Of a stretch of DNA of 64,000 bases, positions 1-64,000 are shown one piece after another; within the stretch, counting starts at the first letter, position 1, and each line of letters starts with the position of its first letter. Below the pieces are notes generated by a model. That model was not told the DNA's origin and did not search any database. It saw only the letters and a program-made list of their open reading frames with translations. Origin of the DNA: Torpedo marmorata (Eukaryota); assembly GCA_977017645.1 (NCBI GenBank), contig OZ360241.1, positions 34,162,001-34,226,000 on the forward strand. Reading direction: 5' to 3'. Made by a program: the position numbers and the translations under genes.

Positions 1-246
1 GTGACCTCGTCGCGACCTCGTTACTGCCGTTTTAAGTTTGAATCTCTCGCTGGTATGTCATACACATTCAGCGTCATCAATGCGTCACAGCCTGCGAAAT
101 ACATCGGCTCTGATACTACCTACCTTGGCGGGTAATACACGGGATGAAAATGACCTCCCATCCCGCGTTTGCTGTGTTCACACAGGTAAGTGAAACGGTT
201 AAAAGGCAGTTAATTCCCGTCTTTTAACGGCTGTGTAAAAGGGGTA
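1..246. mobile_element. Right part of MITE-like non-autonomous DNA transposon (cut by window edge)
   Basis: Matches 4174-4419; ends in TIR ctgtgtaaaaggggta. Confidence 0.75.
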
Positions 247-765
247 TCGATCTTAAGGAAGAAGTGTCTACATTAATTCTGTAAGACTGTTGAACATGTG
301 AGACCAGACTGATTGATCATGGTTCCTAATAAGACTGATTACATTAATCTTGTTCAAACACTGTGAAGTATGGTGAAAGACTGATTGAGTTAACCCATTG
401 AAAAATTCATCAGACACCTCCTATTGACGAATTCATCAGACACTTCATAAGGAATGTAAAAACAATTAAACCAGCTTGTCTGCTTTCTACTGTACAATAT
501 AAAAATGAACTTGTAACTGCTGAAATTTAGAGTTGGTGGTGGTTTAGGCCACTGCAGGCTCTCCATGATATCATTTTAATAAACTCGAGGAGCGAACCTC
601 GATGTATATGTTTTTGAGTGAATTTGTGCAACAATTCATTTGAGCTTTTTAACATGTGCACAAAGTCTTCTTGGTTTGATAGAATTAGTGCACCAAATGT
701 AGAAAGTGTTTGACATCAGATTCAGGACAGCTGTAATTAATGGCATAATGCTGTTGTCTTTTCAG

Positions 766-3035
766 ATTATCATGAATCAACACCTACAACCAGTGAGTAT
801 GATTTGTGTTGCTTTCATGTATTAATGCTTCCATACTTTCATTTAAGCAGCACTCCTGATTGATGATGTATGTTGTTTCCCCTTATAGCTCCATGTGAAT
901 TGGATTTTGCTCTCTTGTGTGTCGAACAACCATTCAGTTAGATTATAGTTTGAAAGTGCCAAACAAAGCCGCAATGCAACAAGGTTGCTAATTTCATTTT
1001 TCTTTTTGGCAGAAGTACCAAATAAAAGTGAATCTCCTGAATTTAATGTGACCTTCACTATAACAAACTTGCCCTACATGGAGTCACTTCAGAACCCGGC
1101 GACACCCTTGTTCCAATCAACTTCACAAACAATTACTGAACAGGTAAATAAATGATCAAAGCAATATTCATTAAAATTAATCGTCATTTAATATATTCAG
1201 CTCATTGACATTCTCAAAATATCTTTCTTTCAGCTCACTAACCTACTTAATAACAGCGATATAAATACAACTTTTATAGACTGCAACACAATCTCCTTCA
1301 GGTGAGAAATATGCATTATCTTCCTCATTGTTCAATTAACTAATCTATCCAATAAGCGTCAGGATGGAGGGATCCATCATGTGTTCGGTTCTGAAACGTT
1401 GACTGACCACATCTCTCCATGGATGCTGCCTGACCCACGGAGTCCCTCCAGCTCCTCTTTGTTCACTCAAGATTCCAGCATCTGCAGTGTTTGTGCATCT
1501 CTTCATCGGGAATCTCATCCTTGTCTCAGTGTTTCCTTCTGTACAATTATTTTGTTTCATTTCATTTACTTTCTCCAATGTGTTTGACCTGACTTCACTG
1601 AAATTTCACTCCTCTCTTAAATGGTTGATTGCTTCAGAATTAATTATCATTTCTGGATTTACTTTCCAATCTTTAATATAACTTTAAAATATTTCTCCAT
1701 CTGCTTCCTTTACATATTTCCAAAAGTTCCTACATTAACAATTTTCATTAATAAATTCAAAATCGGATGCATGCCACATTAATATTTACTTTCCTGCCTC
1801 CAAGGGACATTAAAAACTTCCAGCTAAGCATTTTTTTTTCATCAGACTCTGCTACTTACTCCAACTTTCTCTTTCAAATACCATACTTTTTATTATTGAA
1901 TGTTATTTTTAATAGATTGGAAATTTCTAGTTATAATTAAGCTTTTATATTTATTTTTGACTTTTAAGTTAACATTTTAAATTTTGGTTTAAGTTAGCGT
2001 TTAAATTCACTGGTACCATATCTCCATATCATTTATAAAGTGATCCAATTATAATAATTAGCATTACTGTAACAGCAAATTTAAATCAGGGCTCATGAAA
2101 AATAGAGAACTCCAAATGTGATAAATCTGAAATAAAAATTGAGCATGTTTAAACAGTCAACAGATCAAGTAACACATGTGGAAAGAGAAAAGAAAGATCT
2201 TCCACCTAACATGCAATGCGAAAAAGTGCTGGAGAAACACAGCAGGTCACAAAGAATCCATGTGAAGTAAAGTGTAAACAATGTTTCAGGCCTGGGCCCT
2301 TCATCAGGAATCGTTGGTTACCCGTTACTTTCTTTGGATGCTGTGTGGCCTGCTGAGTTTGCGTTCTGCACTCAATTCCAGCATCCGCAGATTTTCTTGT
2401 TTCGCCCCAATCTTCCACCTGAAGCATTTTTCCACAGATGTTGCTGTGTTTCCAGCATTTTTGGTTTTATTATAAAACATGGCCATATTTGAGAATATAA
2501 CCAGTGTATCATAATGACATCTTTATTCCCACAATCAGTAATGATCTATCCACTAAGCCATCAGATTTTGTGCATAAAATTGTCAAATATTTAAGTTATG
2601 AAAACCTTCCTTAAATAAAATCAACCACCTAGAAAGTGCATAAATGTAATTAGTTAAATAATTTTCATTTTAATATCCTCCAGTTTTTCCTATATTTCAT
2701 AATTATCATAATCACCAATTCTGATGAAGTCTCCTTCACCAGAAGTGCTGTTTCTCTTCCCTGTGCTGCTGTCTGACCTGCGAACTAAAAGAGTGCAGCA
2801 TTTTCTGTTTTAGTTTTCCAGGATCTACAGTTTTATGCTCCAAATAAAATGTTCTTGTTTGGCAGTGCTACAAGCAGTCACAAGACCAAAGTGCATGCAG
2901 TCTGTACATTCAACAATACTTCTGCTGCGGAGAATGTGGATAGAGTAATGGTGTATCATCAGATCAGTAACAAGACAAAGAACATCAGTGTTTTGGGACC
3001 CTATACTCTGGACAACAACAGCCTCCATGTAAATG
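766..3035 (+). CDS. SEA module unit 1
   Basis: Exons 766-792, 1013-1143, 1234-1301, 2866-3035; all AG/GT bounded and in frame. Confidence 0.88.
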
Positions 3036-6000
3036 GTACGAAATACCTGGTCTTTTTTTGCATTATATCCTGGAAACCATATTGTAACCTCAGATAATAT
3101 ATTAATATGTTGAATCATTTTTACTCTTATATTTCCAAATGGAATTCTTGCATTAATCAGTGATCCTTAATTCCAGACTCCGTAACCAGCAAAAACATAT
3201 CCTACCAATTCCATGAGTCCTCCTACTGCCTTGATATGGCAATCAAATCAAACCTTGACCTTTTTGTTTGTGTAATCTCTATCTATAAACTAACCCCAGA
3301 AGTCAGGTTTCATTCCAGTAAAAATGTGTTTTTTCCCAATCAAGGTGAATATAACCCTGAATATAACTTTTGCAAGGTGTAGTTAGTGTTTTCAAACATC
3401 TCGGCATTGTCCAACCATGGATTTGCACAATAAAGCACAACTTCTATCCCCTGTGTTCTAGTTTTCTGCATATAAAAGTATCACTGGCCTTACCTCTTAT
3501 TATCTGTTCTTGCCCATAACATTTGAAGTAGGCCGAGGTAGATGAACAACAAAACAATACTGCTGCAGAGAAGGTGGATGGAGTTACCTTGTACCATCAG
3601 TTCAGTAGCAACACAGAGAATATCATGAAATATGGATCTTATATTCTGAATGAAAATAGTCTCGACGTAGATAGTACGAAATTTCTTATCATTCTACATA
3701 TTACAGCAAAGCTTGTTCCAGAATATGTCCAGCAATGTGCCTTTCATTAAACTGTGTGCTGATTTGGTAGTGTTACCTTCCAACTGAATCCCCTTGAATT
3801 CCACTTCCCCACTGGGAGTGCAGTGCTGCATTATTCGTGTGAAAGAAAGGGCTAGTGCAGGTTGGGAAACTTGACTTTTACAAGCAAACTGAATTAAAAA
3901 CTACTGATGCCAGCTGAGAGCAACGTTCAGTATAAGCAAAGTTGCGAGAGTTTCCAATAAACAAGACTGGTACCCCGTTTACACAGAGATCCCACTTAGT
4001 TGCATGTGAACGACCCGTGTTTAAAGCCAGGTCGGGTAGTACACACTTAATGAAGGAAAGCTGGGTCAGTGCGACCATTTACTTAGCAACACGGCATCCG
4101 GAGCAAAAGGCGGTGGGACCTGCAGCATTACAGCGTCGGTGTCCTGTGTGATGTATAACGTACGCGCCGGGCAGTGACCTCGTCGCGACCTCGTTACTGC
4201 CGTTTTAAGTTTGAATCTCTCGCTGGTATGTCATACACATTCAGCGTCATCAATGCGTCACAGCCTGCGAAATACATCGGCTCTGATACTACCTACCTTG
4301 GCGGGTAATACACGGGATGAAAATGACCTCCCATCCCGCGTTTGCTGTGTTCACACAGGTAAGTGAAACGGTTAAAAGGCAGTTAATTCCCGTCTTTTAA
4401 CGGCTGTGTAAAAGGGGTATCGATCTTAAGGAAGAAGTGTCTACATTAATTCTGTAAGACTGTTGAACATGTGAGACCAGACTGATTGATCATGGTTCCT
4501 AATAAGACTGATTACATTAATCTTGTTCAAACACTGTGAAGTATGGTGAAAGACTGATTGAGTTAACCCATTGAAAAATTCATCAGACACCTCCTATTGA
4601 CGAATTCATCAGACACTTCATAAGGAATGTAAAAACAATTAAACCAGCTTGTCTGCTTTCTACTGTACAATATAAAAATGAACTTGTAACTGCTGAAATT
4701 TAGAGTTGGTGGTGGTTTAGGCCACTGCAGGCTCTCCATGATATCATTTTAATAAACTCGAGGAGCGAACCTCGATGTATATGTTTTTGAGTGAATTTGT
4801 GCAACAATTCATTTGAGCTTTTTAACATGTGCACAAAGTCTTCTTGGTTTGATAGAATTAGTGCACCAAATGTAGAAAGTGTTTGACATCAGATTCAGGA
4901 CAGCTGTAATTAATGGCATAATGCTGTTGTCTTTTCAGATTATCATGAATCAACACCTACAACCAGTGAGTATGATTTGTGTTGCTTTCATGTATTAATG
5001 CTTCCATACTTTCATTTAAGCAGCACTCCTGATTGATGATGTATGTTGTTTCCCCTTATAGCTCCATGTGAATTGGATTTTGCTCTCTTGTGTGTCGAAC
5101 AACCATTCAGTTAGATTATAGTTTGAAAGTGCCAAACAAAGCCGCAATGCAACAAGGTTGCTAATTTCATTTTTCTTTTTGGCAGAAGTACCAAATAAAA
5201 GTGAATCTCCTGAATTTAATGTGACCTTCACTATAACAAACTTGCCCTACATGGAGTCACTTCAGAACCCGGCGACACCCTTGTTCCAATCAACTTCACA
5301 AACAATTACTGAACAGGTAAATAAATGATCAAAGCAATATTCATTAAAATTAATCGTCATTTAATATATTCAGCTCATTGACATTCTCAAAATATCTTTC
5401 TTTCAGCTCACTAACCTACTTAATAACAGCGATATAAATACAACTTTTATAGACTGCAACACAATCTCCTTCAGGTGAGAAATATGCATTATCTTCCTCA
5501 TTGTTCAATTAACTAATCTATCCAATAAGCGTCAGGATGGAGGGATCCATCATGTGTTCGGTTCTGAAACGTTGACTGACCACATCTCTCCATGGATGCT
5601 GCCTGACCCACGGAGTCCCTCCAGCTCCTCTTTGTTCACTCAAGATTCCAGCATCTGCAGTGTTTGTGCATCTCTTCATCGGGAATCTCATCCTTGTCTC
5701 GGTGTTTCCTTCTGTACAATTATTTTGTTTCATTTCATTTACTTTCTCCAATGTGTTTGACCTGACTTCTCTGAAATTTCACTCCTCTCTTAAATGGTTG
5801 ATTGCTTCAGAATTAATTATCATTTCTGGATTTACTTTCCAATCTTTAATATAACTTTAAAATATTTCTCCATCTGCTTCCTTTACATATTTCCAAAAGT
5901 TCCTACATTAACAATTTTCATTAATAAATTCAAAATCGGATGCATGCCACATTAATATTTACTTTCCTGCCTCCAAGGGACATTAAAAACTTCCAGCTAA

Positions 6001-9000
6001 GCATTTTTTTTTCATCAGACTCTGCTACTTACTCCAACTTTCTCTTTCAAATACCATACTTTTTATTATTGAATGTTATTTTTAATAGATTGGAAATTTC
6101 TAGTTATAATTAAGCTTTTATATTTATTTTTGACTTTTAAGTTAACATTTTAAATTTTGGTTTAAGTTAGCGTTTAAATTCACTGGTACCATATCTCCAT
6201 ATCATTTATAAAGTGATCCAATTATAATAATTAGCATTACTGTAACAGCAAATTTAAATCAGGGCTCATGAAAAATAGAGAACTCCAAATGTGAGAAATC
6301 TGAAATAAAAATTGAGCATGTTTAAACAGTCAACAGATCAAGTAACACATGTGGAAAGAGAAAAGAAAGATCTTCCACCTGACATGCAATGCGAAAAAGT
6401 GCTGGAGAAACTCAGCAGGTCACGCAGAATCCATGTGAAGTAAAGGGTAAACAATGTTTCGGGCCTGGGCCCTTCATCAGGAATCGTTGGTTACCCGTTT
6501 CTTTCTTTGGATGCTGTGTGGCCTGCTGAGTTTGCGTTCTGCACTCAATTCCAGCATCCGCAGATTTTCTTGTTTAGCCCCAATCTTCCACCTGAAGCAT
6601 TTTTCCACAGATGTTGCTGTGTTTCCAGCATTTTTGGTTTTATTATAAAACATGGCCATATTTGAGAAAAAAACCAGTGTATCATAATGACATCTTTATT
6701 CCCACAGTCAGTAATGATCTATCCATTAAACCATCAGATTTTGTGCATAAAATTGTCAAATATTTAAGTTATGAAAACCATCCTTAAATAAAATCAACCA
6801 CCTATAAAGTGCATGAATGTAATTAGTTAAATAATTTTCATTTTAATATCCTCCAGTTTTTCCTATATTTCATAATTATCATAATCACCAATTCTGATGA
6901 AGTCTCCTTCACCAGAAGTGCTGTTTCTCTTCCCTCTGCTGCTGTCTGACCTGCGAACTAAAAGAGTGCAGCATTTTCTGTTTTAGTTTTCCAGGATCTA
7001 CAGTTTTATGCTCCAAATAAAATGTTCTTGTTTGGCAGTGCTACAAGCAGTCACAAGACCAAAGTGCATGCAGTCTGTACATTCAACAATACTTCTGCTG
7101 CGGAGAATGTGGATAGAGTAATGGTGTATCATCAGATCAGTAACAAGACAAAGAACATCAGTGTTTTGGGACCCTATACTCTGGACAACAACAGCCTCCA
7201 TGTAAATGGTACGAAATACCTGGTCTTTTTTTGCATTATATCCTGGAAACCATATTGTAACCTCAGATAATATATTAATGTGTTGAATCATTTTTACTCT
7301 TATATTTCCAAATGGAATTCTTGCATTAATCAGTGATCCTTAATTCCCGACTCCGTAACCAGCAAAAACATTTCCTATCCATTCCATGAGTCCTCCTACT
7401 GCCTTGATATGGCAATCAAATCAAACCTTGACCTTTTTGTTTGTGTAATCTCTATCTATAAACTAACCCCAGAAGTCAGGTCTCATTCCAGTAAAAATGT
7501 GTTTTTTTCCAATCAAGGTGAATAAAGTTTTGCAAGGTGCAGTTAGTGTTTTCAAAAATCTCGGCATTGTCCAACCATGGATTTGCACAATAAAGCACAA
7601 CTTCTATCCCCTGTGTTCTAGTTTTCTGCATATAAAAGTATCACTGGCCTTACCTCTTATTATCTGTTCTTGCCCATAACATTTGAAGTAGGCCGAGGTA
7701 GATGAACAACAAAACAATACTGCTGCAGAGAAGGTGGATGGAGTTACCTTGTACCATCAGTTCAGTAGCAACACAGAGAACATCATGAAATATGGATCTT
7801 ATATTCTGAATGAAAATAGTCTCGACGTAGATAGTACGAAATTTCTTATCATTCTACATATTACAGCAAAGCTTGTTCCAGAATATGTCCAGCAATGTGC
7901 CTTTCATTAAACTGTGTGCTGATTTGGTAGTGTTACCTTCCAACTGAATCCCCTTGAATTCCACTTCCCCACTGGGAGTGCAGTGCTGCATTATTCGTGT
8001 GAAAGAAAGGGCTAGTGCAGGTTGGGAAACTTGACTTTTACAAGCAAACTGAATTAAAAACTACTGATGCCAGCTGAGAGCAACGTTCAGTATAAGCAAA
8101 GTTGCGAGAGTTTCCAATAAACAAGAGTGGTACCCCGTTTACACAGAGATCCCACTTAGTTGCATGTGAACGACCCATGTTTAAAGCCAGGTCGGGTCGT
8201 ACACACTTAATGAAGGAAAGCTGGGTCAGTGCGACCATTTACATAGCAACACGGCATCCGGAGCAAAAGGAGGTGGGACCTGCAGCATTACAGCGTCGGT
8301 GTCCTGTGTGATGTATAACGTACGCGCCGGGCAGTGACCTCGTCGCGACCTCGTTACTGCCGTTTTAAGTTTGAATCTCTCGCTGGTATGTCGTACACAT
8401 TCAGCGTCATCAATGCGTCACAGCCTGCGAAATACATCGGCTCTGATACTACCTACCTTGGCGGGTAATACACGGGATGAAAATGACCTCCCATCCCGCG
8501 TTTGTTGTGTTCACACAGTTAAGTGAAACAGTTAAAAGGCAGTTAATTCCCGTCTTTTAACGGCTGTGTAAAAGGGGTATCGGTCTTAAGGAAGAAGTGT
8601 CTACATTAATTCTGTAAGACTGTTGAACATGTGAGACCAGACTGATTGATCATGGTTCCTAATAAGACTGATTACATTAATCTTGTTCAAACACTGTGAA
8701 GTATGGTGAAAGACTGATTGAGTTAACCCATTGAAAAATTCATCAGACACCTCCTATTGACGAATTCATCAGACACTTCATAAGGAATGTAAAAACAATT
8801 AAACCAGCTTGTCTGCTTTCTACTGTACAATATAAAAATGAACTTGTAACTGCTGAAATTTAGAGTTGGTGGTGGTTTAGGCCACTGCAGGCTCTCCATG
8901 ATATCATTTTAATAAACTCGAGGAGCGAACCTCGATGTATATGTTTTTGAGTGAATTTGTGCAACAATTCATTTGAGCTTTTTAACATGTGCACAAAGTC

Positions 9001-12000
9001 TTCTTGGTTTGATAGAATTAGTGCACCAAATGTAGAAAGTGTTTGACATCAGATTCAGGACAGCTGTAATTAATGGCATAATGCTGTTGTCTTTTCAGAT
9101 TATCATGAATCAACACCTACAACCAGTGAGTATGATTTGTGTTGCTTTCATGTATTAATGCTTCCATACTTTCATTTAAGCAGCACTCCTGATTGATGAT
9201 GTATGTTGTTTCCCCTTATAGCTCCATGTGAATTGGATTTTGCTCTCTTGTGTGTCGAACAACCATTCAGTTAGATTATAGTTTGAAAGTGCCAAACAAA
9301 GCCGCAATGCAACAAGGTTGCTAATTTCATTTTTCTTTTTGGCAGAAGTACCAAATAAAAGTGAATCTCCTGAATTTAATGTGACCTTCACTATAACAAA
9401 CTTGCCCTACATGGAGTCACTTCAGAACCCGGCGACACCCTTGTTCCAATCAACTTCACAAACAATTACTGAACAGGTAAATAAATGATCAAAGCAATAT
9501 TCATTAAAATTAATCGTCATTTAATATATTCAGCTCATTGACATTCTCAAAATATCTTTCTTTCAGCTCACTAACCTACTTAATAACAGCGATATAAATA
9601 CAACTTTTATAGACTGCAACACAATCTCCTTCAGGTGAGAAATATGCATTATCTTCCTCATTGTTCAATTAACTAATCTATCCAATAAGCGTCAGGATGG
9701 AGGGATCCATCATGTGTTCGGATCTGAAACGTTGACTGACCACATCTCTCCATGGATGCTGCCTGACCCATGGAGTCCCTCCAGCTCCTCTTTGTTCACT
9801 CAAGATTCTAGCATCTAAATATGGATTTGGGAATACTTTTATAAATTGGATTAAAACTATATATAAAGAACCTACAGCTAGAGTAATTACAAATGGTCAG
9901 ATATCATCTAAATTCCCTTTGTTGAGGTCAACAAGACAAGGATGTCCTTTATCACCTGCTTTATTTGTATTGGCAATAGAACCGTTGGCTGAAGTGATTA
10001 GGAAAGATATTAATATAAATGGGATTAAAGTAGGTGCAGAAGAACATAAAATTAGTTTATTTGCAGATGATGTATTAATATATATGACGAAATCTATTGG
10101 ATCGCTTCAACAATTAGCTAAGATATTGAGGGAGTATGGTGAGATATCTGGTTACAAAATAAATTCAGATAAGAGTGAAATAATGGCTTTATCTCAAGGA
10201 GATTATACTAAATGTAAAGAAGTTACAGGATTTAAATGGGCTAAAGAAGGAATTAAATATCTGGGAGTTAAAGTAGATACAAAATTGGAAAATTTATATA
10301 AATTAAATTATGTACCTTTATTTCAGAAAATAAAGAAAGATTTGGAGAATTGGAAAGATTTACCTATTACCTTAATGGGAAGAGTGAATTGTATTAAAAT
10401 GAATATTTTTCCAAGAGTTCAATATCTTTTTCAATCTATTCCTTTTGGAATTCCTCAAAAATTTTTTAAAGATTTAAAAACTATTATTAGAAAATTTCTA
10501 TGGAAAGGAAAATTAGCAAGAGTAAGTATGGATAAATTAACTTGGGAATACGAGATGGGTGGATTACAACTCCCCAATTTTCAATATTATTATAAGGCAG
10601 CTCAATTAAAGTTATTAATGAATTTTTTGATTTAACTAAATCTACTGCTTGGATTAATATAGAATTGAATAATATAGGGGAAAGATATAAAGAAGATATT
10701 ATTTATAAATGGAATTCTAAATTATTATTAGTTAAAAAGAAAAAATCACCGATTATTAAACATTTATTGGAAATCTGGACTCAGTTAGACAATGAGATAG
10801 GACGAAAAGGGTCATTATCTCTGAATATGCCATTGTATCAGAATTTATTGTTACCTTTTTCTATTGATAATCAATTTTTAAAACTATGGTTTCAAAAAGG
10901 AATTAAGAAGATTAAAGATTGTTTTGAGGCTGGAAGATTTGTTACATTTTCTAGGTTGAAAGAAAAATTTGGAATAATGAATAATACAATTTTGGCTTAC
11001 TATCAGGTTAGAGGATATTTAGTTGAGAAATTGGGGAATCAATTAACAACTCCAAGACAGGATGGATTAGAATTATTAATTACGAATGGAAATGTTAACA
11101 AATTTATATCACAAATGTATAAATTACTTCAGAGAAAAATGCCTAAGGTAGGATTACATAAATCAAGATTAAGTTGGGAATCAGATTTAAATATTAATAT
11201 AGATGAAAAACATTGGAAAGAATTATGTAAATTGAGTATGACTAAAATTATTAATGTTAGATATAGATTAGTACAATATAATTTTTTTCATCAATTATAT
11301 TTAACACCTAAAAAATTTCAAGAAATTTAACCCGGCACTATCAGATATGTGTTTTAGATGTAAGGATGAAATAGGTTCTTTTGTACACTGTACATGGTCA
11401 TGTTTAAAAATTCAAAATTTTTGGTCTAAAGTTAAAGATTTTTTGGATAGAATATTTAATATTACGGTTATTTGGAGATATTAAAAAATTTAGTATTAGA
11501 AATAGATTGAATATGTATCAAATAGAATTTTTACGAATTGTCTTAGCGGTTTCAAAAAAATGTATCGCTATTACTTGGAAATCAGACCTAGATTTGAATT
11601 TAGATAGATTACATGCAGAATTACGTTCTTGTATACCATTGGAAAAAATTACATATAATTTACGGAATAATTATCATTTCTTTTTGAAAATTTGGAGCCC
11701 ATATATGAGAATTATGGGTATGAATTAATTCTCTAGAAGTTGGTACCGCTGGCAAAAATAACCTCCAATATATAAATAGAATTAGCTTGTAATTTGTTTT
11801 CTCCTCACTTTAACTCTTTAATTCTTTATTATTCAATTCTTTCTTTTTTTTCTTTATAACTAACATTCTTTTTTTTTCTTCTTTTTTTTTTAGAATAGTG
11901 CTGGGGGGGTTGGGGAGGGGAGGGTGGGAGGGGGGGAGGTAATATATCACATGTATTTTGAATAAAATACTATTTTTGATTCATGTATTTTGTGATTTTA

Positions 12001-15000
12001 AAATTTAAATAAAATTATTTAAAAAAAAAAAAAAAAAAAGATTCCAGCATCTGCAGTGTTTGTGCATCTCTTCATCGGGAATCTCATCCTTGTCTCGGTG
12101 TTTCCTTCTGTACAATTATTTTGTTTCATTTCATTTACATTCTCCCATGTGTTTGACCTGACTTCTCTGAAATTTCACTCCTCTCTTAAATGGTTGATTA
12201 CTTCAGAATTAATTATCATTTCTGGATTTACTTTCCAATCTTTAATATAACTTTAAAATATTTCTCCATCTGCTTCCTTTACATATTTCCAAAAGTTCCT
12301 ACATTAACAATTTTCATTAATAAATTCAAAATCGGATGCATGCCACATTAATATTTACTTTCCTGCCTCCAAGGGACATTAAAAACTTCCAGCAAAGCAT
12401 TTTTTTTTCATCAGACTCTGCCACTTACTCCAACTTTCTCTTTCAAATACCATACTTTTTATTATTGAATGTTATTTTTAATAGATTGCAAATTTCTAGT
12501 TATAATAAGGCTTTTATATTTATTTTTGACTTTTAAGTTAACATTTTAAATTTTGGTTTAAGTTAGCGTTTAAATTCACTGGTACCATATCTCCATATCA
12601 TTTATAAAGTGATCCAATTATATTAATTAGCATTACTGTAACAGCAAATTTAAATCAGGGCTCATGAAAAATAGAGAACTCCAAATGTGATAAATCTGAA
12701 ATAAAAATTGAGCATGTTTAAACAGTCAACAGATCAAGTAACACATGTGGAAAGAGAAAAGAAAGATCTTCCACCTGACATGTAATGCGCAAAAGTGCTG
12801 GAGAAACTCAGCAGGTCACGCAGAATCCATGTGAAGTAAAGGGTAAACAATGTTTCAGGCCTGGGCCCTTCATCAGGAATCGTTGGTTACCCGTTTCTTT
12901 CTTTGGATGCTGTGTGGCCTGCTGAGTTTGCGTTCTGCACTCAATTCCAGCATCCGCAGATTTTCTTGTTTCGCCCCAATCTTCCACCTGAAGCATTTTT
13001 CCACAGATGTTGCTGTGTTTCCAGCATTTTTGGTTTTATTATAAAACATGGCCATATTTGAGAAAAAAACCAGTGAATCATAATGACATCTTTATTCCCA
13101 CAGTCAGTAATGATCTATCCATTAAACCATCAGATTTTGTGCATAAAATTGTCAAATATTTAAGTTATGAAAACCATCCTTAAATAAAATCAACCACCTA
13201 TAAAGTGCATGAATGTAATTAGTTAAATAATTTTCATTTTAATATCCTCCAGTTTTTCCTATATTTCATAATTATCATAATCACCAATTCTGATGAAGTC
13301 TCCTTCACCAGAAGTGCTGTTTCTCTTCCCTCTGCTGCTGTCTGACCTGCGAACTAAAAGAGTGCAGCATTTTCTGTTTTAGTTTTCCAGGATCTACAGT
13401 TTTATGCTCCAAATAAAATGTTCTTGTTTGGCAGTGCTACAAGTAGTCACAAGACCAAAGTGCATGCAGTCTGTACATTCAACAATACTTCTGCTGCGGA
13501 GAATGTGGATAGAGTAATGGTGTATCATCAGATCAGTAACAAGACAAAGAACATCAGTGTTTTGGGACCCTATACTCTGGACAACAACAGCCTCCATGTA
13601 AATGGTACGAAATACCTGGTCTTTTTTTGCATTATATCCTGGAAACCATATTGTAACCTCAGATAATATATTAATGTGTTGAATCATTTTTACTCTTATA
13701 TTTCCAAATGGAATTCTTGCATTAATCAGTGATCCTTAATTCCCGACTCCGTAACCAGCAAAAACATTTCCTATCCATTCCATGAGTCCTCCTACTGCCT
13801 TGATATGGCAATCAAATCAAACCTTGACCTTTTTGTTTGTGTAATCTCTATCTATAAACTAACCCCAGAAGTCAGGTTTCATTCCAGTAAAAATGTGTTT
13901 TTTTCCAATCAAGGTGAATATAAGTTTTGCAAGGTGCAGTTAGTGTTTTCAAAAATCTCTGCATTGTCCAACCATGGATTTGCACAATAAAGCACAACTT
14001 CTATCCCCTGTGTTCTAGTTTTCTGCGTATAAAAGTATCACTGGCCTTACCTGTTATTATCTGTTCTTGCCCATAACATTTGAAGTAGGGCCGATGTAGA
14101 TGAACAACAAAACAATACTGCTGCAGAGAAGGTGGATGGAGTTACCTTGTACCATCAGTTCAGTAGCAACACAGAGAACATCATGAAATATGGATCTTAT
14201 ATTCTGAATGAAAATAGTCTCGACGTAGACAGTACGAAATTTCTTATCATTCTACATATTACAGCAAAGCTTGTTCCAGAATATGTCCAGCAATGTGCCT
14301 TTCATTAAACTGTGTGCTGATTTGGTAGTGTTACCTTCCAACTGAATCCCCTTGAATTCCACTTCCCCACTGGGAGTGCAGTGCTGCATTATTCGTGTGA
14401 AAGAAAGGGCTAGTGCAGGTTGGGAAACTTGACTTTTACAAGCAAACTGAATTAAAAACTACTGATGCCAGCTGAGAGCAACGTTCAGTATAAGCAAAGT
14501 TGCGAGAGTTTCCAATAAACAAGACTGGTACCCCGTTTACACAGAGATCCCACTTAGTTGCATGTGACCGACCCATGTTTAAAGCCAGGTCGGGTCGTAC
14601 ACACTTAATGAAGGAAAGCTATTGACGAATTCATCAGACACTTCATAAGGAATGTAAAAACAATTAAACCAGCTTGTCTGCTTTCTACTGTACAATATAA
14701 AAATGAACTTGTAACTGCTGAAATTTAGAGTTGGTGGTGGTTTAGGCCACTGCAGGCTCTCCATGATATCATTTTAATAAACTCGAGGAGCGAACCTCGA
14801 TGTATATGTTTTTGAGTGAATTTGTGCAACAATTCATTTGAGCTTTTTAACATGTGCACAAAGTCTTCTTGGTTTGATAGAATTAGTGCACCATATGTAG
14901 AAAGTATTTGACATCAGATTCAGGACAGCTGTAATTAATGGCATAATGCTGTTGTCTTTTCAGATTATCATGAATCAACACCTACAACCAGTGAGTATGC

Positions 15001-18000
15001 TTTGTGTTGCTTTCATGTATTAATGCTTCCATACTTTCATTTAAGCAGCACTCCTGATTGATGATGTATGTTGTTTCCCCTTATAGCTCCATGTGAATTG
15101 GATTTTGCTCTCTTGTGTGTCGAACAACCATTCAGTTAGATTATAGTTTGAAAGTGCCAAACAAAGCCGCAATGCAACAAGGTTGCTAATTTCATTTTTC
15201 TTTTTGGCAGAAGTACCAAATAAAAGTGAATCTCCTGAATTTAATGTGACCTTCACTATAACAAACTTGCCCTACATGGAGTCACTTCAGAACCCGGCGA
15301 CACCCTTGTTCCAATCAACTTCACAAACAATTACTGAACAGGTAAATAAATGATCAAAGCAATATTTATTAAAATTAATCGTCATTTAATATATTCAGCT
15401 CATTGACATTCTCAAAATATCTTTCTTTCAGCTCACTAACCTACTTAATAACAGCGATATAAATACAACTTTTATAGACTGCAACACAATCTCCTTCAGG
15501 TGAGAAATATGCATTATCTTCCTCATTGTTCAATTAACTAATCTATCCAATAAGCGTCAGGATGGAGGGATCCATCATGTGTTCGGATCTGAAACGTTGA
15601 CTGACCACATCTCTCCATGGATGCTGCCTGACCCATGGAGTCCCTCCAGCTCCTCTTTGTTCACTCAAGATTCTAGCATCTAAATATGGATTTGGGAATA
15701 CTTTTATAAATTGGATTAAAACTATATATAAAGAACCTACAGCTAGAGTAATTACAAATGGTCAGATATCATCTAAATTCCCTTTGTTGAGGTCAACAAG
15801 ACAAGGATGTCCTTTATCACCTGCTTTATTTGTATTGGCAATAGAACCGTTGGCTGAAGTGATTAGGAAAGATATTAATATAAATGGGATTAAAGTAGGT
15901 GCAGAAGAACATAAAATTAGTTTATTTGCAGATGATGTATTAATATATATGACGAAATCTATTGGATCGCTTCAACAATTAGCTAAGATATTGAGGGAGT
16001 ATGGTGAGATATCTGGTTACAAAATAAATTCAGATAAGAGTGAAATAATGGCTTTATCTCAAGGAGATTATACTAAATGTAAAGAAGTTACAGGATTTAA
16101 ATGGGCTAAAGAAGGAATTAAATATCTGGGAGTTAAAGTAGATACAAAATTGGAAAATTTATATAAATTAAATTATGTACCTTTATTTCAGAAAATAAAG
16201 AAAGATTTGGAGAATTGGAAAGATTTACCTATTACCTTAATGGGAAGAGTGAATTGTATTAAAATGAATATTTTTCCAAGAGTTCAATATCTTTTTCAAT
16301 CTATTCCTTTTGGAATTCCTCAAAAATTTTTTAAAGATTTAAAAACTATTATTAGAAAATTTCTATGGAAAGGAAAATTAGCAAGAGTAAGTATGGATAA
16401 ATTAACTTGGGAATACGAGATGGGTGGATTACAACTCCCCAATTTTCAATATTATTATAAGGCAGCTCAATTAAAGTTATTAATGAATTTTTTGATTTAA
16501 CTAAATCTACTGCTTGGATTAATATAGAATTGAATAATATAGGGGAAAGATATAAAGAAGATATTATTTATAAATGGAATTCTAAATTATTATTAGTTAA
16601 AAAGAAAAAATCACCGATTATTAAACATTTATTGGAAATCTGGACTCAGTTAGACAATGAGATAGGACGAAAAGGGTCATTATCTCTGAATATGCCATTG
16701 TATCAGAATTTATTGTTACCTTTTTCTATTGATAATCAATTTTTAAAACTATGGTTTCAAAAAGGAATGAAGAAGATTAAAGATTGTTTTGAGGCTGGAA
16801 GATTTGTTACATTTTCTAGGTTGAAAGAAAAATTTGGAATAATGAATAATACAATTTTGGCTTACTATCAGGTTAGAGGATTTTTAGTTGAGAAATTGGG
16901 GAATCAATTAACAACTCCAAGACAGGATGGATTAGAATTATTAATTACGAATGGAAATGTTAACAAATTTATATCACAAATGTATAAATTACTTCAGAGA
17001 AAAATGCCTAAGGTAGGATTACATAAATCAAGATTAAGTTGGGAATCAGATTTAAATATTAATATAGATGAAAAACATTGGAAAGAATTATGTAAATTGA
17101 GTATGACTAAAATTATTAATGTTAGATATAGATTAGTACAATATAATTTTTTTCATCAATTATATTTAACACCTAAAAAATTTCAAGAAATTTAACCCGG
17201 CACTATCAGATATGTGTTTTAGATGTAAGGATGAAATAGGTTCTTTTGTACACTGTACATGGTCATGTTTAAAAATTCAAAATTTTTGGTCTAAAGTTAA
17301 AGATTTTTTGGATAGAATTTTTAATATTACGGTTATTTGGAGATATTAAAAAATTTAGTATTAGAAATAGATTGAATATGTATCAAATAGAATTTTTACG
17401 AATTGTCTTAGCGGTTTCAAAAAAATGTATCGCTATTACTTGGAAATCAGACCTAGATTTGAATTTAGATAGATTACATGCAGAATTACGTTCTTGTATA
17501 CCATTGGAAAAAATTACATATAATTTACGGAATAATTATCATTTCTTTTTGAAAATTTGGAGCCCATATATGAGAATTATGGGTATGAATTAATTCTCTA
17601 GAAGTTGGTACCGCTGGCAAAAATAACCTCCAATATATAAACAGAATTAGCTTGTAATTTGTTTTCTCCTCACTTTAACTCTTTAATTCTTTATTATTCA
17701 ATTCTTTCTTTTTTTTCTTTATAACTAACATTCTTTTTTTTTCTTCTTTTTTTTTTAGAATAGTGCTGGGGGGGTTGGGGAGGGGAGGGTGGGAGGGGGG
17801 GAGGTAATATATCACATGTATTTTGAATAAAATACTATTTTTGATTCATGTATTTTGTGATTTTAAAATTTAAATAAAATTATTTAAAAAAAAAAAAAAA
17901 AAAAGATTTCAGCATCTGCAGTGTTTGTGCATCTCTTCATCGGGAATCTCATCCTTGTCTCGGTGTTTCCTTCTGTACAATTATTTTGTTTCATTTCATT

Positions 18001-21000
18001 TACTTTCTCCCATGTGTTTGACCTGACTTCTCTGAAATTTCACTCCTCTCTTAAATGGTTGATTACTTCAGAATTAATTATCATTTCTGGATTTACTTTC
18101 CAATCTTTAATATAACTTTAAAATATTTCTCCATCTGCTTCCTTTACATATTTCCAAAAGTTCCTACATTAACAATTTTCATTAATAAATTCAAAATCGG
18201 ATGCATGCCACATTAATATTTACTTTCCTGCCTCCAAGGGACATTAAAAACTTCCAGCAAAGCATTTTTTTTTCATCAGACTCTGCCACTTACTCCAACT
18301 TTCTCTTTCAAATACCATACTTTTTATTATTGAATGTTATTTTTAATAGATTGCAAATTTCTAGTTATAATAAGGCTTTTATATTTATTTTTGACTTTTA
18401 AGTTAACATTTTAAATTTTGGTTTAAGTTAGCGTTTAAATTCACTGGTACCATATCTCCATATCATTTATAAAGTGATCCAATTATATTAATTAGCATTA
18501 CTGTAACAGCAAATTTAAATCAGGGCTCATGAAAAATAGAGAACTCCAAATGTGATAAATCTGAAATAAAAATTGAGCATGTTTAAACAGTCAACAGATC
18601 AAGTAACACATGTGGAAAGAGAAAAGAAAGATCTTCCACCTGACATGTAATGCGCAAAAGTGCTGGAGAAACTCAGCAGGTCACGCAGAATCCATGTGAA
18701 GTAAAGGGTAAACAATGTTTCAGGCCTGGGCCCTTAATCAGGAATCGTTGGTTACCCGTTTCTTTCTTTGGATGCTGTGTGGCCTGCTGAGTTTGCGTTC
18801 TGCACTCAATTCCAGCATCCGCAGATTTTCTTGTTTAGCCCCAATCTTCCACCTGAAGCATTTTTCCACAGATGTTGCTGTGTTTCCAGCATTTTTGGTT
18901 TTATTATAAAACATGGCCATATTTGAGAAAAAAACCAGTGTATCATAATGACATCTTTATTCCCACAGTCAGTAATGATCTATCCATTAAACCATCAGAT
19001 TTTGTGCATAAAATTGTCAAATATTTAAGTTATGAAAACCATCCTTAAATAAAATCAACCACCTATAAAGTGCATGAATGTAATTAGTTAAATAATTTTC
19101 ATTTTAATATCCTCCAGTTTTTCCTATATTTCATAATTATCATAATCACCAATTCTGATGAAGTCTCCTTCACCAGAAGTGCTGTTTCTCTTCCCTCTGC
19201 TGCTGTCTGACCTGCGAACTAAAAGAGTGCAGCATTTTCTGTTTTAGTTTTCCAGGATCTACAGTTTTATGCTCCAAATAAAATGTTCTTGTTTGGCAGT
19301 GCTACAAGCAGTCACAAGACCAAAGTGCATGCAGTCTGTACATTCAACAATACTTCTGCTGCGGAGAATGTGGATAGAGTAATGGTGTATCATCAGATCA
19401 GTAACAAGACAAAGAACATCAGTGTTTTGGGACCCTATACTCTGGACAACAACAGCCTCTATGTAAATGGTACGAAATACCTGGTCTTTTTTTGCATTAT
19501 ATCCTGGAAACCATATTGTAACCTCAGATAATATATTAATGTGTTGAATCATTTTTACTCTTATATTTCCAAATGGAATTCTTGCATTAATCAGTGATCC
19601 TTAATTCCCGACTCCGTAACCAGCAAAAACATTTCCTATCCATTCCATGAGTCCTCCTACTGCCTTGATATGGCAATCAAATCAAACCTTGACCTTTTTT
19701 TTGTGTAATCTCTATCTATAAACTAACCCCAGAAGTCAGGTTTCATTCCAGTAAAAATGTGTTTTTTTCCAATCAAGGTGAATATAAGTTTTGCAAGGTG
19801 CAGTTAGTGTTTTCAAAAATCTCTGCATTGTCCAACCATGGATTTGCACAATAAAGCACAACTTCTATCCCCTGTGTTCTAGTTTTCTGCGTATAAAAGT
19901 ATCACTGGCCTTACCTGTTATTATCTGTTCTTGCCCATAACATTTGAAGTAGGCCGAGGTAGATGAACAACAAAACAATACTGCTGCAGAGAAGGTGGAT
20001 GGAGTTACCTTGTACCATCAGTTCAGTAGCAACACAGAGAACATCATGAAATATGGATCTTATATTCTGAATGAAAATAGTCTCGACGTAGATAGTACGA
20101 AATTTCTTATCATTCTACATATTACAGCAAAGCTTGTTCCAGAATATGTCCAGCAATGTGCCTTTCATTAAACTGTGTGCTGATTTGGTAGTGTTACCTT
20201 CCAACTGAATCCCCTTGAATTCCACTTCCCCACTGGGAGTGCAGTGCTGCATTATTCGTGTGAAAGAAAGGGCTAGTGCAGGTTGGGAAACTTGACTTTT
20301 ACAAGCAAACTGAATTAAAAACTACTGATGCCAGCTGAGAGCAACGTTCAGTATAAGCAAAGTTGCGAGAGTTTCCAATAAACAAGACTGGTACCCCGTT
20401 TACACAGAGATCCCACTTAGTTGCATGTGAACGACCCGTGTTTAAAGCCAGGTCGGGTCGTACACACTTAATGAAGGAAAGCTGGGTCAGTGCGACCATT
20501 TACATAGCAACACGGCATCCGGAGCAAAAGGAGGTGGGACCTGCAGCATTACAGCGTCGGTGTCCTGTGTGATGTATAACGTACGCGCCGGGCAGTGACC
20601 TCGTCGCGACCTCGTTACTGCCGTTTTAAGTTTGAATCTCCCGCTGGTATGTCGTACACATTCAGCGTCATCAATGCGTCACAGCCTGCGAAATACATCG
20701 GCTCTGATACTACCTACCTTGGCGGGTAATACACGGGATGAAAATGACCTCCCATCCCGCGTTTGTTGTGTTCACACAGGTAAGTGAAACGGTTAAAAGG
20801 CAGTTAATTCCTGTCTTTTAACGGCTGTGTAAAAGGGGTATCGATCTTAAGGAAGAAGTGTCTACATTAATTCTGTAAGACTGTTGAACATGTGAGACCA
20901 GACTGATTGATCATGGGTCCTGATAAGACTAATTACATTAATCTTGTTAAAACACTGTGAAGTATGGTGAAAGACTGATTGAATTAACCCATTGAAAATT

Positions 21001-24000
21001 TCATCAGACACCTCCTATTGACGAATTCATCAGACACTTCATAAGGAATGTAAAAACAATTAAACCAGCTTGTCTGCTTTCTACTGTACAATATAAAAAT
21101 GAACTTGTAACTGCTGAAATTTAGAGTTGGTGGTGGTTTAGGCCACTGCAGGCTCTCCATGATATCATTTTAATAAACTCGAGGAGCGAACCTCGATGTA
21201 TATGTTTTTGAGTGAATTTGTGCATCAATTCATTTGAGCTTTTTAACATGTGCACAAAGTCTTTTTGGTTTGATAGAATTAGTGCACCAAATGTAGAAAG
21301 TGTTTGACATCAGATTCAGGACAGCTGTAATTAATGGCATAATGCTGTTGTCTTTTCAGATTATCATGAATCAACACCTACAACCAGTGAGTATGATTTG
21401 TGTTGCTTTCATGTATTAATGCTTCCATACTTTCATTTAAGCAGCACTCCTGATTGATGATGTATGTTGTTTCCCCTTATAGCTCCATGTGAATTGGATT
21501 TTACTCTCTTGTGTGTCGAACAACCATTCAGTTAGATTATAGTTTGAAAGTGCCAAACAAAGCAGCAATGCAACAAGGTTGCTAATTTCATTTTTCTTTT
21601 TGGCAGAAGTACCAAATAAAAGTGAATCTCCTGAATTTAATGTGACCTTCACTATAACAAACTTGCCCTACATGGAGTCACTTCAGAACCCGGCGACACC
21701 CTTGTTCCAATCAACTTCACAAACAATTACTGAACAGGTAAATAAATGATCAAAGCAATATTCATTAAATTTAATCGTCATTTAATATATTCAGCTCATT
21801 GACATTCTCAAAATATCTTTCTTTCAGCTCACTAACCTACTTAATAACAGCGATATAAATACAACTTTTATAGACTGCAACACAATCTCCTTCAGGTGAG
21901 AAATATGCATTATCTTCCTCATTGTTCAATTAACTAATCTATCCAATAAGAGTCAGGATGGAGGGATCCATCATGTGTTCGGATCTGAAACGTTGACTGA
22001 CCACATCTCTCCATGGATGCTGCCTGACCCACGGAGTCCCTCCAGCTCCTCTTTGTTCACTCAAGATTCCAGCATCTGCAGTGTTTGTGCATCTCTTCAT
22101 CGGGAATCTCATCCTTGTCTCGGTGTTTCCTTCTGTACAATTATTTTGTTTCATTTCATTTACTTTCTCCCATGTGTTTGACCTGACTTCTCTGAAATTT
22201 CACTCCTCTCTTAAATGGTTGATTACTTCAGAATTAATTATCATTTCTGGATTTACTTTCCAATCTTTAATATAACTTTAAAATATTTCTCCATCTGCTT
22301 CCTTTACATATTTCCAAAAGTTCCTACATTAACAATTTTCATTAATAAATTCAAAATCAGATGCATGCCACATTAATATTTACTTTCCTGCCTCCAAGGG
22401 ACATTAAAAACTTCCAGCAAAGCAATTTTTTTTCATCAGACTCTGCCACTTACTCCAACTTTCTCTTTCAAATACCATACTTTTTATTATTGAATGTTAT
22501 TTTTAATAGATTGCATATTTCTAGTTATAATTAAGCTTTTATATTTATTTTTGACTTTTAAGTTAGCATATTAAATTTTGGTTTAAGTTAGCGTTTAAAT
22601 TCACTGGTACCATATCTCCATATCATTTATAAAGTGATCCAATTATATTAATTAGCATTACTGTAACAGCAAATTTAAATCAGGGCTCATGAAAAATAGA
22701 GAACTCCAAATGTGAGAAATCTGAAATAAAAATTGAGCATGTTTAAACAGTCAACAGATCAAGTAACACATGTGGAAAGAGAAAAGAAAGATCTTCCACC
22801 TGACATGCAATGCGAAAAAGTGCTGGAGAAACACAGCAGGTCACGCAGAATCCATGTGAAGTAAAGGGTAAACAATGTTTAGGGCCTGGGCCCTTCATCA
22901 GGAACCGTTTCTTTCTTTGGATGCTGTGTGGCCTGCTGAGTTTGCGTTCTGCACTCAATTCCAGCATCCGCAGATTTTCTTGTTTAGCCCCAATCTTCCA
23001 CCTGAAGCATTTTTCCACAGATGTTGCTGTGTTTCCAGCATTTTTGGTTTTATTATAAAACATGGCCATATTTGAGAAAAAAACCAGTGTATCATAATGA
23101 CATCTTTATTCCCACAGTCAGTAATGATCTATCCACTAAACCATCAGATTTTGTGCATAAAATTGTCAAATATTTAAGTTATGAAAACCATCCTTAAATA
23201 AAATCAACCACCTATGAAGTGCATGAATGTAATTAGTTAAATAATTTTCATTTTAATATCCTCCAGTTTTTCCTATATTTCATAATTATCATAATCACCA
23301 ATTCTGATGAAGTCTCCTTCACCAGAAGTGCTGTTTCTCTTCCCTCTGCTGCTGTCTGACCTGCGAACTAAAAGAGTGCAGCATTTTCTGTTTTAGTTTT
23401 CCAGGATCTACAGTTTTATGCTCCAAATAAAATGTTCTTGTTTGGCAGTGCTACAAGCAGTCACAAGACCAAAGTGCATGCAGTCTGTACATTCAACAAT
23501 ACTTCTGCTGCGGAGAATGTGGATAGAGTAATGGTGTATCATCAGATCAGTAACAAGACAAAGAACATCAGTGTTTTGGGACCCTATACTCTGGACAACA
23601 ACAGCCTCCATGTAAATGGTACGAAATACCTGGTCTTTTTTTGCATTATATCCTGGAAACCATATTGTAACCTCAGATAATATATTAATGTGTTGAATCA
23701 TTTTTACTCTTATATTTCCAAATGGAATTCTTGCATTAATCAGTGATCCTTAATTCCCGACTCCGTAACCAGCAAAAACATTTCCTATCCATTCCATGAG
23801 TCCTCCTACTGCCTTGATATGGCAATCAAATCAAACCTTGACCTTTTTGTTTGTGTAATCTCTATCTATAAACTAACCCCAGAAGTCAGGTTTCATTCCA
23901 GTAAAAATGTGTTTTTTCCCAATCAAGGTGAATATAACCCTGAATATAACTTTTGCAAGGTGTAGTTAGTGTTTTCAAAAATCTCGGCATTGTCCAACCA

Positions 24001-27000
24001 TGGATTTGCACAATAAAGCACAACTTCTATCCCCTGTGTTCTAGTTTTCTGCGTATAAAAGTATCACTGGCCTTACCTGTTATTATCTGTTCTTGCCCAT
24101 AACATTTGAAGTAGGCCGAGGTAGATGAACAACAAAACAATACTGCTGCAGAGAAGGTGGATGGAGTTACCTTGTACCATCAGTTCAGTAGCAACACAGA
24201 GAACATCATGAAATATGGATCTTATATTCTGAATGAAAATAGTCTCGACGTAGATAGTACGAAATTTCTTATCATTCTACATATTACAGCAAAGCTTGTT
24301 CCAGAATATGTCCAGCAATGTGCCTTTCATTAAACTGTGTGCTGATTTGGTAGTGTTACCTTCCAACTGAATCCCCTTGAATTCCACTTCCCCACTGGGA
24401 GTGCAGTGCTGCATTATTCGTGTGAAAGAAAGGGCTAGTGCAGGTTGGGAAACTTGACTTTTACAAGCAAACTGAATTAAAAACTACTGATGCCAGCTGA
24501 GAGCAACGTTCAGTATAAGCAAAGTTGCGAGAGTTTCCAATAAACAAGAGTGGTACCCCGTTTACACAGTGATCCCACTTAGTTGCATGTGAACGACCCA
24601 TGTTTAAAGCCAGGTCGGGTCGTACACACTTAATGAAGGAAAGCTATTGACGAATTCATCAGACACTTCATAAGGAATGTAAAAACAATTAAACCAGCTT
24701 GTCTGCTTTATACTGTACAATATAAAAATGAACTTGTAACTGCTGAAATTTAGAGTTGGTGGTGGTTTAGGCCACTGCAGGCTCTCCATGATATCATTTT
24801 AATAAACTCGAGGAGCGAACCTCGATGTATATGTTTTTGAGTGAATTTGTGCAACAATTCATTTGAGCTTTTTAACATGTGCACAAAGTCTTCTTGGTTT
24901 CAGAATCAGAATCAGAATCAGAATTTATTGGCATGAACAAGTCATGAAATTCGGTGCTTTGCGGCAGCATCATAGTGCAATTAACATTCATATTAACCAT
25001 TCTAACGACATTACTATATAAAAATTATAAACAATAGTGCACTAGTGTCTTTGGTTCATTGATTGTTCAGGAATCTGATGGCAGCAGGGAAGAAGCTGAC
25101 CTTGTGCCGTTGAGTGCTCGTCTTTAGGCTCCTGTACCTTTTCCCCGATGGAAGCAGCGTGAAGAGGGCATGGCCTGGGTGGTGGGGGTCCTTGAGGATA
25201 GAGGCTGCTTTATTAAGACATCGCCTCATGTAGATGTCCTCGATGGAGTGAAGTTTGGTGCCCGTGATGTCACAAGCCGAGGTAACAACCTTCTGGAGTT
25301 TGCACTTGTCCTGGGAGTTGGCACCACCATACCAGGCAGTGATGCAACCAGCTAGAATGCTCTCCACGGTACACCTGTAGAAGTTCACGAGAGTCTTTGG
25401 CGACATACCGAATCTCCGCAATCGCCTCACAAAGTATAGCCGCTGGCGAGCCTTCTTTGTGATTGCATCCACGTGGATGCTCCAGGACAGATCCTCGGAG
25501 ATGTTGACACCCAGGAATTTGAAGTTCTTGACCCTCTCCACGACTGAGCCCTCGATGAGGACTGGGTTGTGTTCCCCTGACTTCCTCCTGAAGTCCACAA
25601 TCATCTCCTTGGTTTTACTGACGTTGAGCTCGAGGTTGTTGTCATTACACCATTCAATGAGCTGATCTATCTCCCTCCTGTACGCTTCCTCATTGCCGTT
25701 TGTGATTCTGCCGACAACTGTGGTGTCATCGGCAAACTTGTATATGGCATTGGAATTGTGCCTGGCCACACAGTCATGAGTTTGATAGAATTAGTGCACC
25801 AAATGTAGAAAGTATTTGACATCAGATTCAGGACAGCTGTAATTAATGGCATAATGCTGTTGTCTTTTCAGATTATCATGAATCAACACCTACAACCAGT
25901 GAGTATGATTTGTGTTGCTTTCATGTATTAATGCTTCCATACTTTCATTTAAGCAGCACTCCTGATTGATGATGTATGTTGTTTCCCCTTATAGCTCCAT
26001 GTGAATTGGATTTTGCTCTCTTGTGTGTCGAACAACCATTCAGTTAGATTATAGTTTGAAAGTGCCAAACAAAGCCGCAATGCAACAAGGTTGCTAATTT
26101 CATTTTTCTTTTTGGCAGAAGTACCAAATAAAAGTGAATCTCCTGAATTTAATGTGACCTTCACTATAACAAACTTGCCCTACATGGAGTCACTTCAGAA
26201 CCCGGCGACACCCTTGTTCCAATCAACTTCACAAACAATTACTGAACAGGTAAATAAATGATCAAAGCAATATTCATTAAAATTAATCGTCATTTAATAT
26301 ATTCAGCTCATTGACATTCTCAAAATATCTTTCTTTCAGCTCACTAACCTACTTAATAACAGCGATATAAATACAACTTTTATAGACTGCAACACAATCT
26401 CCTTCAGGTGAGAAATATGCATTATCTTCCTCATTGTTCAATTAACTAATCTATCCAATAAGCGTCAGGATGGAGGGCTCCATCATGTGTTCGGTTCTGA
26501 AACGTTGACTGACCACATCTCTCCATGGATGCTGCCTGACCCACGGAGTCCCTCCAGCTCCTCTTTGTTCACTCAAGATTCCAGCATCTGCAGTGTTTGT
26601 GCATCTCTTCATCGGGAATCTCATCCTTGTCTCGGTGTTTCCTTCTGTACAATTATTTTGTTTCATTTCATTTACTTTCTCCAATGTGTTTGACCTGACT
26701 TCTCTGAAATTTCACTCCTCTCTTAAATGGTTGATTGCTTCAGAATTAATTATCATTTCTGGATTTACTTTCCAATCTTTAATATAACTTTAAAATATTT
26801 CTCCATCTGCTTCCTTTACATATTTCCAAAAGTTCCTACATTAACAATTTTCATTAATAAATTCAAAATCGGATGCATGCCACATTAATATTTACTTTCC
26901 TGCCTCCAAGGGACATTAAAAACTTCCAGCTAAGCATTTTTTTTTCATCAGACTCTGCTACTTACTCCAACTTTCTCTTTCAAATACCATACTTTTTATT

Positions 27001-30000
27001 ATTGAATGTTATTTTTAATAGATTGCAAATTTCTAGTTATAATTAAGCTTTTATATTTATTTTTGACTTTTAAGTTAACATTTTAAATTTTGGTTTAAGT
27101 TAGCGTTTAAATTCACTGGTACCATATCTCCATATCATTTATAAAGTGATCCAATTATAATAATTAGCATTACTCTAACAGCAAATTTAAATCAGGGCTC
27201 ATGAAAAATAGAGAACTCCAAATGTGATAAATCTGAAATAAAAATTGAGCATGTTTAAACAGTCAACAGATCAAGTAACACATGTGGAAAGAGAAAAGAA
27301 AGATCTTCCACCTGACATGCAATGCGAAAAAGTGCTGGAGAAACACAGCAGGTCACGCAGAATCCATGTGAAGTAAAGGGTAAACAATGTTTCAGGCCTG
27401 GGCCCTTCATCAGGAATCGTTGGTTACCCGTTACTTTCTTTGGATGCTATGTGGCCTGCTGAGTTTGCGTTCTGCACTCAATTCCAGCATCCGCAGATTT
27501 TCTTGTTTCGCCCCAATCTTCCACCTGAAGCATTTTTCCACAGATGTTGCTGTGTTTCCAGCATTTTTGGTTTTATTATAAAACATGGCCATATTTGAGA
27601 ATATAACCAGTGTATCATAATGACATCTTTATTCCCACAATCAGTAATGATCTATCCACTAAGCCATCAGATTTTGTGCATAAAATTGTCAAATATTTAA
27701 GTTATGAAAACCATCCTTAAATAAAATCAACCACCTATGAAGTGCATGAATGTAATTAGTTAAATAATTTTCATTTTAATATCCTCCAGTTTTTCCTATA
27801 TTTCATAATTATCATAATCACCAGTTCTGATGAAGTCTCCTTCACCAGAAGTGCTGTTTCTCTTCCCTCTGCTGCTGTCTGACCTGCGAACTAAAAGAGT
27901 GCAGCATTTTCTGTTTTAGTTTTCCAGGATCTACAGTTTTATGCTCCAAATAAAATGTTCTTGTTTGGCAGTGCTACAAGCAGTCACAAGACCAAAGTGC
28001 ATGCAGTCTGTACATTCAACAATACTTCTGCTGCGGAGAATGTGGATAGAGTAATGGTGTATCATCAGATCAGTAACAAGACAAAGAACATCAGTGTTTT
28101 GGGACCCTATACTCTGGACAACAACAGCCTCCATGTAAATGGTACGAAATACCTGGTCTTTTTTTGAATTATATCCTGGAAATCATATTGTAACCTCAGA
28201 TAATATATTAATGTGTTGAATCATTTTTACTCTTATATTTCCAAATAGAATTCTTGCATTAATCAGTGATCCTTAATTCCAGACTCCGTAACCAGCAAAA
28301 ACATTTCCTATCCATTCCATGAGTCCTCCTACTGCCTTGATATGGCAATCAAATCAAACCTTGACCTTTTTGTTTGTGTAATCTCTATCTATAAACTAAC
28401 CCCAGAAGTCAGGTTTCATTCCAGTAAAAATGTGTTTTTTCCCAATCAAGGTGAATATAACCCTGAATATAACTTTTGCAAGGTGTAGTTAGTGTTTTCA
28501 AAAATCTCGGCATTGTCCAACCATGGATTTGCACAATAAAGCACAACTTCTATCCCCTGTGTTCTAGTTTTCTGCGTATAAAAGTATCACTGGCCTTACC
28601 TGTTATTATCTGTTCTTGCCCATAACATTTGAAGTAGGCCGAGGTAGATGAACAACAAAACAATACTGCTGCAGAGAAGGTGGATGGAGTTACCTTGTAC
28701 CATCAGTTCAGTAGCAACACAGAGAACATCATGAAATATGGATCTTATATTCTGAATGAAAATAGTCTCGACGTAGATAGTACGAAATTTCTTATCATTC
28801 TACATATTACAGCAAAGCTTGTTCCAGAATATGTCCAGCAATGTGCCTTTCATTAAACTGTGTGCTGATTTGGTAGTGTTACCTTCCAACTGAATCCCCT
28901 TGAATTCCACTTCCCCACTGGGAGTGCAGTGCTGCATTATTCGTGTGAAAGAAAGGGCTAGTGCAGGTTGGGAAACTTGACTTTTACAAGCAAACTGAAT
29001 TAAAAACTACTGATGCCAGCTGAGAGCAACGTTCAGTATAAGCAAAGTTGCGAGAGTTTCCAATAAACAAGACTGGTACCCCGTTTACACAGAGATCCCA
29101 CTTAGTTGCATGTGAACGACCCATGTTTAAAGCCAGGTCGGGTCGTACACACTTAATGAAGGAAAGCTATTGACGAATTCATCAGACACTTCATGAGGAA
29201 TGTAAAAACAATTAAACCAGCTTGTCTGCTTTCTACTGTACAATATAAAAATGAACTTTTAACTGCTGAAATTTAGAGTTGGTGGTGGTTTAGGCCACTG
29301 CAGGCTCTCCATGATATCATTTTAATAAACTCGAGGAGCGAACCTCGATGTATATGTTTTTGAGTGAATTTGTGCAACAATTCATTTGAGGTTTTTCACA
29401 TGTGCACAAAGTCTTCTTGGTTTGATAGAATTAGTGCACCAAATGTAGAAAGTGTTTGACATCAGATTCAGGACAGCTGTAATTAATGGCATAATGCTGT
29501 TGTCTTTTCAGATTATCATGAATCAACACCTACAACCAGTGAGTATGATTTGTGTTGCTTTCATGTATTAATGCTTCCATACTTTCATTTAAGCAGCACT
29601 CCTGATTGATGATGTATGTTGTTTCCCCTTATAGCTCCATGTGAATTGGATTTTGCTCTCTTGTGTGTCGAACAACCATTCAGTTAGATTATAGTTTGAA
29701 AGTGCCAAACAAAGCCGCAATGCAACAAGGTTGCTAATTTCATTTTTCTTTTTGGCAGAAGTACCAAATAAAAGTGAATCTCCTGAATTTAATGTGACCT
29801 TCACTATAACAAACTTGCCCTACATGGAGTCACTTCAGAACCCGGCGACACCCTTGTTCCAATCAACTTCACAAACAATTACTGAACAGGTAAATAAATG
29901 ATCAAAGCAATATTCATTAAAATTAATCGTCATTTAATATATTCAGCTCATTGACATTCTCAAAATATCTTTCTTTCAGCTCACTAACCTACTTAATAAC

Positions 30001-33000
30001 AGCGATATAAATACAACTTTTATAGACTGCAACACAATCTCCTTCAGGTGAGAAATATGCATTATCTTCCTCATTGTTCAATTAACTAATCTATCCAATA
30101 AGCGTCAGGATGGAGGGATCCATCATGTGTTCGGATCTGAAACGTTGACTGACCACATCTCTCCATGGATGCTGCCTGACCCACGGAGTCCCTCCAGCTC
30201 CTCTTTGTTCACTCAAGATTCCAGCATCTGCAGTGTTTGTGCATCTCTTCATCGGGAATCTCATCCTTGTCTCAGTGTTTCCTTCTGTACAATTATTTTG
30301 TTTCATTTCATTTACTTTCTCCAATGTGTTTGACCTGACTTCTCTGAAATTTCACTCCTCTCTTAAATGGTTGATTGCTTCAGAATTAATTATCATTTCT
30401 GGATTTACTTTCCAATCTTTAATATAACTTTAAAATATTTCTCCATCTGCTTCCTTTACATATTTCCAAAACTTCCTACATTAACAATTTTCATTAATAA
30501 ATTCAAAATCGGATGCATGCCACATTAATATTTACTTTCCTGCCTCCAAGGGACATTAAAAACTTCCAGCTAAGCATTTTTTTTTCATCAGACTCTGCTA
30601 CTTACTCCAACTTTCTCTTTCAAATACCATACTTTTTATTATTGAATGTTATTTTTAATAGATTGCAAATTTCTAGTTATAATTAAGCTTTTATATTTAT
30701 TTTTGACTTTTAAGTTAACATTTTAAATTTTGGTTTAAGTTAGCGTTTAAATTCACTGGTACCATATCTCCATATCATTTATAAAGTGATCCAATTATAA
30801 TAATTAGCATTACTGTAACAGCAAATTTAAATCAGGGCTCATGAAAAATAGAGAACTCCAAATGTGATAAATCTGAAATAAAAATTGAGCATGTTTAAAC
30901 AGTCAACAGATCAAGTAACACATGTGGAAAGAGAAAAGAAAGATCTTCCACCTGACATGCAATGCGAAAAAGTGCTGGAGAAACACAGCAGGTCACGCAG
31001 AATCCATATGAAGTAAAGGGTAAACAATGTTTCAGGCCTGGGCCCTTCATCAGGAATCGTTGGTTACCCGTTACTTTCTTTGGATGCTGTGTGGCCTGCT
31101 GAGTTTGCGTTCTGCACTCAATTCCAGCATCCGAAGATTTTCTTGTTTCGCCCCAATCTTCCACCTGAAGCATTTTTCCACAGATGTTGCTGTGTTTCCA
31201 GCATTTTTGGTTTTATTATAAAACATGGCCATATTTGAGAAAAAAACCAGTGTATCATAATGACATCTTTATTCCCACAATCAGTAATGATCTATCCACT
31301 AAGCCATCAGATTTTGTGCATAAAATTGTCAAATATTTAAGTTATGAAAACCATCCTTAAATAAAATCAACCACCTATGAAGTGCATGAATGTAATTAGT
31401 TAAATAATTTTCATTTTAATATCCTCCAGTTTTTCCTATATTTCATAATTATCATAATCACCAATTCTGATGAAGTCTCCTTCACCAGAAGTGCTGTTTC
31501 TCTTCCCTCTGCTGCTGTCTGACCTGCGAACTAAAAGAGTGCAGCATTTTCTGTTTTAGTTTTCCAGGATCTACAGTTTTATGCTCCAAATAAAATGTTC
31601 TTGTTTGGCAGTGCTACAAGCAGTCACAAGACCAAAGTGCATGCAGTCTGTACATTCAACAATACTTCTACTGCGGAGAATGTGGATAGAGTAATGGTGT
31701 ATCATCAGATCAGTAACAAGACAAAGAACATCAGTGTTTTGGGACCCTATACTCTGGACAACAACAGCCTCCATGTAAATGGTACGAAATACCTGGTCTT
31801 TTTTTGCATTATATCCTGGAAACCATATTGTAACCTCAGATAATATATTAATGTGTTGAATCATTTTTACTCTTATATTTCCAAATGGAATTCTTGCATT
31901 AATCAGTGATCCTTAATTCCCGACTCCGTAACCAGCAAAAACATTTCCTATCCATTCCATGAGTCCTCCTACTGCCTTGACATGGCAATCAAATCAAACC
32001 TTGACCTTTTTGTTTGTGTAATCTCTATCTATAAACTAACCCCAGAAGTCAGGTTTCATTCCAGTAAAAATGTGTTTTTTCCCAATCAAGGTGAATATAA
32101 CCCTGAATATAACTTTTGCAAGGTGTAGTTAGTGTTTTCAAAAATCTCGGCATTGTCCAACCATGGATTTGCACAATAAAGCACAACTTCTATCCCCTGT
32201 GTTCTAGTTTTCTGCATATAAAAGTATCACTGGCCTTACCTCTTATTATCTGTTCTTGCCCATAACATTTGAAGTAGGCCGAGGTAGATGAACAACAAAA
32301 CAATACTGCTGCAGAGAAGGTGGATGGAGTTACCTTGTACCATCAGTTCAGTAGCAACACAGAGAACATCATGAAATATGGATCTTATATTCTGAATGAA
32401 AATAGTCTCGACGTAGATAGTACGAAAATTCTTATCATTCTACATATTACAGCAAAGCTTGTTCCAGAATATGTCCAGCAATGTGCCTTTCATTAAACTG
32501 TGTGCTGATTTGGTAGTGTTACCTTCCAACTGAATCCCCTTGAATTCCAATTCCCCACTGGGAGTGCAGTGCTGCATTATTCGTGTGAAAGAAAGGGCTA
32601 GTGCAGGTTGGGAAACTTGACTTTTACAAGCAAACTGAATTAAAAACTACTGATGCCAGCTGAGAGCAACGTTCAGTATAAGCAAAGTTGCGAGAGTTTC
32701 CAATAAACAAGACTGGTACCCCTTTTACACAGAGATCCCACTTAGTGGCATGTGAACGACCCGTGTTTAAAGCCAGGTCGGGTCGTTCACACTTAATGAA
32801 GGAAAGCTGGGTCAGTGCGACCATTTACATAGCAACACGGCATCCGGAGCAAAAGGAGGTGGGACCTGCAGCATTACAGCGTCGGTGTCCTGTGTGATGT
32901 ATAACGTACGCGCCGGGCAGTGACATCGTCGCGACCTCGTTACTGCCGTTTTAAGTTTGAATCTCTCGCTGGTATGTCGTACACATTCAGCGTCATCAAT

Positions 33001-36000
33001 GCGTCACAGCCTGCGAAATACATCGGCTCTGATACTACCTACCTTGGCGGGTAATACACGGGATGAAAATGACCTCCCATCCCGCGTTTGTTGTGTTCAC
33101 ACAGTTAAGTGAAACGGTTAAAAGGCAGTTAATTCCCGTCTTTTAACGGCTGTGTAAAAGGGGTATCGGTCTTAAGGAAGAAGTGTCTACATTAATTCTG
33201 TAAGACTGTTGAACATGTGAGACCAGACTGATTGATCATGGTTCCTAATAAGACTGATTACATTAATCTTGTTCAAACACTGTGAAGTATGGTGAAAGAC
33301 TGATTGAGTTAACCCATTGAAAAATTCATCAGACACCTCCTATTGATGAATTCATCAGACACTTCATAAGGAATGTAAAAACAATTAAACCAGCTTGTCT
33401 GCTTTCTACTGTACAATATAAAAATGAACTTGTAACTGCTGAAATTTAGAGTTGGTGGTGGTTTAGGCCACTGCAGGCTCTCCATGATATCATTTTAATA
33501 AACTCGAGGAGCGAACCTCGATGTATATGTTTTTGAGTGAATTTGTGCAACAATTCATTTGAGCTTTTTAACATGTGCACAAAGTCTTCTTGGTTTGATA
33601 GAATTAGTGCACCAAATGTAGAAAGTGTTTGACATCAGATTCAGGACAGCTGTAATTAATGGCATAATGCTGTTGTCTTTTCAGATTATCATGAATCAAC
33701 ACCTACAACCAGTGAGTATGATTTGTGTTGCTTTCATGTATTAATGCTTCCATACTTTCATTTAAGCAGCACTCCTGATTGATGATGTATGTTGTTTCCC
33801 CTTATAGCTCCATGTGAATTGGATTTTGCTCTCTTGTGTGTCGAACAACCATTCAGTTAGATTATAGTTTGAAAGTGCCAAACAAAGCCGCAATGCAACA
33901 AGGTTGCTAATTTCATTTTTCTTTTTGGCAGAAGTACCAAATAAAAGTGAATCTCCTGAATTTAATGTGACCTTCACTATAACAAACTTGCCCTACATGG
34001 AGTCACTTCAGAACCCGGCGACACCCTTGTTCCAATCAACTTCACAAACAATTACTGAACAGGTAAATAAATGATCAAAGCAATATTCATTAAAATTAAT
34101 CGTCATTTAATATATTCAGCTCATTGACATTCTCAAAATATCTTTCTTTCAGCTCACTAACCTACTTAATAACAGCGATATAAATACAACTTTTATAGAC
34201 TGCAACACAATCTCCTTCAGGTGAGAAATATGCATTATCTTCCTCATTGTTCAATTAACTAATCTATCCAATAAGCGTCAGGATGGAGGGATCCATCATG
34301 TGTTCGGATCTGAAACGTTGACTGACCACATCTCTCCATGGATGCTGCCTGACCCATGGAGTCCCTCCAGCTCCTCTTTGTTCACTCAAGATTCTAGCAT
34401 CTAAATATGGATTTGGGAATACTTTTATAAATTGGATTAAAACTATATATAAAGAACCTACAGCTAGAGTAATTACAAATGGTCAGATATCATCTAAATT
34501 CCCTTTGTTGATGTCAACAAGACAAGGATGTCCTTTATCACCTGCTTTATTTGTATTGGCAATAGAACCGTTGGCTGAAGTGATTAGGAAAGATATTAAT
34601 ATAAATGGGATTAAAGTAGGTGCAGAAGAACATAAAATTAGTTTATTTGCAGATGATGTATTAATATATATGACGAAATCTATTGGATCGCTTCAACAAT
34701 TAGCTAAGATATTGAGGGAGTATGGTGAGATATCTGGTTACAAAATAAATTCAGATAAGAGTGAAATAATGGCTTTATCTCAAGGAGATTATACTAAATG
34801 TAAAGAAGTTACAGGATTTAAATGGGCTAAAGAAGGAATTAAATATCTGGGAGTTAAAGTAGATACAAAATTGGAAAATTTATATAAATTAAATTATGTA
34901 CCTTTATTTCAGAAAATAAAGAAAGATTTGGAGAATTGGAAAGATTTACCTATTACCTTAATGGGAAGAGTGAATTGTATTAAAATGAATATTTTTCCAA
35001 GAGTTCAATATCTTTTTCAATCTATTCCTTTTGGAATTCCTCAAAATTTTTTAAAAGTTTTAAAAACTATTATTAGAAAATTTCTATGGAAAGGAAAATT
35101 AGCAAGAGTAAGTATGGATAAATTAACTTGGGAATACGAGATGGGTGGATTACAACTCCCCAATTTTCAATATTATTATAAGGCAGCTCAATTAAAGTTT
35201 ATTAATGAATTTTTTGATTTAACTAAATCTACTGCTTGGATTAATATAGAATTGAATAATATAGGGGAAAGATATAAAGAAGATATTATTTATAAATGGA
35301 ATTCTAAATTATTATTAGTTAAAAAGAAAAAATCACCGATTATTAAACATTTATTGGAAATCTGGACTCAGTTAGACAATGAGATAGGACGAAAAGGGTC
35401 ATTATCTCTGAATATGCCATTGTATCAGAATTTATTGTTACCTTTTTCTATTGATAATCAATTTTTAAAACTATGGTTTCAAAAAGGAATGAAGAAGATT
35501 AAAGATTGTTTTGAGGCTGGAAGATTTGTTACATTTTCTAGGTTGAAAGAAAAATTTGGAATAATGAATAATACAATTTTGGCTTACTATCAGGTTAGAG
35601 GATTTTTAGTTGAGAAATTGGGGAATCAATTAACAACTCCAAGACAGGATGGATTAGAATTATTAATTACTAATGGAAATGTTAACAAATTTATATCACA
35701 AATGTATAAATTACTTCAGAGAAAAATGCCTAAGGTAGGATTACATAAATCAAGATTAAGTTGGGAATCAGATTTAAATATTAATATAGATGAAAAACAT
35801 TGGAAAGAATTATGTAAATTGAGTATGACTAAAATTATTAATGTTAGATATAGATTAGTACAATATAATTTTTTTCATCAATTATATTTAACACCTAAAA
35901 AATTTCAAGAAATTTAACCCGGCACTATCAGATATGTGTTTTAGATGTAAGGATGAAATAGGTTCTTTTGTACACTGTACATGGTCATGTTTAAAAATTC

Positions 36001-39000
36001 AAAATTTTTGGTCTAAAGTTAAAGATTTTTTGGATAGAATTTTTAATATTACGGTTATTTGGAGATATTAAAAAATTTAGTATTAGAAATAGATTGAATA
36101 TGTATCAAATAGAATTTTTACGAATTGTCTTAGCGGTTTCAAAAAAATGTATCGCTATTACTTGGAAATCAGACCTAGATTTGAATTTAGATAGATTACA
36201 TGCAGAATTACGTTCTTGTATACCATTGGAAAAAATTACATATAATTTACGGAATAATTATCATTTCTTTTTGAAAATTTGGAGCCCATATATGAGAATT
36301 ATGGGTATGAATTAATTCTCTAGAAGTTGGTACCGCTGGCAAAAATAACCTCCAATATATAAATAGAATTAGCTTGTAATTTGTTTTCTCCTCACTTTAA
36401 CTCTTTAATTCTTTATTATTCAATTCTTTCTTTTTTTTCTTTATAACTAACATTCTTTTTTTTCTTCTTTTTTTTTTAGAATAGTGCTGGGGGGGTTGGG
36501 GAGGGGAGGGTGGGAGGGGGGGAGGTAATATATCACATGTATTTTGAATAAAATACTATTTTTGATTCATGTATTTTGTGATTTTAAAATTTAAATAAAA
36601 TTATTTAAAAAAAAAAAAAAAAGATTCCAGCATCTGCAGTGTTTGTGCATCTCTTCATCGGGAATCTCATCCTTGTCTCGGTGTTTCCTTCTGTACAATT
36701 ATTTTGTTTCATTTCATTTACTTTCTCCCATGTGTTTGACCTGACTTCTCTGAAATTTCACTCCTCTCTTAAATGGTTGATTACTTCAGAATTAATTATC
36801 ATTTCTGGATTTACTTTCCAATCTTTAATATAACTTTAAAATATTTCTCCATCTGCTTCCTTTACATATTTCCAAAAGTTCCTACATTAACAATTTTCAT
36901 TAATAAATTCAAAATCGGATGCATGCCACATTAATATTTACTTTCCTGCCTCCAAGGGACATTAAAAACTTCCAGCAAAGCATTTTTTTTTCATCAGACT
37001 CTGCCACTTACTCCAACTTTCTCTTTCAAATACCATACTTTTTATTATTGAATGTTATTTTTAATAGATTGCAAATTTCTAGTTATAATAAGGCTTTTAT
37101 ATTTATTTTTGACTTTTAAGTTAACATTTTAAATTTTGGTTTAAGTTAGCGTTTAAATTCACTGGTACCATATCTCCATATCATTTATAAAGTGATCCAA
37201 TTATATTAATTAGCATTACTGTAACAGCAAATTTAAATCAGGGCTCATGAAAAATAGAGAACTCCAAATGTGATAAATCTGAAATAAAAATTGAGCATGT
37301 TTAAACAGTCAACAGATCAAGTAACACATATGGAAAGAGAAAAGAAAGATCTTCCACCTGACATGTAATGCGCAAAAGTGCTGGAGAAACTCAGCAGGTC
37401 ACGCAGAATCCATGTGAAGTAAAGGGTAAACAATGTTTCAGGCCTGGGACCTTCATCAGGAATCGTTGGTTACCCGTTTCTTTCTTTGGATGCTGTGTGG
37501 CCTGCTGAGTTTGCGTTCTGCACTCAATTCCAGCATCCGCAGATTTTCTTGTTTAGCCCCAATCTTCCACCTGAAGCATTTTTCCACAGATGTTGCTGTG
37601 TTTCCAGCATTTTTGGTTTTATTATAAAACATGGCCATATTTGAGAAAAAAACCAGTGTATCATAATGACATCTTTATTCCCACAGTCAGTAATGATCTA
37701 TCCACTAAGCCATCAGATTTTGTGCATAAAATTGTCAATTATTTAAGTTATGAAAACCATCCTTAAATAAAATCAACCACCTATAAAGTGCATGAATGTA
37801 ATTAGTTAAATAATTTTCATTTTAATATCCTCCAGTTTTTCCTATATTTCATAATTATCATAATCACCAATTCTGATGAAGTCTCCTTCACCAGAAGTGC
37901 TGTTTCTCTTCCCTCTGCTGCTGTCTGACCTGCGAACTAAAAGAGTGCAGCATTTTCAGTTTTAGTTTTCCAGGATCTACAGTTTTATGCTCCAAATAAA
38001 ATGTTCTTGTTTGGCAGTGCTACAAGCAGTCACAAGACCAAAGTGCATGCAGTCTGTACATTCAACAATACTTCTGCTGTGGAGAATGTGGATAGAGTAA
38101 TGGTGTATCATCAGATCAGTAACAAGACAAAGAACATCAGTGTTTTGGGACCCTATACTCTGGACAACAACAGCCTCCATGTAAATGGTACGAAATACCT
38201 GGTCTTTTTTTGCATTATATCCTGGAAACCATATTGTAACCTCAGATAATATATTAATGTGTTGAATCATTTTTACTCTTATATTTCCAAATGGAATTCT
38301 TGCATTAATCAGTGATCCTTAATTCCCGACTCCGTAACCAGCAAAAACATTTCCTATCCATTCCATGAGTCCTCCTACTGCCTTGATATGGCAATCAAAT
38401 CAAACCTTGACCTTTTTGTTTGTGTAATCTCTATCTATAAACTAACCCCAGAAGTCAGGTTTCATTCCAGTAAAAATGTGTTTTTTCCCAATCAAGGTGA
38501 ATATAACCCTGAATATAACTTTTGCAAGGTGTAGTTAGTGTTTTCAAAAATCTCGGCATTGTCCAACCATGGATTTGCACAATAAAGCACAACTTCTATC
38601 CCCTGTGTTCTAGTTTTCTGCATATAAAAGTATCACTGGCCTTACCTCTTATTATCTGTTCTTGCCCATAACATTTGAAGTAGGCCGAGGTAGATGAACA
38701 ACAAAACAATACTGCTGCAGAGAAGGTGGATGGAGTTACCTTGTACCATCAGTTCAGTAGCAACACAGAGAACATCATGAAATATGGATCTTATATTCTG
38801 AATGAAAATAGTCTCGACGAAGATAGTACGAAATTTCTTATCATTCTACATATTACAGCAAAGCTTGTTCCAGAATATGTCCAGCAATGTGCCTTTCATT
38901 AAACTGTGTGCTGATTTGGTAGTGTTACCTTCCAACTGAATCCCCTTGAATTCCACTTCCCCACTGGGAGTGCAGTGCTGCATTATTCGTGTGAAAGAAA

Positions 39001-42000
39001 GGGCTAGTGCAGGTTGGGAAACTTGACTTTTACAAGCAAACTGAATTAAAAACTACTGATGCCAGCTGAGAGCAACGTTCAGTATAAGCAAAGTTGCGAG
39101 AGTTTCCAATAAACAAGACTGGTACCCCGTTTACACAGAGATCCCACTTAGTGGCATGTGAACGACCCATGTTTAAAGCCAGGTCGGGTCGTACACACTT
39201 AATGAAGGAAAGCTGGGTCAGTGCGACCATTTACATAGCAACACGGCATCCGGAGCAAAAGGAGGTGGGACCTGCAGCATTACAGCGTCGGTGTCCTGTG
39301 TGATGTATAACGTACGCGCCGGGCTGTGACTTGTCGCGACCTCGTTACTGCCGTTTTAAGTTTGAATCTCTCGCTGGTATGTCGCACACATTCAACGTCA
39401 TCAATGCGTCACAGCCTGTGAAATACATCGGCTCTGATACTACCTACCTTGGCGGGTAATACACGGGATGAAAATGACCCCCCCATCCCGCGTTTGTTGT
39501 GTTCACACAGGTAAGTGAAACGGTTAAAAGGCAGTTAATTCCCGTCTTTTAACGGCTGTGTAAAAGGGGTATCGGTCTTAAGGAAGAAGTGTCTACATTA
39601 ATTCTGTAAGACTGTTGAACATGTGAGACCAGACTGATTGATCATGGGTCCTGATAAGACTGATTACATTAATCTTGTTCAAACACTGTGAAGTATGGTG
39701 AAAGACTGATTGAGTTAACCCATTGAAAAATTCATCAGACACCTCCTATTGACGAATTCATCAGACACTTCATAAGGAATGTAAAAACAATTAAACCAGC
39801 TTGTCTGCTTTCTACTGTACAATATAAATATGAACTTGTAACTGCTGAAATTTAGAGTTGGTGGTGGTTTAGGCCACTGCAGGCTCTCCATGATATCATG
39901 TTAATAAACTCGAGGAGCGAACCACGATGTATATGTTTTTGAGTGAATTTGTGCAACATTTCATTTGAGCTTTTTAACATGTGCACAAAGTCTTCTTGGT
40001 TTGATAGAATTAGTGCACCAAATGTAGAAAGTGTTTGACATCAGCTTCAGGACAGCTGTAATTAATGGAATAATGCTGTTGTCTTTTCAGATTATCATGA
40101 ATCAACACCTACAACCAGTGAGTATGATTTGTGTTGCTTTCATGTATTAATGCTTCCATACTTTCATTTAAGCAGCACTCCTGATTGATGATGTATGTTG
40201 TTTCCCCTTATAGCTCCATGTGAATTGGATTTTGCTCTCTTGTGTGTGGAACAACCATTCAGTTAGATTATAGTTTGAAAGTGCCAAACAAAGCAGCAAT
40301 GCAACAATGTTTCTAATTTCATTTTTCTTTTTGGCAGAAGTACCAAATAAAAGTGAATATCCTGAATTTAATGTGACCTTCACTATAACAAACTTGCCCT
40401 ACATGGAGTCACTTCATAACCCGGCGACACCCTTGTTCCAATCAACTTCACAAACAATTACTGAACAGGTAAATGATCAAAGCAATATTCATTATAATTA
40501 ATCGTCATTTAATATATTCAGCTCATTGACATTCTCAAAATATCTTTCTTTCAGCTCACTAACCTACTTAATAACAGCGATATAAATACAACTTTTATAG
40601 ACTGCAACACAATCTCCTTCAGGTGAGAAATATACATTATTTTCCTCATTGTTCAATTAACTAATCTATGCAATAAGCGTCAGGATGGAGGGATCTATCA
40701 TGTGTTCGGAACTGAAACGTTGACTGACCACATCTCTCCATGGATGCTGCCTGACCCACGGAGTCCCTCCAGCTCCTCTTTGTTCACTCAAGATTCCAGC
40801 ATCTGCAGTGTTTGTGCATCTCTTCATCAGGAATCTCATCCTTGTCTCGGTGTTTCCTTCTGTAAAATTATTTTGTTTCATTTCATTTACTTTCTCCCAT
40901 GTGTTTGACCGGACTTCTCTAAAATTTCACTCCTCTCTTAAATGGTTGATTGCTTCAGAATTAATTATCATTTCTGGATTTACTTTCCAATCTTTAATAT
41001 AACTTTAAAATATTTCTCCAACTGCTTCCTTTTCAAATTTCCAAATGTTCCTACATTAACAATTTTCATTAATAAATTCAAAATCGGATGCATGCCACAT
41101 TAATATTTACTTTCCTGCCTCCAAGGGACATTAAAAACTTCCAGCAAAGCAATTTTTTTTTCATCAGACTCTGCCACTTACTCCAACTTTCTCTTTCAAA
41201 TACCATACTTTTTATTATTGAATGTTATTTAATAGATTGCAAATTTCTAGTGAAATTAAGCTTTTATTTTTATTTTTGACTTTTAAGTTAACATTTAAAA
41301 CTTTGGTTTAAGTTAGCATTTAAATTCACTGGTACCATATCTCCATATCATTTATAAAGTTATTCAATTATATTAATTAGCATTACTGTAACAGCAAAAT
41401 TAAATCAGGGCTCATGAAAAATAGAGAACTCCAAATGTGAGAAATCTGAAATAAAAATTGAGCATGTTTAAACAGTCAACAGATCAAGTAACACATGTGG
41501 AAAGAGAAAAGAAAGATCTTCCACCTGACATGCAATGTGCAAAAGTGCTGGAGAAACTCAGCAGGTCACGCAGCATCCATAGGAAGTAAAGGGTAAACAA
41601 TGTTTCAGACCTGGGCCCTTCATCAGGAATCGTAGGTTATCCGTTACTTTCTTTGGATGCTGTGTGGCCTGCTGAGTTTGCGTTCTGCACTCAATTCCAG
41701 TATCCGCAGATTTTCTTGTTCAGCACCAATCTTCCACCTGTAGCATTTTTCCACAGATGTTGCTGTGTTTCCAGCATTTTTGGTTTTATTATAAAACATG
41801 GCCATATTTGAGAATATAACCAGTGTATCATAATGACATCTTTATTCCCACAGTCAGTAATGATCTATCCACTAAGCCATGAGATTTTGTGCATAAAATT
41901 GTCAAATATTTAAGTTATGAAAACCATCCTTAAATAAAATCAACCACCTATGAAGTGCATGAATGTAGTTAGTGAAATAATTTCCATTTCAATAACCTCC

Positions 42001-45000
42001 AGTTTTTCCTATATTTCATAATTATCATGATCACCAATTCTGATGAAGGCTCCTTCACCAGAAGTGCTGTTTCTCTTCCCTCTGCTGCTGTCTGACCTGC
42101 GAACTAAAAGAGTGCAGCATTTTCTGTTTTAGTTTTCCAGGATCTACAGTTTTATGCTCCAACTAAAATGTTCTTGTTTGGCAGTGCTGCAAGCAGTCAC
42201 AAGACCAAAGTGCATGCAGTCTGTGCATTCAGCAATACTTCTGCTGCGGAGAATGTGGATAGAGTAATGGTGTATCATCAGATCAGTAACAAGACAAAGA
42301 ACATCAGTGTTTTGGGACCCTATACTCTGGACAACAACAGCCTCTATGTAAATGGTACGAAATACCTGGTCTTTTTTTGTATTATATCCTGGAAACCATA
42401 TTGTAACCTCAGATAATATATTAATGTGTTGAATCATTTTTACTCTTATATTTCCAAATGGAATTCTTGCATTAATCAGTGATCCTTAATTCCCGACTCC
42501 GTAACCAGCAAAAACATTTCCTATCCATTCCATGAGTCCTCCTACTGCCTTGATATGGCAATCAAATCAAACCTTGACCTTTTTGTTTGTGTAATCTCTA
42601 TCTATAAACTAACCCCAGAAGTCAGGTTTCATTCCAGTAAAAATGTGTTTTTTCCCAATCAAGGTGAATATAACCCTGAATATAACTTTTGCAAGGTGTA
42701 GTTAGTGTTTTCAAAAATCTCGGCATTGTCCAACCATGGATTTGCACAATAAAGCACAACTTCTATCCCCTGTGTTCTAGTTTTCTTCATATAAAAGTAT
42801 CACTGGCCTTACCTCTTATTATCTGTTCTTGCCCATAACATTTGAAGTAGGCCGAGGTATAAACAACAAAACAATACTGCTGCAGAGAAGGTGGATGGAG
42901 TTACCTTGTACCATCAGTTCAGTAGCAACACAGAGAACATCATGAAATATGGATCTTATATTCTGAATGAAAATAGTCTCGACGTAGATAGTACGAAATT
43001 TCTTATCATTCTACATATTACAGCAAAGCTTGTTCCAGAATATGTCCAGCAATGTGCCTTTCATTAAACTGTGTGCTGATTTGGTAGTGTTACCTTCCAA
43101 CTGAATCCCCTTGAATTCCACTTCCCCACTGGGAGTGCAGTGCTGCATTATTCGTGTGAAAGAAAGGGCTAGTGCAGGTTGGGAAACTTGACTTTTACAA
43201 GCAAACTGAATTAAAAACTACTGATGCCAGCTGAGAGCAACGTTCAGTATAAGCAAAGTTGCGAGAGTTTCCAATAAACAAGACTGGTACCCCGTTTACA
43301 CAGAGATCCCACTTAGTGGCATGTGAACGACCCATGTTTAAAGCCAGGTCGGGTCGTACACACTTAATGAAGGAAAGCTATTGACGAATTCATCAGACAC
43401 TTCATAAGGAATGTAAAAACAATTAAACCAGCTTGTCTGCTTTCTACTGTACAATATAAAAATGAACTTGTAACTGCTGAAATTTAGAGTTGGTGGTGGT
43501 TTAGGCCACTGCAGGCTCTCCATGATATCATTTTAATAAACTCGAGGAGCGAACCTCGATGTATATGTTTTTGAGTGAATTTGTGCAACAATTCATTTGA
43601 GCTTTTTAACATGTGCACAAAGTCTTCTTGGTTTGATAGAATTAGTGCACCAAATGTAGAAAGTGTTTGACATCAGATTCAGGACAGCTGTAATTAATGG
43701 CATAATGCTGTTGTCTTTTCAGATTATCATGAATCAACACCTACAACCAGTGAGTATGATTTGTGTTGCTTTCATGTATTAATGCTTCCATACTTTCATT
43801 TAAGCAGCACTCCTGATTGATGATGTATGTTGTTTCCCCTTATAGCTCCATGTGAATTGGATTTTGCTCTCTTGTGTGTCGAACAACCATTCAGTTAGAT
43901 TATAGTTTGAAAGTGCCAAACAAAGCCGCAATGCAACAAGGTTGCTAATTTCATTTTTCTTTTTGGCAGAAGTACCAAATAAAAGTGAATCTCCTGAATT
44001 TAATGTGACCTTCACTATAACAAACTTGCCCTACATGGAGTCACTTCAGAACCCGGCGACACCCTTGTTCCAATCAACTTCACAAACAATTACTGAACAG
44101 GTAAATAAATGATCAAAGCAATATTCATTAAAATTAATCGTCATTTAATATATTCAGCTCATTGACATTCTCAAAATATCTTTCTTTCAGCTCACTAACC
44201 TACTTAATAACAGCGATATAAATACAACTTTTATAGACTGCAACACAATCTCCTTCAGGTGAGAAATATGCATTATCTTCCTCATTGTTCAATTAACTAA
44301 TCTATCCAATAAGCGTCAGGATGGAGGGATCCATCATGTGTTCGGATCTGAAACGTTGACTGACCACATCTCTCCATGGATGCTGCCTGACCCATGGAGT
44401 CCCTCCAGCTCCTCTTTGTTCACTCAAGATTCTAGCATCTAAATATGGATTTGGGAATACTTTTATAAATTGGATTAAAACTATATATAAAGAACCTACA
44501 GCTAGAGTAATTACAAATGGTCAGATATCATCTAAATTCCCTTTGTTGATGTCAACAAGACAAGGATGTCCTTTATCACCTGCTTTATTTGTATTGGCAA
44601 TAGAACCGTTGGCTGAAGTGATTAGGAAAGATATTAATATAAATGGGATTAAAGTAGGTGCAGAAGAACATAAAATTAGTTTATTTGCAGATGATGTATT
44701 AATATATATGACGAAATCTATTGGATCGCTTCAACAATTAGCTAAGATATTGAGGGAGTATGGTGAGATATCTGGTTACAAAATAAATTCAGATAAGAGT
44801 GAAATAATGGCTTTATCTCAAGGAGATTATACTAAATGTAAAGAAGTTACAGGATTTAAATGGGCTAAAGAAGGAATTAAATATCTGGGAGTTAAAGTAG
44901 ATACAAAATTGGAAAATTTATATAAATTAAATTATGTACCTTTATTTCAGAAAATAAAGAAAGATTTGGAGAATTGGAAAGATTTACCTATTACCTTAAT

Positions 45001-48000
45001 GGGAAGAGTGAATTGTATTAAAATGAATATTTTTCCAAGAGTTCAATATCTTTTTCAATCTATTCCTTTTGGAATTCCTCAAAATTTTTTTAAAGTTTTA
45101 AAAACTATTATTAGAAAATTTCTATGGAAAGGAAAATTAGCAAGAGTAAGTATGGATAAATTAACTTGGGAATACGAGATGGGTGGATTACAACTCCCCA
45201 ATTTTCAATATTATTATAAGGCAGCTCAATTAAAGTTTATTAATGAATTTTTTGATTTAACTAAATCTACTGCTTGGATTAATATAGAATTGAATAATAT
45301 AGGGGAAAGATATAAAGAAGATATTATTTATAAATGGAATTCTAAATTATTATTAGTTAAAAAGAAAAAATCACCGATTATTAAACATTTATTGGAAATC
45401 TGGACTCAGTTAGACAATGAGATAGGACGAAAAGGGTCATTATCTCTGAATATGCCATTGTATCAGAATTTATTGTTACCTTTTTCTATTGATAATCAAT
45501 TTTTAAAACTATGGTTTCAAAAAGGAATTAAGAAGATTAAAGATTGTTTTGAGGCTGGAAGATTTGTTACATTTTCTAGGTTGAAAGAAAAATTTGGAAT
45601 AATGAATAATACAATTTTGGCTTACTATCAGGTTAGAGGATTTTTAGTTGAGAAATTGGGGAATCAATTAACAACTCCAAGACAGGATGGATTAGAATTA
45701 TTAATTACTAATGGAAATGTTAACAAATTTATATCACAAATGTATAAATTACTTCAGAGAAAAATGCCTAAGGTAGGATTACATAAATCAAGATTAAGTT
45801 GGGAATCAGATTTAAATATTAATATAGATGAAAAACATTGGAAAGAATTATGTAAATTGAGTATGACTAAAATTATTAATGTTAGATATAGATTAGTACA
45901 ATATAATTTTTTTCATCAATTATATTTAACACCTAAAAAATTTCAAGAAATTTAACCCGGCACTATCAGATATGTGTTTTAGATGTAAGGATGAAATAGG
46001 TTCTTTTGTACACTGTACATGGTCATGTTTAAAAATTCAAAATTTTTGGTCTAAAGTTAAAGATTTTTTGGATAGAATTTTTAATATTACGGTTATTTGG
46101 AGATATTAAAAAATTTAGTATTAGAAATAGATTGAATATGTATCAAATAGAATTTTTACGAATTGTCTTAGCGGTTTCAAAAAAATGTATTGCTATTACT
46201 TGGAAATCAGACCTAGATTTGAATTTAGATAGATTACATGCAGAATTACGTTCTTGTATACCATTGGAAAAAATTACATATAATTTACGGAATAATTATC
46301 ATTTCTTTTTGAAAATTTGGAGCCCATATATGAGAATTATGGGTATGAATTAATTCTCTAGAAGTTGGTACCGCTGGCAAAAATAACCTCCAATATATAA
46401 ATAGAATTAGCTTGTAATTTGTTTTCTCCTCACTTTAACTCTTTAATTCTTTATTATTCAATTCTTTCTTTTTTTTCTTTATAACTAACATTCTTTTTTT
46501 TTCTTCTTTTTTTTTTAGAATAGTGCTGGGGGGGTTGGGGAGGGGAGGGTGGGAGGGGGGGAGGTAATATATCACATGTATTTTGAATAAAATACTATTT
46601 TTGATTCATGTATTTTGTGATTTTAAAATTTAAATAAAATTATTTAAAAAAAAAAAAAAAAGATTCCAGCATCTGCAGTGTTTGTGCATCTCTTCATCGG
46701 GAATCTCATCCTTGTCTCGGTGTTTCCTTCTGTACAATTATTTTGTTTCATTTCATTTACTTTCTCCCATGTGTTTGACCTGACTTCTCTGAAATTTCAC
46801 TCCTCTCTTAAATGGTTGATTACTTCAGAATTAATTATCATTTCTGGATTTACTTTCCAATCTTTAATATAACTTTAAAATATTTCTCCATCTGCTTCCT
46901 TTACATATTTCCAAAAGTTCCTACATTAACAATTTTCATTAATAAATTCAAAATCGGATGCATGCCACATTAATATTTACTTTCCTGCCTCCAAGGGACA
47001 TTAAAAACTTCCAGCAAAGCATTTTTTTTTCATCAGACTCTGCCACTTACTCCAACTTTCTCTTTCAAATACCATACTTTTTATTATTGAATGTTATTTT
47101 TAATAGATTGCAAATTTCTAGTTATAATAAGGCTTTTATATTTATTTTTGACTTTTAAGTTAACATTTTAAATTTTGGTTTAAGTTAGCGTTTAAATTCA
47201 CTGGTACCATATCTCCATATCATTTATAAAGTGATCCAATTATATTAATTAGCATTACTGTAACAGCAAATTTAAATCAGGGCTCATGAAAAATAGAGAA
47301 CTCCAAATGTGATAAATCTGAAATAAAAATTGAGCATGTTTAAACAGTCAACAGATCAAGTAACACATGTGGAAAGAGAAAAGAAAGATCTTCCACCTGA
47401 CATGTAATGCGCAAAAGTGCTGGAGAAACTCAGCAGGTCACGCAGAATCCATGTGAAGTAAAGGGTAAACAATGTTTCAGGCCTGGGACCTTCATCAGGA
47501 ATCGTTGGTTACCCGTTTCTTTCTTTGGATGCTGTGTGGCCTGCTGAGTTTGCGTTCTGCACTCAATTCCAGCATCCGCAGATTTTCTTGTTTAGCCCCA
47601 ATCTTCCACCTGAAGCATTTTTCCACAGATGTTGCTGTGTTTCCAGCATTTTTGGTTTTATTATAAAACATGGCCATATTTGAGAAAAAAACCAGTGTAT
47701 CATAATGACATCTTTATTCCCACAGTCAGTAATGATCTATCCACTAAGCCATCAGATTTTGTGCATAAAATTGTCAATTATTTAAGTTATGAAAACCATC
47801 CTTAAATAAAATCAACCACCTATAAAGTGCATGAATGTAATTAGTTAAATAATTTTCATTTTAATATCCTCCAGTTTTTCCTATATTTCATAATTATCAT
47901 AATCACCAATTCTGATGAAGTCTCCTTCACCAGAAGTGCTGTTTCTCTTCCCTCTGCTGCTGTCTGACCTGCGAACTAAAAGAGCGCAGCATTTTCAGTT

Positions 48001-51000
48001 TTAGTTTTCCAGGATCTACAGTTTTATGCTCCAAATAAAATGTTCTTGTTTGGCAGTGCTACAAGCAGTCACAAGACCAAAGTGCATGCAGTCTGTACAT
48101 TCAACAATACTTCTGCTGTGGAGAATGTGGATAGAGTAATGGTGTATCATCAGATCAGTAACAAGACAAAGAACATCAGTGTTTTGGGACCCTATACTCT
48201 GGACAACAACAGCCTCCATGTAAATGGTACGAAATACCTGGTCTTTTTTTGCATTATATCCTGGAAACCATATTGTAACCTCAGATAATATATTAATGTG
48301 TTGAATCATTTTTACTCTTATATTTCCAAATGGAATTCTTGCATTAATCAGTGATCCTTAATTCCCGACTCCGTAACCAGCAAAAACATTTCCTATCCAT
48401 TCCATGAGTCCTCCTACTGCCTTGATATGGCAATCAAATCAAACCTTGACCTTTTTGTTTGTGTAATCTCTATCTATAAACTAACCCCAGAAGTCAGGTT
48501 TCATTCCAGTAAAAATGTGTTTTTTCCCAATCAAGGTGAATATAACCCTGAATATAACTTTTGCAAGGTGTAGTTAGTGTTTTCAAAAATCTCGGCATTG
48601 TCCAACCATGGATTTGCACAATAAAGCACAACTTCTATCCCCTGTGTTCTAGTTTTCTGCATATAAAAGTATCACTGGCCTTACCTCTTATTATCTGTTC
48701 TTGCCCATAACATTTGAAGTAGGCCGAGGTAGATGAACAACAAAACAATACTGCTGCAGAGAAGGTGGATGGAGTTACCTTGTACCATCAGTTCAGTAGC
48801 AACACAGAGAACATCATGAAATATGGATCTTATATTCTGAATGAAAATAGTCTCGACGTAGATAGTACGAAATTTCTTATCATTCTACATATTACAGCAA
48901 AGCTTGTTCCAGAATATGTCCAGCAATGTGCCTTTCATTAAACTGTGTGCTGATTTGGTAGTGTTACCTTCCAACTGAATCCCCTTGAATTCCACTTCCC
49001 CACTGGGAGTGCAGTGCTGCATTATTCGTGTGAAAGAAAGGGCTAGTGCAGGTTGGGAAACTTGACTTTTACAAGCAAACTGAATTAAAAACTACTGATG
49101 CCAGCTGAGAGCAACGTTCAGTATAAGCAAAGTTGCGAGAGTTTCCAATAAACAAGACTGGTACCCCGTTTACACAGAGATCCCACTTAGTTGCATGTGA
49201 ACGACCCATGTTTAAAGCCAGGTCGGGTCGTACACACTTAATGAAGGAAGCTGGGTCAGTGCGACCATTTACATAGCAACACGGCATCCGGAGCAAAAGG
49301 AGGTGGGACCTGCAGCATTACAGCGTCGGTGTCCTGTGTGATGTATAACGTACGCGCCGGGCTGTGACTTGTCGCGACCTCGTTACTGCCGTTTTAAGTT
49401 TGAATCTCTCGCTGGTATGTCGCACACATTCAACGTCATCAATGCGTCACAGCCTGTGAAATACATCGGCTCTGATACTACCTACCTTGGCGGGTAATAC
49501 ACGGGATGAAAATGACCCCCCCATCCCGCGTTTGTTGTGTTCACACAAGTAAGTGAAACGGTTAAAAGGCAGTTAATTCCCGTCTTTTAACGGCTGTGTA
49601 AAAGGGGTATCGGTCTTAAGGAAGAAGTGTCTACATTAATTCTGTAAGACTGTTGAACATGTGAGACCAGACTGATTGATCATGGGTCCTGATAAGACTG
49701 ATTACATTAATCTTGTTCAAACACTGTGAAGTATGGTGAAAGACTGATTGAGTTAACCCATTGAAAAATTCATCAGACACCTCCTATTGACGAATTCATC
49801 AGACACTTCATAAGGAATGTAAAAACAATTAAACCAGCTTGTCTGCTTTCTACTGTACAATATAAATATGAACTTGTAACTGCTGAAATTTAGAGTTGGT
49901 GGTGGTTTAGGCCACTGCAGGCTCTCCATGATATCATGTTAATAAACTCGAGGAGCGAACCACGATGTATATGTTTTTGAGTGAATTTGTGCAACATTTC
50001 ATTTGAGCTTTTTAACATGTGCACAAAGTCTTCTTGGTTTGATAGAATTAGTGCACCAAATGTAGAAAGTGTTTGACATCAGCTTCAGGACAGCTGTAAT
50101 TAATGGAATAATGCTGTTGTCTTTTCAGATTATCATGAATCAACACCTACAACCAGTGAGTATGATTTGTGTTGCTTTCATGTATTAATGCTTCCATACT
50201 TTCATTTAAGCAGCACTCCTGATTGATGATGTATGTTGTTTCCCCTTATAGCTCCATGTGAATTGGATTTTGCTCTCTTGTGTGTGGAACAACCATTCAG
50301 TTAGATTATAGTTTGAAAGTGCCAAACAAAGCAGCAATGCAACAATGTTGCTAATTTCATTTTTCTTTTTGGCAGAAGTACCAAATAAAAGTGAATATCC
50401 TGAATTTAATGTGACCTTCACTATAACAAACTTGCCCTACATGGAGTCACTTCATAACCCGGCGACACCCTTGTTCCAATCAACTTCACAAACAATTACT
50501 GAACAGGTAAATGATCAAAGCAATATTCATTAAAATTAATCGTCATTTAATATATTCAGCTCATTGACATTCTCAAAATATCTTTCTTTCAGCTCACTAA
50601 CCTACTTAATAACAGCGATATAAATACAACTTTTATAGACTGCAACACAATCTCCTTCAGGTGAGAAATATACATTATTTTCCTCATTGTTCAATTAACT
50701 AATCTATGCAATAAGCGTCAGGATGGAGGGATCCATCATGTGTTCGGAACTGAAACGTTGACTGACCACATCTCTCCATGGATGCTGCCTGACCCACGGA
50801 GTCCCTCCAGCTCCTCTTTGTTCACTCAAGATTCCAGCATCTGCAGTGTTTGTGCATCTCTTCATCAGGAATCTCATCCTTGTCTCGGTGTTTCCTTCTG
50901 TAAAATTATTTTGTTTCATTTCATTTACTTTCTCCCATGTGTTTGACCGGACTTCTCTAAAATTTCACTCCTCTCTTAAATGGTTGATTGCTTCAGAATT

Positions 51001-54000
51001 AATTATCATTTCTGGATTTACTTTCCAATCTTTAATATAACTTTAAAATATTTCTCCAACTGCTTCCTTTTCAAATTTCCAAATGTTCCTACATTAACAA
51101 TTTTCATTAATAAATTCAAAATCGGATGCATGCCACATTAATATTTACTTTCCTGCCTCCAAGGGACATTAAAAACTTCCAGCAAAGCAATTTTTTTTTC
51201 ATCAGACTCTGCCACTTACTCCAACTTTCTCTTTCAAATACCATACTTTTTATTATTGAATGTTATTTAATAGATTGCAAATTTTTTAGTGAAATTAAGC
51301 TTTTATTTTTATTTTTGACTTTTAAGTTAACATTTAAAACTTTGGTTTAAGTTAGCATTTAAATTCACTGGTACCATATCTCCATATCATTTATAAAGTA
51401 ATTCAATTATATTAATTAGCATTACTGTAACAGCAAAATTAAATCAGGGCTCATGAAAAATAGAGAACTCCAAATGTGAGAAATCTGAAATAAAAATTGA
51501 GCATGTTTAAACAGTCAACAGATCAAGTAACACATGTGGAAAGAGAAAAGAAAGATCTTCCACCTGACATGCAATGTGCAAAAGTGCTGGAGAAACTCAG
51601 CAGGTCACGCAGCATCCATAGGAAGTAAAGGGTAAACAATGTTTCAGACCTGGGCCCTTCATCAGGAATCGTTGGTTATCCGTTACTTTCTTTGGATGCT
51701 GTGTGGCCTGCTGAGTTTGCGTTCTGCACTCAATTCCAGCATCCGCAGATTTTCTTGTTTAGCACCAATCTTCCACCTGTAGCATTTTTCCACAGATGTT
51801 GCTGTGTTTCCAGCATTTTTGGTTTTATTATAAAACATGGCCATATTTAAGAATATAACCAGTGTATCATAATGACATCTTTATTCCCACAGTCAGTAAT
51901 GATCTATCCACTAAGCCATCAGATTTTGTGCATAAAATTGTCAAATATTTAAGTTATGAAAACCATCCTTAAATAAAATCAACCACCTATGAAGTGCATG
52001 AATGTAGTTAGTGAAATAATTTCCATTTCAATAACCTCCAGTTTTTCCTATATTTCATAATTATCATGATCACCAATTCTGATGAAGGCTCCTTCACCAG
52101 AAGTGCTGTTTCTCTTCCCTCTGCTGCTGTCTGACGTGCTAACTAAAAGAGTGCAGCATTTTCTGTTTTAGTTTTCCAGGATCTACAGTTTTATGCTCCA
52201 ACTAAAATGTTCTTGTTTGGCAGTGCTGCAAGCAGTCACAAGACCAAAGTGCATGCAGTCTGTGCATTCAGCAATACTTCTGCTGCGGAGAATGTGGATA
52301 GAGTAATGGTGTATCATCAGATCAGTAACAAGACAAAGAACATCAGTGTTTTGGGACCCTATACTCTGGACAACAACAGCCTCTATGTAAATGGTACGAA
52401 ATACCTGGTCTTTTTTTGTATTATATCCTGGAAACCATATTGTAACCTCAGATAATATATTAATGTGTTGAATCATTTTTACTCTTATATATCCAAATGG
52501 AATTCTTGCATTAATCAGTGATCCTTAATTCCCGACTCCGTAACCAGCAAAAACATTTCCTATCCATTCCATGAGTCCTCCTACTGCCTTGATATGGCAA
52601 TCAAATCAAACCTTGACCTTTTTGTTTGTGTAATCTCTATCTATAAACTAACCCCAGAAGTCAGGTTTCATTCCAGTAAAAATGTGTTTTTTCCCAATCA
52701 AGGTGAATATAACCCTGAATATAACTTTTGCAAGGTGTAGTTAGTGTTTTCAAAAATCTCGGCATTGTCCAACCATGGATTTGCACAATAAAGCACAACT
52801 TCTATCCCCTGTGTTCTAGTTTTCTTCATATAAAAGTATCACTGGCCTTACCTCTTATTATCTGTTCTTGCCCATAACATTTGAAGTAGGCCGAGGTATA
52901 AACAACAAAACAATACTGCTGCAGAGAAGGTGGATGGAGTTACCTTGTACCATCAGTTCAGTAGCAACACAGAGAACATCATGAAATATGGATCTTATAT
53001 TCTGAATGAAAATAGTCTCGACGTAGATAGTACGAAATTTCTTATCATTCTACATATTACAGCAAAGCTTGTTCCAGAATATGTCCAGCAATGTGCCTTT
53101 CATTAAACTGTGTGCTGATTTGGTAGTGTTACCTTCCAACTGAATCCCCTTGAATTCCACTTCCCCACTGGGAGTGCAGTGCTGCATTATTCGTGTGAAA
53201 GAAAGGGCTAGTGCAGGTTGGGAAACTTGACTTTTACAAGCAAACTGAATTAAAAACTACTGATGCCAGCTGAGAGCAACGTTCAGTATAAGCAAAGTTG
53301 CGAGAGTTTCCAATAAACAAGACTGGTACCCCGTTTACACAGAGATCCCACTTAGTGGCATGTGAACGACCCATGTTTAAAGCCAGGTCGGGTCGTACAC
53401 ACTTAATGAAGGAAAGCTATTGACGAATTCATCAGACACTTCATAAGGAATGTAAAAACAATTAAACCAGCTTGTCTGCTTTCTACTGTACAATATAAAA
53501 ATGAACTTGTAACTGCTGAAATTTAGAGTTGGTGGTGGTTTAGGCCACTGCAGGCTCTCCATGATATCATTTTAATAAACTCGAGGAGCGAACCTCGATG
53601 TATATGTTTTTGAGTGAATTTGTGCAACAATTCATTTGAGCTTTTTAACATGTGCACAAAGTCTTCTTGGTTTGATAGAATTAGTGCACCAAATGTAGAA
53701 AGTGTTTGACATCAGATTCAGGACAGCTGTAATTAATGGCATAATGCTGTTGTCTTTTCAGATTATCATGAATCAACACCTACAACCAGTGAGTATGATT
53801 TGTGTTGCTTTCATGTATTAATGCTTCCATACTTTCATTTAAGCAGCACTCCTGATTGATGATGTATGTTGTTTCCCCTTATAGCTCCATGTGAATTGGA
53901 TTTTGCTCTCTTGTGTGTCGAACAACCATTCAGTTAGATTATAGTTTGAAAGTGCCAAACAAAGCCGCAATGCAACAAGGTTGCTAATTTCATTTTTCTT

Positions 54001-57000
54001 TTTGGCAGAAGTACCAAATAAAAGTGAATCTCCTGAATTTAATGTGACCTTCACTATAACAAACTTGCCCTACATGGAGTCACTTCAGAACCCGGCGACA
54101 CCCTTGTTCCAATCAACTTCACAAACAATTACTGAACAGGTAAATAAATGATCAAAGCAATATTCATTAAAATTAATCGTCATTTAATATATTCAGCTCA
54201 TTGACATTCTCAAAATATCTTTCTTTCAGCTCACTAACCTACTTAATAACAGCGATATAAATACAACTTTTATAGACTGCAACACAATCTCCTTCAGGTG
54301 AGAAATATGCATTATCTTCCTCATTGTTCAATTAACTAATCTATCCAATAAGCGTCAGGATGGAGGGATCCATCATGTGTTCGGATCTGAAACGTTGACT
54401 GACCACATCTCTCCATGGATGCTGCCTGACCCATGGAGTCCCTCCAGCTCCTCTTTGTTCACTCAAGATTCTAGCATCTAAATATGGATTTGGGAATACT
54501 TTTATAAATTGGATTAAAACTATATATAAAGAACCTACAGCTAGAGTAATTACAAATGGTCAGATATCATCTAAATTCCCTTTGTTGAGGTCAACAAGAC
54601 AAGGATGTCCTTTATCACCTGCTTTATTTGTATTGGCAATAGAACCGTTGGCTGAAGTGATTAGGAAAGATATTAATATAAATGGGATTAAAGTAGGTGC
54701 AGAAGAACATAAAATTAGTTTATTTGCAGATGATGTATTAATATATATGACGAAATCTATTGGATCGCTTCAACAATTAGCTAAGATATTGAGGGAGTAT
54801 GGTGAGATATCTGGTTACAAAATAAATTCAGATAAGAGTGAAATAATGGCTTTATCTCAAGGAGATTATACTAAATGTAAAGAAGTTACAGGATTTAAAT
54901 GGGCTAAAGAAGGAATTAAATATCTGGGAGTTAAAGTAGATACAAAATTGGAAAATTTATATAAATTAAATTATGTACCTTTATTTCAGAAAATAAAGAA
55001 AGATTTGGAGAATTGGAAAGATTTACCTATTACCTTAATGGGAAGAGTGAATTGTATTAAAATGAATATTTTTCCAAGAGTTCAATATCTTTTTCAATCT
55101 ATTCCTTTTGGAATTCCTCAAAATTTTTTTAAAGTTTTAAAAACTATTATTAGAAAATTTCTATGGAAAGGAAAATTAGCAAGAGTAAGTATGGATAAAT
55201 TAACTTGGGAATACGAGATGGGTGGATTACAACTCCCCAATTTTCAATATTATTATAAGGCAGCTCAATTAAAGTTTATTAATGAATTTTTTGATTTAAC
55301 TAAATCTACTGCTTGGATTAATATAGAATTGAATAATATAGGGGAAAGATATAAAGAAGATATTATTTATAAATGGAATTCTAAATTATTATTAGTTAAA
55401 AAGAAAAAATCACCGATTATTAAACATTTATTGGAAATCTGGACTCAGTTAGACAATGAGATAGGACGAAAAGGGTCATTATCTCTGAATATGCCATTGT
55501 ATCAGAATTTATTGTTACCTTTTTCTATTGATAATCAATTTTTAAAACTATGGTTTCAAAAAGGAATTAAGAAGATTAAAGATTGTTTTGAGGCTGGAAG
55601 ATTTGTTACATTTTCTAGGTTGAAAGAAAAATTTGGAATAATGAATAATACAATTTTGGCTTACTATCAGGTTAGAGGATTTTTAGTTGAGAAATTGGGG
55701 AATCAATTAACAACTCCAAGACAGGATGGATTAGAATTATTAATTACTAATGGAAATGTTAACAAATTTATATCACAAATGTATAAATTACTTCAGAGAA
55801 AAATGCCTAAGGTAGGATTACATAAATCAAGATTAAGTTGGGAATCAGATTTAAATATTAATATAGATGAAAAACATTGGAAAGAATTATGTAAATTGAG
55901 TATGACTAAAATTATTAATGTTAGATATAGATTAGTACAATATAATTTTTTTCATCAATTATATTTAACACCTAAAAAATTTCAAGAAATTTAACCCGGC
56001 ACTATCAGATATGTGTTTTAGATGTAAGGATGAAATAGGTTCTTTTGTACACTGTACATGGTCATGTTTAAAAATTCAAAATTTTTGGTCTAAAGTTAAA
56101 GATTTTTTGGATAGAATTTTTAATATTACGGTTATTTGGAGATATTAAAAAATTTAGTATTAGAAATAGATTGAATATGTATCAAATAGAATTTTTACGA
56201 ATTGTCTTAGCGGTTTCAAAAAAATGTATCGCTATTACTTGGAAATCAGACCTAGATTTGAATTTAGATAGATTACATGCAGAATTACGTTCTTGTATAC
56301 CATTGGAAAAAATTACATATAATTTACGGAATAATTATCATTTCTTTTTGAAAATTTGGAGCCCATATATGAGAATTATGGGTATGAATTAATTCTCTAG
56401 AAGTTGGTACCGCTGGCAAAAATAACCTCCAATATATAAATAGAATTAGCTTGTAATTTGTTTTCTCCTCACTTTAACTCTTTAATTCTTTATTATTCAA
56501 TTCTTTCTTTTTTTTCTTTATAACTAACATTCTTTTTTTTTCTTCTTTTTTTTTTAGAATAGTGCTGGGGGGGTTGGGGAGGGGAGGGTGGGAGGGGGGG
56601 AGGTAATATATCACATGTATTTTGAATAATATACTATTTTTGATTCATGTATTTTGTGATTTTAAAATTTAAATAAAATTATTTAAAAAAAAAAAAAAAA
56701 AAGATTCCAGCATCTGCAGTGTTTGTGCATCTCTTCATCGGGAATCTCATCCTTGTCTCGGTGTTTCCTTCTGTACAATTATTTTGTTTCATTTCATTTA
56801 CTTTCTCCCATGTGTTTGACCTGACTTCTCTGAAATTTCACTCCTCTCTTAAATGGTTGATTACTTCAGAATTAATTATCATTTCTGGATTTACTTTCCA
56901 ATCTTTAATATAACTTTAAAATATTTCTCCATCTGCTTCCTTTACATATTTCCAAAAGTTCCTACATTAACAATTTTCATTAATAAATTCAAAATCGGAT

Positions 57001-60000
57001 GCATGCCACATTAATATTTACTTTCCTGCCTCCAAGGGACATTAAAAACTTCCAGCAAAGCATTTTTTTTTCATCAGACTCTGCCACTTACTCCAACTTT
57101 CTCTTTCAAATACCATACTTTTTATTATTGAATGTTATTTTTAATAGATTGCAAATTTCTAGTTATAATAAGGCTTTTATATTTATTTTTGACTTTTAAG
57201 TTAACATTTTAAACTTTGGTTTAAGTTAGCGTTTAAATTCACTGGTACCATATCTCCATATCATTTATAAAGTGATCCAATTATATTAATTAGCATTACT
57301 GTAACAGCAAATTTAAATCAGGGCTCATGAAAAATAGAGAACTCCAAATGTGATAAATCTGAAATAAAAATTGAGCATGTTTAAACAGTCAACAGATCAA
57401 GTAACACATGTGGAAAGAGAAAAGAAAGATCTTCCACCTGACATGTAATGCGCAAAAGTGCTGGAGAAACTCAGCAGGTCACGCAGAATCCATGTGAAGT
57501 AAAGGGTAAACAATGTTTCAGGCCTGGGCCCTTCATCAGGAATCGTTGGTTACCCGTTTCTTTCTTTGGATGCTGTGTGGCCTGCTGAGTTTGCGTTCTG
57601 CACTCAATTCCAGCATCCGCAGATTTTCTTGTTTCGCCCCAATCTTCCACCTGAAGCATTTTTCCACAGATGTTGCTGTGTTTCCAGCATTTTTGGTTTT
57701 ATTATAAAACATGGCCATATTTGAGAAAAAAACCAGTGTATCATAATGACATCTTTATTCCCACAGTCAGTAATGATCTATCCACTAAGCCATCAGATTT
57801 TGTGCATAAAATTGTCAAATATTTAAGTTATGAAAACCATCCTTAAATAAAATCAACCACCTATAAAGTGCATGAATGTAATTAGTTAAATAATTTTCAT
57901 TTTAATATCCTCCAGTTTTTCCTATATTTCATAATTATCATAATCACCAATTCTGATGAAGTCTCCTTCACCAGAAGTGCTGTTTCTCTTCCCTCTGCTG
58001 CTGTCTGACCTGCGAACTAAAAGAGTGCAGCATTTTCTGTTTTAGTTTTCCAGGATCTACAGTTTTATGCTCCAAATAAAATGTTCTTGTTTGGCAGTGC
58101 TACAAGCAGTCACAAGACCAAAGTGCATGCAGTCTGTACATTCAACAATACTTCTGCTGTGGAGAATGTGGATAGAGTAATGGTGTATCATCAGATCAGT
58201 AACAAGACAAAGAACATCAGTGTTTTGGGACCCTATACTCTGGACAACAACAGCCTCCATGTAAATGGTACGAAATACCTGGTCTTTTTTTGCATTATAT
58301 CCTGGAAACCATATTGTAACCTCAGATAATATATTAATGTGTTGAATCATTTTTACTCTTATATTTCCAAATGGAATTCTTGCATTAATCAGTGATCCTT
58401 AATTCCCGACTCCGTAACCAGCAAAAACATTTCCTATCCATTCCATGAGTCCTCCTACTGCCTTGATATGGCAATCAAATCAAACCTTGACCTTTTTGTT
58501 TGTGTAATCTCTATCTATAAACTAACCCCAGAAGTCAGGTTTCATTCCAGTAAAAATGTGTTTTTTCCCAATCAAGGTGAATATAACCCTGAATATAACT
58601 TTTGCAAGGTGTAGTTAGTGTTTTCAAAAATCTCGGCATTGTCCAACCATGGATTTGCACAATAAAGCACAACTTCTATCCCCTGTGTTCTAGTTTTCTG
58701 CATATAAAAGTATCACTGGCCTTACCTCTTATTATCTGTTCTTGCCCATAACATTTGAAGTAGGCCGAGGTATAAACAACAAAACAATACTGCTGCAGAG
58801 AAGGTGGATGGAGTTACCTTGTACCATCAGTTCAGTAGCAACACAGAGAACATCATGAAATATGGATCTTATATTCTGAATGAAAATAGTCTCGACGTAG
58901 ATAGTACGAAATTTCTTATCATTCTACATATTACAGCAAAGCTTGTTCCAGAATATGTCCAGCAATGTGCCTTTCATTAAACTGTGTGCTGATTTGGTAG
59001 TGTTACCTTCCAACTGAATCCCCTTGAATTCCACTTCCCCACTGGGAGTGCAGTGCTGCATTATTCGTGTGAAAGAAAGGGCTAGTGCAGGTTGGGAAAC
59101 TTGACTTTTACAAGCAAACTGAATTAAAAACTACTGATGCCAGCTGAGAGCAACGTTCAGTATAAGCAAAGTTGCGAGAGTTTCCAATAAACAAGACTGG
59201 TACCCCGTTTACACAGAGATCCCACTTAGTGGCATGTGAACGACCCATGTTTAAAGCCAGGTCGGGTCGTACACACTTAATGAAGGAAAGCTATTGACGA
59301 ATTCATCAGACACTTCATAAGGAATGTAAAAACAATTAAACCAGCTTGTCTGCTTTCTACTGTACAATATAAAAATGAACTTGTAACTGCTGAAATTTAG
59401 AGTTGGTGGTGGTTTAGGCCACTGCAGGCTCTCCATGATATCATTTTAATAAACTCGAGGAGCGAACCTCGATGTATATGTTTTTGAGTGAATTTGTGCA
59501 ACAATTCATTTGAGCTTTTTAACATGTGCACAAAGTCTTCTTGGTTTGATAGAATTAGTGCACCAAATGTAGAAAGTGTTTGACATCAGATTCAGGACAG
59601 CTGTAATTAATGGCATAATGCTGTTGTCTTTTCAGATTATCATGAATCAACACCTACAACCAGTGAGTATGATTTGTGTTGCTTTCATGTATTAATGCTT
59701 CCATACTTTCATTTAAGCAGCACTCCTGATTGATGATGTATGTTGTTTCCCCTTATAGCTCCATGTGAATTGGATTTTGCTCTCTTGTGTGTCGAACAAC
59801 CATTCAGTTAGATTATAGTTTGAAAGTGCCAAACAAAGCCGCAATGCAACAAGGTTGCTAATTTCATTTTTCTTTTTGGCAGAAGTACCAAATAAAAGTG
59901 AATCTCCTGAATTTAATGTGACCTTCACTATAACAAACTTGCCCTACATGGAGTCACTTCAGAACCCGGCGACACCCTTGTTCCAATCAACTTCACAAAC

Positions 60001-63000
60001 AATTACTGAACAGGTAAATAAATGATCAAAGCAATATTCATTAAAATTAATCGTCATTTAATATATTCAGCTCATTGACATTCTCAAAATATCTTTCTTT
60101 CAGCTCACTAACCTACTTAATAACAGCGATATAAATACAACTTTTATAGACTGCAACACAATCTCCTTCAGGTGAGAAATATGCATTATCTTCCTCATTG
60201 TTCAATTAACTAATCTATCCAATAAGCGTCAGGATGGAGGGATCCATCATGTGTTCGGTTCTGAAACGTTGACTGACCACATCTCTCCATGGATGCTGCC
60301 TGACCCACGGAGTCCCTCCAGCTCCTCTTTGTTCACTCAAGATTCCAGCATCTGCAGTGTTTGTGCATCTCTTCATCGGGAATCTCATCCTTGTCTCGGT
60401 GTTTCCTTCTGTACAATTATTTTGTTTCATTTCATTTACTTTCTCCAATGTGTTTGACCTGACTTCTCTGAAATTTCACTCCTCTCTTAAATGGTTGATT
60501 GCTTCAGAATTAATTATCATTTCTGGATTTACTTTCCAATCTTTAATATAACTTTAAAATATTTCTCCATCTGCTTCCTTTACATATTTCCAAAAGTTCC
60601 TACATTAACAATTTTCATTAATAAACTCAAAATCGGATGCATGCCACATTAATATTTACTTTCCTGCCTCCAAGGGACATTAAAAACTTCCAGCTAAGCA
60701 TTTTTTTTTCATCAGACTCTGCCACTTACTCCAACTTTCTCTTTCAAATACCATACTTTTTATTATTGAATGTTATTTTTAATAGATTGCAAATTTCTAG
60801 TTATAATTAAGCTTTTATATTTATTTTTGACTTTTAAGTTAACATTTTAAATTTTGGTTTAAGTTAGCGTTTAAATTCACTGGTACCATATCTCCATATC
60901 ATTTATAAAGTGATCCAATTATAATAATTAGCATTACTGTAACAGCAAATTTAAATCAGGGCTCATGAAAAATAGAGAACTCCAAATGTGATAAATCTGA
61001 AATAAAAATTGAGCATGTTTAAACAGTCAACAGATCAAGTAACACATGTGGAAAGAGAAAAGAAAGATCTTCCACCTGACATGCAATGCGAAAAAGTGCT
61101 GGAGAAACACAGCAGGTCACGCAGAATCCATATGAAGTAAAGGGTAAACAATGTTTCAGGCCTGGGCCCTTCATCAGGAATCGTTGGTTACCCGTTACTT
61201 TCTTTGGATGCTGTGTGGCCTGCTGAGTTTGCGTTCTGCACTCAATTCCAGCATCCGCAGATTTTCTTGTTTCGCCCCAATCTTCCACCTGAAGCATTTT
61301 TCCACAGATGTTGCTGTGTTTCCAGCATTTTTGGTTTTATTATAAAACATGGCCATATTTGAGAATATAACCAGTGTATCATAATGACATCTTTATTCCC
61401 ACAATCAGTAATGATCTATCCACTAAGCCATCAGATTTTGTGCATAAAATTGTCAAATATTTAAGTTATGAAAACCATCCTTAAATAAAATCAACCACCT
61501 ATGAAGTGCATGAATGTAATTAGTTAAATAATTTTCATTTTAATATCCTCCAGTTTTTCCTATATTTCATAATTATCATAATCACCAATTCTGATGAAGT
61601 CTCCTTCACCAGAAGTGCTGTTTCTCTTCCCTCTGCTGCTGTCTGACCTGCGAACTAAAAGAGTGCAGCATTTTCTGTTTTAGTTTTCCAGGATCTACAG
61701 TTTTATGCTCCAAATAAAATGTTCTTGTTTGGCAGTGCTACAAGCAGTCACAAGACCAAAGTGCATGCAGTCTGTACATTCAACAATACTTCTGCTGCGG
61801 AGAATGTGGATAGAGTAATGGTGTATCATCAGATCAGTAACAAGACAAAGAACATCAGTGTTTTGGGACCCTATACTCTGGACAACAACAGCCTCCATGT
61901 AAATGGTACGAAATACCTGGTCTTTTTTTGCATTATATCCTGGAAACCATATTGTAACCTCAGATAATATATTAATGTGTTGAATCATATTTACTCTTAT
62001 ATTTCCAAATGGAATTCTTGCATTAATCAGTGATCCTTAATTCCAGACTCCGTAACCAGCAAAAACATTTCCTATCCATTCCATGAGTCCTCCTACTGCC
62101 TTGATATGGCAATCAAATCAAACCTTGACCTTTTTGTTTGTGTAATCTCTATCTATAAACTAACCCCAGAAGTCAGGTTTCATTCCAGTAAAAATGTGTT
62201 TTTTCCCAATCAAGGTGAATATAACCCTGAATATAACTTTTGCAAGGTGTAGTTAGTGTTTTCAAAAATCTCGGCATTGTCCAACCATGGATTTGCACAA
62301 TAAAGCACAACTTCTATCCCCTGTGTTCTAGTTTTCTGCGTATAAAAGTATCACTGGCCTTACCTGTTATTATCTGTTCTTGCCCATAACATTTGAAGTA
62401 GGCCGAGGTAGATGAACAACAAAACAATACTGCTGCAGAGAAGGTGGATGGAGTTACCTTGTACCATCAGTTCAGTAGCAACACAGAGAACATCATGAAA
62501 TATGGATCTTATATTCTGAATGAAAATAGTCTCGACGTAGATAGTACGAAATTTCTTATCATTCTACATATTACAGCAAAGCTTGTTCCAGAATATGTCC
62601 AGCAATGTGCCTTTCATTAAACTGTGTGCTGATTTGGTAGTGTTACCTTCCAACTGAATCCCCTTGAATTCCACTTCCCCACTGGGAGTGCAGTGCTGCA
62701 TTATTCGTGTGAAAGAAAGGGCTAGTGCAGGTTGGGAAACTTGACTTTTACAAGCAAACTGAATTAAAAACTACTGATGCCAGCTGAGAGCAACGTTCAG
62801 TATAAGCAAAGTTGCGCGAGTTTCCAATAAACAAGACTGGTACCCCGTTTACACAGAGATCCCACTTAGTTGCATGTGAACGACCCATGTTTAAAGCCAG
62901 GTCGGGTCGTACACACTTAATGAAGGAAAGCTGGGTCAGTGCGACCATTTACATAGGAACACGGCATCCGGAGCAAAAGGAGGTGGGACCTGCAGCATTA

Positions 63001-63835
63001 CAGCTTCGTTGTCCTGTGTGATGTATAACGTATGTGCCGGGCAGTGACCTCGTCGCGACCTCGTTACTGCCGTTTTAAGTTTGAATCTCTCGCTGGTATG
63101 TCGTACACATTCAACGTCATCAATGCGTCACAGCCTGCGAAATACATCAGCTCTGATACAACCTACCTTGGCGGGTAATACACGGGATGAAAATGACCTC
63201 CCATCCCGCGTTTGTTGTGTTCACACAGGTAAGTGAAACGGTTAAAAGGCAGTTAATTCCCGTCTTTTAACAGCTGTGTAAAAGGGGTATCGGTCTTAAG
63301 GAAGAAGTGTCTACATTAATTCTGTCAGACTGTTGAACATGTGAGACCAGACTGATTGATCATGGGTCCTGATAAGACTGATTACATTAATCTTGTTAAA
63401 ACACTGTGAAGTATGGTGAAAGACTGATTGAGTTAACCCATTGAAAAATTCATCAGACACCTCCTATTGACGAATTCATCAGACACTTCATAAGGAATGT
63501 AAAAACAATTAAACCAGCTTTTCTGCTTTCTACAGTACAATATAAATATGAACTTGTAACTGCTGAAATTTAGAGTTGGTGGTGGTTTAGGCCACTGCAG
63601 GCTCTCCATGATATCATGTTAATAAACTCGAGGAGCGAACCACGATGTATATGTTTTTGAGTGAATTTGTGCAACATTTCATTTGAGCTTTTTAACATGT
63701 GCACAAAGTCTTCTTGGTTTGATAGAATTAGTGCACCAAATGTAGAAAGTGTTTGACATCAGCTTCAGGACAGCTGTAATTAATGGCATAATGCTGTTGT
63801 CTTTTCAGATTATCATGAATCAACACCTACAACCA
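766..63835 (+). CDS. Internal part of a multi-exon gene encoding a tandem SEA-domain (MUC16/CA125-like) glycoprotein; at least 13 complete 132-aa modules; extends beyond both window ends
   Basis: Four exons per unit with polypyrimidine-AG acceptors and GT donors. Intron phases 1,1,0,2 join into a stop-free 396-nt module. Motifs FNVTFTITNLPY, LFQST, C-x18-C, VDRVMVYHQIS and LGPYTLDNNSL(H/Y)VN parallel MUC16 SEA repeat motifs (FTLNFTITNLxY, LDRExLYWELS, LGPYTLDRxSLYVNG). Orthology to MUC16 is not established. Confidence 0.88.
1355..1500 (+). mobile_element. Degenerate short interspersed repeat of elasmobranch Penelope-like type; present in every unit and the target of the L1 insertion
   Basis: tgaaacgttgact...ggatgctgcctgaccc..gagt.cctccagc...caagattccagcatctgcag resembles a very common shark/ray repeat (recognised from memory, not searched). 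Confidence 0.55.
2197..2422. mobile_element. Inverted pair of Penelope-like repeat fragments flanked by a 13-bp direct repeat (atcttccacctga); carries a hammerhead-core motif on the minus strand; present in every unit
   Basis: Left arm tgctggagaaac(a/t)cagcaggtcac..agaatcca and right arm tggatgctgtgtggcctgctgagttt are inverted relatives; direct repeats at 2197-2209 and 2410-2422 (perfect in most units, one mismatch in unit 1). Confidence 0.6.
3553..3673 (+). pseudogene. Relic (diverged duplicate) of the 3' two-thirds of SEA exon D; present in every unit
   Basis: Translates to NNTAAEKVDGVTLYHQFSSNTENIMKYGSYILNENSLDVD versus exon D NTSAAENVDRVMVYHQISNKTKNISVLGPYTLDNNSLHVN; followed by the same donor context gtacgaaat. 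Confidence 0.8.
3971..4419. mobile_element. 449-bp MITE-like non-autonomous DNA transposon
   Basis: 16-bp terminal inverted repeats taccccgtttacacag / ctgtgtaaaaggggta (1 mismatch); GC- and CpG-rich interior; no credible ORF. Confidence 0.8.
4939..7208 (+). CDS. SEA module unit 2
   Basis: Exons 4939-4965, 5186-5316, 5407-5474, 7039-7208. Confidence 0.88.
8131..8579. mobile_element. MITE copy, unit 2
   Basis: Same TIRs and interior. Confidence 0.8.
9099..13604 (+). CDS. SEA module unit 3 (L1 in intron)
   Basis: Exons 9099-9125, 9346-9476, 9567-9634, 13435-13604; synonymous AGC>AGT in exon D. Confidence 0.87.
9817..12037 (+). mobile_element. 5'-truncated L1-clade LINE (ORF2 RT C-terminal part, CCHC knuckle, 3' UTR, poly(A)); frameshifted
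   Basis: RQGCPLSP, LFADD, KYLGV and MGGL motifs; CFRC-x8-H-x4-C near 11348-11403; G-rich 3' UTR; AATAAA and poly(A) tail; 15-bp target duplication aagattc(t/c)agcatct at 9802-9816 and 12038-12052. Confidence 0.95.
14964..19469 (+). CDS. SEA module unit 4 (L1 in intron)
   Basis: Exons 14964-14990, 15211-15341, 15432-15499, 19300-19469; LHVN>LYVN. Confidence 0.87.
15682..17902 (+). mobile_element. Same truncated L1, unit 4 copy
   Basis: Identical junctions; shares the unit 3 frameshift splitting the ORF into 238 + 221 aa. Confidence 0.95.
20392..20840. mobile_element. MITE copy, unit 4
   Basis: Same TIRs and interior. Confidence 0.8.
21360..23618 (+). CDS. SEA module unit 5
   Basis: Exons 21360-21386, 21607-21737, 21828-21895, 23449-23618. 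Confidence 0.87.
24901..25779 (-). mobile_element. 5'-truncated Rex1/Babar-type non-LTR retrotransposon (RT C-terminal region)
   Basis: ORF 25769-25056 with KFADDTTVVG, LNVSKTKEMIVDFRR, FKFLGV, KKARQRLYF and FYRCTVESIL, preceded by HDCV; 3' end AATAAA plus (TTCTGA)n tail; GTTT duplicated at 24897-24900 and 25780-25783; absent from the same site in all other units. Confidence 0.9.
25872..28141 (+). CDS. SEA module unit 6
   Basis: Exons 25872-25898, 26119-26249, 26340-26407, 27972-28141. Confidence 0.87.
29512..31781 (+). CDS. SEA module unit 7
   Basis: Exons 29512-29538, 29759-29889, 29980-30047, 31612-31781; SAAEN>STAEN. Confidence 0.87.
32717..33165. mobile_element. MITE copy, unit 7 (perfect TIR)
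   Basis: Left TIR taccccttttacacag is the exact reverse complement of the right TIR. Confidence 0.8.
33685..38187 (+). CDS. SEA module unit 8 (L1 in intron)
   Basis: Exons 33685-33711, 33932-34062, 34153-34220, 38018-38187; SAAEN>SAVEN. Confidence 0.87.
34403..36620 (+). mobile_element. Same truncated L1, unit 8 copy
   Basis: Identical junctions; uninterrupted 470-aa ORF 34505-35917. Confidence 0.95.
39123..39571. mobile_element. MITE copy, unit 8
   Basis: Same TIRs and interior. Confidence 0.8.
40091..42354 (+). CDS. SEA module unit 9 (divergent subtype)
   Basis: Exons 40091-40117, 40338-40468, 40555-40622, 42185-42354; six amino-acid changes versus consensus. Confidence 0.87.
43723..48226 (+). 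CDS. SEA module unit 10 (L1 in intron)
   Basis: Exons 43723-43749, 43970-44100, 44191-44258, 48057-48226; SAVEN variant. Confidence 0.87.
44441..46659 (+). mobile_element. Same truncated L1, unit 10 copy
   Basis: Identical junctions; 470-aa ORF 44543-45955. Confidence 0.95.
49162..49609. mobile_element. MITE copy, unit 10
   Basis: Same TIRs and interior. Confidence 0.8.
50129..52393 (+). CDS. SEA module unit 11 (divergent subtype)
   Basis: Exons 50129-50155, 50376-50506, 50593-50660, 52224-52393; same variants as unit 9. Confidence 0.87.
53762..58267 (+). CDS. SEA module unit 12 (L1 in intron)
   Basis: Exons 53762-53788, 54009-54139, 54230-54297, 58098-58267; SAVEN variant. Confidence 0.87.
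54480..56700 (+). mobile_element. Same truncated L1, unit 12 copy
   Basis: Identical junctions; 470-aa ORF 54582-55994. Confidence 0.95.
59636..61905 (+). CDS. SEA module unit 13
   Basis: Exons 59636-59662, 59883-60013, 60104-60171, 61736-61905. Confidence 0.87.
62841..63289. mobile_element. MITE copy, unit 13
   Basis: Same TIRs and interior. Confidence 0.8.
63809..63835 (+). CDS. 27-bp linker microexon of unit 14 (rest of unit outside the window)
   Basis: cttttcag|attatcatgaatcaacacctacaacca|gtgagt. Confidence 0.8.
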
Positions 63836-64000
63836 GTGAGTATGATTTGTGTTGCTTTCATGTATTAATGCTTCCATACTTTCATTTAAGCAGCACTCCT
63901 GATTGATGATGTATGTTGTTTCCCCTCATAGCTCCATGTGAATTGGATTTTGCTCTCTTGTGTGTGGAACAACCATTCAGTTAGATTATAGTTTGAAAGT

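Follow-up and report, generated by a model that had tools for sequence, protein, structure and literature searches.

The 64,000-nucleotide stretch of Torpedo marmorata DNA analysed here (the window) covers, with high confidence for this explanation as a whole, the central part of an SEA array in a very large gene for a type I membrane mucin, which forms with its tandem neighbour a pair of elasmobranch co-orthologues of MUC16; the array would be kept uniform by crossing-over and conversion, and the membrane-proximal SEA domain probably self-cleaves. CA125 (MUC16) is a marker of human ovarian cancer. MUC16 has been traced to birds and mammals, and many membrane mucins have been called missing in fish (PMC1552070); against this published range, the sequences place the full MUC16 architecture in cartilaginous fishes and, probably, in lamprey.

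The four-exon SEA unit and the gene model

The window contains 13 complete units of four exons in strict ABCD order, followed by a fourteenth exon A (Table 1). The exons of each unit, A (27 bp), B (131 bp), C (68 bp) and D (170 bp), are predicted to be spliced into 396 nt encoding a 132-aa SEA module. AG/GT ends were found on 53/53 exons, and one frame of the spliced series is free of stops, the remaining two having 78 and 160. These results confirmed a previous sequence-only reading of this DNA, which had described at least 13 almost identical modules of this size and exon structure with no stop, missed by the ORF track; in fact, the ORF listing reveals only exon D, within 102-aa frames. The SEA identity that it proposed agrees with the Pfam SEA matches: searched separately, exon B reaches 33.4 bits and exon D 28.8 bits, both above the cut-off, while exon C alone had no match. 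The mean coding identity among the 13 units is 99.4% (minimum 98.2%), with 5 distinct proteins, and the self-alignment of the window gives 97-99.7% identity across kilobases, introns included, as expected from the recent homogenisation postulated in that reading. Retroelement insertions, together with an indel of 534 bp, make the units unequal in length (3.6-6.4 kb).

The module carries the motif LGPYTLDNNSL(H/Y)VN. Relative to the motif anticipated from mammalian MUC16, LGPYTLD..SLYVNG, Asp follows the Asn and His replaces Tyr in 10/13 units. There is also a Cys pair at positions 69 and 88, and each array module has 9 predicted N-glycosylation sequons; the Gly-Ser cleavage motif is absent from these modules. 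The degenerate extra copy of exon D was considered as a fifth exon and rejected, since its splice phase is wrong.

The window corresponds to units 16-28 of a 34-unit array that runs on to C54:34,247,511. A complete open gene model was built on C54, encoding 6,649 aa, or 6,658 aa if the last 27-bp exon is included. It comprises, in one open frame, a signal peptide, a PTS exon (5,049 nt; 1,682 aa; 76% Pro/Thr/Ser), 37 SEA domains (1+34+2), a transmembrane helix and a short, basic, tyrosine-bearing cytoplasmic tail. The signal exon (C54:34,073,162), which was missed by a blind scan for signal-peptide exons and later found by homology, is matched by the N-terminus of a stingray protein. In unit 12, the acceptor of exon A is broken, so that its 27 nt would be skipped without a change of frame. 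Behind this gene lies, in tandem, another one of MUC16 type. Inspection of the flanks, as the sequence-only reading had recommended, revealed the signal, PTS and transmembrane exons, as well as the MUC16-type synteny described below.

Table 1. Features of the window (positions counted from its first nucleotide).
Feature	Position	Strand	Details
SEA unit 16	766..3035	+	exons 766-792, 1013-1143, 1234-1301, 2866-3035
SEA unit 17	4939..7208	+	exons 4939-4965, 5186-5316, 5407-5474, 7039-7208
SEA unit 18	9099..13604	+	exons 9099-9125, 9346-9476, 9567-9634, 13435-13604
SEA unit 19	14964..19469	+	exons 14964-14990, 15211-15341, 15432-15499, 19300-19469
SEA unit 20	21360..23618	+	exons 21360-21386, 21607-21737, 21828-21895, 23449-23618
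SEA unit 21	25872..28141	+	exons 25872-25898, 26119-26249, 26340-26407, 27972-28141
SEA unit 22	29512..31781	+	exons 29512-29538, 29759-29889, 29980-30047, 31612-31781
SEA unit 23	33685..38187	+	exons 33685-33711, 33932-34062, 34153-34220, 38018-38187
SEA unit 24 (variant type)	40091..42354	+	exons 40091-40117, 40338-40468, 40555-40622, 42185-42354
SEA unit 25	43723..48226	+	exons 43723-43749, 43970-44100, 44191-44258, 48057-48226
SEA unit 26 (variant type)	50129..52393	+	exons 50129-50155, 50376-50506, 50593-50660, 52224-52393
SEA unit 27	53762..58267	+	exons 53762-53788, 54009-54139, 54230-54297, 58098-58267
SEA unit 28	59636..61905	+	exons 59636-59662, 59883-60013, 60104-60171, 61736-61905
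Exon A of unit 29	63809..63835	+	
LINE, 5'-truncated, intron C-D	9816..12039	+	reverse transcriptase, poly-A tail, target-site duplication
Further copies of the same LINE insertion	15681-17904, 34402-36622, 44440-46661, 54479-56702		
Retroelement fragment, 883 bp, intron D-A of unit 20 only	24900..25780	-	RT and ALKBH8_N/DUF1891 matches
Degenerate partial second copy of exon D	3500..3680	+	in D-A intron of 13/13 units; out of splice phase

Relationship to MUC16

Against profiles of the mammalian MUC16 tandem repeat and of MUC1, the module scores 101 and 29 bits, respectively, and the tail 46 bits against the mammalian MUC16 tail profile and 14 bits against MUC1. Neither this tail nor the number of SEA domains is that of MUC1, which has a single SEA domain and its own cytoplasmic tail. 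The best matches of a PDB search with exon D were MUC16 chains. In PDB searches, TMPRSS ranked far below MUC16. The neighbours of the array gene include an ADAMTS spacer exon (C54:35.44 Mb) and a class I myosin tail (35.65 Mb), both identified to Pfam family only, and the sole DOT1 locus lies at C54:38.3 Mb. In chicken chromosome 28, MYO1F, ADAMTS10, MUC16 and DOT1L are all within 0.3 Mb (PMC4558091 table), and thus the neighbourhood in the ray is that of chicken, with ADAMTS and myosin named to family. A PDB sequence search with the myosin exon returned nothing, an Atlas search with it gave no usable match, and a search for the antizyme (OAZ) family had no match anywhere, its controls being likewise silent. 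The evidence from the module, from the tail and from the neighbouring genes is thus in favour of MUC16 over MUC1 throughout, in agreement with the affinity first proposed.

The ray gene shares with mammalian MUC16 the order of signal, PTS, tandem SEA, transmembrane helix and short tail, a multi-exon repeat unit, the tail motif, the LGPYTLD..SL.VN motif and a Cys pair per module, which in the human repeat lies at 59 and 79 (PMC3431878). In contrast, its unit of 132 aa and four exons differs from the mammalian repeat of 156 aa and five exons (PMC3431878). Owl, alligator, frogs and lungfish likewise have an SEA spacing other than 156 aa, and therefore the 156-aa repeat is a primate/placental trait, not a family trait. 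Moreover, the ray units are ~99% identical in DNA, whereas no pair among 15 domains of baboon MUC16 reaches 95%, and the ray has two tandem genes, unlike mammals.

Proteins from 18 species of cartilaginous fish bear the name 'mucin-16-like' at NCBI; our literature search found no paper on them. The gene called hidden in the sequence-only reading is so for the ORF track, but its family had already been named for many sharks and rays. The elasmobranch origin was correctly predicted. The proteins of Amblyraja (P0001), Leucoraja (P0002), Hemitrygon (P0007), Mobula (P0011) and Pristis (P0046) represent an orthologous gene type, and the last two SEA domains, transmembrane helix and tail of these skate and ray proteins group with those of the Torpedo gene. 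A lamprey 'mucin-2-like' protein (P0089, Lethenteron reissneri) has 14-15 SEA domains, a transmembrane helix and a MUC16-type tail (46 bits vs the mammalian MUC16 tail profile, 19 vs MUC1), and its last SEA domain contains Gly-Ser and the flanking cysteines; its tandem domains, however, form their own clade, without the gnathostome tandem motif. This comparison of relatives suggests that the gene is as old as vertebrates. A loss in teleosts was rejected as a claim: the named proteins include none from teleosts, but names were retrieved for only 30.

In domain trees with MUC1 as sole outgroup, the SEA domain classes track the species tree from sharks to mammals. The ancient multi-SEA architecture previously suggested was supported. 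The genome Pfam SEA search gave matches on C54 only (31/141 candidates), and therefore no outgroup domain was gained from it.

The membrane-proximal SEA domain

The MUC1-type Gly-Ser cleavage motif was found in 41/45 non-mammalian membrane-proximal SEA domains. Gly-Ser-Val/Ile aligns to the Gly of human MUC1 and, within the ray gene, is present in the membrane-proximal SEA only. MUC1 has likewise a Gly-Ser-Val motif in this position and a PTS-SEA-TM build, but it contains one SEA (two in a gecko), its tail is longer and unrelated, and the human sequence lacks the Cys pair across the motif. In a confident structure model of the horn-shark orthologue (P0084), Gly-Ser lies between strands 183-192 and 195-204, in agreement with the tight beta2-beta3 turn of autoproteolytic SEA domains; a single-sequence fold of P0014 (mean pLDDT 38) was not used, and the final exon of this Gly-Ser SEA had no match in a PDB sequence search.

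This domain, the last SEA in the ray and the penultimate one in mammalian MUC16, is orthologous to the human DSVLV domain, whose site was proposed for self-cleavage and found uncleaved (PMC4456727). The ray keeps Gly-Ser and both cysteines. The comparison of relatives suggests that the gene once carried a putative self-cleaving site that was lost in the human protein. The motif is no proof that the domain is cut, which the cysteines on either side of the turn might prevent. A general loss of the Gly in mammals was rejected, since a marsupial and 6/16 placental-type proteins keep Gly-Ser. Shark, frog and reptile orthologues of the DSVLV domain keep it too, and therefore cleavage is assayable in natural variants, giving a direct test of the old question of CA125 release.

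The protein would be an apical glycocalyx mucin, in which SEA beads without cleavage motif, each with a disulfide and heavy N-glycosylation, may form a chain that keeps an O-glycosylated PTS brush off the membrane. The single membrane-proximal SEA, with a Gly-Ser tight turn as in MUC1, probably self-cleaves, and the Cys pair across the turn could hold the cleaved halves together. A broader scenario, which we judge somewhat short of an even chance, is that MUC16 is pan-vertebrate, from lamprey to man, with an ancestral last SEA that was self-cleaving and disulfide-stapled. Amniotes would have placed a tandem-type SEA behind it, and placentals would have lost the second Cys and many of them, primates included, the Gly, so that the human DSVLV site would be a dead relic and juxtamembrane proteolysis its replacement. 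The same SEA-TM module may also have given rise to MUC1, and the upstream array would be a copy-number rheostat rebuilt in each lineage from a different module.

Array turnover and alternative explanations

Unequal crossing-over and conversion would keep the array uniform, copying introns and retroelement insertions along with exons. One LINE insertion has spread to five units, with 3-8 differences in 2.2 kb, and it occurs on both backgrounds of the 534-bp indel. Four-gamete violations affect 1,656/7,875 site pairs, increasing from 10% to 26% with distance, which suggests that the units recombine. The 34-unit array is a clean case of concerted evolution in a coding repeat of several exons, in which the retroelement insertions serve as markers.

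Near-identical repeats can mislead an assembly, and the gene might be real with its unit number inflated or its order wrong. This is improbable, even if the ~99% identity of the units, the end-to-end identity of units 6 and 7 and a 15.9-kb stretch duplicated at 99.75% speak for it, because 33/34 whole units are distinct and bear structured variants (two unit-specific insertions, the shared LINE and the 534-bp indel), divergence is greatest in the edge units, there is no N in 664 kb, and all exon D matches (89/89) are on C54. We give still less credence to a neutrally expanding segmental repeat with exons mostly skipped, or to a decaying gene. Selection among units is weak: omega is ~0.85 (30 non-synonymous and 10 synonymous variants; p 0.70 vs neutrality), the chance probability of no stop among these 40 variants is 0.25, and variable columns do not differ significantly between exons (37/396) and introns (455/3,777; p 0.12). 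The broken acceptor in unit 12 also fits this reading, as do the LINEs of five introns, which lie on the sense strand and end in poly-A. Nevertheless, the 34 units have no exon indel vs some 40 distinct intronic indel events, the signal, PTS, transmembrane and tail exons are intact in one frame, and the orthologue models from bichir, paddlefish, lungfish, owl and further rays also contain long series of similar modules.

Finally, the possibility that the gene belongs to a different family of multi-SEA mucins, MUC1-like or agrin-like, and resembles MUC16 by convergence is very unlikely and largely refuted. The identity to the baboon tandem and terminal MUC16 domains is only 29-38%, the membrane-proximal SEA reaches 43-48 bits against the MUC1 profile, and MUC1 was the sole outgroup of the trees, but MUC16 is favoured by the profile scores, by the alignment of the tail, by the ranking of PDB matches and by the neighbouring genes, as well as by the agreement of domain classes with the species tree.

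For the array of the MUC16-type gene, the choice of amplified module appears to differ by lineage. The array encodes 13 distinct module proteins, which group in one clade (0.996) whose sister is formed by the single-copy modules of two stingrays. The models of Mobula and Hemitrygon, which are possibly incomplete, contain only one copy of the module present 34-fold in Torpedo, and their amplified module is single in Torpedo. The single leading module of the Torpedo gene groups with the amplified modules of the same two stingrays and of skates, suggesting that different lineages amplified different modules.

Structure and turnover of the SEA array

The gene that spans the window (gene 1) is a real, intact-looking ray MUC16 co-orthologue whose SEA array is unusual in its length and uniformity, and it adds to a known family whose members already carry names in databases. 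The sequence-only reading had proposed an array built of four small exons (A to D; 27, 131, 68 and 170 bp), and its particulars stood: the exon positions were recovered as 13 ABCD series followed by a 14th exon A, with AG and GT at every exon end; one frame has 0 stops, compared with 78 and 160 in the other two; and the introns, claimed to be near-identical, are about as similar as the exons in a self-comparison of the window. Each window unit comprises 396 nt of spliced coding sequence, and the mean coding identity of the 13 units is 99.4%. Three exons of mammalian MUC16 measure about 125, 68 and 173 bp. Exon B and exon D each scored above the Pfam SEA cut-off; the best three solved-structure matches of exon D were MUC16 chains (E 6e-9 to 2e-8), and that of exon B was 1IVZ, a mouse MUC16 homologue. 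The D-A intron of every unit holds part of a second exon D in decayed form (window 3500-3680 in the first), a relic of an older duplication carried through the entire expansion.

Inspection of the flanks of the window, which occupies C54:34,162,001-34,226,000, added signal, Pro/Thr/Ser-rich (PTS), transmembrane and tail exons. Spliced by coordinates, gene 1 encodes about 6,660 aa with 0 internal stops when exon A of unit 12 is left out; the acceptor of this exon is AC, and skipping its 27 nt retains the frame.

Features of the two MUC16-type genes and their surroundings on contig C54
Feature	Position on C54	Remarks
Signal exon, gene 1	34,073,162	found using the N-terminus of a stingray orthologue
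PTS exon, gene 1		upstream of array; 5,049 nt = 1,682 aa, 76% Pro/Thr/Ser
Linker exon and one divergent SEA, gene 1		upstream of array
34-unit SEA array, gene 1	34,105,510-34,247,511	
Unit 4 (locus L048)	34,117,504-34,120,291	
Unit 12 exon A (locus L051)	34,147,144	
27-bp exon, then two further SEA domains, gene 1		downstream of array
Transmembrane exon, gene 1	34,276,957	downstream of array
Tail exon, gene 1		downstream of array; ends with stop
Gene 2 (loci L017-L040)	34,393,026-34,624,600	MUC16-type, after gene 1; PTS region from 34,393,026
Tail of gene 2	34,624,370	
ADAMTS spacer exon	35.44 Mb	gene 1's strand; named to family only
Class I myosin tail exons	35.65 Mb	gene 1's strand; named to family only
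DOT1 matches (all 4)	38.3 Mb	genome search

Of the 34 whole units, 33 are distinct; between units the mean distance is 1.2% for exons and 1.8% for introns, and the last three and the first are the most diverged. Units 18, 19, 23, 25 and 27 share one truncated LINE, which bears a target-site duplication and is found with either state of a 534-bp indel. Among units 2-31, the four-gamete test was failed by 1,656 of the 7,875 pairs of 126 informative sites (10% among close pairs, 26% among distant pairs). The LINE spread and these failures form the pattern that unequal crossing-over with exchange inside units would leave and, together with the divergence of the edge units, they support the ongoing turnover that had been proposed. 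Strong selection on the units is argued against by an omega of about 0.85, by the absence of stops, which has a probability of 0.25 by chance, and by the exon versus intron variability (p 0.12); the lack of exon indels, compared with some 40 intronic indel events in the 34 units, counts for selection.

A two-unit higher-order repeat (window 33340-59288; period about 10,038 bp; 99.75% identity over 15.9 kb) is either the latest expansion step or the likeliest site of assembly error. Unit 4 has in its C-D intron a 522-bp insertion absent from other units, on the opposite strand and with a short target-site duplication. The intronic LINE (window 9816-12039 plus four copies) has the same orientation as the gene, and AATAAA precedes its poly-A tail; early termination there could give secreted forms without a membrane anchor.

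MUC16 affinity and the second gene

The assignment to the MUC16 type was corroborated with profiles built for this analysis (98 sequences for MUC1): a window module scored 101 bits against the mammalian MUC16 tandem profile versus 29 against MUC1, and the gene 1 tail 46 versus 14. The presumed cartilaginous-fish origin held as well: in the trees the relatives of gene 1 were skates and stingrays, and gene 2, the second MUC16-type gene, grouped with an electric ray, which makes the animal a batoid. A skate-homologue search gave 44 proteins, 27 of them from 19 cartilaginous fish species, and for 24 of these 27 the NCBI or UniRef name is mucin-16-like; the remaining matches were from bichir, frogs, reptiles, one bird and mammals, one being nameless. 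For synteny, the ADAMTS and class I myosin exons, named to family only, and the DOT1 matches on C54 were compared with the chicken MUC16 region, where a table in PMC4558091 places MYO1F, ADAMTS10, MUC16 and DOT1L at 1.73-2.01 Mb of chromosome 28. The list of genes at the human locus and the disulfide of the Cys pair were taken from PMC8220141 and PMC12143179.

Gene 2 comprises 23 SEA modules and has a separate tail. Its PTS region consists of many small exons (about 148 candidates of 93-102 bp, spaced by about 460 bp), whereas that of gene 1 is a single 5-kb exon. Some PTS exons reappear between its first SEA modules. The start and the transmembrane exon of gene 2 were not located. The pairing of the two genes is old, as zebra shark, devil ray, skate and sawfish each have both gene types on a single contig.

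A first tree was built from 429 domains (FastTree, 113 columns, midpoint root), leaving out three duplicate proteins and domains shorter than 90 aa and collapsing identical modules. The 13 distinct array proteins of gene 1 formed one clade (0.996) whose sisters were single modules of Mobula and Hemitrygon, and the single leading module of gene 1 sat among the amplified modules of Mobula, Hemitrygon and skates. Owl (8/15), Hemitrygon (8/17), Mobula (8/15) and bichir (5/12), in database models that may be truncated, also have blocks of domains that are 95% or more alike, but baboon does not; homogenisation is thus common outside mammals.

The membrane-proximal Gly-Ser SEA

In the first tree the membrane-proximal SEA domains fell into a clade of their own (40 domains, support 1.0). 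Its members stand last in the proteins of cartilaginous fishes, bichir and frogs, and second to last in those of reptiles, birds and mammals. At the glycine of the human MUC1 GSVVV motif, 41 of the 45 non-mammalian domains aligned had a plain Gly-Ser, two of the others having a short insertion and two Gly-Pro. Gly-Ser is present in this SEA of both gene 1 and gene 2; it is absent from the array modules, whose loop is longer. In the model of a horn-shark orthologue, which resembles MUC16 and other SEA structures in its fold, the glycine occupies the turn that joins two strands, the second of which starts with the serine (local pLDDT >90). In non-placentals the motif has a cysteine on either side; in a set of 16 placental-type proteins (4 named, 12 unnamed), Gly-Ser occurs in 6 and Asp or Asn in 10, and the second flanking cysteine in none.

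Self-cleavage of MUC1 at GSVVV is established, according to PMC9564314. For human MUC16, PMC4456727 and PMC3431878 report that DSVLV had been proposed as the GSVVV analogue and that tagged constructs showed no cleavage on the N-terminal side of the last 12 extracellular residues; PMC3431878 also reports that Maeda et al. clustered the DSVLV domain with GSVVV. The fish Gly-Ser SEA probably cleaves itself, judging from its motif.

The amniote last SEA grouped with the frog penultimate SEA (0.967 in the first tree; weaker, 0.84 with lungfish, in the second), thus frogs and amniotes do not share the order of their two final domains. A Gly-Ser-type SEA is doubled in proteins of chimaera (P0023), bichir (P0029) and reedfish (P0129), and such doubling may have been a route to the altered amniote order.

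Age of the family and relation to MUC1

With a catshark orthologue as query, a full HMMER search found 203 proteins at E <=0.001; the 30 looked up by name included proteins of lungfish, coelacanth, sturgeon, reedfish, caecilian, turtles and marsupials, a gecko mucin-1 and two lamprey proteins (mucin-2-like and mucin-5AC-like). The lamprey mucin-2-like protein has 14-15 SEA domains, the last of Gly-Ser type, and a MUC16-type tail; with the cartilaginous fish array, this like build upholds the ancient multi-SEA architecture suggested earlier. A vertebrate-wide age, an ancestral Gly-Ser site and module switching, as predicted proteins indicate, would lift the gene above a routine family member.

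A search of the open literature gave no report of MUC16 from sharks, rays or lamprey. PMC1552070 gives chicken Muc16 at least four SEA domains and says that many membrane mucins are missing in fish, and the available part of PMC4948705 does not mention MUC16.

In the second tree, MUC1 domains fell on the Gly-Ser and lamprey side (0.984); MUC1 being the only outgroup there, this placement does not show descent. PMC9564314 presents MUC1 as arising in mammals, in contrast to the mucin-1 names given by NCBI in lizards, snakes, turtles and birds, among them a gecko protein (P0178) with two SEA domains. The lamprey mucin-5AC-like protein (P0173) has an unusual hybrid build, in which two WxxW/CysD domains of gel-forming mucins and a Gly-Ser SEA are followed by a transmembrane helix and a MUC16-like tail.
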